64,000 bases of DNA from Vulcanimicrobiota bacterium. Its GTDB lineage: Bacteria; Vulcanimicrobiota; Vulcanimicrobiia; Eremiobacterales; Eremiobacteraceae. The notes beneath the pieces were generated by a model. It searched no databases, was not told where the DNA came from, and was given only the letters and a program-made list of their open reading frames with translations. A program made the translations under genes and the position numbers. The stretch is from contig CAWDVP010000006.1 of NCBI GenBank assembly GCA_963805945.1, positions 128,001 to 192,000 of the forward strand, in the 5' to 3' direction. Below, piece by piece: positions 1 through 64,000 of the stretch; position 1 is the first letter of the stretch, and every line of letters begins with the position of its first letter.

Positions 1-461
1 ACCACGAAATCGGTGACCACGCCGACGACCGCGGGCGCATCTGCGAACTCGCGCTTGTACTCCGCCATCACGCCGCACGGGAACGCGTGCGTGCAGACGA
101 CGACGTCGGGCGCGCGCTCCGCGACGTACTGGCGCAGGTTGAGCGCGGTGTAGCGATGGAGCCATTTCTTGAACGGCGACACGTGCGTCGCGCGTTCCGC
201 CTGATCGTAGATCATGCCGTACAGCTGCGGCAGCATCTTCACCATGCCGATGTAGCCGTTGCTCGCCAGGTGATGGAACGTCTCGGAGGCGTACCGGTAC
301 GAGTCGACCACGTCGCATTGGCACTCAGGCGCGCGCTGGGCCATGATGCCGCAGATCGCCTGCGCCGCCGCCGTGTGCCCTTCACCGACGCTCGCTGAGA
401 GGAACAGCACCTTGGGCGTGCGCGTCCAGGTCGCGCGCGGCCGCACGTCAGTCTGCAGCAT
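1..461 (-). CDS. MGDG synthase/UgtP-like diacylglycerol glycosyltransferase (3' end outside window)
   Basis: Manual translation MLQTDVRP..KVLFLSASVGEGHTAAA..PDVVVCTHAFP..VVTDF; the GxGH and CTH motifs fit GT28/MGDG synthases. Confidence 0.85.
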   Translation of the reverse strand, partial: MLQTDVRPRATWTRTPKVLFLSASVGEGHTAAAQAICGIMAQRAPECQCDVVDSYRYASETFHHLASNGYIGMVKMLPQLYGMIYDQAERATHVSPFKKWLHRYTALNLRQYVAERAPDVVVCTHAFPCGVMAEYKREFADAPAVVGVVTDFV

Positions 462-751
462 CACGACTCGTCGGCGTGCTTGAGGAAATCATCGAGCACT
501 TCTTGCGCGAGCGCGGTGTCGTCCACGAGCGCCCCGAACGCGTTGGTCACCATGAACTCGTCGACGGTTTCGCAGTAGCAGATCGCGTAATGGGTCTCCC
601 CTTCCGGCTCCTCGAGCAGCCCGACGACTTCGAATTCGACCTCGCGCGGCGGTGCATCCGGGGTGGCGCCGCCGAGCGCGGTGACGACCACGATCGTGTC
701 GCCCAATTCGACCCGCTGTGCGCTATGTTGCGTGCCGTTGTCCACTGTCAT
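461..751 (-). CDS. DUF1292-like small acidic protein
   Basis: 96 aa, MTVDNG..EVEFEVVGLLE..YAI; near ruvX/mltG as in Bacillota. Confidence 0.6.
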   Translation of the reverse strand: MTVDNGTQHSAQRVELGDTIVVVTALGGATPDAPPREVEFEVVGLLEEPEGETHYAICYCETVDEFMVTNAFGALVDDTALAQEVLDDFLKHADES

Positions 752-785
752 GTGCTTTGACGCGTATCCGAAAAGCACCCTTTCC

Positions 786-1772
786 TCAGTGCAGGTAGCG
801 CCGCTCCGCCGCCTGCTGCTCCGCCAAGGTGTGCGAGAAATGGTGGTGCCCTCCGCCCGCATACACGTAATACAGATACTCGGTATGCGCCGGATGCAGC
901 GCGGCCTGGATCGACGCGATACCCGGATTCGAGATCGGCGTGGGCGGCAGGCCGATGTGCGCATAGGTGTTGTACGGGCTGTCCACCGCGAGATCGCTGT
1001 AGTGCAGCACGTTCTTGTGCTGCGGGAGCGCATACTCGATGGTCGCATCCACCTCGAGCGGCATGCCGCGCTTGAGGCGGTTGTAGTAGACCGATGCCAT
1101 GAGCCGGCGCTCGCTATCGAGCTTCGCCTCGCGCTCGATGATCGACGCGACGGTGACGATCTCCGGCAGGCTCAAGCCGATGTGGCGCGCCAAGCGCTCG
1201 TAATCCTTGGGCAGCTTCTTGCGGAATTGGTCGGTCATCTGCGTCGCGATCGCTTGCGGCGTCGCGTCGCGCCTGATCTGATACGTGTCGGGATACAGGT
1301 AGCCTTCGAGCCCGCGCGTGAGCGCGCCGCCGAAGAGCAGGCTGTTCTGATTGACCACCGCGATAAAGCCCGCCGGGTCGCCGAGGTTCTGCGCGGCGAG
1401 CCGGTGCGCGATCTCGCGCGCCGTGTAGCCCTCCGGAATCGTCACCCACACGACCGACGGATGGCCGCCGGACGCGAGCCGATCGACGACCTCCACCAGC
1501 GTCTGGTGCGCAGGGAAGTCATAATCAGCCGCGTTGACGCGTGACGCCACGCCGCGGAATTTCGCATAGAACTTGAGCAGCACGTCCGCGCGGATCACGC
1601 CGGCGTCGCGCAGCAGCTGGCCGATCTCCCCGATGCCGTCGCCGGACGGCACAGTGACCGTCACCGGCGCGACCGGCAACGAACGGTCCCCCGCGATCAT
1701 CCATCCGAGAAACCCGATGAAGATAAACGCGAGCACCAGCGCGCCAGCGAACGCCGTCCACACGACTCGCAC
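786..1772 (-). CDS. mltG: endolytic transglycosylase MltG
   Basis: N-terminal TM; VTIPEG, LEGYLYPDTY, ASIIEREA, SPYNTY, GLPPTPISNPG motifs. Confidence 0.95.
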   Translation of the reverse strand: MRVVWTAFAGALVLAFIFIGFLGWMIAGDRSLPVAPVTVTVPSGDGIGEIGQLLRDAGVIRADVLLKFYAKFRGVASRVNAADYDFPAHQTLVEVVDRLASGGHPSVVWVTIPEGYTAREIAHRLAAQNLGDPAGFIAVVNQNSLLFGGALTRGLEGYLYPDTYQIRRDATPQAIATQMTDQFRKKLPKDYERLARHIGLSLPEIVTVASIIEREAKLDSERRLMASVYYNRLKRGMPLEVDATIEYALPQHKNVLHYSDLAVDSPYNTYAHIGLPPTPISNPGIASIQAALHPAHTEYLYYVYAGGGHHHFSHTLAEQQAAERRYLH

Positions 1773-1773
1773 G

Positions 1774-2202
1774 TCAGCGCTCCTGCCCGCGGACGCCGGC
1801 GCGATACGATTCCAAGATCTCCACCGCCGCAAGACGGTCGACGACCTCGCGCCGCTTGCTCGCGCTCATGCCGGCGTCGTGAAGCCGGCGATCCGCGGCG
1901 GCCGTGGTCAGCCGCTCATCCACGGCGACGACCTCGCCCGCGAACGCGGCGCGCAGCGCCGCGATGAACTTGTCCATCTGCTCCGCCGCCGGCCCGCGGC
2001 TGCCGTCCAAACGCAACGGATAGCCGACGACGATGGTCGCCGCGTCGCGTTCTTTCGCCAGCGCGACCAGCGCGGCGACGTCCTTCTCGCGCGACTGATG
2101 CCGCAGCGTCGTCACCGGCATGGCGGGAAGATCCATGCGTTCGCAGATGGCGACGCCGATACGCACGGAGCCGACGTCGACCGCGATCGTCGGCCGGTTC
2201 AC
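1774..2202 (-). CDS. ruvX: Holliday junction resolvase-like RuvX/YqgF
   Basis: AVDVGSVRIGVA, VVGYP, VDERLTT, VDRLAAVEIL. Confidence 0.95.
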   Translation of the reverse strand: MNRPTIAVDVGSVRIGVAICERMDLPAMPVTTLRHQSREKDVAALVALAKERDAATIVVGYPLRLDGSRGPAAEQMDKFIAALRAAFAGEVVAVDERLTTAAADRRLHDAGMSASKRREVVDRLAAVEILESYRAGVRGQER

Positions 2203-2996
2203 CGTGCGCCTGCTTTCGCGCTGCGCCGATGCGCGTCGCCCACTGTGAGCGCCTTCGAACGCCGGCCCAGTTGATACTCCACGAAGGGCCGCGTGAGCCG
2301 GCGCAGTCCGGCGATCTCCGGATGCTCGCGCATCGCTTCCAGCGGCACGCTCCGTAAGCTGCGCAGCGCGTTCAGTTCTGCGGCGCTGGCGCTCATGCTC
2401 CCGCCCTGCACCCCGCCCGCGCCGAGCTGCGTCTCGTCGACGCTGCAGCGCTTGCACACCAAGCCGCCCGAACTCGGCGATAGGCGGCAGCGACCGCCGG
2501 CGAGCGGCCGCTCGCCGAGCGCGGAACCGCACCGCGCGCAGGCGTCAAGTTCGGGTGACAGCCCGAGCGCGCCGAGCAGCCGCATGTCGACCGCCGGCGC
2601 CAGCCGGTCGGCGGCCACCCCGGCGCCGATCGCCGCGTGCAGCTCGGAGAGCAGTTCGTAGAGGTCGGGGACGGCCAGATCCGGTTCGACCAGCGCGTCG
2701 ATGACCTCGGCGACATATGAGGCCAGTCCGAACGTCTCCGGTTCGACGAGTTGTTGCCACGCATCCGCGACGCTGCGCGCGCCGGTGACGACCTCGAGAC
2801 TGCGCCCCACATGCAGCGTGAGCGACACGCGATTGAAGAAATCTAGGCGCGCGCCGAAACGGCTCTGCGTCTTGCGGGAGCCTTTTGCGACCGCGTGCAG
2901 CTTGCCGCGCTCGCGCGAGAAGAGCGTGAGGATGCGATCCGCCTCGCCGAGCGGGCGCAGACGGAGCACGAAGGCTTCGACGGTATAGGATTTCAC
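2199..2996 (-). CDS. recO: DNA repair protein RecO
   Basis: GEADRILTLFSRERGK..AKG; CARC/CKRC zinc finger. Confidence 0.95.
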   Translation of the reverse strand: MKSYTVEAFVLRLRPLGEADRILTLFSRERGKLHAVAKGSRKTQSRFGARLDFFNRVSLTLHVGRSLEVVTGARSVADAWQQLVEPETFGLASYVAEVIDALVEPDLAVPDLYELLSELHAAIGAGVAADRLAPAVDMRLLGALGLSPELDACARCGSALGERPLAGGRCRLSPSSGGLVCKRCSVDETQLGAGGVQGGSMSASAAELNALRSLRSVPLEAMREHPEIAGLRRLTRPFVEYQLGRRSKALTVGDAHRRSAKAGAR

Positions 2997-3039
2997 GTAC
3001 AGTTGACCGCCGTCGGACGCGGCGGCTGACGAAGAGCCG

Positions 3040-3492
3040 CTAGCGCGCGGCCAGCTCCAACCCTTCGGTCGGCGCCGCGGCTATCGAACGGCCGGTCATC
3101 GGCGACGGCATCAGGTCGTGCAGCTGCATCTTCTCGAACGAGCCGTCCGGCAGGCAGCGCAACACGAGGATGTCCGGTGAGAACTCCGATAGCACCTGAC
3201 GGCACGCACCGCACGGCAGCATGCCCGCGGGGCTGTCGCCTGCGACGGCGATCGCGACAAAGGACCGCACGCCCGCGGCAGCTGCGGCGCCGACGGCGAC
3301 GCGCTCCGCGCACATCGAGAGTCCATACGATGGATTCTCGACGTTGGCGCCGGTGAAGATGCGCCCGTCGGCGGTCAGCAGAGCCGCGCCGACGCGGAAC
3401 TGCGAGTACGGCGCGTACGCCCATAACCACGTCTCCCACGCCTTTTTCGCGAGGGACTCCATGTGCGCTTTGTCGATTCTTGGCACCGACAT
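3040..3492 (-). CDS. cdd: cytidine deaminase
   Basis: AYAPYSQFRVGAAL, NVEN, CAER, PCGACRQ. Confidence 0.95.
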   Translation of the reverse strand: MSVPRIDKAHMESLAKKAWETWLWAYAPYSQFRVGAALLTADGRIFTGANVENPSYGLSMCAERVAVGAAAAAGVRSFVAIAVAGDSPAGMLPCGACRQVLSEFSPDILVLRCLPDGSFEKMQLHDLMPSPMTGRSIAAAPTEGLELAAR

Positions 3493-3533
3493 CTCCTTGA
3501 TGAATGCCGCGATGCATCGTCGCGGTTCGCGTG

Positions 3534-4835
3534 CTAAATGACTTGGCGCGGCGCGGCCGCAGTCCCGTTGGTCGAAGACGCCTTCTTGATGCGGACGGAG
3601 CGCAACCTTCTGCCGGCGGTCTCCTCGACGACCAGGGTTGCGCCATCTCCGATAGGCACTTGGTCGCCTGGCAACGGGACACGGCCGAACTGACCGAACG
3701 CATAACCGCCTATGCTCTCGAAGTCCTCGGTGGGCAGGTGCAGCCCGAGCTCCTCGTTGACGTCCTCGATGCTCATGCGAGCGTCGACCACGACCTCGCC
3801 ATCGGACACGTGTTTGACCTCGGCCGGCTTGTCGTGCTCGTCGGCGTCGTATTCGTCCATGATCTCGCCGACGATCTCTTCGAGCAGGTCTTCCATGGTG
3901 ACCAGCCCCGCCGTCCCGCCGTACTCGTCGACGACCACCGCCACCGAGACCTTTTCGGCCTGCATCTCGCGGATGAGCTCGTCGACCTTCTTGTTCTCGG
4001 GGATCGCCTTGACCGGGCGCATCAGCGACCGCATCGACTTCGCGAGCTCCCCCCTGGTCATCGAGACGAGCAGTTCGCGGTCGTGGACGACGCCGATGAT
4101 ATGGTCGATGTTGCCCTCGTACACGGGCAGCTTCGAGTAGCCTTCTTTGATGACCAGCTCCACGCCGGTCGAGACCGGATCGTCGGCGTCGGCGCAGATG
4201 ATGTCGATGCGCGGCGTCATGACTTCGCTCACCGCGGTGTCGCCCAGCTCGAAGATCGAGTGGATCATCTCCTTCTCTTCTTCTTCGATGACGCCGTGGC
4301 GTTCGCCGGCGTTGACGAGTGCGCGGATGTCGTCCTCGGTGACGTACGGGCCGTGCGCGCGCGGATCGCCGCCGAAGAGGCGGATGACCATGGAGGTCAT
4401 GCCCACGAGCGCCCAGGTGATCGGCTGCAAGATCCGCGCCGTGAGGTGCAAGAACCACGCGAGCCGGGGCGCCCAGCGCAACGGATCCTGGACGACGACC
4501 ATCTTGGGCAGGATCTCCGCGAAGATCAGCACGGCGACGGCCATGACGAGCGTCGCGACCAGCACGGGGTTGAGCACCCCTTCTTCGATCGCGAGCCAGG
4601 TGGCGATGGATTCGGCGGCGAGCAGCACCAGCGTGTTGCCCACCAGCATGGTGGTGAGATAACGGTTGCGATCGTCGAGCAGCTTGCCCAGCGATTTGCC
4701 GACGTCGTCATCCGTGCGCTGGAGCAGGCGCAATCGGCTCAACGCCAGCAACGCCGCCTCCGACGCGGCGAACATCGCGGCGAGCGCGACCAGGGCGGCG
4801 ATGCCGAGGAGCGTCCAAAGTTTAGGGTCTGCCAT
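3534..4835 (-). CDS. hemolysin/CNNM family protein (DUF21 + CBS pair + CorC)
   Basis: FAASEAAL, EILPK, VMTPR, VVDEYGGTAGLVTMEDLLEEIVGEI. Confidence 0.92.
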   Translation of the reverse strand: MADPKLWTLLGIAALVALAAMFAASEAALLALSRLRLLQRTDDDVGKSLGKLLDDRNRYLTTMLVGNTLVLLAAESIATWLAIEEGVLNPVLVATLVMAVAVLIFAEILPKMVVVQDPLRWAPRLAWFLHLTARILQPITWALVGMTSMVIRLFGGDPRAHGPYVTEDDIRALVNAGERHGVIEEEEKEMIHSIFELGDTAVSEVMTPRIDIICADADDPVSTGVELVIKEGYSKLPVYEGNIDHIIGVVHDRELLVSMTRGELAKSMRSLMRPVKAIPENKKVDELIREMQAEKVSVAVVVDEYGGTAGLVTMEDLLEEIVGEIMDEYDADEHDKPAEVKHVSDGEVVVDARMSIEDVNEELGLHLPTEDFESIGGYAFGQFGRVPLPGDQVPIGDGATLVVEETAGRRLRSVRIKKASSTNGTAAAPRQVI

Positions 4836-4891
4836 GAACTCCTCGTACGTTCGCCACAGCGGCCCTCTTCTCCACCCGCGTCACGACGGCG

Positions 4892-5251
4892 CTAGCGCTC
4901 CGCAAGCGCGCCGCCATACAGCCACACGCCCACCAGCAGGGCCGCGATGCTGGCCGCCAAGACGGCCCCTGCCCCCGCATGTTTCGCGGCTTGGGCGAGT
5001 TTGCTCGGATCGGGTGCCGCCGCGTCCAGCGCGCGTTCGAGCGCGGTGTTCATGAGCTCTGCCGTCAGCACGATGCCGACGGTGAGCGCCAAGACAGCCC
5101 AGCGCATCGTGTTGAAGTTCAACAGCGCGCCGAGGAGCACCGCGACGACCCCCACGCCGACCTGGATGCGGAAGTTGCGCTGCTCGCGGAAGGTCTGCGC
5201 GATGCCGTCCGCGGCATCGTCGAGCGCGCGCATGAACGAGCGCTTAACCAT
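4892..5251 (-). CDS. dgkA: diacylglycerol/undecaprenol kinase DgkA
   Basis: EQRNFRIQ, ELMNTALE, AKHAGAGAV; three TMs; follows ybeY. Confidence 0.9.
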   Translation of the reverse strand: MVKRSFMRALDDAADGIAQTFREQRNFRIQVGVGVVAVLLGALLNFNTMRWAVLALTVGIVLTAELMNTALERALDAAAPDPSKLAQAAKHAGAGAVLAASIAALLVGVWLYGGALAER

Positions 5252-5696
5252 CGCGGTCCAAGGCGCGCAAAAGCCGCCTCGCAAGTCCGTGCATGCGCGC
5301 CGCCGCGCGCCGCTCGTGGTGATCGTAGCCGCACAGATGCAGTGCGCCATGCACGATGAGCCGCTCGATCTCTTGCGGGGTGGTGGCGCCGTACTCGCGG
5401 GCCTGTCTGCGCGCGCTGTCCACCGACACGACGATGTCGCCGAACGGTTCGCCGCTGCGCAGCCCGTCCGAGAGCTCGAACGACAGCACGTCGGTGGCAC
5501 GATCGCGGCCGCGATACTCGCGGTTGAGCCGCCGGATCGTCTGGTCGCTGCTCAGCACGAGGGTCACGTCGCCTCGTACGCGCGGCGCCGCGCGCGCAAG
5601 CGTGTGCAGCACCGCGCGCCGGAAGCGCGCGACCGCCTTGGGCGCCTTGCTCGAGCGCCGCACGAAGACGCGCGGGCCTGCATCATCGGTCTTCAT
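5244..5696 (-). CDS. ybeY: rRNA maturation endoribonuclease YbeY
   Basis: LNREYRGRDRATDVLSF, HGALHLCGYDH. Confidence 0.95.
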   Translation of the reverse strand: MKTDDAGPRVFVRRSSKAPKAVARFRRAVLHTLARAAPRVRGDVTLVLSSDQTIRRLNREYRGRDRATDVLSFELSDGLRSGEPFGDIVVSVDSARRQAREYGATTPQEIERLIVHGALHLCGYDHHERRAAARMHGLARRLLRALDRDG

Positions 5697-6630
5697 ATGC
5701 TTCGATGATCCGGCGGATGAGCGGGTGGCGCACGATATCGGCTCCGGTCAAACGCACGACGGCCGTGTCGTCGACGGACTCGAACCGGCGCGCAGCGCCG
5801 ACAAGACCCGATTCGACCACCACCGGCAGATCGATCTGCGTGACGTCGCCGCACACCAGCATGCGCGAACCCGAACCGATGCGCGTCAGGAACATCTTCA
5901 TCTGTTCGTTGGTCGTGTTCTGCGCCTCGTCGAGGACGATGAAGGAATCGGCGAGGGTGCGGCCGCGCATGTAGGCGAGCGGCGCCACCTCGATCTGGCC
6001 GCGCTCCACCGAGCGCGTGATGGCCTGCGGTTCGAGCAGTTCGCCGAGCGCGTCGAACAACGGGCGTAAGTACGGGTCGACCTTCTCTTGCAGGTCGCCC
6101 GGTAAGAAGCCGAGCTTCTCTCCGGCCTCGACCGCCGGCCGCGACAGGATGATGCGGGAGACGCGTCCGGCGCGCAATGCGGCGAGCGCGAGCACGACGG
6201 CCAGAAATGTCTTACCCGTGCCGGCCGGCCCGATGGCGAACACGAGCGTGTGCTTGCCGACCGCCTCCACGAGCTCACGCTGGCCAGGCGTACGCGGCCG
6301 GACGGTGCGGCCCTTGCGGGTGGTCGCCAGCGATCCCTCAAGGCCCTCCGGCTCGAGACCGTCGCGCGCAGCGCGCAGCGCCAGTTCGACGTCGAGCGCG
6401 TTGACGTCGGCGCCCCCGCGCGCAGCCTTGAGCAGCGCCTCGAGCGCCGCGGCCGCGATCGCGACCCGGCGCGGTTCGCCGGTCACGATGATCTCTTCGC
6501 CTTGCACGTGCAAGGCGACGCCTGCGCCGCGTTCGAGATGCGTGAGGTTGCCGTCGAGCTCGCCGAAAAGGCGTACGCGGTCATCAAGACCGCGCATGCT
6601 CATACGTGATTCAGATTCTGCTTGTGCCAA
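5683..6630 (-). CDS. phoH: PhoH family ATPase
   Basis: GPAGTGKT, RPAVEAGEKLGFLPG, LDEAQN. Confidence 0.95.
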   Translation of the reverse strand: MAQAESESRMSMRGLDDRVRLFGELDGNLTHLERGAGVALHVQGEEIIVTGEPRRVAIAAAALEALLKAARGGADVNALDVELALRAARDGLEPEGLEGSLATTRKGRTVRPRTPGQRELVEAVGKHTLVFAIGPAGTGKTFLAVVLALAALRAGRVSRIILSRPAVEAGEKLGFLPGDLQEKVDPYLRPLFDALGELLEPQAITRSVERGQIEVAPLAYMRGRTLADSFIVLDEAQNTTNEQMKMFLTRIGSGSRMLVCGDVTQIDLPVVVESGLVGAARRFESVDDTAVVRLTGADIVRHPLIRRIIEAYEDR

Positions 6631-6651
6631 TGCTGCCGCGCTGCGCCCGCG

Positions 6652-7212
6652 CTACCAGCCGCCGGGCTCTTGCGGCGCGCTGCGCAGCGCCACGCACGGT
6701 CCGACGATGGCGGCGTTGATGACGGCCTGCGCGAGATCAAATGGAGCGGTCGAATTCATTCGACCGCCCGCGCGGTCGACTGAAGTCGAACGCTCCACAT
6801 CCATCGTGATCGGAACGCTGGCACTCGAAGCGCTAGGCGCCGCTAGCGCGCGCAGATCGCTCATCACCTGGCCGTGGCCCATCGCCGGCGCAGTCGAAGC
6901 GCCGGTGGAGAGCGCGCGCAGCTTCTGCTGCAGTTCGGCGGCGGCCGTGCTCGCCTGGGCCTTCGCCGCGATCGCCTGGATGACGTGCTCGAGCCGCTGC
7001 GCGCGCGTCGAAGAATCCGGCGCTTGGCTCGTATCGTCCGAGATCGTAGCGGTCGTGGTCGCTGGAGCCGCTATCGTCCGCGCCGGCGCATTCGCCTGCG
7101 CCGTGCGTATCGCGCGCCGGATCGACGTGAAGATGCCGCTGACGAGCCAAAAGGCGATGAAGACCAGCGTGATCCAGCCGCCGAGGTCGGCGGCGAGCAC
7201 GTTGCCGGACAT
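6652..7212 (-). CDS. YqfB-like membrane-anchored protein (contains an in-frame REP doublet)
   Basis: N-terminal TM, low-complexity middle, C-terminal LAQAVINAAIVGPCVALR; between floA and phoH. Confidence 0.65.
   Translation of the reverse strand: MSGNVLAADLGGWITLVFIAFWLVSGIFTSIRRAIRTAQANAPARTIAAPATTTATISDDTSQAPDSSTRAQRLEHVIQAIAAKAQASTAAAELQQKLRALSTGASTAPAMGHGQVMSDLRALAAPSASSASVPITMDVERSTSVDRAGGRMNSTAPFDLAQAVINAAIVGPCVALRSAPQEPGGW
6741..6797. repeat. REP family A inverted doublet (REPIN-like) inside a CDS
   Basis: atggagcggtcgaattcattcgaccg followed by the inverted copy cggtcgactgaagtcgaacgctcca. Confidence 0.85.
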
Positions 7213-7235
7213 CACGCCGAGCGGCGCGCCCACGT

Positions 7236-8273
7236 CTATGAGGTCGGCGCGGGCGGCGTGCCGGGCGGCGGCGTGATGCCGCCGCTGCCGCCGGTCTGCG
7301 GCGTGCTGCCGCCGGCGATCGACTGACGCATCTCGCTGTCGGCGAGCACGTTGCGCATCCGGTAGTAATCCATGACTCCGAGGTTGCCGCTGCGGAACGC
7401 ATCGGCGATGGCGGCCGGCACGAGCGCCTCCGCCTCGACGACCTTGGCGCGCATCGCTTGGGTCTGCGCCTTCATCTCCTGCTCTTGCGCCTGCGCGGCG
7501 TATTGGCGCTCGGCCGCCTTTGCCTGCGCGACGCGGCGATCGGCTTCGGCCTGCGCTGTCTGTAGATCCGCGCCCACGTTCCGGCCGACGTCCACGTCGG
7601 CGATATCGATCGACACGATCTCGAACGCCGTGCCCGCGTCGAGCCCCTTGGCGAGCACCGTCTTGCTGATGTGATCGGGGTTCTCGAGGACCTCTTTGTA
7701 GTTCTCGCTGCCGCCGATCGCCGCCACGACGCCTTCGCCGACGCGGGCGATGATCGTCGGCTCGCCGGCGCCGCCGACGTAGCGATCCATGTTGGTGCGC
7801 ACGGTGATGCGCGCCTTGACGTTGAGCTGGATGCCGTCTTTGGCGACGCCTTGGAAGATCGGCGTCTCGATGACCTTGGGATTGACCGACGTCTGCACCG
7901 CTTCGAGCGGATTGCGGCCGGCGAGATCGATCGCGCACGCGCGCTGCCATTCGAGCGGGATCTGCGCGCGCTGCGCGGCGATGAGGGCGAGCACCACGCG
8001 GTCGAGGTGGCCGCCCGACAGATACTGCGCCTGCAGTTGGGAGTCGTTGACGTCGATACCGGCTTTGCGCGCCATGATGAGCGAATCGACGATCACCGAC
8101 GGCGGTATACCGATGATGCGCATCCGCACCAGGCTGAGGATGCCGATGCGCACCCCTGCGGCCTGCGCGCGGATCCATAAACCGAACGGGAAGTAATATA
8201 GGAAGACGAAGAACCCGACGATCAGGACGAGGAGGATGATCACCAGCCCGATGACGCTCAGATTACCCAGCAT
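7236..8273 (-). CDS. floA: flotillin-like protein FloA (YqfA)
   Basis: [41 protein letters not shown]. Confidence 0.95.
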
Positions 8274-8288
8274 TGAAAGCTCGCTCCC

Positions 8289-9653
8289 TTACGCGGCCCG
8301 TGTGACGAAGATAGTGGCGCCTTCGACTTTAGCGACGACGACCCGCGTCTGCGCGGGCATGAAGTCGCCGCTCGACTGCACTTGATAGCGCGCGCCGTCG
8401 ATGGTGGCGACGCCCGCCGGACGCAGATACGTCTCGGCGACGCCCTGTTTGCCGACCAGATGCGCGAGCGACTTCGAGGTGACGTAGCCGGCCTCGATGG
8501 ATTGCGCGCCTGCGAATGCGATGCGGCGCATGAACGCGCTTTCGGGCAGCCAGCGCAATATGAAGAAGAACGCGACGAGCGCGAGGATGAGCGACAGCGC
8601 GGTGTTCACGATGCCCACGACCCAGAACGCGGCGCCGAAGGCCATGACGATGCTCGTGAGGATGAGCAGCGCCCCGACCAGCCCCGCGATGCCATGGCCC
8701 GGCAGCACGTGCAATTCGAAGAGCAGCGCCACCACCCCGAGCGCGAACAGCGCGACGATGACCCAATTCGACGCCCCGGCGATGATGTGGCCGCCGAAGA
8801 ACAGCGCCAGGGCCAGGATGCCGATGACGCCGGCGACGAGATGCAGCGTCTGCATCTCGAGGAAGAGGCCTAGGAAGCCGATCGTGAGCAGGATGCCCGA
8901 GACGATCGGGTCGGTGACGAATTGCGCGATCCGTTCGCCCAGCGTCGGCTCGCTCACCACGATGCGCGCCCCAGTGATGCCCGCGAGTTCGAGCGCGGCG
9001 CCGCTCGAGTTGGCCATGCCGTCCACGAACTTCATGTCGGTCGCCTGCTTGGCGGACAGCGTCAGCAGCTTGCCCTTGGCCTTGAGCCCCGGGACGTCCA
9101 GGGACGGATCGACCATCGCGCTCGCGACCTTCGGATCGCGATGATGCGCTTCGGCGAGCGACTCGAACTCGGCTTTGAGCGCTGAGATGGCCTTCTCTCC
9201 GGCGGGCTGCGTCGTGCCGCCGGTGCCGAGCAACACCGGCTCGGCTGCGCCCATGCTCGATCCGGGCGCCATGTAGATCTTATCGCACGACAGCGCGATG
9301 AGCGCACCTGCCGACCACGCGCGATCCGAGACGAAGGCGATGGTCTGCAGGCCGGACGTGCGCAGCGCGTCCTTGATGTCGTTGGCGTCGTCGACCAGCC
9401 CGCCGTTGGTCTTGATGTCGAGCACCAGCGTCTTGGCGCCGTTGGCGTGCGCTTCGTCGATGGCCCGGCTGATGCGATGCGCCATGCCGGCGTTGATGAT
9501 GCCGTCTACATTGACGACCTGCACGACGGCTTGCGCGCCGGTACCGGCGGCGGCGGACGGTCGACTGAAGTCGACCGCTACATATCCGAGCGTGCCGACC
9601 ACGACCGCGGAGCAGAACGCGGCGAGCCGGGCGAGTCTTAGGAATCTTTTCAT
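8289..9653 (-). CDS. nfeD: NfeD family membrane serine protease
   Basis: TNGGLV, AWSAGALIALSCD, TM region, LRPAG OB-fold. Confidence 0.92.
   Translation of the reverse strand: MKRFLRLARLAAFCSAVVVGTLGYVAVDFSRPSAAAGTGAQAVVQVVNVDGIINAGMAHRISRAIDEAHANGAKTLVLDIKTNGGLVDDANDIKDALRTSGLQTIAFVSDRAWSAGALIALSCDKIYMAPGSSMGAAEPVLLGTGGTTQPAGEKAISALKAEFESLAEAHHRDPKVASAMVDPSLDVPGLKAKGKLLTLSAKQATDMKFVDGMANSSGAALELAGITGARIVVSEPTLGERIAQFVTDPIVSGILLTIGFLGLFLEMQTLHLVAGVIGILALALFFGGHIIAGASNWVIVALFALGVVALLFELHVLPGHGIAGLVGALLILTSIVMAFGAAFWVVGIVNTALSLILALVAFFFILRWLPESAFMRRIAFAGAQSIEAGYVTSKSLAHLVGKQGVAETYLRPAGVATIDGARYQVQSSGDFMPAQTRVVVAKVEGATIFVTRAA
9558..9583 (-). repeat. REP family A copy inside nfeD
   Basis: Minus strand atgtagcggtcgacttcagtcgaccg, read in frame as YVAVDFSRP. 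Confidence 0.85.
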
Positions 9654-10105
9654 GATCGTGCCGCCATCGCGGCTTTCACCGCCTCCTGAATCGCGTTGCC
9701 GTTGGCGCGCTTGGCGAGCGGAGCCATCGCCGCTTTCATCGCGTCACCGAACTTGGCGTCTGCCGGCAGGCCCTTGACGATCGCGTCGATCTCCGCGCGC
9801 AGCTGCGCGGGGTCCATGTCGGCGGGCAGATATTCTTTGAGGATCTCGCGCTCGCGCGACTCTTTGTCGGCGAGGTCTTGGCGCTTGCCCTTGACGTACT
9901 CGGCGATCGAGTCTTCGCGCTGTTTGACCTGCTTGCGCACGACGTCTTGCTGCTCGTCGTTGCTCAGCGGCAGGTTAAGGTCGATGCGACGATAGTTCAT
10001 GGCCGAGACGAGCATGCGTAGGGTCGCCGTCCGCTCCGTATCGCGGGCTTTCATCGCGGTCTTGAGGTCATCGCCCAGGCGGTCGATGATGCTCTTGTTT
10101 TCCAT
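9650..10105 (-). CDS. yqeY: GatB/YqeY domain protein
   Basis: DLKTAMKARD..LRML..KQREDSIAEY..R.DLADKE..YLP. Confidence 0.92.
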   Translation of the reverse strand: MENKSIIDRLGDDLKTAMKARDTERTATLRMLVSAMNYRRIDLNLPLSNDEQQDVVRKQVKQREDSIAEYVKGKRQDLADKESREREILKEYLPADMDPAQLRAEIDAIVKGLPADAKFGDAMKAAMAPLAKRANGNAIQEAVKAAMAARS

Positions 10106-10159
10106 TATGCGGACACAATATTAGGGGCGACCCTCGGTCGCCCCCTTTGTGCTTCGGAC

Positions 10160-10330
10160 TTACGTTCGCCGTTTGCGCGCGGCGGCCGATTTCTTCTTGC
10201 GGCGCACGCTCGGCTTCTCGTAGTGCTCGTGCCGGCGCGCTTCCGCGAGCACGCCTGATTTCTGGCACATCTTCTTGAAACGCTTGAGGGCGCTGTCGAT
10301 CGATTCGTTGGGACCGACTCTCGTTTCCAT
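10160..10330 (-). CDS. rpsU: 30S ribosomal protein S21
   Basis: Manual translation [38 protein letters not shown] (56 aa, below the ORF track cut-off). Confidence 0.95.
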
Positions 10331-10477
10331 ATTGGGACACCCCCTTTGCGAATTTGCTCACGGCCACGTCGGCCGCTCGATTCCGGCCTCAGACACAGAA
10401 TGCGGGCCCTCGCCCGCACACTTCCCGTGGTTGTCAGCGTATTTCGACGCAGGCCGAAATCCGCCCTTGCAGGGGTC

Positions 10478-10554
10478 TGTAGGGGGTCGATCTTTAGATC
10501 GACCCTGTCCCGCCCGGCCCGTTGGGGGGGCCGACCTAAAGGTCGGCCCCTACA
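10478..10554. repeat. REP family B inverted doublet
   Basis: tgtagggggtcgatctttagatcgaccc and gggccgacctaaaggtcggcccctaca in inverted orientation. Confidence 0.9.
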
Positions 10555-10569
10555 ACAGCCGTCCCGAAA

Positions 10570-11010
10570 CTAGCCCGCCACAGCCTTGTGGAAGGCGTCC
10601 AGGTCCTCCAGGGTGTTCAGGGTGACCGCGTCCTTGACGTCTTCACGCTTGAGGCCGGTCTCCTTGCGGATCGCGGCGATGGTCTCCGCGCCGTGATGGT
10701 AGCCGCGCACGGCTTCGTTGTGCTTGCGGATCGTCTCCGGGTCGGTCTTGCCGTTTTTGACGACCCACTCTTCGAACTCGACGTAGGTCGGCTTGCTGGC
10801 CTTGATGTAGGCGATCGTCTTATCGCGATCCAGGCCGAGATCGGTCAGCGTGAGCTGATCGAAGCCGGTGCCGCACGCGTCGTACCCCTCGTGCAGTTTG
10901 CCCTGCGCGTCAAGGGTGAGCTTCGCCCACATCCGCGGGAGGTGGATCGCTCCGAGCGGTCCTGCCGTGCCGGAGCTCACCAGCGGGATATGGTGTCCGT
11001 TGCTTGCCAT
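10570..11010 (-). CDS. DUF5069-like protein
   Basis: GPLGAIHLPRMWAK..GY..CGTGFDQ..LGLD; ends TLNTLEDL. Confidence 0.7.
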   Translation of the reverse strand: MASNGHHIPLVSSGTAGPLGAIHLPRMWAKLTLDAQGKLHEGYDACGTGFDQLTLTDLGLDRDKTIAYIKASKPTYVEFEEWVVKNGKTDPETIRKHNEAVRGYHHGAETIAAIRKETGLKREDVKDAVTLNTLEDLDAFHKAVAG

Positions 11011-11024
11011 GACTTGTCTCTCTT

Positions 11025-11933
11025 TCATCGAGCGTCGCGCGCGTGGCGCGACAGAAACGTGAGTTCGGCGACGCCCGACTTGTCGAGTTCGCCGAGTCCG
11101 AGCTTGATCATCGTGTCGAACTGCTGTTTTGTCGCTTGCGCCAGCGGCAGCCGCAGGCCGGCCTGCTCCGCGAGCGCGAGCGCGATGCCGGAATCCTTCG
11201 CCGCATGCGCGGCCGAGAAATAGCAGTCGTGCTCTCGGCTCTGCATATCGGCGCCGTCGGTCTCGAGGACTCGCGAGTTGGCTCCGGTCTGGGCGAACAC
11301 CTCGCGCAGCATATCGAGATCGATGCCCAACGCGTCGCCCAGCCCGAGGCCCTCGGCCAAGCCCGCTGTGTTGATGTTCATGACCATGTTCACCAGCGCC
11401 TTGACCTGTGCTGCCGAGCCCGCCGGACCGATGTAGCGCAGCGATGAGCTCATCTTCTCCAGCATGGGCTTGGCGCGCTCGAAGGCCTCGCGCGTGCCGC
11501 CGCACATGAGATAGAGCGTCCCCGCGCGCGCCTGCGGTATCGAACTCGCCATGCATGCTTCAAGCGACGCCGCACCTGCGCCGCCCGCGAGCCGTTCGAC
11601 GTCGACGTGCACTTGGGGCGACACGGTCGCGCAGTTGACGAAGAGCTTGCCGCGCGCGCCCGCGAGCAGGCTGTCGTCGCCGCTTGCGAAGATCTCGCGC
11701 ATGCCGCGGTCGTCGCTCACCACGGTGACGATGGTATCCGCGTGCTCCGTCACAGACGCGAGCGACGGCGCGGCGAGCGCGCCCAGTTCCCCGGCGACCT
11801 CGGCGCTCACCGCGGGCTGCGCGTCGAACACCGCCGTGACCTCATAGCCGGACTCCGCCAAACGCCGGGCGATGTTGGCGCCCATGCGACCTGCGCCGAC
11901 GATCCCGACCTTCGGTCTTGTATCTTCGCTCAT
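11025..11933 (-). CDS. NAD(P)-dependent oxidoreductase, 3-hydroxyisobutyrate dehydrogenase family
   Basis: GAGRMG Rossmann motif; VKALVNMV; AAKD. Confidence 0.9.
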   Translation of the reverse strand: MSEDTRPKVGIVGAGRMGANIARRLAESGYEVTAVFDAQPAVSAEVAGELGALAAPSLASVTEHADTIVTVVSDDRGMREIFASGDDSLLAGARGKLFVNCATVSPQVHVDVERLAGGAGAASLEACMASSIPQARAGTLYLMCGGTREAFERAKPMLEKMSSSLRYIGPAGSAAQVKALVNMVMNINTAGLAEGLGLGDALGIDLDMLREVFAQTGANSRVLETDGADMQSREHDCYFSAAHAAKDSGIALALAEQAGLRLPLAQATKQQFDTMIKLGLGELDKSGVAELTFLSRHARDAR

Positions 11934-12520
11934 GCTTTGGCTCCGTTGTTCCGAGGATCGCGCAGCCACTCGAGGATCGCTGGGGCGTCTGCATCGGAGG
12001 GGAACACGGGATACGCGACATGCTCGATCACGCCGTCACGCACGACCATGCTCAGACGCTTGATGAGCGTCTCCCCGTTGAAATCGAACGTGGGCAGCCG
12101 GAGGGCGCGCGTGAGCGCCCGCTCATGGTCGCTCAGCACTTCGTACGGCAGCTGCAGCCGCTCCGCCATCTCGCGCTGATACTCTGGGGTCTGCGTCGAG
12201 AGCCCGTATACGGCGGCGCCGAGCGATTCGAACGCCGCGCTGCGATCGCGATACGCGCAATTCTGCGGCGTGCAACCGCGCGCGCCGGGGATGGCATCCC
12301 AGCCGTCCGGTATCGGCTGATCCGGCCTGCCCGTGCGCGGATAGCAATAGATGACGAGCAGCCGGCTTGGTTCGTGCGAAAGATCTACTTCACGGCCGCG
12401 TGTGGATGTCAGCGCGATCGAAGGCAAGCGCATGCCGTTGAGATGATCGGCCGCGCCGTCGTCTATGGGCACGGGCAGATCGGCGGGCACGGTGAGCAGG
12501 TCTTTTTCGCGGTCGCTCAT
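11930..12520 (-). CDS. peroxiredoxin (BCP/AhpC-TSA family)
   Basis: YCYPRTG..WDAIPGARGCTPQ..GLSTQ..YPVFP. Confidence 0.9.
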   Translation of the reverse strand: MSDREKDLLTVPADLPVPIDDGAADHLNGMRLPSIALTSTRGREVDLSHEPSRLLVIYCYPRTGRPDQPIPDGWDAIPGARGCTPQNCAYRDRSAAFESLGAAVYGLSTQTPEYQREMAERLQLPYEVLSDHERALTRALRLPTFDFNGETLIKRLSMVVRDGVIEHVAYPVFPSDADAPAILEWLRDPRNNGAKA

Positions 12521-12546
12521 GGCTTGCAGTCCTTCGCGCGTTGCGA

Positions 12547-12572
12547 CGGTCGAATAGATTCGACCGCTCCAT
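12547..12572 (-). repeat. REP family A copy (intergenic)
   Basis: Minus strand atggagcggtcgaatctattcgaccg. Confidence 0.85.
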
Positions 12573-12580
12573 ACGTTACA

Positions 12581-12934
12581 TTAGCCCGGGGGCCAGGCGA
12601 AGTGGCGCCCGGAGATCACGTGCACGTGCAAGTGATATACGGTCTGCCCTGCCGCGGCACCGTTGTTGACCACCACGCGATAGCCGCCGTCCTGCTCGGC
12701 GCGCGCGGCGCCGAGATCTCCCGCAACCTTCATCAGGCGCCCGAGCAGCGCTTCGCCGCCATCCGCGTCCACCGTGTCGACCAGCGTCGCGTGGTGCTCG
12801 CGGGGCACGACGAGCAGATGCGTGGGCGCGATCGGCCGGATGTCGGCGAACGCGACGACCGCATCGTCGCTATAGACGAATTCCGTCGGGATCTTGCCGG
12901 CGATGATATCGCAGAAGACGCAGCCGTCGGCCAT
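12581..12934 (-). CDS. histidine triad (HIT) nucleotide-binding protein
   Basis: CVFC, DIRPIAPTH, GQTVYHLHVHVISGR..WPPG. Confidence 0.95.
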   Translation of the reverse strand: MADGCVFCDIIAGKIPTEFVYSDDAVVAFADIRPIAPTHLLVVPREHHATLVDTVDADGGEALLGRLMKVAGDLGAARAEQDGGYRVVVNNGAAAGQTVYHLHVHVISGRHFAWPPG

Positions 12935-12944
12935 GTCTCAGCCG

Positions 12945-14538
12945 CTACTTCGCAAGCGTCAATTCCTGGAACAGCTCGGCGCTGTCGGGATGCGGCACGA
13001 AACCCTCCACCCGCTTGTTGAACGCGATCGGCGGACTGGTGTGCACGAGCGGCACGCACGGCGCTTGATCGTGCACCAGCTGCAACGCCTGATCGTAGAT
13101 CTGCGTCCGCTTGGCCTTGTCGGTGACGACCTGTGCCTCGGTTGACAGCGTGTGGAAGCGCTCGTCCTTCCAGAAGCAGACGTTCTGCGCGCCGGGAGTG
13201 TTGGCGCCGTCTTTGTCCAGCAGCACGTAGAGGAAGTTGTCGGGGTCCCCGTTGTCGCCCGTCCAGCCGAAGAGCGCCATGCTCGCCTCGGCGTTCTGGA
13301 CGCGCTGGAGATACACGCCCCACTCGAAGCCTTCGAGCTTCGCGTTGATCCCAACGGCTTTCAGGTCCGCTTGGATGGCCTCTGCGACGCGCTGCGGCTG
13401 CGGCAGATACGGCCGTGGCACCGTCATATACCACAGCGAGGTCGAGAAGCCGTTGGCGAAACCCGCCTTCGCGAGCAGCTTGCGCGCATCCGCCGGATCG
13501 TACGGATACGCGACCGTGACCCCGTGCGGCCAGATCGCCGCGGGCAAGAACTCATTCGCCTGTTGCGCCGCGGGGTCGTAGAAGTTCTTCACGATCGACT
13601 TCGCGTCGATCGCCTCGTTGATGGCGCGTCGCACCAGCACGTTGTTAAACGGCGGCTTCATGTTGTTCATCGCCAGATACATGATGTTGTTCGGCGGCAT
13701 ATGATACAGCTTGAGGTTGGGGTCTTTCTCGATCGTCGGCAGATCATTGGGCTGCGGGTATTCCCAGCCATCGATCTCGCCCTTCTGCAGCGCGATGAGG
13801 CTCGTCGCCGCATCGGGGATATCGCGTATGATGACCGTGTGGATCTGCGGCTTGGGCGCCCCAGTAGCCGTCAAAGGCCTTGAGCGTGATGTGGTCGTCC
13901 TTCACCCACTCGGTCACCTGATACGGTCCCGTGCCGACGGGCTCGCGGAAATAGTCTTCACCTTTGGCTTTCATCGCGGCGGGCGAGGAGATCGAGAACG
14001 TCGGCATCGCGAGGTTCGCGAGCATCGGCGCGACCGGTTTCGTGAGGACGATCTGCACCTTGTCCGGCGCGAGCACCCGGACGTCGGCGATCACGCCGGG
14101 GAAACCGCCGAACTGGCTCTCGTAATACGAATAGTCGCCTTTGAGCGCGACGTGCAGCGGATCGTTCTTCAGGCGCCAGCGGTCGAAATTCGTCTTCACT
14201 GCGGCAGCGTCGAAGTCGGTGCCGTCCTGGAACTTGACGCCCTTGCGCAGCATGAACGTCCATATCTTGCCGTCCGGCGACACCGTCCAGGACGTGGCCA
14301 GCGAGGGCTGGATGTCAAACGATGCGGGCGCGTAGCGCGTGAGCCCTTCCATGGTGACGCGCGCGATGTTGAGCGACATGCCGTCGGTCACCACCGCCGG
14401 GTCAAGCCGCACTGCGTCCTTGTTGCGCCCGAACACCAGCGTGTCGCCTGAATTCTGATTCCCTCCGCCGCCGCAGCCTGCGAGGAGCACGGCCGCGAAA
14501 GCCAACGCCGCAATGACGCGATGCGCGCGAAGGATCAT
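12945..14538 (-). CDS. ABC transporter peptide-binding lipoprotein (family 5, DppA-like); one frameshift near 13860
   Basis: Lipobox LAGC, LRKGVKFQDG, PVGTGPY; continues in another frame (PKPQIHTV.., VRRAINEAID). Confidence 0.85.
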
Positions 14539-14549
14539 GTCTGTCTGCC

Positions 14550-16070
14550 TCACTTGCTGGAGATGACGAAGGTCCATTGGAAGTCGAGCGTATTGCCGGC
14601 GACGTCGGCACCTTTCACCTGCACGCCGATGGTGCCCTCGTGCAGGTCCGCGGCCGGGAAGTATGAGATGAACGCGGCGGTCTTGGTCGCCTGCGCGGTG
14701 ACGTCTCTGCCGTCGACGATCAGCTGCAGCGTCGCCGGGTCCATGCCCTTGCCGCCGAGCGTCGAGAAGGTCACATAGATGCTCGGCCGCGCGGCGTTGA
14801 CGCGCGCGCCGGGACCGGGCGCCGTCTCTTTCACCTGCGGCGCATCGGTGATGATGGTGAGCGGGTCCGGCCCGACCGCATGCACGGTCTCGCCGCCCTT
14901 CGCCAGGTTGACGAGGATCGGCGCGTCGACGAGATTCGTGCCGACCTGCACGACGTACGAACCTTGATAGTGGCCGCTGCGCACCTCGCGCATCGGCGTG
15001 CCGTTGACCACATTGCTGAGATCGAAGGTCATCGTGCCGCCGGGGGTGCCGTCGGCTTCGACGTCGACGCTCTGGCCCAGACGATATGGATGGCGCGCGT
15101 TATCGGTGACGTCGCTGATCTGCAGGCCCGCGCTCGTCGCCGCGCCGGGCGGCGCCGTCGACGTCACCACCTCGCTCGCGCGGCCTGGCGTGAAGGCGAC
15201 GATCTCGCGCACCTTGCCCGTCTTGGGGTCGGCGCGCACGGTCACGATATTGCCCGCGCGCAGGTCCGCCATCGTCGCCGCTTTCCCGTCGAGCGAGACC
15301 GTCGTGCTGCGCTCGTCGGCGGCGATCACTTTGCCGTTGGTGAGCACCATGCTCTGCCCGGCCACGCTGGCGATCGTGCCGCTCGTGCCGGAGAAGATGT
15401 CCGCCACTGAGAGCACGCGGCCTTGCGCATCGAGCGTCGCGATGAGCGTGTCGCCCGGCTTCACCGCGGCGAGCGTGCCGTCGCCGGCGACGGTGCCGTG
15501 CGTGTCGCGGAACTGCACTTTGGTGTTGGCCGGCACGGTGACCGTGTACGTGAGGCCGCTGACGCTGATGTCGACCGACGGCACGTCCGCCGCGGCCGCC
15601 ACGCTGATGACCGTACCCTCGAGCGCGTTCGCCGAGCGTATCGGGGGCGGCGTCGGCATACCGTGCAGGTCGCCGCCGCCATGCAGCACGATCGTGGTCG
15701 CATGCGTCGCGGCGTCGTACGAGAGCTTGGCGCCGAGCGCATCGCTCAGACCGCGCAACGGCAGCATCACCGCGCCGTTCACCTGCCGCGCGGGCGCCTC
15801 GATCTTCTTCGTCTCGCCGTTGACCGTGACCGTCGGATCGTCGATGCGGAACACCATCTGCCGGAGCACGGTGGTCATGGTAACCTGCTTCGTCTTGGGG
15901 TCGTAGCGCACGTCGGCGCCGATAGCCGAGGCGACGGTGCGTAGGTCCACATACGTTCGGCCGGCCAACTCCACCACCGCCGCCGGCGGCAGGCTCGCGC
16001 CGTTGATGACGATCGTGTCGGCGGCACCAAGCGCTTGCAACGACACGAGGAGCACCAACGCGAGGACCAT
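14550..16070 (-). CDS. secreted protein with copper amine oxidase N-terminal (stalk) domain and Ig-like domains
   Basis: Signal peptide; GRTYVDLR..GADVRYD and VMLPLRGLSDALGA; C-terminal D.AGN beta-sandwich. Confidence 0.8.
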   Translation of the reverse strand: MVLALVLLVSLQALGAADTIVINGASLPPAAVVELAGRTYVDLRTVASAIGADVRYDPKTKQVTMTTVLRQMVFRIDDPTVTVNGETKKIEAPARQVNGAVMLPLRGLSDALGAKLSYDAATHATTIVLHGGGDLHGMPTPPPIRSANALEGTVISVAAAADVPSVDISVSGLTYTVTVPANTKVQFRDTHGTVAGDGTLAAVKPGDTLIATLDAQGRVLSVADIFSGTSGTIASVAGQSMVLTNGKVIAADERSTTVSLDGKAATMADLRAGNIVTVRADPKTGKVREIVAFTPGRASEVVTSTAPPGAATSAGLQISDVTDNARHPYRLGQSVDVEADGTPGGTMTFDLSNVVNGTPMREVRSGHYQGSYVVQVGTNLVDAPILVNLAKGGETVHAVGPDPLTIITDAPQVKETAPGPGARVNAARPSIYVTFSTLGGKGMDPATLQLIVDGRDVTAQATKTAAFISYFPAADLHEGTIGVQVKGADVAGNTLDFQWTFVISSK

Positions 16071-16096
16071 GTGGGGGCCGATCTTTAGATCGGCCC
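16070..16096 (+). repeat. REP family B copy
   Basis: tgtgggggccgatctttagatcggccc, abutting the start codon of the 14550-16070 gene. Confidence 0.85.
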
Positions 16097-16111
16097 TCAA
16101 CCACCCGGATC

Positions 16112-17210
16112 TCACAGACATTCTCTGTACACCGCCGCCGTGCGCCGGGCCGTCTCATCCCAGGAGAACGCCGCGGCGCGAGCACGCCCGCGGACGCGCA
16201 GCTCGTCGATCGCTGCGCCGCCGGCGAGGGCCGCCTCCATCGATGCGGCGAGCGCAGCGGCATCCCGCGGCGCGAACGTCAGCGCGGCGTCGCCCGCGAC
16301 CTCGAGCAACGCAGGCGTCTGCGCGACGATGACGGCCGCACCCGCGGCCATACCCTCAAGTACCGCCAAACCAAATCCTTCATACAACGATGGCTGCACG
16401 GTCGCAGCGCATCCCGCATAGAGCGCGACGAGCTCATCATCCGACACGCGACCGACTCGTACGATTCTGCCGCCGCTTTTGCCGTACCTATCCAAATCGA
16501 ATGAGAACGGATACTCTTCCGTCAGCACGAGATCGGCGGGCTGCCCGAGGCGCTGCCAAGCGGCCGTAAGCGTCTCCAGGTTCTTATGCTCCCGGTGATT
16601 GCCCGCGTAGAGCACGTACGGCCCGGCCAAGCCGAAGCGCTGCCGTGCCAGAGGCGCGAGCTCCTGGCGCTGTGCGTCGCTCAGCGTGAAGCGCTCGCCG
16701 ACCCCGAGGGGCACCACGCGCGCCATCGCGGGCGCGACCCCCAAGAAACGCTCGAGATCGGGCAGCGTCGCCTGCGCGTCGGTGATCACCGCGCACGCGC
16801 CCCGGGCGACCGGACCGGCCACAAAGCGGTAGTACGGCTGCACCTTCCATTTGAAGTAGTGCGGAAAGCGGCGGTGGATCAAGTCGTGGATGGTGTAGAC
16901 GTATGGCTTCGGGGTGGCGCGCGGCGCGTACACCGACATCAGATGGATCAGCGAGCGGCCGGTTTGCAGTCCGGCGAATTTGCGCGCTAAGCCGAACTGC
17001 TCGCCGAACGACCCGTTCGCGGCTTGCCGCTCCGGCACGGTGACCATGGCGCCGGCGCCGGCACCTCAAGGCAGCGGCGTTCGTGACGACGGTATAGTCG
17101 AATTCCGGCGCGACTGCGGGCAAGCGCCGCACGAACTCGCGCACGTAGGCGATCATGCCGACCGACATCTGACGCGTGATCCTCGCGTCCAGGATGATAC
17201 GCGGCTGCAT
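16112..17210 (-). CDS. glycosyltransferase family 4; frameshift near 17065
   Basis: IILDAR..GMIAY in one frame; TIHDL, HKN, PSLYEGFGLAVLEGMAAG in another. Confidence 0.85.
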
Positions 17211-17980
17211 CAGGCACCGCCGCCGGCGTCGCGCGCCGCATCGCTTTCGCCGCCACCGCGACAGGATACAACGAGCTGCACCATGCGATGTAGACGCCGC
17301 GCCACCCGTCGAGGATCGCGCCGCGTCCGAGCAGCAGCCAGGCGAACCGCAGCGGAAAGATGGTCGATGTCCAGATCAGCCGCAACGGGTCTGCGGGCGA
17401 AGCAGAGGCTTCGAGATCCGTGTAGCGCGCGAACTTCGTCCCGGTATTCCGCGAGGCTCTCGTATGAATGGTGCTCGAGCGGCGACGCGAGCTCTCCGCA
17501 CGCGCCGTCGGGCACCCATGTCTCATGCACCGCCGCATCGCCGCCATGGCGCGCGGCGAGCGTCGCGTGGCCCGTCCGGAACAAGCGCACGAGCCGATCG
17601 GGCCACCAGCCCGCGCCGCGGATCCAATTGCCGCAGAAATAGTTGCGGCGGGGCACCGAATATGCCGCCGTCTGCGACGTCACGTCCAGCGACGTCAGCT
17701 CGAGTGAAAGCTCGGGTGTGATGAGTTCGTCCGCGTCGAGCATGAACGTCCAGGGCGTCGTCACCAGCGCCGCCGCGTCGAGCCGGCTCTGCGCGAAGCC
17801 TCGCCACGGCGCGTCGACGACACGTGCGCCCGCGTCGCGCGCGAGATCGGCGGTGCCGTCCGCCGATTGGGAATCGCACACCAGCGCGTTGCTGCCGGAC
17901 GGCAGCGACGCGAGACACCCTGTGATGCGCGGCGCCTCGTCCTTGGTGAGCACGACGAACGTGATATCTGAGGGATTCAC
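17210..17980 (-). CDS. glycosyltransferase family 2; frameshift(s) near 17435
   Basis: TKDEA, DSQSADGT, LDADE, GWWPD, VHE; the C-terminus (ILDGWRG) lies in another frame. Confidence 0.85.
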   Translation of the reverse strand: MNPSDITFVVLTKDEAPRITGCLASLPSGSNALVCDSQSADGTADLARDAGARVVDAPWRGFAQSRLDAAALVTTPWTFMLDADELITPELSLELTSLDVTSQTAAYSVPRRNYFCGNWIRGAGWWPDRLVRLFRTGHATLAARHGGDAAVHETWVPDGACGELASPLEHHSYESLAEYRDEVRALHGSRSLCFARRPVAADLDIDHLSAAVRLAAARTRRDPRRVARRLHRMVQLVVSCRGGGESDAARDAGGGA

Positions 17981-17993
17981 ATCATCCGATCCC

Positions 17994-18010
17994 TGGAGCG
18001 GTCGAATTCA
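17994..18010 (+). repeat. REP family A half copy overlapping a stop codon
   Basis: tggagcggtcgaattca; its reverse-complement TGA terminates the 18008-18721 ORF. Confidence 0.7.
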
Positions 18011-18721
18011 AAAGCAAACGAGGCCAGTCGGATACCAGGGTTGCGGAGGAGGACCTTCTCTTATGCGCCAGGCGATGCTGTGCCGCGCAGCCACAAGATC
18101 AGCGAAACCGAAAACCATCATCTTCGGCTCATACCCACCGATCGGCATGACCGTCTGTGTGTCCTTGTCATCCACCCGCACTTCGAGGCTCAGTCTATTT
18201 CCATTAGAGACCGCGTAGCGAGTTCCGAAGTCGAACTCGTCGACATCGAGGGCGAGCATGACCCTGTTGCGAAAGATCGCGATTTGACGAAGCGTCGCTA
18301 CCTGCCCGATATCAGTGATCGTGACGACCCGCTCGCCACAGGATGCGGCATCAAGAGAAATGCCCCCGACTGCGGGCTCGTTCCAGAGCGAGCATCGCAC
18401 GTTCTTGTAGTCTTGGTTCACCTCTCGCGGAATCAGACTTTCCGTCTCGACCTCGAGCATGGGCGTCTCTGAGAAGGGGAAGACGTATTCGCGCGCGACG
18501 ATGTTCCCCGAGCTGTCGGAGAAGGCGAACTCGACCACCGGCAGACCGTGGACCGCTGCGGTTCCGGGCTTGGCTAGAAGCAGACCATGCCAAAATCGGC
18601 AGTAAAAACCAGAACGGATCATTGTCTGAGCCGGAGAATCAGCCGCAATCGCGACCTGTGCCTGGGTAACGAGCAAGGCGAGGACGATGACCGCTACTAT
18701 CGAGGGATGAATCGTTCTCAT
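18008..18721 (-). CDS. secreted hypothetical protein
   Basis: Signal peptide MRTIHPSIVAVIVLALLVTQAQVA; visibly less GC-rich than its neighbours. Confidence 0.7.
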   Translation of the reverse strand: MRTIHPSIVAVIVLALLVTQAQVAIAADSPAQTMIRSGFYCRFWHGLLLAKPGTAAVHGLPVVEFAFSDSSGNIVAREYVFPFSETPMLEVETESLIPREVNQDYKNVRCSLWNEPAVGGISLDAASCGERVVTITDIGQVATLRQIAIFRNRVMLALDVDEFDFGTRYAVSNGNRLSLEVRVDDKDTQTVMPIGGYEPKMMVFGFADLVAARHSIAWRIREGPPPQPWYPTGLVCF

Positions 18722-18765
18722 CAGCCGAATCCGAGCAGGGGATCCTGCTCCGATGCCGTCTTGCG

Positions 18766-20454
<1,689 letters not shown>

Positions 20455-20550
20455 CTAGGAGTGCTGAGCGTGGGGGCGGCGCTGCTGCGCGTCGCCAGCG
20501 GCGATGCGGTCCGGCTGGAAACGGCTTTCCGGACGCACGTCATGTACTTG

Positions 20551-21492
20551 TCAATTCGTCTGCCCCGGTGGAACTCCTGCCGCAGCGCCCTCGGCCAGCC
20601 AATCGCGCGGCTGGAAGAACGCGAGCGCTTTCGCCTCGCGGCTGCCCGGCTGCGGCTGCCAGCTGTATTCCCAGCGCGCGATGGGCGGCAGCGACATGAG
20701 GATCGATTCGGTGCGGCCCTGCGTGGCGAGCCCGAACGCGGTGCCGCGGTCGTAGACGAGATTGAACTCGACGTAGCGGCCGCGCCGCAGTTGCTGGAAG
20801 CGCCGTTCCGGCTCGCCGAAGGGCTCCGCGCGGCGCCGCTGCGCGATCGGTGCGTATGCCGGCATGAACGCGTCGCCGCACTCGCGCACGAAGGCGAAAG
20901 TCGCGTCCAGATCGCCGCTGAGATCGTCGAAGAAGATGCCGCCGATGCCGCGTGCCTCGCGGCGATGCGGCAAGAAGAAATAGTCGTCGCACCAGCGCTT
21001 GAAGCGCGGGTAATACGATGAGTCGTGCCGATCGCAGACCTGCTTCCAGGTGGCATGGAAATGGCGCGCGTCCTCTTCGTACGGATACACGGGCGTGAGA
21101 TCCGAACCGCCGCCGAACCACGCGCCTGCGCCGCGCTCGAGATAGCGGAAGTTGGCGTGTACGGTGGGCACGAACGGGTTGCGCGGGTGGAGGACCACCG
21201 AACAGCCGGTGGCGACGAAGCGTCGCTCGGTGCCGCCGAGCCGTGACAGCGCGTGATCGTCGAAGTCGCCCCACACCGCCGACCAGTTCACGCCGCCTTT
21301 TTCGAAGAGATCGCCGTCCGCGATGACCGCACTATGTCCGCCGCCGCCTCCCGGACGATCCCATGCGTCGAACGTGAAGCGCGCCGCGCCGTCGAGCTCG
21401 GCGAGCTCTTCGCATAGGCGCGATTGGAGCGCGCGGAAGTTCGCCTGCACGCGCAGGCAGAAATCGCTGCCGCGACCGTCGCTCTCGCTCAT
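20551..21492 (-). CDS. hemF: oxygen-dependent coproporphyrinogen III oxidase
   Basis: FEKGGVN, HPRNPFVPTVHANFRY, GGGSDLTP, RRGRYVEFNLVYDRGT. Confidence 0.97.
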   Translation of the reverse strand: MSESDGRGSDFCLRVQANFRALQSRLCEELAELDGAARFTFDAWDRPGGGGGHSAVIADGDLFEKGGVNWSAVWGDFDDHALSRLGGTERRFVATGCSVVLHPRNPFVPTVHANFRYLERGAGAWFGGGSDLTPVYPYEEDARHFHATWKQVCDRHDSSYYPRFKRWCDDYFFLPHRREARGIGGIFFDDLSGDLDATFAFVRECGDAFMPAYAPIAQRRRAEPFGEPERRFQQLRRGRYVEFNLVYDRGTAFGLATQGRTESILMSLPPIARWEYSWQPQPGSREAKALAFFQPRDWLAEGAAAGVPPGQTN

Positions 21493-22343
21493 GCCACGAT
21501 CACCATGCGTTCGAGGCCGGCTATGTCGTGCCGTATCTCGATGGAACGCTGTGGAAACGCTGCGCGCGCGATCGCTGCGAGGCCCGCTGCGTTTTTCGGC
21601 CCGCACTCGCAATAGATGCGGCCCGCGTCGCGCAAATGCGCCGGCGCAGTTGCGAACATGCGCCCGTATACTTCAAGCCCGTCGGCACCCGCGAAGAGCG
21701 CCTGCGCAGGCTCGTGCGCGCGGACGTCCGCGTGCAGCGCGGGATCCTCATCGCCGACGTACGGCAGGTTGGCGACGATGACGTCATACCGCTGCGCCGC
21801 CGGCACGGCGTCGAACAGATCCCCTGCGCGCAGACGTATCCTGTCGACGAGGCACAAAGCACCGATGTTCGCTCCCGCGACCTCGAGCGCCGCCGCGCTT
21901 GCGTCCGTCGCGGTGATGCTTGCGTCCGGCAACAGCTGCGCCAGCGCGCAGGCGATCGCACCGCTGCCCGTGCCGAGTTCGAGGATCTCCGGCGACGCGT
22001 GCCGCCAGTCGGCGGCGACCGCCGCGACGAGTTCTTCTGTTTCGGGGCGCGGCACCAGCACGCGGCGGTCCACCGCGATGCGGTTGCCGCAGAATTCCTT
22101 GAAGCCCACGAGATAAGCGACGGGCTCGCCTTGCGCGCGGCGCTCGGCGAGCGCGAACAGCTTCTCACGCCGCGCCGGCGCAAGCCGGTTGTCGCCATAC
22201 GCGACGATCGCCGACGCGTCCAATCCGGTGACGTGACTTGCCAAGATGCGCGCGTCGAGCCACGGCGTGTCCGAGATCCCGACGAGCCGGAGCCGGCACG
22301 TCTCCACCGCCCCCGCGATAGAGTCCGTAGCGGTCGAATTCAT
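21489..22343 (-). CDS. prmC: release factor glutamine methyltransferase PrmC
   Basis: GEPVAYL, VLVPRPETE, ELGTGSG, ANLPY; 284 aa from an ATG inside a REP. Confidence 0.93.
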   Translation of the reverse strand: MNSTATDSIAGAVETCRLRLVGISDTPWLDARILASHVTGLDASAIVAYGDNRLAPARREKLFALAERRAQGEPVAYLVGFKEFCGNRIAVDRRVLVPRPETEELVAAVAADWRHASPEILELGTGSGAIACALAQLLPDASITATDASAAALEVAGANIGALCLVDRIRLRAGDLFDAVPAAQRYDVIVANLPYVGDEDPALHADVRAHEPAQALFAGADGLEVYGRMFATAPAHLRDAGRIYCECGPKNAAGLAAIARAAFPQRSIEIRHDIAGLERMVIVA

Positions 22344-22350
22344 TCGACCG
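22327..22350 (+). repeat. REP family A copy overlapping the prmC start
   Basis: gtagcggtcgaattcattcgaccg. Confidence 0.85.
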
Positions 22351-22374
22351 TACCCTTTCGCACGAAAGTCGGGG

Positions 22375-23490
22375 TTACGCATCGCCGCTGAGCCGCTTGC
22401 GTTCCTCTTCGGTGAGCAGCGCATCGACGACGCCGTCGAGGTCGCCCGCGAGGATCGCCTTGAGATTGCCGGTGGTGAAGCCCACGCGATGGTCGGTGAG
22501 CCGGTCTTGCGGAAAATTGTAGGTCCGGATCTTCTCGCTGCGGTCGCCGGTGCCGACCTGCGAGCGACGAGCGGACGCGGTCGCCTCTTCCTGCTCGCGC
22601 AGCTTCGCCTCGTAGAGGTGCGCGCGCAACAGTTGCATGGCGCGCTCGCGGTTCTGCAGCTGCGAGCGCTCTTCCTGACAGGCGACGACGACCCCGGTCG
22701 GCTTGTGGGTGATGCGGATCGCCGACTCGGTCTTGTTGACGTGCTGGCCGCCGGCGCCGGACGCGCGATACGTGTCCACCTGGAGGTCGGCCGGGTTGAT
22801 CTCGATCTCGACGGCGTCGACTTCCGGCAGCACCGCGACCGTCGCGGTGGAGGTGTGGATGCGGCCGCTGCCTTCGGTTTCAGGCACGCGCTGCACGCGA
22901 TGGACGCCGCTCTCGAACTTGAAACGCCGATAGGCTCCCGCGCCGCGCACCGCGACGACCGCTTCCTTATAACCGCCGGCCTCGTTCTCGGAGATGCTCA
23001 CGATCTCGGGTTTGAGGCGATGACGCTCCGCGAACTTCAGATACATGCGCATGAGGTCGCCGGCGAACAGGCCGGCTTCGTCGCCGCCGGTGCCGGCGCG
23101 AATCTCGATGAAGGTGTCTTTGTCGTCGTTGGGATCTTTCGGGATGAGCAGCGCGCGCATGCGCCCCTCGACGTCGATGATCTCCGCGCGCAGACGCGCG
23201 ATCTCGCCGTGCGCCATCTCCGCGATCGCGGGATCCGGGTCGCGTGTCATCGGCTCTGCCTGCGCGAGCTCGTCGTTGAGGGCTTGATACTGCTGATGCG
23301 CGAGCACCAACGGCTCGAGCTGCGCGCGTTCCTTGGAGAGCTTCTTGTTCTCTTCTGGATCGAAGGATGACGACATCGCCGCGAGCTTCGCGTTGATCTC
23401 GTCGAAGCGCGCGTCGACCGCGGCCAGGCGCGCAGAGAAAGGGCTGCGATCCCGGTCGCGGCCCTTGTCCTGGGGACCTGTGTTGTCCAT
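22375..23490 (-). CDS. prfA: peptide chain release factor 1
   Basis: GAGGQHVN, PET specificity motif, followed by prmC. Confidence 0.97.
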   Translation of the reverse strand: MDNTGPQDKGRDRDRSPFSARLAAVDARFDEINAKLAAMSSSFDPEENKKLSKERAQLEPLVLAHQQYQALNDELAQAEPMTRDPDPAIAEMAHGEIARLRAEIIDVEGRMRALLIPKDPNDDKDTFIEIRAGTGGDEAGLFAGDLMRMYLKFAERHRLKPEIVSISENEAGGYKEAVVAVRGAGAYRRFKFESGVHRVQRVPETEGSGRIHTSTATVAVLPEVDAVEIEINPADLQVDTYRASGAGGQHVNKTESAIRITHKPTGVVVACQEERSQLQNRERAMQLLRAHLYEAKLREQEEATASARRSQVGTGDRSEKIRTYNFPQDRLTDHRVGFTTGNLKAILAGDLDGVVDALLTEEERKRLSGDA

Positions 23491-23522
23491 AGCGTGCCGG
23501 GCGGGCTAAGGCCCGCCCTTTC

Positions 23523-24254
23523 TTATTTCGACTTCGCCGCCTTGGTCTTGGCGGTCGTCTTCTTCGCCTTTACCTCCGCGGCCGGTTTCTTGGCTGCTGC
23601 CGTCTTCGGCGCGGCCTTCTTCGGCGCATCGGCTTTCTTCGCCGTCGCTTTGGCCGTTGCGGGCTTGGCGGGTTTCTTGGCACTCTTCGGCTTGGCTGCT
23701 GCGACCTCTTCGATCGTCACCGGAGCGGCCTGTGCGGCTTCGCTGGCCGGCTCCGCGACGACTTCGGCGTGCGCGTGCGGCGCGGCCGGCTCGTGCGCAT
23801 GCGCTGCTTCGTGCGCGGCCTTCGCCTCGGCGGCCTTGCGCGACTCTTCTTCTGCTTTGCGCTGCTTCTCGGCTTTCGCCGCGGCGCGCTCTGCTTCGGC
23901 CGCTTCGCGCTTGGAGGTCTCCGCGGCGCCGCGCGCGATCTGCTCGGCGGCCGCGACTGCGGTGGCCTCGGCAGCTTCTGCAGCAGCAGCATCGGCGGCG
24001 TCCTTGACCTGCTTGGCCTCGACCGCGGCTTTGGCTTTCTTCGACTTCTGGCTCTCGACGGTGCCGTATTTGGTCATGAACTTCTCGACGCGACCTTCGG
24101 TGTCGACGAATTTCTGCTTGCCGGTGAAGAACGGATGGCAATTCGAACAGATCTCGACGTGCAGCTTGTCCAGGGTGGAACCGGTTTTGAACGTATGGCC
24201 GCACGCGCAAACCACGGTGGCTTCAAACCACTTCGGGTGGATCTTTTCTTTCAC
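23523..24254 (-). CDS. rpmE: 50S ribosomal protein L31 (Zn-binding type) with a long Ala/Lys-rich C-terminal extension
   Basis: [26 protein letters not shown], then about 170 low-complexity residues. Confidence 0.93.
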
Positions 24255-24453
24255 GATGGGGGTCCTCTCTCGCGCTGCCCGGCAGGTAGTTCGGCGACAA
24301 TTGTCCCGCAACCGGCCACGTGCGCCAAAGGCTACTATACCACACGCGTCAACCTGGCGTAAATGCTGGGGTCCAGGCCCTTTACGACATTGCCGCATGC
24401 GTGACAACAACAGCGCATTTTCGCGGGTCTTTTCGACCCCAAGGAGGACCGCC

Positions 24454-24747
24454 ATGGCCTGGCTACCACTCGTCGGCACCGTGATGGGGCTGATCACCAA
24501 CAAGGGCATCGATGCGGCGCAAAGCGCCATGCTCACCATGGACGAGACGCAGCAGCTGTTGCTGCAGGCCAGGCAGCTGCAGCATCAGGAGGCCATGGAC
24601 CAGCGCAGCGAGGTCTTCAACGAAGCCATCCAAGAGCGCTCCGAGCGCATGCGCGAACGCGGGCTGCTCGAAGATCTCGATATGACCGATCGCAAGATGG
24701 ACGACAAGATCACCAAGGAGTGGATCGGCCTGATCCGCGGCCAATAA
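24454..24747 (+). CDS. small helical hypothetical protein (97 aa)
   Basis: Strong AAGGAGG RBS; followed by a REP/terminator. Confidence 0.8.
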
Positions 24748-24756
24748 CCTTCGAAA

Positions 24757-24790
24757 TGTAGGGGCCGATCTTTAGATCGGCCCTTTTCTT
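24757..24790 (+). repeat. REP family B copy with a U-tract (terminator-like)
   Basis: tgtaggggccgatctttagatcggccc-ttttctt. Confidence 0.85.
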
Positions 24791-24849
24791 CGCCCGCACG
24801 CGCACGATTAGGGGACCGGCTGCGCGCGGCGCGAACGCAACCGGCAGCC

Positions 24850-26502
24850 ATGGCCATCGCCGGACGTTTCTTCAACGCTACCGCGGCGCTTGCGTTCTTC
24901 GCAGCCGTGATCGGCGGGTCAGGCGCCCACGCTGTCGCCGCGCCGGCTGAAGGGCCTTCTGATCCGCCGGGCCTGCAGCCCACCTCGACGACGCTTGCCG
25001 CGGTCATCGCGTCCGCGAAGAAAGCGTATGGCCGCGCGACGCGCACCGACGCAGCGCTCGCAGAGCAGTGGACGACGACCGATGCCGGCGACGTCGAGAA
25101 CGGTTCGTCGGTCACCATGGGCGCCGACTATGCGATCACTTTGACGACCGCCGGCTTGACGCGGCGCTACGGCGAGTACAAAGGGCGCAGCTGGGAGCAG
25201 AACGAGAACGGCATCGTGACGCTGCTCGAGGGCGTGCACGGCAACGCGCGCGGCTCGCTCGACGATACGTGGCGCTCGGCCGAAGTGGACGGCGCGCGCC
25301 TGCTCGGTGAAGTGCAGTCACCTGGACCCGCGTACGTCGTCGAGACGCTGTCGGTCAGGTCGAGGCGCATGTGGCTCTTCTTCGACAAGGCGACCGCATT
25401 GCTCGATCGCGTCGTGCTGTTCTACGCCGGCGGGCAATACACGTACGATTTCAGCTCTTATCGATCGGTGGGCGGCGTCGCCGAAGCGGAGCGCATCCAC
25501 GGCGCCAACGAGAAGGGCGACGACGCGTTTGATACCGCGGTCACCTCGCGCACCTATTCCCCGAGCATCGCGTCCGGCGCGCTCGCCATCCCGGCGAATC
25601 GCTCCGATCTAGTGGCGTTCCCCGCGGATCGCGCCAGCGTGCGGCTTCCGGCGAGGATCCTGGACGGCCGCTTCATCGTGGTGCGCGTCAACATCAACGG
25701 CCGCGGCCTGGACTTCGCCCTCGATTCAGGTGCCGACGGCATCGTGATCGAACGCGGCGTCGCCGAGGAGCTCGGCCTGCGAGGCGTCGGCGATACACGA
25801 CGTGAGGGCAAGGCGAAGGTGCAGTACCACGTCGTCGCGCCGGAGATCGACGTCGGCGATCTGCACATGAGGAACGTCGTGATCCAAAGCCTGCCCTTCG
25901 ATACCGAGCAGGAAGAGACGACCAAGGTTGTAGGGCTGCTAGGCTTCGACTTCCTCGCCGGAGCGGTGCTCAAGGTGGACTACGACCACGGCACGCTCGA
26001 CGCGTTCCCCGCCTCGAGCTTCGACCCGCCGGCCGGCGCGAAGCCAATCAGCGTCGCGCTCGACGATCAAGTCCCGATGATCTCGTGTCAGATCAACGAC
26101 GTCACCGCGAAGTACCTCATCGTCGACACGGGCGCCGATAGTCTCTACGTCTACTCGCATTTCGCCATCGCCAATTTCGCCGGATCGCCCGACCCCCGGA
26201 AGAACGTGTTCAAAACGGTCTACTTCCCCTTCTACAAGGATATCGTGGTCGGCGGGCTGGTCCAGGCGGCGCAATTCCGCGCCGCGTCGTTCGTGCTCGG
26301 TGAATATTATTTCGGGGGCCCGCTTTTATATGTGACGTGGCACGCCTCGAGGTTCGAGGACGTGCTGGTCGACACCGACGGCATCATCGGCCACTCGCTG
26401 CTGCTCTACTTCGACCTCTATTTCGATTACCCGCACGCGCGCATCTATCTCGTGCCCAACGCGACGTATCGGGCCGTGAGCGGTGCGACGGGAGCCCGCT
26501 AG
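24850..26502 (+). CDS. secreted aspartyl protease with two retropepsin-like domains
   Basis: Signal peptide; FALDSGA..GLLGFDFL and LIVDTGA..GIIGHSLL..FDY. Confidence 0.85.
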   Translation: MAIAGRFFNATAALAFFAAVIGGSGAHAVAAPAEGPSDPPGLQPTSTTLAAVIASAKKAYGRATRTDAALAEQWTTTDAGDVENGSSVTMGADYAITLTTAGLTRRYGEYKGRSWEQNENGIVTLLEGVHGNARGSLDDTWRSAEVDGARLLGEVQSPGPAYVVETLSVRSRRMWLFFDKATALLDRVVLFYAGGQYTYDFSSYRSVGGVAEAERIHGANEKGDDAFDTAVTSRTYSPSIASGALAIPANRSDLVAFPADRASVRLPARILDGRFIVVRVNINGRGLDFALDSGADGIVIERGVAEELGLRGVGDTRREGKAKVQYHVVAPEIDVGDLHMRNVVIQSLPFDTEQEETTKVVGLLGFDFLAGAVLKVDYDHGTLDAFPASSFDPPAGAKPISVALDDQVPMISCQINDVTAKYLIVDTGADSLYVYSHFAIANFAGSPDPRKNVFKTVYFPFYKDIVVGGLVQAAQFRAASFVLGEYYFGGPLLYVTWHASRFEDVLVDTDGIIGHSLLLYFDLYFDYPHARIYLVPNATYRAVSGATGAR

Positions 26503-26534
26503 GCGTCGCTGCGCCCGGCTTGGCCGAGCTGAAG

Positions 26535-26561
26535 GGAACTTTTTGAGTACAATTAAGCGTT
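26535..26561 (+). promoter_or_regulatory. putative ECF sigma promoter
   Basis: GGAACT-N17-CGTT, 43 nt upstream of the ATG at 26605. Confidence 0.45.
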
Positions 26562-26604
26562 CATGCCTTGACCGGCCCGAGAGGGCGTCTAGAGGAGCAT
26601 ATAG

Positions 26605-27411
26605 ATGAAAGTTCTTAGACTATTCGCTGCGATCGTCGTCGCCTTCGCGGCGTCCTCGACGCCGAGCCTGGCGTCAAAGGTTCTCTTCAGCCCATACTTC
26701 ACGAACGTCGCAGCCAACGTGAAGGGCGGTCAGATCGTCGTCAGCTGGTCGCTCCGCAGCTATTACTACAAGATGCAGGTCCATCTCACGCGAACGCCCG
26801 CATTCGATCCGTCATTCGAGCCGGCCGGCTATGCCCTGTTGTTGCCGCCCGTGCTGAGTTCTCCGGGATACACAGATGAGTCGTTCACCGATAGCAACGT
26901 CAAAGAGGGCGTGACGTACAGCTACGCCTTGTGTGCTTTTTGGATCGAGGCCGTCTACGGTAACGGCCCAACCCAGCCGGCGACATCGCACGTCAACCAG
27001 ACCGCGTGCGCAAGCCCGGTCACAGCGCGTTTGGGGTACACCCCGGTGCGCCTCCATCAACTGCAGATCAGCCAGCCCTCGAATGTCCACGCCGTGCGCC
27101 AGAACGCTTCGACCGTCGCGCTGAGCTGGTCCACCACGACGGGCTCTGATACCGCGCACCTGTACTTGATGGCGAACACCGCAGCGAGCATGCCGCCATC
27201 CGACTGGACCGCGCCGGGATGGGGCAAGGACGCCGCCGTGAGCCCGGTGGCGCCTCAGAAGTACAATCTACCGATCAACGCCGCACCGACCGGCAAGCAC
27301 AACTACTATATGGTGTGCGCCGCGAGCAGCGACGACAAGGCTGTCCTCTGCTCCGCGCCGGTCCAAGAGACCGGCCTCCCGTTCGCGCCGGCGCCGATGC
27401 TCTCTCACTAA
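26605..27411 (+). CDS. secreted protein with two fibronectin type III-like domains
   Basis: Signal peptide; VVSW..FTDSNVKEGVTYSY and PSNVHAV..VALSW..YYMVCA. Confidence 0.7.
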   Translation: MKVLRLFAAIVVAFAASSTPSLASKVLFSPYFTNVAANVKGGQIVVSWSLRSYYYKMQVHLTRTPAFDPSFEPAGYALLLPPVLSSPGYTDESFTDSNVKEGVTYSYALCAFWIEAVYGNGPTQPATSHVNQTACASPVTARLGYTPVRLHQLQISQPSNVHAVRQNASTVALSWSTTTGSDTAHLYLMANTAASMPPSDWTAPGWGKDAAVSPVAPQKYNLPINAAPTGKHNYYMVCAASSDDKAVLCSAPVQETGLPFAPAPMLSH

Positions 27412-27425
27412 CTGGGAAAACGAAA

Positions 27426-27450
27426 CGACGCCGCAATCGCTTGCGGCGTC
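27426..27450. repeat. terminator hairpin copy 1 (direct repeat of 27986-28010)
   Basis: cgacgccgcaatcgcttgcggcgtc. Confidence 0.85.
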
Positions 27451-27475
27451 AAGACTGGTAGAACAGGAGTCTCGC

Positions 27476-27931
27476 ATGCGTACCTCCATACTTGTTTCTA
27501 TCGCGATAGCCGTGTGTTTGGCGAATCTGTCATCGCCGTCAGCAGGCGGAACGACGCCGACACCTGCCCCATCCGGCGCACCGCTTACGGTTCCGGTCGG
27601 CACAGCGCTGAAGTTTCATTGCCAGTGGACTCAGCGCTTGGGTAGCGGCACGCCGTGGACCGGGGATATGACGATCAGAGACAACGCAGAAGGCCTCATC
27701 AACGGCACGTACCGCAGTACATCGATCAGACCCGATCCGTTTTACGGCAAGATCGTCACGGTCACCGGAGCGATTAACGGCAAGAGCATTCGTCTGAGCT
27801 TCGGTATCATCCCCAGCGTGACGGTGCGCGGCGAGCTGGTCAAGGGAGGGATTAAAGGGTCGACCGCCTTCAACGGTGGCACGCTCGAGTTCGCGGCAGC
27901 CCTCGCCAAGGGGCAACAACCTGGCTCTTGA
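27476..27931 (+). CDS. secreted hypothetical protein
   Basis: AGGAG RBS, signal peptide, Pro/Thr linker, beta-rich domain. Confidence 0.75.
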   Translation: MRTSILVSIAIAVCLANLSSPSAGGTTPTPAPSGAPLTVPVGTALKFHCQWTQRLGSGTPWTGDMTIRDNAEGLINGTYRSTSIRPDPFYGKIVTVTGAINGKSIRLSFGIIPSVTVRGELVKGGIKGSTAFNGGTLEFAAALAKGQQPGS

Positions 27932-27985
27932 ATCGGATGCAGCCGCGAGGGTAGAGTACACGCTCTCGCTTCCTCAGACAAAGCT

Positions 27986-28010
27986 CGACGCCGCAATCAC
28001 TTGCGGCGTC
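27986..28010. terminator. terminator hairpin copy 2, downstream of tRNA-Ile
   Basis: cgacgccgcaatcacttgcggcgtc; 24/25 identical to 27426-27450. Confidence 0.85.
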
Positions 28011-28021
28011 GTTACCTCTTC

Positions 28022-28098
28022 TGGTGGGCGATCGAGGACTCGAACCTCGGACCTCATCCTTATCAGGGATGCGCTCTAACCACCTGAGCTAATCGCCC
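28022..28098 (-). tRNA. tRNA-Ile(GAT)
   Basis: Cloverleaf GGGCGATTAGCTCAG..CATCC-CT-GAT-AA-GGATG..TTCGAGT..CCA. Confidence 0.97.
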
Positions 28099-28171
28099 AC
28101 GAGCAGCAAAAGCTGCCAGCCCGAGTTGATTCTGCGGTGGACAGGGCGATTTCCCGCCAGTCGACGCTCGC

Positions 28172-29182
28172 CTACTGCTGCGTGATCGTCAGCACGCCAT
28201 CGGTCGCGAAGCCAAGGCTGCAACTGTCATTGCCATTTGAGCCGTTGTCCTCAACCTTGCCTCGTAGTACGAAACCGTCATTTCGCATCTTGCCGCTCGC
28301 CCACTGCTGGACGATGCTCGTCACGTCGACCGTGGCGGAGCCGGCACTGAACTGCGTGGGCGTCGGCCAGTTGAAGTCGCCATCGTCAGGGTACGGGGCG
28401 TTAAACGTCTGGCTCGTGAACTTGGCCGCGGGAATCCTGGCGAGCAGGGCCCGCCCCAATCCTCCATAGCAGTTTGTGTCGCCCTTGATGCCCGTAAGCG
28501 TCAGTATCGCCTTGGTGACGTTTAGACCATTGAACGCGGTTGGGTCAAAGCCCAAGAACGCTCGGTCGTACGTGTTCCAGTGATAGAGATAGAACGAATC
28601 TCCGTTATGGAGATGATACCAGCCGATGCACAGACTGCCGCACGGCCCCGCGCCGCGCTCGGGAAGGTAGGTCGTCATACCGACCCACTTGTACTCGTAC
28701 TCTCGCAGCGCCCACCATTGCGAGTGCAACGTGATTACCGGCCGGACGAGCGTGTGCACGTTCGGGTTCAGGAGGCCATACTTGCTCGCGCACGTGACGG
28801 TGAATGCGGCTTTGCCGGAATACACGTCCGCTTGGCCAGCGATGTTGTGGACCCAGATCTGATCGAAGTTCGTGCCCGTGCTGCTCGCGCCGATACTGAA
28901 CGAATCGCTGACCGCGAAGTTGCCGCTCGCGGGGATCGTCGCCGCCCCCACGCTTTGGACTTGCTGCGTGCTGTTGATATAGCGGTTGAAGCTGTACTGG
29001 AACGCCGTCCCCGGTGTGCCCGAGATCGTTCCGGTGAATGCCTCGGTCACCGGGCACGTGCCGGTGTGTGTGGGCGTGGTCGCGGTCAGGGCCGCGGTGA
29101 CTGCTGCGTCCGCAGGCCCCGCGATCACGATCAAGAGCGCCGCGGCGACGATCCCTGCGGCAAATACGACGTTCCGATTCAT
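28172..29182 (-). CDS. secreted protein, Ig-like plus DNRLRE/CBM96-like C-terminal domain
   Basis: Signal peptide; RAFLGFD..VTKAILTL..VDVTSIVQQW..NDGFVL. Confidence 0.7.
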   Translation of the reverse strand: MNRNVVFAAGIVAAALLIVIAGPADAAVTAALTATTPTHTGTCPVTEAFTGTISGTPGTAFQYSFNRYINSTQQVQSVGAATIPASGNFAVSDSFSIGASSTGTNFDQIWVHNIAGQADVYSGKAAFTVTCASKYGLLNPNVHTLVRPVITLHSQWWALREYEYKWVGMTTYLPERGAGPCGSLCIGWYHLHNGDSFYLYHWNTYDRAFLGFDPTAFNGLNVTKAILTLTGIKGDTNCYGGLGRALLARIPAAKFTSQTFNAPYPDDGDFNWPTPTQFSAGSATVDVTSIVQQWASGKMRNDGFVLRGKVEDNGSNGNDSCSLGFATDGVLTITQQ

Positions 29183-29217
29183 CCTATGCCTCCTCGAGGA
29201 ATGAATGTTTTTGAAAG

Positions 29218-29243
29218 AACGCTGGCGCCCGGCAGAACGTTTC
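29218..29243 (-). promoter_or_regulatory. putative ECF sigma promoter
   Basis: Minus strand GAAAC-N17-CGTT upstream of the GAGGAGG RBS. Confidence 0.35.
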
Positions 29244-29311
29244 GCGACCAGGCAGGCAGATTCCGAGGGGCGCCAGGCGATTCCCTGGCCGTCCCGAATA
29301 TGCTGGAGCGC

Positions 29312-29384
29312 GGGGGATTAGCTCAGCTGGTAGAGCGCGTGCTTTGCAAGCATGAGGTCAGCGGTTCGAGCCCGCTATCCTCCA
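29312..29384 (+). tRNA. tRNA-Ala(TGC), CCA not encoded
   Basis: GGGGGAT/ATCCTCC acceptor stem with G3:U70; anticodon TGC. Confidence 0.97.
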
Positions 29385-29456
29385 AGGGTTTCCCGGTGAC
29401 GACAGGTCCAAGTTGCTTAGAATGCCCAGTCCCTGGCGTTTGGCATCGAGGTGGAT

Positions 29457-29690
29457 ATGCGCGCGAGACTTTCCGACCCACCGTGGAGCATCCCAATGCG
29501 GGTGCTCTCTGTCGCCATCTTTTTGTTTCCGCTCATTACCGTGGGCAGGCGGCAGTTGCTGCTGCCCCATGCCTACCCAGGCGACCCGTGGCGCTGGGTA
29601 TTCATCCTCTTGGGTATCGTAGTTGGTGTCAGTCTTTACAGACTAACACTGAGCGCAACTGAGAACCCAAGCAAATTTAGTCGATCTTAG
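29457..29690 (+). CDS. small two-TM hypothetical protein
   Basis: GAGGTGG RBS; two hydrophobic segments; lies between the tRNA and its 3' duplicate. Confidence 0.5.
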   Translation: MRARLSDPPWSIPMRVLSVAIFLFPLITVGRRQLLLPHAYPGDPWRWVFILLGIVVGVSLYRLTLSATENPSKFSRS

Positions 29691-29740
29691 ATTAAGGTCG
29701 CCGCGCGCGTAGTCGGGCCGTGTCCAAACCGCGGTGATAT

Positions 29741-29783
29741 TTTGCAAGCATGGGGTCAGCAGTTCGAGCCCGCTAATCCTCCA
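29741..29783 (+). repeat. degenerate duplicate of the tRNA-Ala(TGC) 3' half (att-like)
   Basis: tttgcaagcatggggtcagcagttcgagcccgctaatcctcca versus 29343-29384 (2 substitutions, 1 insertion). Confidence 0.9.
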
Positions 29784-29984
29784 AAGGTTTTTCCTGATTT
29801 CTGCGCTGGCAGCGATTTAGGTGACCCACAGTGACATCGTAAGAGCTCCCTATCGCATCTCATGACGCCGGTCGCCTCTTATGTGTGCGTTTCATTGTGG
29901 GTTTACCCCGCATTACCACAGGTGCTCCGCCTCTGAGACCGCAAGGGCTTAAACCACTCAAAAGCACCAATCTTGGAGGCACTC

Positions 29985-30992
29985 ATGCAAAGACTTGTCC
30001 CGGTGGCTCTCGCCGCTTGCATCGCCACACTGAGCGTAGCGTGCAGCAGCGGCTCGACGAGCACGTCACCCACCCCCACCCCCGCCGCACCGACGCTCTA
30101 TTTCGCGACCGATTCTAGCGCCAACACGTTGACGGCATATCCGCTCAACGCCAACGGCAATGTCTCGCCCTCGCGCACTATCGCCGGCGCCGCTACCGGC
30201 CTCGGCTATCCCCGTCGGATCGTCATCGATGGGACCGGTAACCTCTACGTCGCGAACGCTCCGGGCGCAGCCCAACCGCATTCGATCACCGTCTACGCTC
30301 CCACCGCGAATGGAAACGTCGCCCCGATCCGCACGATCATGGGTGCGAATACCGGCCTCACCGGCGTCAACGGTCTTGCGTTGGACAACACCACCACCAA
30401 CCTGTATGCCGCGAACTGCGGCGCATGCTTCGATTCGACCGGCTCGGATGGAATTCTCATCTGGCCGGCAGCGGCCAATGGGAATATCGCGCCTTCGAGC
30501 AGCATCGCGGGCGGAAACACCGCGCTGAACGGTCCCGTAGCGATCACCTTTGACGCAGCCGGCGACCTGCTTGTCGCCGATGCGGGCAACAACACGGTGA
30601 CGACTTACGCACCGGGCGCCAGCGGCAACGTCGCGCCGACCGCCACGCTCGGCGGCGCAAACACCCTCATCAACAGCCCGCAATGCGTGCGTAACGACGC
30701 GGCCAGCCTCATCTACGTCTGCAACAACAACAGCAACAGCGTAACGGTCTACGCCGCGGGCGCCAGCGGAAACGTCGCACCGGTGCGCACGCTGAGCGGT
30801 GCAGCCACGGGTCTTCTTAACCCGACCTCGATTTCGTTCGATACGACAGGGAATATGTACGTCGCGAATCCAGGCGCCGCCACGATCACGGTCTACGCGC
30901 CCGGCGCCACAGGCAACCAAGCACCGATGTTCACGCTCGTCGGCGCTGGCACCGGGTTGGTGACGCCGGTCGGCCTCGCGATCCAGTTCTAG
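29985..30992 (+). CDS. NHL-repeat beta-propeller lipoprotein
   Basis: Lipobox VAC; about six repeats of ITVYAPGAxGNVAPxRTxxGAxTGL. Confidence 0.85.
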   Translation: MQRLVPVALAACIATLSVACSSGSTSTSPTPTPAAPTLYFATDSSANTLTAYPLNANGNVSPSRTIAGAATGLGYPRRIVIDGTGNLYVANAPGAAQPHSITVYAPTANGNVAPIRTIMGANTGLTGVNGLALDNTTTNLYAANCGACFDSTGSDGILIWPAAANGNIAPSSSIAGGNTALNGPVAITFDAAGDLLVADAGNNTVTTYAPGASGNVAPTATLGGANTLINSPQCVRNDAASLIYVCNNNSNSVTVYAAGASGNVAPVRTLSGAATGLLNPTSISFDTTGNMYVANPGAATITVYAPGATGNQAPMFTLVGAGTGLVTPVGLAIQF

Positions 30993-31070
30993 ACCCGCAC
31001 CCGGGGTAGGGGTCCGCCGGCCGATCGATCGGCGGCCCCATCCCCAAAGCGCGTAACGAAAGGAAATCCT

Positions 31071-31862
31071 GTGAAATCTTCTGGCCAGTCAATCGGGCGC
31101 GTACTTGCCATCGCATGCTTGGTGATCTGCAGCGCCGTGATCTTGCAGTCGTCCGGCGCTATGGCTTCAAGCGGCGCACTCACGACCGTGACGACAGACG
31201 ACAAGACGGCCTCGGTGGGAGTTCCCGCCGGCTGGACGCTGAAGAAAGGATCGAATGGTTTTGTCTATGTGACGGGCCTAAATGACGAGCGGGTCAACCT
31301 AGGAGTTCTCATAGTCGCCAAGAACGCGAGCGCCGGCAGCAACGTCAGCGGGGAGGTCGCTTTTGCCCTTCCGTTCAGCGCGAGCTTGAAGGACAAATTC
31401 ACGACGATCATCCAGAAGGGCGCAGCGAAGCAAGGGCTTCCGGCACCCCAAATAACGTTCGCGAGCGAGACGCAAATGAAGCTTCCGATGTGCTCCCGAT
31501 TACTCGGAGGCTGGACCGACAGTGCCAAATCCTGGAAATTTGAAGGAATTATGTGTTCTCTGCAGCCCGACTATCTCGGACTATATAAGAACCTCGTGTT
31601 CCTCCTGCAAGTGCCCTCGGGTCTCGCGGCGCAGGACCGCCCCATCGTCGAGCAGATCGCGCAAAGCTACCGAGTGACTCCCGCGATGTTCAAAAAGATG
31701 CTGGCGCCGTACACTCCGCTGCCGCCACGACCACCAGTCGGCGCCATGCCGATGGCACCGTATCAAGACCCCACGAATTCAGATTGTTTCGACTACAACG
31801 TCATCCGTGAATCCCCGCCATGGGAAGTTCCGATGCACTGCGGCGGCATGCAACCCGGATAG
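31071..31862 (+). CDS. secreted hypothetical protein
   Basis: Signal peptide; Pro/Cys-rich C-terminus. Confidence 0.7.
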   Translation: MKSSGQSIGRVLAIACLVICSAVILQSSGAMASSGALTTVTTDDKTASVGVPAGWTLKKGSNGFVYVTGLNDERVNLGVLIVAKNASAGSNVSGEVAFALPFSASLKDKFTTIIQKGAAKQGLPAPQITFASETQMKLPMCSRLLGGWTDSAKSWKFEGIMCSLQPDYLGLYKNLVFLLQVPSGLAAQDRPIVEQIAQSYRVTPAMFKKMLAPYTPLPPRPPVGAMPMAPYQDPTNSDCFDYNVIRESPPWEVPMHCGGMQPG

Positions 31863-31959
31863 ACGAACTCTCCCAATCTGCGTCCGCGTCAGTCACCGCT
31901 ATCCTCCAAGAGAAAAGACCCGCAGTCCGTCGATTGCGGGTTTTTCTCTCCCACGAGGT

Positions 31960-32922
31960 TTACGAGCCGATCGCCAGCTGTTTGCTTAATTTGATCGTCA
32001 ACGGCGTGGTCACCGAGACGTCCGGGAACGACAACGCCGCCGCTTGTCCGCTTGTGATGCTCGGACCCGTGTAAAGGGAGATCTGCGCAGAGGTCAACAC
32101 GTTGCTGACGAAGACCTGGGAGGCGATGTACAGGTTCCCGGAGTGATCGAAGGCGATGCCGAACTGCTGCGCACCGTTGCCGGCGGCGAACGACGAGTTG
32201 AGTATCACAGCCGGCACCTCGTTGCTGGTGAGCGGCGTGGTGAACCCGAGCACCGATCCCTGATTGTTGCCGACGAAGAACTCGTTATTTACCGGATCAA
32301 CCGCGCAGGCATCGGTGTTGGTCGACATGTTCGACGTCGTGATGACCGGCGCGCCGGTATACGGCGGCACGTACATCAAGACGCGATGAGGCGTCGAGGA
32401 ACCATCGAGCACGTACAGATTGCCCGATGCGTCGGCCGCGGCGCACTGCGGCGCATTGAGACCGGTCGTCACCAAGGCCGTCGGGGTGCTCGAGCTGGTC
32501 ACCGGGTGCGCTACTTTGCTTACGCTGTCGGTGGTGAAGTTCGTGTAATATAGATTGCCGGCGGCGTCGAAATTGATCTCGCCGGGGCTGATGCCGCTTG
32601 CGACAGTGAACAGCAGCGCCGAGCTCGGGTTGGGGCGCCCATGTGCGGTGACCGTACCCGCTGTGTCATCTGCTATGTAGACCGCGCCGGTCGTATCGGT
32701 CGGGTCGATCGCGACGCCGAATGGGCCTGCGAGTCCCGTGATCGAGCCGGCCGGCACCGTCGACGCGGAGAACGGCCCCGTGTAGTAGCTCAAGTCCGTC
32801 ACGTTGTCGCTGGCCGAGTAGAGCCGCGCTGGGGCCGGAGGCGGAGTCGATGTCGAGGCGGCGCTGCATGCTTCCAGCGCGAGCAACAACGAGAGCGCGG
32901 GCATCAAGCGCAACCACTTCAT
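31960..32922 (-). CDS. beta-propeller (NHL-like) lipoprotein
   Basis: Lipobox LEAC; repeated FDxxGNLY motifs. Confidence 0.8.
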   Translation of the reverse strand: MKWLRLMPALSLLLALEACSAASTSTPPPAPARLYSASDNVTDLSYYTGPFSASTVPAGSITGLAGPFGVAIDPTDTTGAVYIADDTAGTVTAHGRPNPSSALLFTVASGISPGEINFDAAGNLYYTNFTTDSVSKVAHPVTSSSTPTALVTTGLNAPQCAAADASGNLYVLDGSSTPHRVLMYVPPYTGAPVITTSNMSTNTDACAVDPVNNEFFVGNNQGSVLGFTTPLTSNEVPAVILNSSFAAGNGAQQFGIAFDHSGNLYIASQVFVSNVLTSAQISLYTGPSITSGQAAALSFPDVSVTTPLTIKLSKQLAIGS

Positions 32923-33128
32923 GAATGATACTCCTTCACCATGGCAAGGGCCGACTGTCGCTTCCTAGAGTATCGGCGCTCGCTTCTAGCCGGCTTAGCG
33001 GACGTCCGCGAGGCGGCCGAGTCTTGCATGCCGTCGCCCATGTGTTCGGGCATGACTTCATCCGCCGCGGCCCCTCAATCGTACTATAGACGCACACCCC
33101 TCCAAGCTTATTGAAGGAGCACACGGGC

Positions 33129-33767
33129 ATGATAGGTTCCAGATTCCTCGCCACGCTCGCCGCCGTCGCCGTCGTCGGCATCGGCGCAGCCGCGATGGCC
33201 GCAGACACCGGCACAGACACCATGATGGGCGGCACCGCGCACGGCCGCTTCGGCGGACCGGTCTATGCCGGACCGCCTGCGCTCGCGGTCACCGCAGCGC
33301 TCGTCGACGCGGGCGGCGGCGCCGCCAACTACTCCACCGCCACGGCGCTGGTCAGCATGGTCGGCAAGCCGACCGTCGACGCCGAAGTCGCCAAGCTCAC
33401 CAAGCAATACGGCGCGGCCAACGTCACGTTGTGGCTGAAGACGTTCGACTTCGCGGTCGACGACTCGCTCAAGATCGCGACGGCCGCCGGCATCAAACTA
33501 CCGGCGCCCGCACCGCTCAAGGGCAAAGATCTCGCGATCGGGCTCGTCAAGGCGGGCACCGCCGACGACGGCACGTTCCAGATCGAGCTGCTGCTCGACA
33601 AGGCCGTGTCGCACAAGATCCACGTCCAAGTCATGAACGACATCGACAAGGAACCGGGCCTCGGCAAGAACGCCGACCTCGTGTACCACGAAATCTCGAA
33701 CCAGGCGTTCTACGACGTCGCGCAGGCGCTGGGGATGACGAGCGTCAAGCTCGCGCCGCTGCACTAA
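33129..33767 (+). CDS. secreted helical hypothetical protein
   Basis: AAGGAG RBS, signal peptide, host-like codon usage; terminator hairpin near 33791-33817. Confidence 0.8.
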   Translation: MIGSRFLATLAAVAVVGIGAAAMAADTGTDTMMGGTAHGRFGGPVYAGPPALAVTAALVDAGGGAANYSTATALVSMVGKPTVDAEVAKLTKQYGAANVTLWLKTFDFAVDDSLKIATAAGIKLPAPAPLKGKDLAIGLVKAGTADDGTFQIELLLDKAVSHKIHVQVMNDIDKEPGLGKNADLVYHEISNQAFYDVAQALGMTSVKLAPLH

Positions 33768-33877
33768 CCTGCACGACAGCACAGGAGCACAAGAGGACGG
33801 CTGAGGCCGTCCTCTTCTTCATCCGCCGGGATTCGCAGACCTAAACCCGAAGCGTCCCCAGTAAAGAGGTGTGCGCT

Positions 33878-34327
33878 ATGAATCGTCCGATCGTGGCGAC
33901 GCTCGTCGCCGTCCTCATCATCACCGCGGGCTGCACCAAGAAGGAGTCGGCGCCTGGAGGCGGGGCGAGTCCCGCCGCGACGCAAGTGGCGCTGCCCGTG
34001 CGCATCTCCGCCAGCTTCACCTTCAATGACGTCAGCGTGACGACGTCGGGGCAGCCGGTGCTACGGCTGGGCTTTGACATCCAGAACACCTCGAAAGATC
34101 CGTTGCAGTGCGATCCATCGGAATTCTCCATCCGCCTGTCGGACGGCACGGCCATCGCGGCGGATGAATCGGCGGAGAACAAATGCGACCCGGACTCGGT
34201 GGAGGCGCGTTCGAGCGGTAAGGCGGTCATGTACTTCGATTTGAAGTCGGCGTACAGCGGACCGGTCACCCTCACAATGACGACCAACGACGCGATCGTC
34301 GGCCGGGGCGACACGACGATCAAATAA
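33878..34327 (+). CDS. lipoprotein, DUF4352-like Ig fold
   Basis: Lipobox TAGC; FDIQNTSKDP..F.I..DG. Confidence 0.7.
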   Translation: MNRPIVATLVAVLIITAGCTKKESAPGGGASPAATQVALPVRISASFTFNDVSVTTSGQPVLRLGFDIQNTSKDPLQCDPSEFSIRLSDGTAIAADESAENKCDPDSVEARSSGKAVMYFDLKSAYSGPVTLTMTTNDAIVGRGDTTIK

Positions 34328-34369
34328 CAGGGACACGGCAGGGCGCTGCGGGAAGAGAGAGCGCCCCGT

Positions 34370-34442
<73 letters not shown>

Positions 34443-34582
34443 AGGCTTTCCGCGAACAGTAACCCACTCTAACTTCTAATAGAAGAGCCCAGCGTCAACC
34501 GGGCTCTTTCTGCACAACGGTCGTGGCAGCAAAGGCCCTTCGCCTAGATTAACAAATCCGTCATCTGTTGCGGCCATCGTGC

Positions 34583-35038
34583 TTAGCGAAATCGGAACTG
34601 CAGTCCCAACTCCGGTGCACTGTGAACTGCCCCAATGGGGGGGCCATTGCTGCAATTGGGGGTGCCATTACATGATAGGTTCGAAAGAGACTTATTTGCT
34701 GCGCTTGCTATTAGAATGACCGCTACGACTACGACGACTCCAATAATGATATACGTCGTCGCGTTATTGTGTTTGGGCGCTGGCGACGGCGCGGGCGACG
34801 GCGCAGTGGTGGGCGCGGGCGATACGGCGGGGGTTGGTGTCGCCGACGGTGCCGGGCTTGCGGACTCAGCTACTGGTGTGCCACTGGCGGATGCAATAGC
34901 CGAGAACGCTGGACTTAGGGCGAGGAATGCCGACAGAACTCCGACAGCGATGGTGCGGGTGCACACGACACGGCCTCCATTATGAGCAATATAGCGGCTG
35001 TAAAGCAAGAGCTGTGCAATAACTGCCCAGCCAAACAA
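34583..35038 (-). CDS. Pro-rich membrane/secreted hypothetical protein (start uncertain)
   Basis: Signal-like segment, SPAP repeats, TM, C-terminal LQFRFR. Confidence 0.55.
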   Translation of the reverse strand: MFGWAVIAQLLLYSRYIAHNGGRVVCTRTIAVGVLSAFLALSPAFSAIASASGTPVAESASPAPSATPTPAVSPAPTTAPSPAPSPAPKHNNATTYIIIGVVVVVAVILIASAANKSLSNLSCNGTPNCSNGPPIGAVHSAPELGLQFRFR

Positions 35039-35207
35039 TCCGCTGCCTACAACCCAAAACCATGATAACTTGTCATAATGAGCCAGTCAATGGCGAAAAT
35101 GGGACTCGTTTGAGACGCCCCCAGAAACTTATGTTTTGGCTCTTGGTCCTACCCCGTTTATCCTTCACCATTATCAGGCCCGCGCAGCGCGAAAGCTTAC
35201 ATCTGGG

Positions 35208-35594
35208 TTAGCTTACGTATCTGAGCAGCACCTCGCCGCCGCGCGCGAGCTGCAGCAGGTCGAAGTCGCTGCGGATCTCGAGCTCGGTCGACGTCACTTC
35301 CACGATATCGGGCGCCTGTTTGTGCCCCGTCACCTTCTCGCCGATTTCGCTGAGCTTGCGCACGCCGATGAACTCATACGCAGCCGGTTTGTCGTCGATA
35401 ACGAGATCCTTCGAATCCTCGGCAGCCTCGCGTGTGCCGAATTCCGTAGCCTTGCGGATCACGTCGTCGGGATCGGCGGCGTCGACCAAAACGACGTCTT
35501 CCCAAGCCTGGAGCGGCCGAGCGGGTTCTTCGTCGAGGTCGCCTTCCTCGCGCTTAGCGCGTAATGTTGTGATAAGGTGAGCGGCGTACCACAT
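35208..35594 (-). CDS. DUF4288-like protein
   Basis: MWYAAHL..WEDVVLVDAAD..YEFIGVRKL. Confidence 0.7.
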   Translation of the reverse strand: MWYAAHLITTLRAKREEGDLDEEPARPLQAWEDVVLVDAADPDDVIRKATEFGTREAAEDSKDLVIDDKPAAYEFIGVRKLSEIGEKVTGHKQAPDIVEVTSTELEIRSDFDLLQLARGGEVLLRYVS

Positions 35595-35662
35595 AAGCTA
35601 AATATTGTTACCCCTTCCTTTTGACTGCGCGGTAGTCCCTAGCGCATCTGAGCTTATGGACC

Positions 35663-35680
35663 CATGCAAGAGGTCAACGG
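35663..35680 (+). repeat. 18-bp fragment of tRNA-Ala(GGC)
   Basis: catgcaagaggtcaacgg, identical to 34405-34422 and 37195-37212. Confidence 0.75.
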
Positions 35681-35737
35681 AACTTCTTTTTTCCCAATAG
35701 TAGTGACGATACCGTTGCCCTTTTGACGGTATCCCCA

Positions 35738-36571
35738 TTATGTCCCCACTGATAAGTGGAGAGTTTCGGTGCTCGTAGTAGTCGCGAGGACGGCGGCGTA
35801 TTCCTCTGGCGTTCGCCAAGCGAGCGCTTTGTGCGGGCGCTCGCGGTTGTATTGAGTTCGCCACGTGGCGATGACCGAGCGCGCATGTTCGAGCGAGATG
35901 AAGTCGTGCTCGTTGAGGCATTCGTCGCGGAGCTTGCCATTGAAGCTCTCGATGTACGCGTTTTGGATCGGCTTGCCGGGCGCGATATGATGCAAGCGTA
36001 CGTGGTGTTCTTGCGACCAGCGCAGCATCGCAAGGCTAGTCATCTCCGGTCCGTTATCGAGCACGATGACGTCGGGCAGCCCGCGCAGCGAGCCGATCGC
36101 ATCGAGCGTGTAGCCCATGCGCTGCCCCGAGAAGCCGAAGTCCGCCTCCACCGCCAGGCTCTCGCGCGTGCCGTCGTCGACCACGGTGAGGATCCGGATG
36201 CGCCGGCCGCTGCGCAAGCGATCGTGCACGAAGTCCAACGACCAGCGCAGGTTGCGCTGGGCCAGGATCGGCGGCGGGATGCCTCGGCCTAGCGCCAGCT
36301 TGCGGCGCACGCGCTTGCGCACTTGCAGCTGCGCCGCTCGATACACGCGCCCCACGCGCTTGTGGTTATCCCTGATGCCCTCGCGGCGCAGCAGCACGAG
36401 CATGCGCGGCAGGCCGTAGCGCCGGTACTGCGCCGCAAGCCCTTCCAGGCGCGCGCGCAACATTGCGTCATCGCGCTGGCGAGGCCGACGCTGGAGCAGC
36501 TTGCGATTGACGCCGAGCCAGCGGCACAGACGCCGCTGGCTGGCGGGGATGCGCGCTCCGATGGCCTGCAA
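35738..36571 (-). CDS. IS3 transposase OrfB (DDE)
   Basis: WSLDFVHD, LDNGPE, PGKPIQNAYIESFNGKLRDECLN. Confidence 0.95.
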   Translation of the reverse strand: MQAIGARIPASQRRLCRWLGVNRKLLQRRPRQRDDAMLRARLEGLAAQYRRYGLPRMLVLLRREGIRDNHKRVGRVYRAAQLQVRKRVRRKLALGRGIPPPILAQRNLRWSLDFVHDRLRSGRRIRILTVVDDGTRESLAVEADFGFSGQRMGYTLDAIGSLRGLPDVIVLDNGPEMTSLAMLRWSQEHHVRLHHIAPGKPIQNAYIESFNGKLRDECLNEHDFISLEHARSVIATWRTQYNRERPHKALAWRTPEEYAAVLATTTSTETLHLSVGT

Positions 36572-36594
36572 GGCTGCGCGGCGACGAGCAGGCC

Positions 36595-36861
36595 CTAGAA
36601 GTTTCCCTCGGCGACCATCTTCAGCGCCTCGATGTTGAGCACTTGGTCGGCGACGATCTTCTTGAGGCGCCGATTCTCGTCCTCAAGCTCGCGCAAGCGA
36701 CGCAAGTCGCTCATTTCCAAGCCGCCATATTTCGCGCGCCAGTTGTACAGCGTCGTTTCGCTGATGCCGTGCTTGCGGCACAGCTCCGAAGCCTTGACGC
36801 CCGCCTTGAGCTGCTTGAGCGCAGCGACGATCTGCGTTTCGGTGAAGCGTGATTTACGCTT
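36595..36861 (-). CDS. IS3 transposase OrfA (start codon reads AAG)
   Basis: KRKSRFTETQIV..CRKHGISETTLYNWRAKYGG..LEDENRRLK; GGGAAAC slippery site at 36601-36607. Confidence 0.85.
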   Translation of the reverse strand, partial: KRKSRFTETQIVAALKQLKAGVKASELCRKHGISETTLYNWRAKYGGLEMSDLRRLRELEDENRRLKKIVADQVLNIEALKMVAEGNF

Positions 36862-37189
36862 GTGGGCTCCTTTTCGAGGCGATCGCCTCGGAGTCCACTA
36901 ATCACTGGGGACGCCTATGGGGATACCGTCACTTTGCCTGCGCCGCATTTGGCTGGCGACACAGAAAGAGCAACAAGCACCATGCCTACAACAATCGCTC
37001 TCATACAGACGCTCCCAGAAACTCTTTCTTGCCTCTTGGTCTTTGCAACTTCCTAGTTAGGAAATAACCCACTTCTACCCCTTTGTAACCACTTCCAAGA
37101 ATGCAGGTAAGCGGTAAAGCGACCCGGTTTCGTGCTCAGACGCGCTCAAATGACGTGCCTAGGACCTTTGTGAGCAGGAACGTATTCTA

Positions 37190-37241
37190 CATGGCATGCA
37201 AGAGGTCAACGGTTCGACCCCGTTATCCTCCAAAGCTTTCC
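37190..37241 (+). repeat. direct repeat of the tRNA-Ala(GGC) 3' end (attR-like)
   Basis: 51/52 identical to 34400-34451. Confidence 0.95.
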
Positions 37242-37302
37242 TGGTTCTTCTAACCATCTCTTGACCACATGAGAACGCTCATTCAGTCGCTATGGGCAAT
37301 AT

Positions 37303-37896
37303 ATGAAATTGGCTAAGCTGCAAGAGACCAAGTCAACGATTCGCTTCAGCGCCAAGCTGTCTCGCCCTACGGCTGCCGAAAAGGTCAAGTCGTGGATCCT
37401 TCTCACTCTGCCCAAGAACGCGAGCGCGAAGCTTCCATCACGAGGCGTGATTATGGTCGAGGGAACTATCAATGCCTTTCCTTTTCGCGCCGCTCTCGAA
37501 CCAAACGGCAAAGGAAGTCACTGTCTCAGGGTCAACAAAGCCTTGCGCGAAGCTGCACGCGCGGACGTTGAAGACACGGTGACGGTGGAAATCGCGCGGG
37601 CCGGAGAAGAACCGGAGGCCAGGGTGCCGATGGATCTTCGCAAGACCCTTGCAGCCGCACCGCGAGCGCAAGCAGGGTGGGCGGACATAACACCAATCGC
37701 GCGCCGGGACTGGATCCTTTCGATAATCTCAACCAACCAACCGGAAACGCGCAGGCGTCGCATCGAGAAAGCCTGCGACATGCTCGCATCCGGAAAGCGA
37801 CGACTGTGCTGTTTCGGCGGCATAAAGTGGCTTATGAAAGATCACCCAACTTCTAGCGAAATGTGGCTTAAGTTGCCGGTTGCCCCGAGGAGATAG
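37303..37896 (+). CDS. DUF1905 + YdeI/OmpD-associated family protein
   Basis: VEGTIN..F..LEP.G.GSH; VPMDL..W..ARRDWI..ETRRRRIEK. Confidence 0.85.
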   Translation: MKLAKLQETKSTIRFSAKLSRPTAAEKVKSWILLTLPKNASAKLPSRGVIMVEGTINAFPFRAALEPNGKGSHCLRVNKALREAARADVEDTVTVEIARAGEEPEARVPMDLRKTLAAAPRAQAGWADITPIARRDWILSIISTNQPETRRRRIEKACDMLASGKRRLCCFGGIKWLMKDHPTSSEMWLKLPVAPRR

Positions 37897-37897
37897 T

Positions 37898-38845
37898 ATG
37901 CCGAAGAAGATCATCGCCGTGCTGGGAGCGACCGGCGCACAAGGCGGCGGCTTGGTCCGAGCGATCCAAAACGATACAGCGGGCGAATTCACCGCGCGCG
38001 CCGTGACGCGAGATGTGAACTCGGACAAAGCGAAGGCGCTGGCAGCGCTCGGGGCCGAGGTTGTCGCCGCCGACGTCGATGACATCGAGAGCGTGAAGCG
38101 CGCGTTTGCCGGCGCATACGGCGCCTATTGCGTCACCTTCTACTGGGCGCACATGTCCCCCGAAAAAGAGATGGCAGAGGCCAAGACTTACGCCGACGCG
38201 GCGAAGCACGCCGGTCTTTCCCACGTGATCTGGTCGACGCTCGAGGATACACGCAAGTGGGTGCCGTTGAGCGATACCCGCATGCCGACCCTCATGGGGC
38301 ATTACAAAGTGCCGCACTTCGATGCCAAGGGAGAATCTGACAAGTATTTCTTCGACGCTGGCCTGCCCGTCACGTTTTCCCGGGCGTCCTTCTACTGGGA
38401 GAACTTCGTCTACTTCGGCATGGGTCCGAAGAAGGGTCCCGACGGGATGCTCGGGATCACACTGCCGCTGGATGGCAAGAAACTGCCCGGCATCGCCGCA
38501 GAGGACATCGGCAAATGCAACTATGGCGTCTTCAAGAGGGGCCGTGAATTCATCGGTAAGACGATTGGCCTCGCAGGTGAGGTGCTCACGGGGGCGCAGA
38601 TGGCCGCAGCGATGTCCAAAGCGCTTGGCAAGGAAGTGCGCTTCAACGGGGTCACGCCGGAGGTCTTTCGCGGTTTCGGCTTCCCCGGCGCAGACGACCT
38701 CGGCAACATGTTCCAATTCCAGAACGATTTCGAGGAGTATTTCCTCACCGCACGCGACCCGGTGCTGTCACGCTCGCTCAATCCCGAGCTGCAGACGTTC
38801 GACCAATGGCTGGCGCGCAACGCGGCAAAGATGCCCCTCGTCTAG
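37898..38845 (+). CDS. NmrA/HSCARG family NAD(P)-binding protein
   Basis: GATGAQGG, VPHFDAKG, FYWEN. Confidence 0.92.
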   Translation: MPKKIIAVLGATGAQGGGLVRAIQNDTAGEFTARAVTRDVNSDKAKALAALGAEVVAADVDDIESVKRAFAGAYGAYCVTFYWAHMSPEKEMAEAKTYADAAKHAGLSHVIWSTLEDTRKWVPLSDTRMPTLMGHYKVPHFDAKGESDKYFFDAGLPVTFSRASFYWENFVYFGMGPKKGPDGMLGITLPLDGKKLPGIAAEDIGKCNYGVFKRGREFIGKTIGLAGEVLTGAQMAAAMSKALGKEVRFNGVTPEVFRGFGFPGADDLGNMFQFQNDFEEYFLTARDPVLSRSLNPELQTFDQWLARNAAKMPLV

Positions 38846-39387
38846 GGCTTGCCGAGCAGCCGAAACGAGCCGAGGAATTTGTCGCTATCCTTCGGCAGCG
38901 GCGCATCGACCGGTGCGATGGCCAGCAATTGATAGAGGTAGTCACCGACCACGTAGATGCGCACCCGCACGTGATAGTTGCTCGCGGCGATGAACAGCTC
39001 GTAGCCCGGATTGCCATCGATCGAGATGCGCTGCTGTGACACGAGCGTCCCGTGCACGTTTGCGACGGCGCCGTTCTTCGCGCCCTCGAGCGCATCCATC
39101 GCGCGCGGCGCGATGAGGCCCTGGTCGTAGTGCGTCGAGGAGAACATGAAGGCGTTGTTGCCGCCCAGATCGACCGAGTAGACCTGCGACGTCACCGGCC
39201 CCGCCGCCGTCTGCGTCACCAGCTTCTTCACCGTCGGCCGCTGCGGCGCGGAGACCGCGAAACCATCCGCCGCATAGCTGTACTCGCTCCACGACGCGTT
39301 CGCGTCGGCGCTCGCCGGGAGCTCGCCCGTCACTACAAACGCGATCATGAGCATTAAGCCGATGATCGCCGTTCGTATCGTCTTCAT
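38842..39387 (-). CDS. secreted hypothetical protein (Mog1/PsbP-like)
   Basis: Signal peptide; DGNPGYE..YLYQL..KFLGSF. Confidence 0.65.
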   Translation of the reverse strand: MKTIRTAIIGLMLMIAFVVTGELPASADANASWSEYSYAADGFAVSAPQRPTVKKLVTQTAAGPVTSQVYSVDLGGNNAFMFSSTHYDQGLIAPRAMDALEGAKNGAVANVHGTLVSQQRISIDGNPGYELFIAASNYHVRVRIYVVGDYLYQLLAIAPVDAPLPKDSDKFLGSFRLLGKP

Positions 39388-40046
39388 AACGCCTTCTGGA
39401 GGCGCATCCCCACATCGTAGGGCACACCCCAGATCCACAACACCATCGGCTCCATCGCACCGCCTTCGCTCGCGATCTGCACCCATCGTCCGCCGGTCTT
39501 GTGATACAAGGTTTGACCGCCGCCTTCTTGCGGTGCTTTGAAGTCGATCGTGAGCAACGCCCACGGTCCTACCACGCTCGCCGACTTCACCGTGGCATCG
39601 CCGACGTGGTTCTCCGCATCGCGCACTGCCACGATGTCGGCGTGACTGGGCGGGCCGGTGAACTGGCCGACGCCGTTGGCCGCAAATGCCTTCCACAGCG
39701 CGGCGGCAGACTGGGCCGGCACGCCGCGCAACGAGAACGGGTCGCTCTTGTCGAGTTGGTTCTGGTAGTCCGGCAGTTCGCTCACCATCGTCCAGGTGGA
39801 CCCCGCGCGGTGCATGAGCATCGACGTGGTGAAAGAACGGCCGCACATGATGCCTACCACGGCGTAATCGCCCTGGACGAACTCGGCGGTCGCGGCCGGC
39901 GCTCCGGTCGGCAGCGGCCGCGTGATGCTCCCCTCGGGCGGGCACGTCACCGCATGGACGGCAGCGCTCGACGCACCTCCCGCAAGCGCCGCCCCAGCCG
40001 TCAAGACAAGGGCGGCGCCCAGCAACACCGGGAGGCGAGCCCTCAT
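39384..40046 (-). CDS. secreted hypothetical protein with a duplicated small domain
   Basis: Signal peptide; two GD/P-Y/W-A..LxHxxG..W units; ATGA/ATAG overlaps with neighbours. Confidence 0.65.
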   Translation of the reverse strand: MRARLPVLLGAALVLTAGAALAGGASSAAVHAVTCPPEGSITRPLPTGAPAATAEFVQGDYAVVGIMCGRSFTTSMLMHRAGSTWTMVSELPDYQNQLDKSDPFSLRGVPAQSAAALWKAFAANGVGQFTGPPSHADIVAVRDAENHVGDATVKSASVVGPWALLTIDFKAPQEGGGQTLYHKTGGRWVQIASEGGAMEPMVLWIWGVPYDVGMRLQKAL

Positions 40047-42691
40047 AGAGCCGGCGTCGTCACCTGTGCGGACAGCGCCTTGTCGGCCATCGCTCGGATG
40101 TCTTCGAGGTTCGCCTGTGTCACCTCGTCCAAACCGCCGCGGTCGAGCGCCTGCGTGCAGCGCTGCGACAGCGTCGCCAGGTGATGGCGCGCCAGCGCTT
40201 TCGCATCGGTCGGCGTGCCGGGATCCGGCCGCAAGGCGATGTGCACCAGCAGTTCCGCGTACCGATGCTGGAGGCTGCGGTGGATCACGTTCACGCTCAC
40301 CAGGCCGCGCGTCTGGAGATCGCCGTAGATGCTCTGGTCGGTCCAATCGAACAGATCCGATAGGCTCATCGTCTGGCCGGCCTTGCTCGTACGCAGCTCC
40401 ATGCTGTCGAGGCGCGTCATCACGTTGGGCTGGAACATCCGTCGCAGGGCAGCGACTTGGAAAGTCGTCACCGACACCTCGATTGGGAAGTCGAGCCGAC
40501 CAGTGTCGTTGGCATCGGCCTCCCAGTGCTCCCAGCGCGACGAGCCCATGCTGTTGATCAGCTGCGGCGAGAGGTTGAAGGCGTTGTCGCTGAACGCGTA
40601 GCGGTCGAGCAGCACGTACGCGCGCCGCTCGTCGGCCCGCGGGATCGGGATGAACGGTGTCTTCGCGTTGGGATCGCCCTTGTGGTTGCGCGTGAAGTAC
40701 TCGGCGCCAATGTACGTGGTCGGTACGAGCGTGTAGCGATACCAGTTGCGCAGCACGAGCATGACGTCTCGGCGCACCTGCTCGTAGCTGTCGCCGTTGA
40801 TCGGACGGCGCGACAGCAGGATGCTGAACATGCGCTGGTCCGTCGCGAGATTGTTCGCGGCGAAATGCAGCGGATCGGTGGTGAGATTGAACGGCGCGAA
40901 GCGCGGATCGCTCGAAAAGCCGTTCGCCAGCGCCGAATCCTCGTCGGTCGAGTAGAACAGCGCCGGCTGGGTGTATTGCGAGGCCAGCGCGCGCAGCGTC
41001 GGCAGCTCGCCTTCCGCCGAGCTCGCGTTGATCGGCTCATAGCCGTACTTTATCTGCGCGTAGTCCCACGGCCCGAGCCCGAGCTGGAACAGCGCGCCCT
41101 GCGGCTGGCCATGTGGCGACAGGTTGATCGGCGTGTACGCCATCACCGAGCCGACGATGCCTTGTGACGTTTTGCTCTGCACGTGCGCATTCGTGTAGAT
41201 GACCTCGGAGCCGAAGTTGTGGCGCAGCCCGAGCACGTGACCGAACTCGTGCAGCATGACCTGTTTGAGACTGTCGTAGGTGTACTGCTCCGGCGGCTCG
41301 CCGGCGAACTTGCCGTCGAGCGCGAGCGCAAGCGTCGCCCAATCGCGCTGCGCCGCCATTTCCGTGCCCAGCGCGCAGTCGTGCAACTGGCAGGCGAGCT
41401 GTGTGGCCGTCGATGCGCCCATGGTCGGGTCGATGAGCTCCTTATACGCCACGGTGTAGCCGCGCACTTCGTTCGCGTCGAAGATGACCTCGCCGCGGAA
41501 TATCTCGCCCGTGAGCGGATCCGGAATGGACGGACCGGCCGCGCCGAACGCCGGGATCGGCGTGGTCGCCCAGCGCACGATCGAATAACGCGCGTCATCG
41601 GGATCCCAATTCGGATCGTCGGGCTGTTGGCGCACCTCGATGGCGTGGGTGATGCCGATCGCCTCGAACGCCTTGTTCCAAGCGAGGATCGCGTCGCGCA
41701 TCGCTGGCCGGTATTCCGTGGGGATCTCGTTGAGCAGATAGAACACGATCGGGTTCTTGGCAGGCGAGACCTTTGCGGTCGGATCGGTCTTCTGGATGTT
41801 CCAGCGGTTGATGTAGACGACGAAGCTGGAGTCGCCACGCATCTGGTCGTCGTATTGCCGGCGTGCCGTCAAGAAGTAGCCGCCGCGGTCATCTGCGATG
41901 CGCGGCCGGTAGCCGTCGTTCGGCAGCTCCAAGATGCTATTGTGGATCTTCAAGAGCAGGAAGCGCGAGTCGGGCACCGCGTCGATCCCCGCATCCGGCG
42001 TGCTCGAGCTCCACGTGAGATCGGTTTCGATCTCGACGTTCTTGGGAAACGACTTCGTCGGGCCGTAGTAGCTGAGGCTGCGATTAAGGTTATAGCGCGC
42101 CTGCGGCGTGGTATTCCCCTGGTTGAGCGGATCCGAGATGTCGTTGAGGTCCGTCATGAGGAAGTCCGCGGGGAACACGATGTCGCCGGTCGCCTTGTTG
42201 ATCGAGGCGATCGAGTCTGAATTCACCACCGAGGGAGGATACGAATTCGCCACGCTCAGCGCCGCCGACGTGTTCGGCTTGGCCTTGCCGTACGGGTTGT
42301 CTTCGACGAGCAGTATCTTGTCGCCGGCGCGCTGGAACCTGATGATGGTCGAGCCGAACGGGATGCCGGCCACCAGGAAACGCTGCGCATCGACGCCGTT
42401 GACCAGCGTCGGGACGAGCAAGTACGGCGTGTCGAGCTGCGAGGGGGCGATCTCGAACCACACCCTGCCCTGCTTGCGCCACACGGTGAACAGGCCGGGC
42501 TGGGAGTCGGCACCGTCTTTGAATTTGTCGTAGGGCACGCCGACCTCGCCGTTGCTGGGAGTCGGGCTGCCGACCGGCGTGATGGACACGGGGACGGCGA
42601 CGACCGTGCCGGCCGACAAAACGCGCGCGGGAACGGCGGATACGATGAAGACCAGCGCTAGAAGCGCCAGTGCACGATATGAGCTGCGCAA
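40043..42691 (-). CDS. zinc-dependent metalloprotease (DUF5117/DUF5118/EcxA-like)
   Basis: PRIADDRGGYF, WNKAFE, HEFGHVLGLRHNF, SVMAY Met-turn. Confidence 0.9.
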   Translation of the reverse strand: MRSSYRALALLALVFIVSAVPARVLSAGTVVAVPVSITPVGSPTPSNGEVGVPYDKFKDGADSQPGLFTVWRKQGRVWFEIAPSQLDTPYLLVPTLVNGVDAQRFLVAGIPFGSTIIRFQRAGDKILLVEDNPYGKAKPNTSAALSVANSYPPSVVNSDSIASINKATGDIVFPADFLMTDLNDISDPLNQGNTTPQARYNLNRSLSYYGPTKSFPKNVEIETDLTWSSSTPDAGIDAVPDSRFLLLKIHNSILELPNDGYRPRIADDRGGYFLTARRQYDDQMRGDSSFVVYINRWNIQKTDPTAKVSPAKNPIVFYLLNEIPTEYRPAMRDAILAWNKAFEAIGITHAIEVRQQPDDPNWDPDDARYSIVRWATTPIPAFGAAGPSIPDPLTGEIFRGEVIFDANEVRGYTVAYKELIDPTMGASTATQLACQLHDCALGTEMAAQRDWATLALALDGKFAGEPPEQYTYDSLKQVMLHEFGHVLGLRHNFGSEVIYTNAHVQSKTSQGIVGSVMAYTPINLSPHGQPQGALFQLGLGPWDYAQIKYGYEPINASSAEGELPTLRALASQYTQPALFYSTDEDSALANGFSSDPRFAPFNLTTDPLHFAANNLATDQRMFSILLSRRPINGDSYEQVRRDVMLVLRNWYRYTLVPTTYIGAEYFTRNHKGDPNAKTPFIPIPRADERRAYVLLDRYAFSDNAFNLSPQLINSMGSSRWEHWEADANDTGRLDFPIEVSVTTFQVAALRRMFQPNVMTRLDSMELRTSKAGQTMSLSDLFDWTDQSIYGDLQTRGLVSVNVIHRSLQHRYAELLVHIALRPDPGTPTDAKALARHHLATLSQRCTQALDRGGLDEVTQANLEDIRAMADKALSAQVTTPAL

Positions 42692-42750
42692 GGTGGGGAG
42701 ACCTCCGATGGTGATCCAGGATGCCGTGACTTGCGGCCTGGCTACGACGC

Positions 42751-43866
42751 TTGAGGGGCCGCGACCTTGAGCGCGTCGTAGGTGCCCTGGTGACCGACCA
42801 GACGGCAGCGCTCGCGGTGCGCTTCCTGACCGCCGTGGTCCCCAAGGCCGCGGCCGCACTGCGAAAGCTCAATAAGCGCGCTCGCGCCATCCCGGACCCT
42901 GCGATTCGGCGCGAGGCGCTGTCGAGCTTGCGCCACAAGGCCTTTCACGTCCATGGTGGCTGCGTGTTCGCGACATTTCTCGAGCCCGCGGCTGCGACGC
43001 GCTTCGTCGAACTCGTCGCGACGTATGAGACCGCGGTCGATTATCTCGACAACCTGTGCGATCGCATCGGCACCGCTGATGAAGCCGATTTCCGCGCTCT
43101 GCACGAGTCGCTGATCGACGCGATCACGCCAGACGCTCCGTTGCGTAACTACTTCCGGCACCGCGCCGGTGACGACGGCGGCTACCTGGCCGAGCTGGTC
43201 GTCCGCTCTCAGGCGTCCTTCGGTGGCTTGCCCGCCTACGATGCGGTGCGCGCTTCGGTCAAGGATGTGACCGAGCGCTACTGCGAACTGCAGGCGCTCA
43301 AACATCTCGCACCGGGAGAGCGGGAGCGGCGCTGCGAGGCTGCTTTCTCGTCCGTCGCGCCGGATCTGACATGGTGGGAAGCCGCCGCGGGCTGCGGCTC
43401 GACCATGTCGACCTTCGCCCTGACGTATGCAGCCGCGACGCCCTCGATCAGCGTGACACGCGAGAAGGCGATCTTCGCCGCCTACTTCCCGTATTTCACC
43501 GCACTGCACATCCTGCTCGACTATCTGGTCGACCAAGAGGAAGATCGCGCGCACGGCGAGCTCAACTTCGTCGCGCGTTACACCGACGCGGATGCCGCGC
43601 GCGAAGGCATCGTGCGCATCGCACGTGAGACCGACGCGCGCGTGCAATCGCTCGAGGATAGCGAGGTGCACCGCTTCGCTTTGCGCGCGATGTGCGGCTA
43701 CTACTGTACCCGGCCGACGCTCGCGAACACCGCCGGGCGCGCGACGACGCGCGAGATTTTCAACGCGGTCGGCATCGAGGTGGATGAGAGGACGGGCCTG
43801 CCGCGCCTCGGGGATCAACGGCTGCAGCCGCTGCTCGAGCTGTATGCGCGGATGAGCCGTCTCTAG
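42751..43866 (+). CDS. tetraprenyl-beta-curcumene synthase-like protein (YtpB/DUF2600)
   Basis: KAFHVHGG, DYLDNLCDR, DDGGYL..LV, WWEAAAGCGST, LHILLDYLVDQEED..GELNFV. Confidence 0.85.
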   Translation: MRGRDLERVVGALVTDQTAALAVRFLTAVVPKAAAALRKLNKRARAIPDPAIRREALSSLRHKAFHVHGGCVFATFLEPAAATRFVELVATYETAVDYLDNLCDRIGTADEADFRALHESLIDAITPDAPLRNYFRHRAGDDGGYLAELVVRSQASFGGLPAYDAVRASVKDVTERYCELQALKHLAPGERERRCEAAFSSVAPDLTWWEAAAGCGSTMSTFALTYAAATPSISVTREKAIFAAYFPYFTALHILLDYLVDQEEDRAHGELNFVARYTDADAAREGIVRIARETDARVQSLEDSEVHRFALRAMCGYYCTRPTLANTAGRATTREIFNAVGIEVDERTGLPRLGDQRLQPLLELYARMSRL

Positions 43867-43891
43867 CGGTCGAATGAATTCGACCGTCCAT
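43864..43891. repeat. REP family A copy overlapping the DUF2600 stop codon
   Basis: TAGcggtcgaatgaattcgaccgtccat. Confidence 0.85.
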
Positions 43892-43917
43892 AGGTCGTTC
43901 TATTTATCCAATCGATA

Positions 43918-43926
43918 TGGTATAAT
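43918..43926 (+). promoter_or_regulatory. extended -10 promoter of rnpB
   Basis: TGGTATAAT about 6 nt before the RNA 5' end. Confidence 0.75.
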
Positions 43927-43932
43927 CCCCGA

Positions 43933-44303
43933 GCCGAGCGCGCCGGGCGATCGCGGACGGGTCACACCGTCTGAGGAAAGTCCGGGCTCCATCGGGCGAG
44001 GGTGCCAGTTAACGGCTGGTCGGGGCAACTCGAAGGAAAGTGCCACAGAAACATACCGCCTGCGGCGCAAGCCGTGTGGTAAGGGTGAAATGGTGCGGTA
44101 AGAGCGCACCGGAGCTGTCGGAAGGCAGCTGACGGGTAAACCCCACTCGGAGCAAGACGGTTGGGATCGTCTCCGCAAGGAGACGCCGGCTGCCCGCCGG
44201 CCCCCACCAATGTCGCATCAGGCGTCCGGCGACGGACGTCGCAGAGAGATGATCGCCGCGGCTTTCGGGCCGCACAGAACCCGGCTTACAGGCGCGTCTC
44301 GGT
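43933..44303 (+). ncRNA. rnpB: RNase P RNA (class A)
   Basis: GAGGAAAGTCCGGGC, GAAAGTGCCACAGAAA, GGTAAACCCC, ACAGAACCCGGCTTA; the two ends pair. Confidence 0.97.
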
Positions 44304-44308
44304 ATTTC

Positions 44309-44704
44309 TCACGTGCGTTTGCGCGGCAACGGTCTGCGGGCGGCGAAGCCCTCATCGACCGCGTGCCAAAAACGTATGTCCGGCTCGTCCATCTTCCAAC
44401 ACAGGTTCACAAGCTCGCCGCCGCGCAGCGCCGGGAAATCGACCAATCCAAGATCGATGTCCTTGACGACGCATCCGTGGCGCTCGATCTCCTCGATGAG
44501 GCCGCGCAGCGCTTCGACCGTGTCGCGCGCTTCGCTGTGCGCCACGAGCGGATCATGCCCGCCGGCCTGCGCGCTGAAATTGCGCGCGACTTCTTCTTCC
44601 AGCAACGCGATGGCCGCATCGCGGCGGCGCCGCACGAGCCGGTCGAGCAGCGGGCGCAGCGTCGGCAGCAGTGCCGTCGCCTCGTCGAGCCTGAAGATCT
44701 TCAC
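44309..44704 (-). CDS. DUF2203 family protein
   Basis: F.LDEA..LP; KDIDLGLVDFP..LCWK.DE.I.FWH..GFAARRPL. Confidence 0.9.
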   Translation of the reverse strand: MKIFRLDEATALLPTLRPLLDRLVRRRRDAAIALLEEEVARNFSAQAGGHDPLVAHSEARDTVEALRGLIEEIERHGCVVKDIDLGLVDFPALRGGELVNLCWKMDEPDIRFWHAVDEGFAARRPLPRKRT

Positions 44705-44799
44705 GCGTCCGTGTTTCGCGCTGGCAAACGGGGCTCCCCGCCAGTGCCCTCTGCCCCAACCGCGGGACTAAACCCCTGGGATGGCCAATACTCGAAGAC

Positions 44800-45718
44800 G
44801 TGAAGTCGCAACCGCTCGAGCAAACCGCACAGCCGCCGCGCGAGCCCGCGCGCGCGTTGCCGTCCCCGCATGTGGTCATCGTCACCGGCATGTCGGGCGC
44901 GGGCAAGAGCCAGGCCGCGAAATGCCTCGAGGACCTCGGCTACTTCTGCGTCGACAACCTCCCGCCGAGCCTCATCCCGAAGTTCGCCGAGCTGTTCTCC
45001 AGCAGCAGCAACTTGCGCCGCGTCGCGCTCGTCCTCGACATCCGCGGTGAAGAGATGTTCGGCGATCTCGTCGGGCAACTGCGCGCGCTGAGCCAAGAAC
45101 GCGTCGCCTACCGGGTCGTCTTCCTCGACGCGAGCGACGAGGTGCTCGTCCGGCGCTACTCGGAGACGCGCCGCAAGCATCCGCTCTCGGATCGCGGCCG
45201 CATCATCGACAGCATCGTCGCCGAACGCGGCGAGCTCAAACCGATCCGCGACGCGGCCGACGTCATCATCGACACCTCGACGCTCACGCTGGCCGCGCTC
45301 AAGCAGCGGCTCGCGCATGCGGCCGATGCGGCCACCGAAGCGGGCGTCCTCAACGTCTCGATCGTGGCGTTCGGCTACAAGTACGGCGTGCCGCTCGACG
45401 CCGACCTCGTCTTCGACGTGCGCTTCCTGCCCAATCCGAACTACGTCGACGAGCTGCGCGAGCTCACGGGCGCGCATCCGGCGGTCGTCGCCTACCTCGC
45501 GCCGCGACGAGGACACGCAGGCCTTCATGCGCGAGCTGTTCCGCTTCGTCGATTTCCTGCTGCCGCGCTTCGAGCGCGAGGGCAAGGCGCACCTCACCAT
45601 CGCGATCGGCTGCACCGGCGGCCGTCATCGCTCGGTCTTCCTGGCGAACGAACTCGCCGCACACCTGCGCGATGGCAACGTGCGCGCGACCGTGGAGTTC
45701 CGCGATGCGCAACGGTAG
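44800..45718 (+). CDS. rapZ: RNase adapter RapZ/YvcJ; frameshift near 45500
   Basis: TGMSGAGKS, VDNLPP, FGYKYG, DVRFLPNP; GCTGGRHRSV in another frame. Confidence 0.92.
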
Positions 45719-47066
45719 CGGCGCGTCCAGCATTTGGCGCTCGCTTCGCTGGCTGACCCCAGGCATGAAGGTCAAGCGCTGGCTGCTGCTCGCGATCGGC
45801 GGCGGTGCGCTCTTCCTCAACGGCTTCGGACGGCTGCTGGGCTCGGTGCACCTCGACTTCCACATCAACGATTACATCGACCGTCAGCTCATCGCTCGCG
45901 ACATGATCTCGCGCGCGACCATCGAGTGGGTCTTCATGGCCATCGGGCTTTTCTGCGTCTACTTGGGCATCCGCCAATGGATGCGCTCGATCGTGTCTGC
46001 GGTGAGCCCGCGCGACGAACAGCGCTTGATGGATGTCGTCTACGAACGGCGCCAGCTCGACCGCGGCTATCGCATCGTCGCCATCGGCGGCGGCACGGGC
46101 CTCTCGACGCTGCTGCGCGGCCTCAAGCAGTATACCTCGCAGCTCACCGCGATCGTCACCGTCACAGATGACGGGGGCTCCAGCGGCCGCCTCCGCCACG
46201 AGCTGGGCGTGCTGCCTCCAGGCGACATCCGCAACTGTCTGGTCGCGCTCGCCGACGACGAATCGACCATGGCCGAGCTCTTCCAATACCGCTTCGATGA
46301 GGGCGACGGGCTGTCAGGCCACTCCTTCGGCAATCTCTTCATCGCCGCGATGTGCGGCATCGCCGGCGACTTCGACAGCGCCATCAAGGAGAGCAGCAAG
46401 GTGCTCGCGATCAAGGGGCGCGTGCTGCCGTCCACGCTGTCGGATATCTCCCTTGAAGCGACGCTCACCGACGGCACGACGCTGCGCGGCGAGACCTCCA
46501 TCTCGCAAGCGCACTCACGCATCGCGTCGATCCGGATCATACCAGAGACCTGCGAGCCGCTCGACGAGGCGATCGAGGCGATTCTCGCGGCCGATGCCAT
46601 CATCCTCGGCCCGGGCAGCTTGTATACGAGCGTCATGCCGAACCTGCTCGTGCCCGGCATCGCCGAGGCGGTCGAGCGCTCGATGGCCTTCAAGATCTAC
46701 GTCTGCAACATCATGACGCAGCCCGGCGAGACCGACGGCATGTCTGCGGCCGATCACGTGCGGACGCTGCTCGAGGGCACGAAGCGGCAAGTGTTCGAGT
46801 ATGTGCTCGTCAACGTCGAGCAGCCGCACCGTTTGCTCAAGCGTTATGAATCCGACGGCGCCTACCAGGTCCGCCCGGACGTCAAGGCGGTCACTGCGAT
46901 GGGCGTGACGCCGCTGTTCGGCAAGTTCGTGTCGGAAGAGCAGCTCGTGCGCCATGACTCGCAAAAACTTGCGCACAGTCTCATGCGTTTGATCGTCGAC
47001 AAGCTCGAGGGCCGCGGCCTGCCAGGCGACGAGCAGGTCCTCGACAGCCAAGCCACCGCGCGCTAG
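45705..47066 (+). CDS. yvcK: YvcK/GlmR gluconeogenesis factor with N-terminal TMs
   Basis: GGGTGLS, DDGGSSG, PPGDIRNC, GPGSLYTS. Confidence 0.93.
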   Translation: MRNGSGASSIWRSLRWLTPGMKVKRWLLLAIGGGALFLNGFGRLLGSVHLDFHINDYIDRQLIARDMISRATIEWVFMAIGLFCVYLGIRQWMRSIVSAVSPRDEQRLMDVVYERRQLDRGYRIVAIGGGTGLSTLLRGLKQYTSQLTAIVTVTDDGGSSGRLRHELGVLPPGDIRNCLVALADDESTMAELFQYRFDEGDGLSGHSFGNLFIAAMCGIAGDFDSAIKESSKVLAIKGRVLPSTLSDISLEATLTDGTTLRGETSISQAHSRIASIRIIPETCEPLDEAIEAILAADAIILGPGSLYTSVMPNLLVPGIAEAVERSMAFKIYVCNIMTQPGETDGMSAADHVRTLLEGTKRQVFEYVLVNVEQPHRLLKRYESDGAYQVRPDVKAVTAMGVTPLFGKFVSEEQLVRHDSQKLAHSLMRLIVDKLEGRGLPGDEQVLDSQATAR

Positions 47067-48154
47067 TCCCTCGGTCGCTCCGTACTCGACACTTCAGCCA
47101 GGATTTCTTCGGGCAGCCGTCCCTTGCGCAGTTCGCGGACGCCGCCTTTGACAACCAGCGCGGAGGCGGTTGCCATCGCGACCCGCTTTCCCTCGGCGTT
47201 GTCGATATTGCAAGAGCTGACCCGCAGCAGTCTGCCGCGATGATTCACCGTCGCGTCGAGCGTGAAATCTCCGGAGTTGATGAGGGCCGGTCGTGTGAAC
47301 CGGATCTGCATGTCCAACGTCGCGAAGACGTCGCCGGCCGAAAGCGTGGAATACACGGCCGCCCCCATCGTGAAGTCTGCTGCCCATGCGAGCAGTCCAC
47401 CGTAGATCGAAGGGCCGCCGTTCGACAACCAGGCCGAAGACGGCAGGACGGCAGTGAGTCGGCCGTCCTCGACCAACGTCGGACGATAGCCGGTGAGCTG
47501 CCATACAGGGAAGACCTTTTCGCCCGAGACCGTTCGCCGTTGCAGGTCGATCGGGGTCCCGTTCATCACCTCATCCAGGCCGAAATAGCCGTCGTCGGGA
47601 GCCGGCCGCAGATAGGGGTCCGTAAGATCGGCCGGCCAGACATCAGGCGGCGGGTACTCCGCTCTCAAGTCCACCGGCACATCGGAGATCAGGCACCGGG
47701 TGCTCCCAAACGCAAGCAGGCGCCCTTCCTGATCGGTGATCTGGATGCTCGACAACCCCACCTGATTCCCCGAGTGGATGATCTCGGCACGCCCGATCAT
47801 GTCCGTCGTCTTCCTGCTCATCGGCCTCACGAATGACAAGCTCAGCTCGGACGTCGTGACGGTCTTCCCAGCGGGCAGCGTCGTCCAGATGGCGGCGGCG
47901 AGCGGCGCGTCAGCGAAGAGCGCGTACACGCCGCCCCAATACAAACCGAAACCGTCCTCCAACCATCGCGTCACCGGCATCGTGAACGTCGTCTTGCCGA
48001 GGCCTGCCTCAGTCGGCCGCATTCCAACGAGTCGAAAAACGGGAGGGGCTGGCAGATCGCCGCGGATGTAACGCCTGAATGTTTCCAGACCGGGTTTCTG
48101 AAACGCGCGCAGATCTCCGATCGATCCCCTGGCGCGCTCGTCCATGTGGCTCAT
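47063..48154 (-). CDS. double hotdog PaaI-family thioesterase
   Basis: Two hotdog units (YWGG..D..TSELSLSFVRP; YGG..D..TLDMQIRFTRP). Confidence 0.85.
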   Translation of the reverse strand: MSHMDERARGSIGDLRAFQKPGLETFRRYIRGDLPAPPVFRLVGMRPTEAGLGKTTFTMPVTRWLEDGFGLYWGGVYALFADAPLAAAIWTTLPAGKTVTTSELSLSFVRPMSRKTTDMIGRAEIIHSGNQVGLSSIQITDQEGRLLAFGSTRCLISDVPVDLRAEYPPPDVWPADLTDPYLRPAPDDGYFGLDEVMNGTPIDLQRRTVSGEKVFPVWQLTGYRPTLVEDGRLTAVLPSSAWLSNGGPSIYGGLLAWAADFTMGAAVYSTLSAGDVFATLDMQIRFTRPALINSGDFTLDATVNHRGRLLRVSSCNIDNAEGKRVAMATASALVVKGGVRELRKGRLPEEILAEVSSTERPRD

Positions 48155-49296
48155 CTCGGTAGTGATCCTGCAAGCTGGCACGCGGCGCTTTCGATCAGCT
48201 CTCGTGCTCGGCGCATAGCTTCGTCCACCGGCATCGTCGCCGGCGCGATCGCAACAGCTTTCTCTATACCCGCCGACTCGACTTCGTCATCGGACAGGGC
48301 AATGCTGCCTGCCAGCGCGATGACCGGAATCCCCCGACCGTGCGCGGCTTGGGCGACGGCATAGGGCGCCTTCCCGCTCAAGGTCTGCTTGTCGAGACGG
48401 CCCTCACCCGTGACGACCACGTCGGCGCCTTCAAGATGGCGTTGGAAATCGAGCACATCCAAGACGAGTTCGGCGCCCGGCCGCAGATGCGCGCCGACCA
48501 GCGCGAGAAAGCCGCCGCCAAAACCGCCTGCGGCGCCCGCTCCCGGCACATCGCGAACATCGACGCCGGTCGTCTTGGCGGCGACCGTGGCGAACTGTAC
48601 GAGCGCCGCATCCAACTCTGCGACGTCCGCCGGCGACGCGCCCTTTTGCGGGCCATAGATCGCCGACGCGCCATTGGGCCCGACGAGCGGATTGGTGACA
48701 TCGCAGGCGATCTCGATCGTCGCGGCCGTGAGGCGCGCCTCCAGATCCCCGGTGTCGATGTGCCGCAGCCGTATAAGCGCCGCGCCGCCCGGCGGCAGCT
48801 CCTCGGCGTTCGCGTCCAGAAAGCGCGCGCCAAGCGCGCGCAGAGCGCCCGCGCCCGCGTCGTTGGTGGCGCTGCCGCCGATCGCCACGATCACCCGGCG
48901 AGCGCCGGCGTCCAACGCGGCTGCGATGAGCTGCCCCGTGCCGTAGGTGGTCGCGGTGAGAGGATCATTGGCGCCGGGCGGCAGCAGCGCCAAGCCGCTC
49001 GCGCGGGCCAGCTCAACCACGGCCGTCGTGCCATCCCCCATGAGGCCGAAGGCCGCCCTGACAGGCGCCCCGTCGGGGCCGCTCACCTTAACCGTGACCT
49101 CGCGGCCGCCGAGCGACGAGACGAGCGCGTCAAGGGTGCCGTCGCCGCCGTCGGCGACAGGCAATAAGTCATACAAAGCATCCGGGAACACGCGCCGGAA
49201 GCCGGCCGCGATCGCCGCGGCGACTCCCGCGCCGCTCAGGCTGCCCTTGAACTTGTCGGGTGCGATGAGGATATGGAAGGGCCGTGGACCAGTCAG
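48151..49296 (-). CDS. glxK: glycerate kinase (probable CTG start)
   Basis: IAPDKFKGSL, ADGGDG, GGSATND, GAGAAGG, TGEG. Confidence 0.92.
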   Translation of the reverse strand: MTGPRPFHILIAPDKFKGSLSGAGVAAAIAAGFRRVFPDALYDLLPVADGGDGTLDALVSSLGGREVTVKVSGPDGAPVRAAFGLMGDGTTAVVELARASGLALLPPGANDPLTATTYGTGQLIAAALDAGARRVIVAIGGSATNDAGAGALRALGARFLDANAEELPPGGAALIRLRHIDTGDLEARLTAATIEIACDVTNPLVGPNGASAIYGPQKGASPADVAELDAALVQFATVAAKTTGVDVRDVPGAGAAGGFGGGFLALVGAHLRPGAELVLDVLDFQRHLEGADVVVTGEGRLDKQTLSGKAPYAVAQAAHGRGIPVIALAGSIALSDDEVESAGIEKAVAIAPATMPVDEAMRRARELIESAACQLAGSLPR

Positions 49297-50279
49297 CGTT
49301 TGAGCGCCTCAGGATTGAGCGCGTTCGGCGGCACCTCACCGTTGAAGAACGCCAGCACGTTGCGCGCCGCCATCTCTGCCATCTTGCCGCGCGTCGTGTG
49401 GCTCGCGCTGCCGATGTGCGGCAGCAGCACCGCGTTGGGCAGTTCCGCGAGACCGCTCGCCAGCTTCGGCTCGTTCTCGTAGACATCCAGGCCGGCGCCC
49501 GCGATGACGTTATCGCGCAGCGCCTGCACCAGCGCCGCCTCATCGATGACCGGTCCGCGCGACGTGTTGATGAGACATGCGGTGCGCTTCATCTTCTTCA
49601 GCGACTCCGCGTTGATGAGATGGCGCGTGCTTGGCAGCAGCGGCGTGTGCAGGCTCACGAAGTCCGATCTCGCCAACAGTTCCTCGAGCGGCACGCGCGT
49701 CGCGTGCAGCTCTTTCTCGACCTCCGGCGGAGCGGGGAAATCATCCGCATACAGCACGGTCATATCGAAACCGCGCGCGCGGCGCGCGAGGCCGCGCCCG
49801 ATCCGCCCGAAACCGACGATGCCGAGCGTCGCATGATGCACGTCGTGGCCGAGCAGCTCCATGATGCCCCAGCCGCCCCACGTGCCCGTGCGCATGAGAC
49901 GGTCGCCTTCTGCGAGGCGGCGCGCGGTGCACAGCAGCAGGGCGAACGCAAGATCGGCGGTCGTGTCGTCGAGCACGCCGGGCGTGTTGGTCATGACGAC
50001 GCCCGCGGCGGTGCCGGCCGCGATGTCGAGATTGTCGTAGCCGACGGCCACGTTGGCGACGATCTTGATGGTCGGCGCCGCGGCGAGCACCTCTGCGTCG
50101 ACCTTCTCGGTGAGCAGGCACACGAGCGCGTCGCGGTTGCGGCAGCCGCGCATCAGCTCCTCGCGGCTGGGCGCGCGGTCTTCCGACCAGACCTCGGCGA
50201 AGGTGTGCTGCGACAAGAGCGACAGCCCCGCTTCGGGGATCACCCTGCTGATGAAGACACGTGGTTTCGCGGGGCTCAT
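49293..50279 (-). CDS. D-glycerate dehydrogenase/glyoxylate reductase
   Basis: AVGYDN, GFGRIG, INTSRG, LDVYENEP, PHIGS. Confidence 0.92.
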   Translation of the reverse strand: MSPAKPRVFISRVIPEAGLSLLSQHTFAEVWSEDRAPSREELMRGCRNRDALVCLLTEKVDAEVLAAAPTIKIVANVAVGYDNLDIAAGTAAGVVMTNTPGVLDDTTADLAFALLLCTARRLAEGDRLMRTGTWGGWGIMELLGHDVHHATLGIVGFGRIGRGLARRARGFDMTVLYADDFPAPPEVEKELHATRVPLEELLARSDFVSLHTPLLPSTRHLINAESLKKMKRTACLINTSRGPVIDEAALVQALRDNVIAGAGLDVYENEPKLASGLAELPNAVLLPHIGSASHTTRGKMAEMAARNVLAFFNGEVPPNALNPEALKR

Positions 50280-50288
50280 CGCCGCGCG

Positions 50289-51113
50289 CTAACCGAGCGC
50301 GGCCGCTTTTGGTCGGCCGCTGTGGCCGAGTTTGGCTGAGATCTCCTGCGCCGCCGCCTCGACGTGTTTGATGATGCGTTCTTTTTGCAGCTGCTGCTGC
50401 CCGAACTTCGGCACCGCCACCGAGATCGCAGCCACCGGACGACCCGAGTAGTTGAAGAGCGGCGCGCCCGCGCAATACAGACCTTCTTCGGTCTCTTCGT
50501 TGTCTTCCGCGTAGCCCTGGCGTCGCACGCGCTCGAGCTCTTGGCGCAGCGCCTCGGGATCGGTGATCGTGTTCTTCGTATAGCGCGCGAGCGGCTTGCT
50601 CGCGATGATGCGGTCGATCTCCGCGCGATCGAGATGCGCGAGCAGCGCCTTGCCGATGCCGGTCGAGTGCATGGGGCGGCGCGCGCCGATGTCGGCATAG
50701 GTCTTGACGGGCCGGCGGCCGTCCACTTTTTCGATGTAGACGAGTTCCGAGTCGTCGAGGACCCCTAGCAGCGCGGTCTCGCCCAGGGCGACCGCCAGCT
50801 GCTCGAGGACAGGTTTGGCCATCGTATGGGCCTCCATGGACCGCAGGATGCCGCAGCCCACCTCGAAGGCCTTGATGCCCAGGGAGTAGCGGGCGTTGTC
50901 GGGGTTCCACTTGACGAAGCCCCGGGCCCGGAGGGTCTGGAGGATGCGGTGGACGCTGCTTTTAGACAGCCCGATCGCCTGGCCGAGCTCCCGGACGCCG
51001 ACTTCCTTGCTCTGCGTGCCCAGGTACTCCAAAATCACCAGCGCGCGATCGACGGAGTTGACCTTCGATTCACCGCGCGGTTTCGCGGCAGCCGCTTCAC
51101 CGGAAGAAATCAC
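50289..51113 (-). CDS. IclR family transcriptional regulator
   Basis: SVDRAL HTH; STGIGKALLA; GYAEDNEE. Confidence 0.95.
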   Translation of the reverse strand: MISSGEAAAAKPRGESKVNSVDRALVILEYLGTQSKEVGVRELGQAIGLSKSSVHRILQTLRARGFVKWNPDNARYSLGIKAFEVGCGILRSMEAHTMAKPVLEQLAVALGETALLGVLDDSELVYIEKVDGRRPVKTYADIGARRPMHSTGIGKALLAHLDRAEIDRIIASKPLARYTKNTITDPEALRQELERVRRQGYAEDNEETEEGLYCAGAPLFNYSGRPVAAISVAVPKFGQQQLQKERIIKHVEAAAQEISAKLGHSGRPKAAALG

Positions 51114-51306
51114 CGAACTCTCCTCCACGCGCTTCCAAAATCGCCGCCTCTCCCCGCGCGAAACGCGCCGTCTGAGAGAGCGCAAAACACCGGCCGTAGT
51201 AGTCGGCCGATGTTCATATGGGACACTTCGTAACGGGACGGCTCTTGGCTCACAGCCCGGCCGGTTCCTGTCTGCGAAACGCTTGCCGTGCCTGGCTTCG
51301 AGCGTC

Positions 51307-51648
51307 CTAGGTATGGACGAGGGTGAAATTCGCCGGTGTCTGCTGGCCGACCGCGATGTGCACTTGCTGTGACGCGCTGGTGTAGTTAGCGGCCGACGCG
51401 GTGATGGTCTCGTTGACGCCGGTGGGATCCGAGGGCACGGTCGTGATCTTATACGACCCGTCGGCGGCCGTGGTGACGCACTCGACGACGAAGATGCACA
51501 CCGATGCGCCGGCGATCGGTCCGCTGCTCGACGAGACGACGCCTGCGACGGAACCGTAATCGCCCTGCGGCGCATTCTGCCCTGGGCATCCTGCGAGCGT
51601 TAACGCCGCTCCGATCGTCGAGATGATGACAAGTGCCTTGGCGCGCAT
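51307..51648 (-). CDS. lipoprotein with a carboxypeptidase-regulatory-like domain
   Basis: Lipobox LAGC; PIAGASV..TTAADGSY. Confidence 0.8.
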   Translation of the reverse strand: MRAKALVIISTIGAALTLAGCPGQNAPQGDYGSVAGVVSSSSGPIAGASVCIFVVECVTTAADGSYKITTVPSDPTGVNETITASAANYTSASQQVHIAVGQQTPANFTLVHT

Positions 51649-51715
51649 GTGTCGACCGTAGCCTCCGAATGCAGAGCCGCTGTCTTCCGGTTTCGACGTC
51701 CCGTTTCCGCCCCTC

Positions 51716-52567
51716 TTAGGCGGCGAAGATGCGCCGCCCCACCAGCACCGCGACCACGATACCGGCCACGAACACCCCGAGCACGCCGAGGAGTGCTGCC
51801 AGGCCCGAGTGGCCGGTCGCCTTGCCGCCGCAGACGGCTTGGACGGCCTTGCCGAGGTCGAGATCGAAGCGCGCCAGCCCGCTCGAGGGCATGCCGTCCA
51901 CGTGGCGCGCGGCCGCGACCGCCTGCGCTTGCGTCCAGGTGACGTCGTCGATGAGGTAGCCGATGCGCCCATCGGGGCCGACGATGACGATGCGCTCGCT
52001 GTGCAGCAGTTCGCCATTGCGGCCCTGGATCACCGAGATGCCCAGCGGCTTGGCAAATGATTCGAGCAGCGCCGGCGCACCGGTGAGGATGTGCCAATTC
52101 GGCGCATGCACGCCGTGCGCGCGGGCGAAGTTCGCGATCGCTTCGGGCGTATCGCGCGCCGGATCGATGCTGATCTCGAGCAGCGCGAAGCGATCGCTCG
52201 GCAGCGCGGACGCCAACGCGGCGAATTTGCTCGTGAGGATCGGGCACTCGTCGGCGCAGTTCGTGTAGATGAAGCCGACGATCACGGTCTTGCCACGAAG
52301 ATCGGCGATGCGCAGCGGCCGGCCGCGCTCGTCGGTGTAGGTCGCGTCCGGCAGGACGTCTCCGACGGCTAGCGGCCGGACGGTCGCATCGAAGGGGTTC
52401 GCTTGAGCCGGGGCAGATGGAGCGGTCGAATTGATTCGACCGCCCGCCTGGGCGGGCACGCCCGCGAGGCACGCAAGGGCCAGCCCGCAAAGGGCGGCGA
52501 ACCGGCCGATTCTGATGGACAGGCCGGACGTCTTGACCCCTGCGGAGCGGCGCGCGATCATCATCAT
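51716..52567 (-). CDS. SCO family copper chaperone (start uncertain)
   Basis: FIYTNCADECP, ISIDPARD, WHILTG, HS. Confidence 0.9.
   Translation of the reverse strand: MMMIARRSAGVKTSGLSIRIGRFAALCGLALACLAGVPAQAGGRINSTAPSAPAQANPFDATVRPLAVGDVLPDATYTDERGRPLRIADLRGKTVIVGFIYTNCADECPILTSKFAALASALPSDRFALLEISIDPARDTPEAIANFARAHGVHAPNWHILTGAPALLESFAKPLGISVIQGRNGELLHSERIVIVGPDGRIGYLIDDVTWTQAQAVAAARHVDGMPSSGLARFDLDLGKAVQAVCGGKATGHSGLAALLGVLGVFVAGIVVAVLVGRRIFAA
52417..52447 (+). repeat. REP family A copy inside the SCO gene
   Basis: atggagcggtcgaattgattcgaccgcccgc; 30/31 identical to 6741-6771. Confidence 0.9.
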
Positions 52568-53120
52568 GCGGCCGTGGCGGCCGCACGAGCGGGCGGTCGT
52601 GTGGCGCGGCGCGAGCGGCCGCTTCGTCGTCGCGCTCGAACCGGCGGCGATCGCGTTGTGCTTCGGTCTTTTCACCGTGGCCATCGCTTCTGTCTCACAC
52701 ACTCCGGCGCATCAGGGCTACGTCTACTTCGCTTGGCTCTTCGGCTTCGGCGCCGCCGCCTTCACCCTGTATGCCGTCGCACTGCTCGTCAATCCGATCC
52801 GCGCCCTGCTGCAGACCGCCCAGCCGATCTTCATCGTCGACGGCTATCTGCGCACGCGCGTGCCGGACGACCGCTCGGCGCTCGACAGCAGCGGCTACAT
52901 CGCCGTCGTGCTCGAGGATGGCCGCGTGGCGTGCGAATGGCCGGCGATCGGGCACGCACGTCTTCCGGATGAGCGCTATCCGGCCTTTATGGAGTTCAGC
53001 GAGTTCGGCGGGATCCACAGCGTTGACGGTCGCAGCACGGGCGTGCTGCCGGATGACTTCCCCGCGCTCGGGGTCGGCGGTGCGCAGCCGCCGAAGCGCG
53101 GCGGCTACAGATTGCCCTGA
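52515..53120 (+). CDS. membrane hypothetical protein
   Basis: Two TMs plus a globular C-terminus; host-like codon usage. Confidence 0.7.
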   Translation: MDRPDVLTPAERRAIIIMRPWRPHERAVVWRGASGRFVVALEPAAIALCFGLFTVAIASVSHTPAHQGYVYFAWLFGFGAAAFTLYAVALLVNPIRALLQTAQPIFIVDGYLRTRVPDDRSALDSSGYIAVVLEDGRVACEWPAIGHARLPDERYPAFMEFSEFGGIHSVDGRSTGVLPDDFPALGVGGAQPPKRGGYRLP

Positions 53121-53302
53121 AGGTCCACCAACGGCGTGTCCTTGGCCGGCCAGTAGTGGTTGTCGCCGGCTTGCTGCACCGTGATGCCACCCATGAACAC
53201 GATGAGCACTAGGCCGACGAAGAACAGCCATAGCACGGGCGCTGGAACGCCGCGGCTCACCGGGATGACATATGCTTTGCTCGGATCCGATGCCATCGCC
53301 AT
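53105..53302 (-). CDS. small single-TM protein in the oxidase operon
   Basis: AGGAG RBS; 65 aa. Confidence 0.65.
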   Translation of the reverse strand: MAMASDPSKAYVIPVSRGVPAPVLWLFFVGLVLIVFMGGITVQQAGDNHYWPAKDTPLVDLQGNL

Positions 53303-53305
53303 CTC

Positions 53306-53503
53306 CTACACTCTGCCCGCGATGCCGAACGCCACGCTCAGCACGAGCACGCAGCCCAAGGTGAGCAGCACCATCATGATCTTCGTCACCTGATCCTCGA
53401 GCGCCGTCTTGTGCCATTCCTCCGTCAACGCTTTGAGCGCGAAGAAGCCCACCACCAGTGCGCCGGCGCCGGCCAAGACTTTCAGGATGATCACCTCGTT
53501 CAT
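53306..53503 (-). CDS. small two-TM protein in the oxidase operon
   Basis: GAGGAG RBS directly after the ctaE stop; 65 aa. Confidence 0.7.
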   Translation of the reverse strand: MNEVIILKVLAGAGALVVGFFALKALTEEWHKTALEDQVTKIMMVLLTLGCVLVLSVAFGIAGRV

Positions 53504-53512
53504 CGGTGCTCC

Positions 53513-54122
53513 TCAGAAGATGTAGAACAAGAAGAACAGCGCGACCCAGATGACGTCGACGAAGTGCCAGTACAGCGTGCCGGCGGTCAGGCCGAAGTAG
53601 CGATCGTCGTAGTAGACGCCGCGGCGGGTCTGCAGCAGCACGGATCGATGAGGAAACACACGCCGACGAAGACGTGGAAGCCGTGCATGCCGGTGAGCGT
53701 GAAGAACGACGCGCCGAAGATGCTGCCTGCCCAGCGTGATCGTGCGAGGTGGGTGTATTCGTAGGCCTGGCCGGAGAGGAAGGTCGAGCCCGAGATGATC
53801 GTCGCGATGATCCATCGGAGTGAAGCGCGGACGATTGCTCGTGCTTCCACGCCTCCATCGCGAGATGCATCGTGACGCCCGAACCGAACAGCACGACCGA
53901 GTTGACGCGCGCGCCAGGAACACATCAGGCACTGCTCGACCGCCCGGCGGCGGCCAGCCCGGCGATCGTGTTGCGCAGATAGAGATAACGCGAAGATGAA
54001 CGGCGAGAACAGGACGAGTCGCTGACGAGGAACAGCACGAAGCCCAGCAGCCGATGCCGCGCGTCTCCTCGTAGAGCGCGTCGTCGTGTCGAGCCGTGAA
54101 CGCGCCTCGTGCTGTGCGCCAT
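53513..54122 (-). CDS. ctaE: cytochrome c oxidase subunit III; many frameshifts
   Basis: Fragments LGFVLFLVS, GQAYEY, FFTLTGMHGFHV, YWHFVDVIW across frames. Confidence 0.85.
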
Positions 54123-54126
54123 GCTC

Positions 54127-55794
<1,668 letters not shown>

Positions 55795-55816
55795 GTGCCC
55801 GTGCGTCCTTCTTCTT

Positions 55817-56884
55817 CTACTTGTGCAGCGATTCGAGGTAGGCGACGAGATCGGCGACATCGGCCGCCGTCAGCTGGTTGACCTGCATGTTCGGCATCGT
55901 GCCCATGTCACCGCTCGCGCCGCTCTCGATGAGCTTCGCGACGTCCTCCGGCGTTGCCGGGTAGCCGTTGACGAGGTTCGGATGATCCGCGTCGTGGAGC
56001 ACGTTGCCGAGCCCGGGGCCGACCTTGCGCTCGCTGAACGGCCCGGCGCTGTGGCAGGCGGTGCATTTGGCCGCGAAGAGCGTGGCGCCGTGCGCGGCGT
56101 CGCCCTTGCTGAGCACGACCGCCGGCACGGTGGTGCTGGCGACCTGGCCCTTCTGCTGGGCGAACCACTTGTCGAAATCCGCCTGCGACTCGACGACCAC
56201 CTTGCCGACCATATTCGAGTGGCCGAGACCGCAGAACTCGGTGCAGATGATGCGATACGTGCCCTTGATGATCGGGGTGAAATGGATGGGCACGATCATG
56301 CCGGGGATCATGTCCTGTTTGACGCGGAATTCCGGCGCCCAGAACGAGTGGATGACGGCCTTTTGGACGTTCGGCTCCGCCGAGGTGAGGTCGATCGTGA
56401 CCTGCTTGCCCACCGGCAGATGCATCTCGTTGAGGACGGAATTCTTGAGCCCCGGATAGCGGAACTCGTAGTAGAAGGTGTGTCCGACGGCTTCTATCGT
56501 CGCGACGCTCGCCGCGCTCGCCAGGTAGTAGCGCGGCAGCACGATATAGCTGATGATGGCCAACACGATCATGAGGATGGTCGGGATGACCGTCCAGCCG
56601 ATCTCCAGCGGCGGGTAGTCGTGGACGTTCGAGCCGACCGCCATGGGATCGTCGCCCTTGCGCGTGTGGTAGCGCCAGGCGAAATAGATGATGTAGCCGT
56701 TGACGTACACGAGGATCGGCACGCCGAAGAACGCCATGAAGCGGAAGATGTAATCGATGTCGAGCGCGGCCGAGGATGCCGCGGGCAGATAGTCGCCGAT
56801 AGGGAAGATCACGACCCCCCACATGAGCAGGCCGCTGATCACGGTCATCAATGCCGTCGCCGCCCAGAACTCATGGTCCAGCAA
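55817..56884 (-). CDS. ctaC: cytochrome c oxidase subunit II fused to cytochrome c (caa3 type)
   Basis: LEIGWT, VIHSFW, CTEFCGLGHSNM CuA motif; C-terminal CTACH and MP. Confidence 0.95.
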   Translation of the reverse strand: MLDHEFWAATALMTVISGLLMWGVVIFPIGDYLPAASSAALDIDYIFRFMAFFGVPILVYVNGYIIYFAWRYHTRKGDDPMAVGSNVHDYPPLEIGWTVIPTILMIVLAIISYIVLPRYYLASAASVATIEAVGHTFYYEFRYPGLKNSVLNEMHLPVGKQVTIDLTSAEPNVQKAVIHSFWAPEFRVKQDMIPGMIVPIHFTPIIKGTYRIICTEFCGLGHSNMVGKVVVESQADFDKWFAQQKGQVASTTVPAVVLSKGDAAHGATLFAAKCTACHSAGPFSERKVGPGLGNVLHDADHPNLVNGYPATPEDVAKLIESGASGDMGTMPNMQVNQLTAADVADLVAYLESLHK

Positions 56885-56990
56885 CGGGGCCGAGCGCGTC
56901 TCTTTCAGTGCATCGTCTCCCGCGGTGCGGTTAGGCGCAGAGGCGGTGGCATCCTCGCTACCGTTTCGGAGTCTGTTGACTTGGTCGCAA

Positions 56991-57075
56991 TGCCGAAGGT
57001 GGGAGTTGAACCCACACGAGGGGTAACCTCGCGCGATTTTGAGTCGCGTGCGTCTGCCAGTTCCGCCACTCCGGC
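56991..57075 (-). tRNA. tRNA-Leu(CAA)
   Basis: GCCGGAGTGGCGGAACTGGCAGACG..CT-CAA-AA; long variable arm. Confidence 0.95.
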
Positions 57076-57088
57076 CTGATGATAGATG

Positions 57089-57104
57089 AGTTCGACCGCT
57101 CCAC
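57089..57104 (-). repeat. REP family A half copy
   Basis: Minus strand gtggagcggtcgaact. Confidence 0.5.
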
Positions 57105-57112
57105 TTCGCATC

Positions 57113-58474
57113 CTAGCCGGCCGCCGCCTCCGCGGGCAGCGCCGCGGCGATGGGGATGCACGCCAGCGCGATCGCGCACGCGACGAGGTACTCGAGCCGG
57201 AAGCCCGCAGCGGCGTCGGCTGCGGCGCGATGCAAGAACGCGGTGACGACCGCGGGCGCCGTGATCGCGCCCGAACTCGCGAACATCGTGAGCAAACCGG
57301 TGGCGGCGCCACGCCGTTGCGTCGGCACGTAGCGATAGACGAGCACGTTGGGCGGCGCGCTCGCCAGGCCCATGCCCAGCCCGCATAGCATCAGCGCGCT
57401 GCGCACGCCCCACAGCTGCGGGCTCAGCCCCAGCACGAGCAAACCCGTCGCCAGCGCGCAGATCCCCGCGATGAGCGTGCCTTTCGCGCCGATGCGGTTG
57501 ACGAGAGGCCCGCCGAGCCCTTGGCCGGCCCCGAGCGGCAATGCGAGGAAGAGCAGTGCCAGGCCGCTCTGCGCGGCGGTCGCGTCGAACTGCGCGATGT
57601 AATACGCTGCGGCATACATCGTCACCGAGAAGATCGGCACGCCGGAGAGAAAGGCGATCGCGTAGGTGAGCGCGGGCCCGCGCTGGCGCAGCAGCGCCGG
57701 ATCGATCAATGGATCTCCGCTGCGCCGCTCCCAGGCTGCCAGCGCGACGACGCAGCCCACCGAGCCGGCAAGCCAGACCGCGGCCAACACGGCGGTCGCG
57801 TTGGCCGCGGCCATGATGCAGCCCGCGAACGCCGCGATCAGCGCGACCGCGATCCCGTCGAAACCGACGCGCTCGCGGCGCGGCCCGTCCGCTGGCAGAC
57901 CGAGCGCGAGCGCAAGCGTGATGACCGCGAGCGGGATATTAATCCAGAAGATGAGATGCCACGGGTACGCGAGGTTGAGATGCAGGCCCGCGTCGACGAG
58001 CAGGCCGCCGAGCACGGAGCCGATGACCGCCGCGAGCGCGAACGCGCCGTAGATCAGCCCGAGCGCCGCGCCCTGCTTGCGTTCGGGGACCTCGTCGCCG
58101 ACGATGGCGGTCGCCGCCGGCTGCACCGCGCCCGCGCCGAGCGACTGCACGATGCGGCCGATGACGAGCACGACGAGCGACGTCGAGAGCGCGCACACGA
58201 GCGAGCCGATGCCGAAGACGACGATGGCGGCGATGAAGATCCGCTTGCGCCCCTTGGCATCGGAGAGCCGTCCGGCGATCGGCTGCGCGATGAGCGAGCC
58301 GGTGGCGTACGCGGCGATCACCCAGCCCAGATCGGCGAGCCCGATGCTCAAGGACGCGGCGATCGCCACCAGCGACGGCCCGATCACCGTCATCTGGAGC
58401 GCCCGCATGAACATGCCGAGGACCAGCGGCGAGAGCGTGCGCGCCGGCCGGTACGCGTGGGCGGCTAGGGTCAC
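57113..58474 (-). CDS. MFS transporter (DHA2-like)
   Basis: GRLSDAKGRK motif A, GRIVQSLG, WHLIFWINIP. Confidence 0.9.
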   Translation of the reverse strand: MTLAAHAYRPARTLSPLVLGMFMRALQMTVIGPSLVAIAASLSIGLADLGWVIAAYATGSLIAQPIAGRLSDAKGRKRIFIAAIVVFGIGSLVCALSTSLVVLVIGRIVQSLGAGAVQPAATAIVGDEVPERKQGAALGLIYGAFALAAVIGSVLGGLLVDAGLHLNLAYPWHLIFWINIPLAVITLALALGLPADGPRRERVGFDGIAVALIAAFAGCIMAAANATAVLAAVWLAGSVGCVVALAAWERRSGDPLIDPALLRQRGPALTYAIAFLSGVPIFSVTMYAAAYYIAQFDATAAQSGLALLFLALPLGAGQGLGGPLVNRIGAKGTLIAGICALATGLLVLGLSPQLWGVRSALMLCGLGMGLASAPPNVLVYRYVPTQRRGAATGLLTMFASSGAITAPAVVTAFLHRAAADAAAGFRLEYLVACAIALACIPIAAALPAEAAAG

Positions 58475-59370
58475 ACGCCGGGACCGTGTCCGAGCCGGTC
58501 GATGACCATCGCCGCGAACAGCAGCGCGAGGTAGAGCATGGAGAACTTGTACATCGAGAGCTCGCTCGCGGGAGAGCCGACGCGCACGACGCGCGCGGCG
58601 TAGGCGAGGAACAGCCCGTTGAGCACGAGCGCGCACACAAGGTAGATGATCCCCATGACGTGCAGCGGCGTCAACACGAGCGTCATGGCGACGAGCGCGA
58701 AGCTGTATGCGACGATGTGCCGTTTGGTCACCGCGTCACCGCGCACCACCGGCAGCATCGGCACACCGACCTTCGCATATTCGCCCTTGGTGAGGAGCGA
58801 GAGCGCCCAGAAATGCGGCGGCGTCCACAAGAAGATGATGAGGAACAAGGCGAGCGCGGTCACCCCGAGGTGGCCGGTCACCGCCGCCCAACCGACGAGC
58901 GGGGGCACCGCACCCGCCGCGCCGCCGATGACGATGTTCTGCACGCTCGTGCGCTTCAGCCACAGCGTGTAGACGCCTACATAGAAGAGGATGCCGCACA
59001 GCGCGAGACCCGCGGCGAGCAGGTTCACCATCAGCGCGAGCACCGCGAATGACGCGACGCCCAGCGCCACGCCGAAGAGGAACGCGTGCTCCGGTACGAT
59101 GCGGCCGCTCGGGATCGGCCGTGCCTGCGTCCGCTTCATCACCGCGTCGATGTCGCGGTCGAAGTACATGTTGAGCGCGCCCGATGAGCCGGCGGCGAGC
59201 GCGCCGCCCAGCAGCGTCCAGCACACCAGCGCGAGCGGCGGCAGGCCGCCCTGCGCCACGAACATCGCCATGAGCGTGGTGAACAGCAGCAGCGACATCA
59301 CCTTCGGTTTGGTGAGCGCGAGGTAGTCGAGGACGGTGGCGCCGCCGATCGTGATGTCGAAAGTGCTCAT
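58471..59370 (-). CDS. ctaB: heme o synthase (protoheme IX farnesyltransferase)
   Basis: LTKP, DRDIDAVMKRT..RP, WTPPHFW. Confidence 0.96.
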   Translation of the reverse strand: MSTFDITIGGATVLDYLALTKPKVMSLLLFTTLMAMFVAQGGLPPLALVCWTLLGGALAAGSSGALNMYFDRDIDAVMKRTQARPIPSGRIVPEHAFLFGVALGVASFAVLALMVNLLAAGLALCGILFYVGVYTLWLKRTSVQNIVIGGAAGAVPPLVGWAAVTGHLGVTALALFLIIFLWTPPHFWALSLLTKGEYAKVGVPMLPVVRGDAVTKRHIVAYSFALVAMTLVLTPLHVMGIIYLVCALVLNGLFLAYAARVVRVGSPASELSMYKFSMLYLALLFAAMVIDRLGHGPGV

Positions 59371-60287
59371 GTCGTGTAGGCCGCGTATGCCAGGACGACG
59401 AGCGAGGCGAAGGTGAGCGCGCCGTTGGCTTGGTGCACGGAGCGAAGAATCGGTTCGAGGCCTGAGATCACCGTGGCCACACCCAGCGCCACCTGCGACG
59501 TGCCGAGCACGAGGGAAAGCGTCGCGAGACGCTTCACCTGAGGCCGCCCGGGCCGCTCACGCAGCGCCATGATCGCGGCGGCGACGATGAGCGCGAATGC
59601 GAGATACGCGAACATGCGATGGCCCATGTGGATCTGTTCTGCGATCGTCTGCGGCGGGCCCCAGCCGTAGCACAGCGGGAACTGCGTGCACGCGAGGCCG
59701 GCGTTCGAGGCGCTCATGTAGCCCGCGGCGAGGATGGCGAAAAAGGTGAGGATCGCGGCGGAGACGGCCAGCCGCGCGAAGACCATCATCATCACCGATG
59801 GTCTCTCACCGGCCGCTGGCGACGTGCTGCCGGCAAGCCGCGCGAGATACCACACCATGAGCAGGCTGACGAACGTGAGAATGCCCAGACCGAGATGCGC
59901 GGCGACGCTCGGCGGATTGTTGGCGTACGCGATGGTGAGCGCGCCGACGACGATCTGTGCGGCCAGCAGCCCGAGGCAGAACCACGAGGCGCGCCATGCC
60001 GCAGGCCGTTCGCGCCGCGCCCGCATGGCCGCGATGAACGTCGCCACGATCAGCAGGGTGAGCACGACGGCGCCGTAGCGGTGGGTCCATTCGTAGACGA
60101 CGCTATCGTTGAGCGCAGGGAACCAGACGCCGCGGCAGCGCGGCCAGTCCGGACAGGTCATGCCGGCGCCGTTGATCCGCACGATGCCGCCCCACACCAC
60201 CAGCACGAAGGCGAAGATGGCCGACGCGAGACTGGTGAACCGAAGCACGGTCACTGACGTGGACGCTTGGGGCGGGGCGTTCATCAT
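59367..60287 (-). CDS. ctaA: heme A synthase (COX15/CtaA)
   Basis: GMTCPDWPRC, EWTHR, GLACTQFPLC, HMGHR. Confidence 0.93.
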   Translation of the reverse strand: MMNAPPQASTSVTVLRFTSLASAIFAFVLVVWGGIVRINGAGMTCPDWPRCRGVWFPALNDSVVYEWTHRYGAVVLTLLIVATFIAAMRARRERPAAWRASWFCLGLLAAQIVVGALTIAYANNPPSVAAHLGLGILTFVSLLMVWYLARLAGSTSPAAGERPSVMMMVFARLAVSAAILTFFAILAAGYMSASNAGLACTQFPLCYGWGPPQTIAEQIHMGHRMFAYLAFALIVAAAIMALRERPGRPQVKRLATLSLVLGTSQVALGVATVISGLEPILRSVHQANGALTFASLVVLAYAAYTT

Positions 60288-60329
60288 GCGTCGCTTTGAG
60301 TCGGACGAGGCGCTTTCCCGTCCCCGAAG

Positions 60330-61685
60330 ATGACCTATGTCGCGAGATCATGCCTGCAGGTGCAACGCCGCGTCCGTGGCAACTCGCTCCACGTGTCTTC
60401 CGTGGCGCTCCCCGCCCCGATCCGCTTGAGCGGCGCTATCCGCGTGCCCGGCGACAAGTCGATCTCGCATCGCGCGGTCTTATTGGCGGCGCTCGCGCAT
60501 GGCTCGACGAGCGTGCACGGCTCCAACCGGGGCGAGGATGTGCTCGCGAGCGTCGCCGCGCTGCGCGCGCTCGGTGTCGTCGTCAAAGACGACGGCGCAG
60601 TGGTCACTGTGGAGGGCACCGATCAGTTCCGCGACCCCGCCGCCCATCTCGACTGCGGCAACTCGGGGACGACCATGCGGTTGCTCATGGGGATGCTCGC
60701 CGGCCGCGTCAACGCGACGCTCGACGGCGACGACAGCCTGCGGCGGCGGCCGATGGAACGCGTCGCCGAGCCGCTGCGCGCGATGGGCGCGGACATCGCA
60801 TGCGCGCAGGGCGGTGTGCCGCCAGTGCGCATCAGTCGCACCTCCGCACGGCTCAAGGGGCTCACGCACGAACTCCCTGTGGCATCCTCTCAGTTGAAAT
60901 CCGCGCTCCTGCTCGCAGGTCTGCACGCCGAGGGCGCCACCATGGTGACGAGCCTGCTTCGCAGCCGCGATCACACCGAGTTGATGCTTCAGGCCATGGG
61001 CGCCTCCATAAGACCTGGACCGCAGACGGTGACGATACGGCCCCGCGCACTGCAGGCGCTGGGCACGTATGAGGTCCCTGGCGACATCTCAAGCGCGATG
61101 TACTTCATCGCGGCCGCTTCTCGCGTCCCCGGAAGCCGCATCTCGGTCATCGGCGCCGGCATTAACCCCACGCGCGCCGCCGGGCTGGACATCATGCGTG
61201 ACATGGGCGCGCACATCGGCATCCGCTCGTTGCAAGAGCGCCACGGCGAGCCGTCCGCCGACATCGAGGTCTCGCATTCAGGCTCGCTGGCGAACGTGAC
61301 CATCGACCCCTCGCGCGTCCCCGATTGCATCGATGAGCTGCCGCTGCTGTGCGCGGTCGCAGCCACAGCGGCGGGCACCTTCGTCGTGCGCGGCGCGGCG
61401 GAGCTGCGCGCCAAAGAGTCCGATCGCATCGCGTCCACGATCGCACTGCTGCGCGCCTTCGGCGTCGCGGTGAGCGAGCTGCCCGACGGCATCTCCGTGC
61501 GGGGCGGCAGACCGCTACGGCCGCCGCAGCGCATCGGCACCGGCGGCGATCATCGCATCGGGATGACGGCCGCATTTCTGGCGGCGGCGGCAGGCGCACC
61601 GATCGTCATCGAGGACGCGGAGTGCATCGCGACGTCATATCCCGGTTTTGCCGCAGACTGGCGCGCTGCGTTGGGCGCGGCCTGA
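60330..61685 (+). CDS. aroA: 3-phosphoshikimate 1-carboxyvinyltransferase (true start possibly near 60393)
   Basis: PGDKSISHR, GNSGTTMRL, RDHTE, KESDR, DHRI. Confidence 0.96.
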   Translation: MTYVARSCLQVQRRVRGNSLHVSSVALPAPIRLSGAIRVPGDKSISHRAVLLAALAHGSTSVHGSNRGEDVLASVAALRALGVVVKDDGAVVTVEGTDQFRDPAAHLDCGNSGTTMRLLMGMLAGRVNATLDGDDSLRRRPMERVAEPLRAMGADIACAQGGVPPVRISRTSARLKGLTHELPVASSQLKSALLLAGLHAEGATMVTSLLRSRDHTELMLQAMGASIRPGPQTVTIRPRALQALGTYEVPGDISSAMYFIAAASRVPGSRISVIGAGINPTRAAGLDIMRDMGAHIGIRSLQERHGEPSADIEVSHSGSLANVTIDPSRVPDCIDELPLLCAVAATAAGTFVVRGAAELRAKESDRIASTIALLRAFGVAVSELPDGISVRGGRPLRPPQRIGTGGDHRIGMTAAFLAAAAGAPIVIEDAECIATSYPGFAADWRAALGAA

Positions 61686-61700
61686 CCCCGCGATAGAGCG

Positions 61701-62708
61701 TCAGGCGGGCCAGAGATCCTCGCCTGCGACCAGCAAGCGCGCGCCGGATAACGCGACGTCGAGATTGAGCGATGAGGCGTTCGCACCACCCATGTAGCGG
61801 TTCTCGCCGAACGAGACGAACGCCGCACCGCCGACATGCTCGTCGATCAGCGTCCAGCCGAGCGGCGTCGTCAGGCGTGGATTGAGCCCGAGGCCGATGT
61901 GGCCGATGCGCCGCGGCTCTCCGCTGTGCGAATCCAGGAACCGCTCGAGCTCGCGCGCGCCACTGCCCTCGATCGCGTGCACCCGGCCCGCGACGAAATG
62001 CAACGTGACATCGACGGCGTCCAGCATGCGGGGTACCCACAGCGTGCCGGCGGCGCTCTCCTCGACGACCGCAGTATAGATCGACCCAGCCGGCAGATTC
62101 GAAACGATCGCGCCGTTACGGCGATCCTCGGCGTCGATGATCCCATCGTCGGCATGCCATATGCGGCCGCGCGTCGACGCGGTCAGCACGCAGTCGTTCG
62201 GCGTGCGGATCGTCAGCGTTTCGCCGGCCCTCGCGCGACGCAGCACGGGGTCGATGACGGACTGGATCGTCGCCCGATCCAGGTCGATAGCGGCGAGCAC
62301 GGCGTCTTCCACTTCTGCTAAGGAGCGCTTGGCCGCGCTCGTTCTCGCTTCGGTCGGGACGGCGCACAGGATGAACGGTAGCCCGCGCGACTCTTCGATC
62401 GCGATCACCGCGGCCATCGCTTGTCTGGTTTCTGCTGCCGGCCTGATGCCGGCCCCCGTATCGAATGCCAGGACCGCGTGCGCCTCCTTCATCCTGTCGA
62501 TACGCTCGGCCAGCGCCGCGGGGTCGTCGGCCTCGACGTACGCCGTCACATGCCTTCGGCCGGCGGCCTCGAGCAGTGCCGCCAATGCTTCATCGCACCC
62601 CGCCGGGAGGGCGTGCACGTACACAAGCGCATCGGCGCGCAGATCGAGACCTTCGACGATATGAGAGGCGATCGAGCGCCAGCGCGCAGCCCTGGAATCG
62701 CTATCCAC
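61701..62708 (-). CDS. aminopeptidase-like protein (M29-like)
   Basis: NLPAG, GLGLNP, DEH, FGEN; some metal ligands look diverged. Confidence 0.7.
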   Translation of the reverse strand: MDSDSRAARWRSIASHIVEGLDLRADALVYVHALPAGCDEALAALLEAAGRRHVTAYVEADDPAALAERIDRMKEAHAVLAFDTGAGIRPAAETRQAMAAVIAIEESRGLPFILCAVPTEARTSAAKRSLAEVEDAVLAAIDLDRATIQSVIDPVLRRARAGETLTIRTPNDCVLTASTRGRIWHADDGIIDAEDRRNGAIVSNLPAGSIYTAVVEESAAGTLWVPRMLDAVDVTLHFVAGRVHAIEGSGARELERFLDSHSGEPRRIGHIGLGLNPRLTTPLGWTLIDEHVGGAAFVSFGENRYMGGANASSLNLDVALSGARLLVAGEDLWPA

Positions 62709-62738
62709 GCTCGGACGCCGGGCGCCGCGGGACTCCGG

Positions 62739-63098
62739 TCAGCGCCGCGAGTCGGCGAGGATACCGCGCAGCCACGGGATCGCCGTCATCAACGCGCGCA
62801 CGAGCCCGGTTTGCGGCTCCCGGATGAGAGCGACGATCGTCATCAGCGCCGACTGGAGCGTCACAATCGCTGCGCCGAGCGCGCGCATGCTCTCGCCCAG
62901 CTCCTGGATGTCGGCCGTCGCTCGCTCGATCACCGCCCTCTGCCGCGCGAGCCAATCTGCTTCCAGGACACGATGCGCCGCCGTCATCGATGCGAGCCGG
63001 AGCTGTATCGCGCGCGCGCGCACGACGACCAGCACCGCCGCAGCGACGACGGTGACGAGGCCGAGCGACGCGCAGATCAGCGCGAACATAGCCGCCAT
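62739..63098 (-). CDS. membrane-anchored hypothetical protein
   Basis: N-terminal TM plus a helical region; abuts the upstream stop codon. Confidence 0.65.
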   Translation of the reverse strand: MAAMFALICASLGLVTVVAAAVLVVVRARAIQLRLASMTAAHRVLEADWLARQRAVIERATADIQELGESMRALGAAIVTLQSALMTIVALIREPQTGLVRALMTAIPWLRGILADSRR

Positions 63099-63476
63099 TT
63101 AGGAACCCTTTCCGCTCGGCTTGGCGTCGGGCTTGGGCTTGCTCGTCGGCGCAGCGGGCGCGGCTTTGGCGTCGGTCTTCGGCGCGCTCGCGGTCTCGCT
63201 CGGCTTCGCGGCCGGCGTGCTGCCGTCGCCCTTGGCCGGCGCGCCGCCCTCGCTTTTAGCCGGTGCGCCTTCGCCTGAGCCTGCTTTCTGCGCCGTCTTC
63301 GCGGCGTAGTCGGTCTTATGGAAGCCGGAGCCTTTGAACACCACGCCGACCGGATAGAACACGCGCTGGAGCTGGCCGCCGCACGTCGGACATTTCGTAG
63401 GGCGCTCGGCGTTCACTCCATGTTCGATCTCGTGGGTCGTGCCGCACTCCTTGCAGCGATAGTCGTACTTCGGCAT
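63099..63476 (-). CDS. FmdB family zinc-ribbon protein
   Basis: MPKYDYRCKECG..CPTCGG..FKGSGFHKTDY. Confidence 0.92.
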   Translation of the reverse strand: MPKYDYRCKECGTTHEIEHGVNAERPTKCPTCGGQLQRVFYPVGVVFKGSGFHKTDYAAKTAQKAGSGEGAPAKSEGGAPAKGDGSTPAAKPSETASAPKTDAKAAPAAPTSKPKPDAKPSGKGS

Positions 63477-63985
63477 CAGGCGAGAAGTGGTTCATTTGCG
63501 CTCGCTCGTCCGAGGTCCTCGGCCTCCACATCTTCGAGCATGTTCTTGAGGTTGCGCGCCGATTCGTGCAGCTCGCGTGCGAGGGCGGGCTTGGTGAAGA
63601 GCGCGCTGCGCAGCGCGCCGAGCGCGCCGCCGAACACCGGATAGCCCACCGCGCAATGCACGCGCGTTCCGTCACGCCGCTGTTCGAAGCGGAACTCGAT
63701 CCGCCGCGCCGCGGAAAGACTGCCTTCGAGCCAGACGAAGGCCTTGGGCACGAAACGGATGACGTCGAACGATTCGCGCCAACGCCGCTTGCCGCTGCGC
63801 AGGCACAGCCATACCTCCTGCTCGGCCGCGAGATCGGGTCCGGCGTCGTCCTCGGCGCGGTGCGCCGACACGACGAACGAGAGCCACGTCGGCCAGCGCG
63901 CGACATCCGCGACGTAGCCGAAGACGCGCTCCACCGGCAGCGCGATGTCGATGCTCTGCTTGCACACTGCCTTCATGTCATCCAC
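63476..63985 (-). CDS. SRPBCC/START-like protein
   Basis: PVERVFGYVAD..WPTW; C-terminal helix. Confidence 0.85.
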   Translation of the reverse strand: MDDMKAVCKQSIDIALPVERVFGYVADVARWPTWLSFVVSAHRAEDDAGPDLAAEQEVWLCLRSGKRRWRESFDVIRFVPKAFVWLEGSLSAARRIEFRFEQRRDGTRVHCAVGYPVFGGALGALRSALFTKPALARELHESARNLKNMLEDVEAEDLGRASANEPLLA

Positions 63986-64000
63986 CTCCGGTCCGCCACG

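Follow-up and report, generated by a model that had tools for sequence, protein, structure and literature searches.

A soil bacterium of the Eremiobacterota/Vulcanimicrobiota lineage (genome G000) carries 174 copies of a tagged REP hairpin of 24 nt, G(G/T)AG-CGGTCGAAT-TY-ATTCGACCG (family A; control, 0 copies). The copies are strongly enriched between genes, with a sizeable minority in coding sequence (45/174 within CDS). We consider it likely that the eight-codon length of the unit, together with purifying selection, best explains this pattern, the encoded peptides being passengers. A first-pass annotation had proposed a mobile REP-type hairpin, and this was supported. Ortholog alignment identified the coding copies as insertions, since orthologues lacked the peptides; the start codons lay 5' of the repeats; and the motif was enriched genome-wide. 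Thus, none of the three contrary outcomes named in that annotation (the same peptides without indels in genomes lacking the repeat, true starts downstream of the repeats, no enrichment) was observed.

Family A is a GTAG-class REP with a 24-nt conserved unit

The conserved unit comprises the tag and a 9-bp stem closed by a 2-nt loop. A conserved T (91%) stands directly 5' of it, with a weaker A (63%) before that. Hence, the ~26-bp repeat originally described was real, but its conserved unit is 24 nt long and its tag mostly GGAG. Exact copies in G000 carry 111 GGAG vs 19 GTAG tags, and those in the congener G002 12 GGAG vs 105 GTAG, with GGAG being the prevailing tag in three of the four family-A-rich genomes. 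The compensatory stem changes noted earlier proved genuine at stem position 8, which is A-T in 126, G-C in 24 and C-G in 14 of the 174 copies.

Exact copies with either tag numbered 130 in G000, 117 in G002, 141 in G005 and 149 in G006, and 5, 1 and 0 in the poor congeners G001, G003 and G004. Outside the genus, where the GGAG form was searched, there were at most 2 matches per genome across 54 genomes, and the viral contigs searched for family A gave 0 matches. A tag 5' of a 5-13 bp stem-loop, high copy number and a patchy, lineage-restricted spread are features of GTAG-type REPs, and family A shows all of them. A tree built from partial sequences of two genes, in which G003 and G004 sit on long branches and one node has 52% support, was used only to place G000 as sister to the remaining congeners (100%). 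The RAYT-type family would have spread in the genus, most likely in its ancestor, and would subsequently have been lost in one subclade.

In-frame GTAG REPs are already catalogued in section 15 and in 70 Opitutus terrae rows of supplement 3 of Di Nocera, De Gregorio, Rocco 2013 (PMC3733652), so the novelty first attributed to the element was overstated. Family A resembles the GTAG REPs described in that paper in its unpaired 5' tetranucleotide, short stem-loop, >100 copies, singlets and dimers, tags giving TAG stops and ORF copies encoding 7-8 residues. It differs in phylum and in the GGAG tag, dominant here and absent from the main text of that paper; in addition, its coding share is set here against a control family of the same genome and against orthologues. 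This comparison with the families of PMC3733652 is by description. A perfect stem with the tag 5' of it is also found in the REPs of TnpA-REP group 3 (PMC8266576). Such in-gene insertions are already known from other bacteria; less ordinary here are the dominant, less decayed singlets and the strand polarity in two congeners. Unlike the Rickettsia palindromic elements (RPE), family A is GTAG-class, with a GKAG tag and 24 nt, and has neither a CGTC tag nor a long palindrome (RPE-1 is far longer than 24 nt). As outlined in PMC3733652, RPE share with it a palindrome in frame in unrelated conserved proteins, and RPE-4/6 have a CGTC tag and no dedicated transposase.

Copies within the window

The window, a stretch of 64,000 nt, contains six strict CGGTCGA-N6-TCGACCG palindromes (0.01 expected) and a seventh, at 6773, with 2 mismatches. 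The motif was present at every position listed by the first-pass annotation, those at 17994 and 57089 being half copies. At least five in-frame coding copies had been claimed, and five were confirmed: two in a YqfB-like gene and one each in NfeD, SCO and PrmC. Pfam/NCBIfam agreed with the last three labels, whereas "YqfB-like" reflects only a position after floA, with 0 Pfam and 0 NCBIfam hits.

The YqfB-like gene (6652..7233, - strand) holds a tags-outside doublet formed by a GGAG-tagged left arm (6743..6766, +; reverse reading GGRMNSTAP) and a right arm (6773..6796, -; reading VERSTSVDR). The doublet (62 nt) folds at -27.8 kcal/mol (z -9.3) and lies within a length-variable C-terminal region, 5' of the conserved IG.C..LR..P..PGGW end that is kept in 5/5 aligned congeners. 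As reported earlier, the sequences at 6741 and 52417 are 30/31 identical.

In NfeD (8289..9653, -; PF25145, PF24961, PF01957), a GTAG-tagged singlet with a compensated C-G stem pair (9558..9581, -) gives residues 25-32 (VAVDFSRP), directly after the hydrophobic leader, and the Pfam domain begins at residue 44. The site is a 24-nt gap in 5/5 aligned congeners, and the insert is missing from outgroups. The SCO1/SenC ORF (51716..52702, -; PF02630), whose leader aligns with orthologues, has a singlet directly past that leader (52419..52442, +; reverse reading GGRINSTAP). It adds 7 to 8 residues, corresponds to a 24-nt gap in 5/5 aligned congeners and is extra vs outgroups too; the start codon of this ORF is uncertain, yet 5' of the repeat. 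The PrmC gene (21489..22382, -; TIGR03534 above cut-off) carries a GTAG-tagged singlet in its N-terminal tail (22327..22350, +; reverse reading YGRMNSTAT) with a net gain of six residues, and its ATG, overlapping prfA (MR.P), is kept in 6/6 genomes.

A further singlet is intergenic, between a HIT gene and a peroxiredoxin gene (12547..12570, -). The copy at 43863..43886 (+) has a decayed tag, CTAG, whose TAG terminates a DUF2600 gene; it lies 5' of the RNase P RNA, and the corresponding site of G002 is also occupied by a copy. The half copy at 17995..18010 (+) gives, on the reverse strand, the TGA stop of an ORF ending at 18008, and that at 57089..57102 (-) is intergenic, with an MFS gene on one side and a tRNA gene on the other. 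The window also has four copies of a second, 26-nt REP family (family B) of the GTAG-GGGCCGATCT-TT-AGATCGGCCC type, namely a doublet (10480..10553, no strand assigned) and two singlets (16071..16096 and 24758..24783, both +).

Coding share of the REP families

The 174 family A copies comprised 81 intergenic, 10 stop-giving, 45 within CDS and 38 N-terminal and ambiguous, according to gene calls from an in-house hexamer model that misclassified at least four coding copies. The ORF-internal share was 27/174 for family A vs 2/165 for the 26-nt family B of the same genome (p=8e-7), and 823/1500 (55%) for random sites, family A being ~3.5-fold rarer in ORF interiors than the latter. A stricter local test gave 22/174 for A, 2/165 for B, 14/69 for family C (the third REP family of G000, 23-24 nt) and 1644/3000 for random sites. 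Perfect-consensus copies alone were coding (internal or C-terminal) in 16/79 cases, vs 6/165 for all B copies (p=6e-5).

This coding pattern argues for the combination of eight-codon length and purifying selection. A unit of eight codons with five of six frames open (GGAG form) would often keep the frame when inserted in genes. Purifying selection would then clear most gene insertions and spare tolerant places, such as those past signal peptides, N- and C-terminal tails, Ala/Pro linkers and helix-helix connectors. Neutral insertion in linkers was suggested for intragenic GTAG REPs in PMC3733652, and the retained copies of family A are presumably neutral as well. That GGAG is favoured for removing the TAG stop was considered and dropped, GTAG being often internal in congeners (11 vs 15); raw counts of coding copies in G000, 2/22 for GTAG and 36/129 for GGAG, do lean in that direction.

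In other genera, three 26-27-nt families had 0/90 sampled copies embedded in genes. A 24-nt tag-plus-hairpin REP in G015 also had 0/39 sampled copies in CDS (p=0.006-0.017 vs A), so length alone is insufficient; this REP has a weakly conserved 3' tail, and its true unit may therefore be longer than 24 nt. A length-mod-3 rule across genera failed at the same G015 family; G022, with only 4 copies, and G017, whose element lacks a conserved last base, were uninformative. Moreover, family B is nearly restricted to G000 and has its own RAYT, while A and C are common to congeners, so that length is confounded with age.

It is conceivable, though improbable, that length matters little and that family A is old and orphaned, with the reading frame protecting rare in-frame copies while intergenic ones decay or are replaced. 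Such survival would fit the coding copies of A and C, the older families without a RAYT, against the tested RAYT-bearing families (B 2/165, G015 0/39, g4 0/26, g9 0/37, G017 0/27). It would also fit a coding share of A that climbs with divergence (16/79, 18/68 and 11/27, or 20% to 41%), and coding sites, several of them, common to species at ~75% DNA identity. However, the 16/79 coding share already present among perfect-consensus copies speaks against it, as do the NfeD and SCO insertions, which are specific to G000 and require no compensatory change.

Shared insertion sites and inserted peptides

At shared sites, identical DNA in different frames and orientations yields unrelated peptides. 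The CarB connector holds a REP in three different frames over four genomes (RSAEVDRS, ERSNSFDR and WSGRI(Y/H)ST), and one ValS site is read in two frames (DGRLNSTAP and GAVDFIRP). A structure model of the CarB segment placed the REP residues 105-112 at the connector joining two helices, and the length of this connector differs widely from one homologue to another. One linker was filled by different REP families in different species. The net length change over 39 sites had a median of +3 residues, with 11 sites at +6 to +10 and 14 at <=0, clean +8 insertions being a minority. None of the contig pieces examined of a relative at ~90-93% identity bridged a copy; the inserted unit would probably be the 24-nt one. 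The genes that we take to be PurL, dehydrogenase E2, MutS2, BtuF-like, MetE and RibH were named from sequence motifs.

The first-pass annotation had read the element as a supplier of peptide modules, a reading under which proteins would keep reusable GRINSTAP-type peptides for a function. Frame R2 does predominate (21/45 coding copies), and the same peptide recurs across species at ValS (G000, G002), C6:247114 and C2:653079. Nevertheless, the differing frames at CarB and ValS, the linker filled by different families, the rule of insert-free orthologues and the depletion from ORF interiors make this extremely unlikely. The inserted peptides, which are presumably translated, look like tolerated passengers rather than functional modules, and REPs appear a minor source of new protein function. 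The inserts also map insertion-tolerant positions of essential enzymes.

Maintenance of the coding copies as mRNA hairpins, for ribosome pausing or mRNA stability, would agree with the compensatory changes that keep stems paired and with the inserts past hydrophobic leaders (NfeD, SCO, C6:247114, L169). We regard it as very unlikely, given that coding stems are no better paired than others (0.41 vs 0.29 unpaired positions), that post-leader positions are also the most insertion-tolerant and that orthologues lack the inserts.

Singlets, doublets and the search for a RAYT

Most family A copies (113/174) are singlets, with no REP of the three families within 400 nt. They are closer to the consensus than clustered copies (0.87 vs 1.62 mismatches, p=7e-4) and have a higher pairwise identity (0.904 vs 0.835). 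Under the classical REPIN model, the doublet would be the mobile unit, and singlets, including coding ones, would be what is left of a doublet that has lost an arm; a site would then show either orientation depending on which arm was kept. Tags-outside doublets occur (9/21 close pairs, 6743-6796 in the window among them), differential arm loss would account for the orientations at CarB and ValS, and many net length changes are far from +8. Yet most copies are not in inverted doublets, the gaps in NfeD and SCO, at exactly 24 nt, match a single hairpin, and the singlets are the less decayed class, opposite to the pattern given for REPINs in PMC3116915. We therefore hold this reading to be unlikely.

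The sole RAYT of G000 is flanked by family B and is thus the cognate of B. No cognate RAYT of family A was found in the 7 genus genomes (PF01797, NF047646; G000 82% complete), nor when 19 family RAYTs served as tblastn queries on 80 genome loci and 17 tandem loci from metagenomes, and 0/6 congeners had a RAYT gene. Accordingly, the RAYT/TnpA-REP flanked by these hairpins that had been anticipated did not turn up. The nearest sequence relatives of A (26 nt) occur in genus g4, on the flanks of bona fide RAYT genes; RAYT genes flanked by A-related REPs within the same bacterial family belong to NF047646. We infer that the tagged hairpin was recognised in single-stranded form by a HUH tyrosine transposase (RAYT), which copied it to, or replaced it at, new sites and which is now either absent or unassembled. 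Our search of the literature, in which few subscription papers were covered, retrieved nothing on REP-associated tyrosine transposases in Eremiobacter; on palindromic REPs within genes and their reading frames, it yielded a single relevant paper.

Related REPs flanking RAYTs in the same bacterial family are shared with the REPIN/RAYT systems, as described in Bertels & Rainey 2011 (PMC3116915), from which family A differs in its dominant, less decayed singlets, its many intragenic copies and the lack of a cognate RAYT among those found. Repeats that stay at orthologous sites but switch type recall the REPIN replacement reported with REPORTH (bioRxiv 10.1101/2024.10.14.618302). The case detailed there concerns extragenic spaces of one species, whereas replacement here also affects essential coding sequences, between species and with changes of frame and orientation.

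Strand polarity in two congeners

For the question of how REPs move, this genus offers a natural experiment: families that preserve the frame and families that break it share one genome, sister species are either rich or poor in REPs, and at coding sites the constraint on the reading frame keeps a record of insertion length. Two questions become testable: whether a singlet can be the unit that replicates, and whether the length of the unit determines its access to coding sequence. It is possible, but doubtful, that the lone 24-nt hairpin is itself the mobile unit, re-inserted or swapped in essential-enzyme loops and spreading strand-specifically without being tied to the lagging strand, which would leave the one-orientation domains given below. 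If true, such a REP lifestyle would be minimal and frame-preserving, would run contrary to the REPIN model, and would reveal an undescribed mode of REP propagation.

In G002 and G005, REPs show an unexplained strand polarity at the megabase scale. The literature searched, with few subscription papers covered, gave nothing on strand bias or same-strand orientation of REP sequences or RAYT, and tblastn of the 19 family RAYTs detected none at the polarity switch zone. A replichore explanation was rejected, as there was no flip at the presumed terminus, although the skew signal is weak. The one-orientation domains exceed 1 Mb (55/59 REPs in G002 and 34/34 on contig C3 of G005) and extend across the presumed terminus.

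The family A hairpin and its copies in the window

At all nine positions where the first-pass annotation had named a REP-like palindrome we found whole or half copies, and the window contained six strict palindromes against 0.01 expected. The repeat observation was real and well supported. A position-weight scan of the genome (G000; 2.3 Mb, 66% G+C, 82% complete; the window is C6:128001-192000) recovered 174 non-redundant copies of this family (family A), whereas the reversed control yielded no copy. Other records that share family A carry the title Candidatus Eremiobacteraeota, which NCBI places in the phylum Vulcanimicrobiota. The conserved unit spans 24 nt: the tag G(G/T)AG is followed by a hairpin of two 9-bp stem arms around a 2-nt loop. 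A T is conserved 5' of the unit, and the 3' tail shows no conservation. Stem position 8 covaried (A-T in 126, G-C in 24 and C-G in 14 of the 174 copies). Singlets made up 113/174 copies and were nearer the consensus than clustered copies (p = 7e-4). PMC3116915 gives the opposite singlet/cluster decay pattern for REPINs, so that singlet dominance and lesser singlet decay set family A apart from them.

The same annotation had placed copies in frame within coding sequence, and this also held. In the syntenic blocks, the repeats of both NfeD and SCO aligned with a 24-nt gap in 5/5 congeners; the peptides were also missing from the congener G004 and the outgroups (the SCO row of G009 failed to align). 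Both inserts lie 3' of a hydrophobic leader and N-terminal to the Pfam domain. The PrmC start is an ATG overlapping prfA in 6/6 genomes, upstream of the repeat, and the net gain is six residues. In the gene labeled YqfB-like by position, a doublet keeps the frame of the C-terminus, which 5/5 congeners conserve, but the doublet region is too variable to show a clean indel.

The ORF at 18008-18760 of the window, whose stop is supplied by a half REP, had no Pfam or NCBIfam match, and the corresponding blocks from the five aligned congeners gave no counterpart. The region 26500-42000, where ORFs are less dense and three tRNA genes occur, may be an island. At 9580, contigs of a relative (run X1) carry an A>C change that would convert the NfeD copy tag from GTAG to GGAG; these contigs may stem from other repeat copies.

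Family A is less depleted within genes than family B

With gene calls from our own hexamer model, which misclassified at least four further coding copies, 27 of the 174 copies were ORF-internal, 18 lay in CDS at the C-terminal end, 38 were N-terminal and hence ambiguous, 10 were stop-giving and 81 intergenic; the 151 family A copies in congener loci (28 internal, 9 C-terminal) gave a similar pattern. A second REP family of the same genome, family B (26 nt, 165 copies), was ORF-internal in only 2/165 cases (p = 8e-7 against 27/174), and random sites in 823/1500. Thus, family A is selected against within genes about 3.5-fold, far less than family B. A stricter local test found embedded 22/174 copies of A, 2/165 of B, 14/69 of a third family, C (23-24 nt), and 1644/3000 random sites.

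A rule based on unit length (24 nt in A, 26 nt in B) was favored by the perfect-consensus copies of A, which were coding in 16/79 cases versus 6/165 for B (p = 6e-5). Against it, a 24-nt tag-and-hairpin family in another genome, G015, had 0/39 sampled copies in CDS (273 in all), although the weakly conserved tail of that REP suggests a unit longer than 24 nt. The net residue change over 39 sites also argued against the rule (median +3; 11 sites at +6 to +10, 14 at 0 or below). Furthermore, family age and length are confounded in the A versus B contrast, since B hardly occurs outside G000 and congener G002 has an empty site in place of its REPtron. In the GGAG form of family A, 5/6 reading frames are open.

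Apparent frameshifts, either assembly errors or real, occurred near REP copies in two genes (G000:C2:28779 and C8:36022). Family C (69 copies, of the type GTAG-TG-CCCGAGC-GAA-GCTCGGG; e.g., C6:83206, 96403, 111739 and 196820) is often in frame, mostly as VVPERSSG, among its 14 embedded copies; a RAYT for family C was not found.

The hairpin and its site persist while the peptide changes

The further proposal, that the hairpin adds peptide modules, was not supported by comparison of shared sites. In CarB (matched to PDB 1A9X) four genomes had the repeat at the same helix-helix connector, but read it in three different frames: RSAEVDRS in G000, ERSNSFDR in G002 and WSGRI(Y/H)ST in G005 and G006, with G001 empty. 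In the AlphaFold model, residues 105-112 span the junction between loop 100-106 and helix 107-119 (block pLDDT ~91), and connector length varied widely among 20 homologues. The ValS site (matched to PDB 1GAX) was read in two ways, as DGR(L/V)NSTA in G000 and G002 and as GAVDFIRP in G005, and was empty in G001, G003 and G011. Among the internal copies of other genomes, 15/28 were at the site of a G000 copy, in five genes, and some linkers contained either family A or family C, depending on the species. The hairpin DNA and the tolerant site last and the peptide changes. This pattern agrees with the in-place replacement of extragenic REPINs described in the REPORTH preprint. The inserted peptides are most likely neutral.

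Tandem copies were present in three genomes in the linker of a gene that we take to be dehydrogenase E2-like (G000:C6:279027-279092; L023:11873-12172; L038:19393-19497). In G000 and G002 the frame of these copies is closed in the consensus; stem variants remove the stop, and several stay paired.

Intragenic GTAG REPs, including 70 Opitutus terrae rows, and neutral insertion in linkers are covered by Di Nocera et al. 2013 (PMC3733652). Family A is a variant of such intragenic REPs, and that paper may list a similar family. In mostly non-subscription literature, we found nothing on REPs in the host lineage or on REP strand polarity. The value of the present case lies in the same-genome control family, the shared sites read in different frames, the prevalence of singlets and the strand polarity.

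Distribution of family A and the RAYT enzyme

Exact family A copies numbered 117-149 in G000, G002, G005 and G006 and 0-5 in G001, G003 and G004. In a two-gene tree, G000 was sister to the rest and the three poor genomes were nested inside, which suggests gain in an ancestor and later loss.

RAYT genes were detected in 17/31 other genomes of the bacterial family (the unpublished G016 scored as a match, G010 and G013 as misses) and in 0/6 congeners. The only RAYT gene of G000 (NF047646, over cut-off) is flanked by family B. The closest REPs to family A, GKAG-CGGTCGAG(A/C)T-TY-A(T/G)CTCGACCG, are 26 nt long and flank RAYTs in another genus of the family, g4, where 0/26 sampled copies were embedded in CDS. 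By this kinship, family A would have been mobilized by a RAYT.

The g4 genomes contained 199-419 copies of this relative, and RAYT genes with diverse tagged REPs were common in the bacterial family (L212-L237). A complete REPtron, with a RAYT gene and two family B REPs per side, is located at L001:1350-1975 (G000:C3, ~119.5-120.2 kb); G002 has a clean empty site there, and G005 carries other DNA.

Strand polarity in the congeners

Besides the singlet pattern, the polarity of copy orientation over megabases in congeners is a second departure from textbook REPs; it was absent from G000 (91 minus, 83 plus). Contig C1 of G002 carried 55/59 copies on the minus strand beyond 990 kb (990000-2370120; p = 2e-12) and 14/21 on the plus strand before 970 kb, which was not significant. 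Among the matches listed for G005 (100/125), all copies on C3 (34/34) and C4 (31/31) were on the plus strand, and those on the dnaA contig were of mixed orientation (21 to 14). The stretches with copies almost all on one strand exceeded 1 Mb in both genomes. No polarity flip was found at the presumed terminus, placed by a weak third-position skew. In the congeners, the polarity was the same for genes on either strand. Another REP family, on contig C1 of genome G028, also looks strand-biased.
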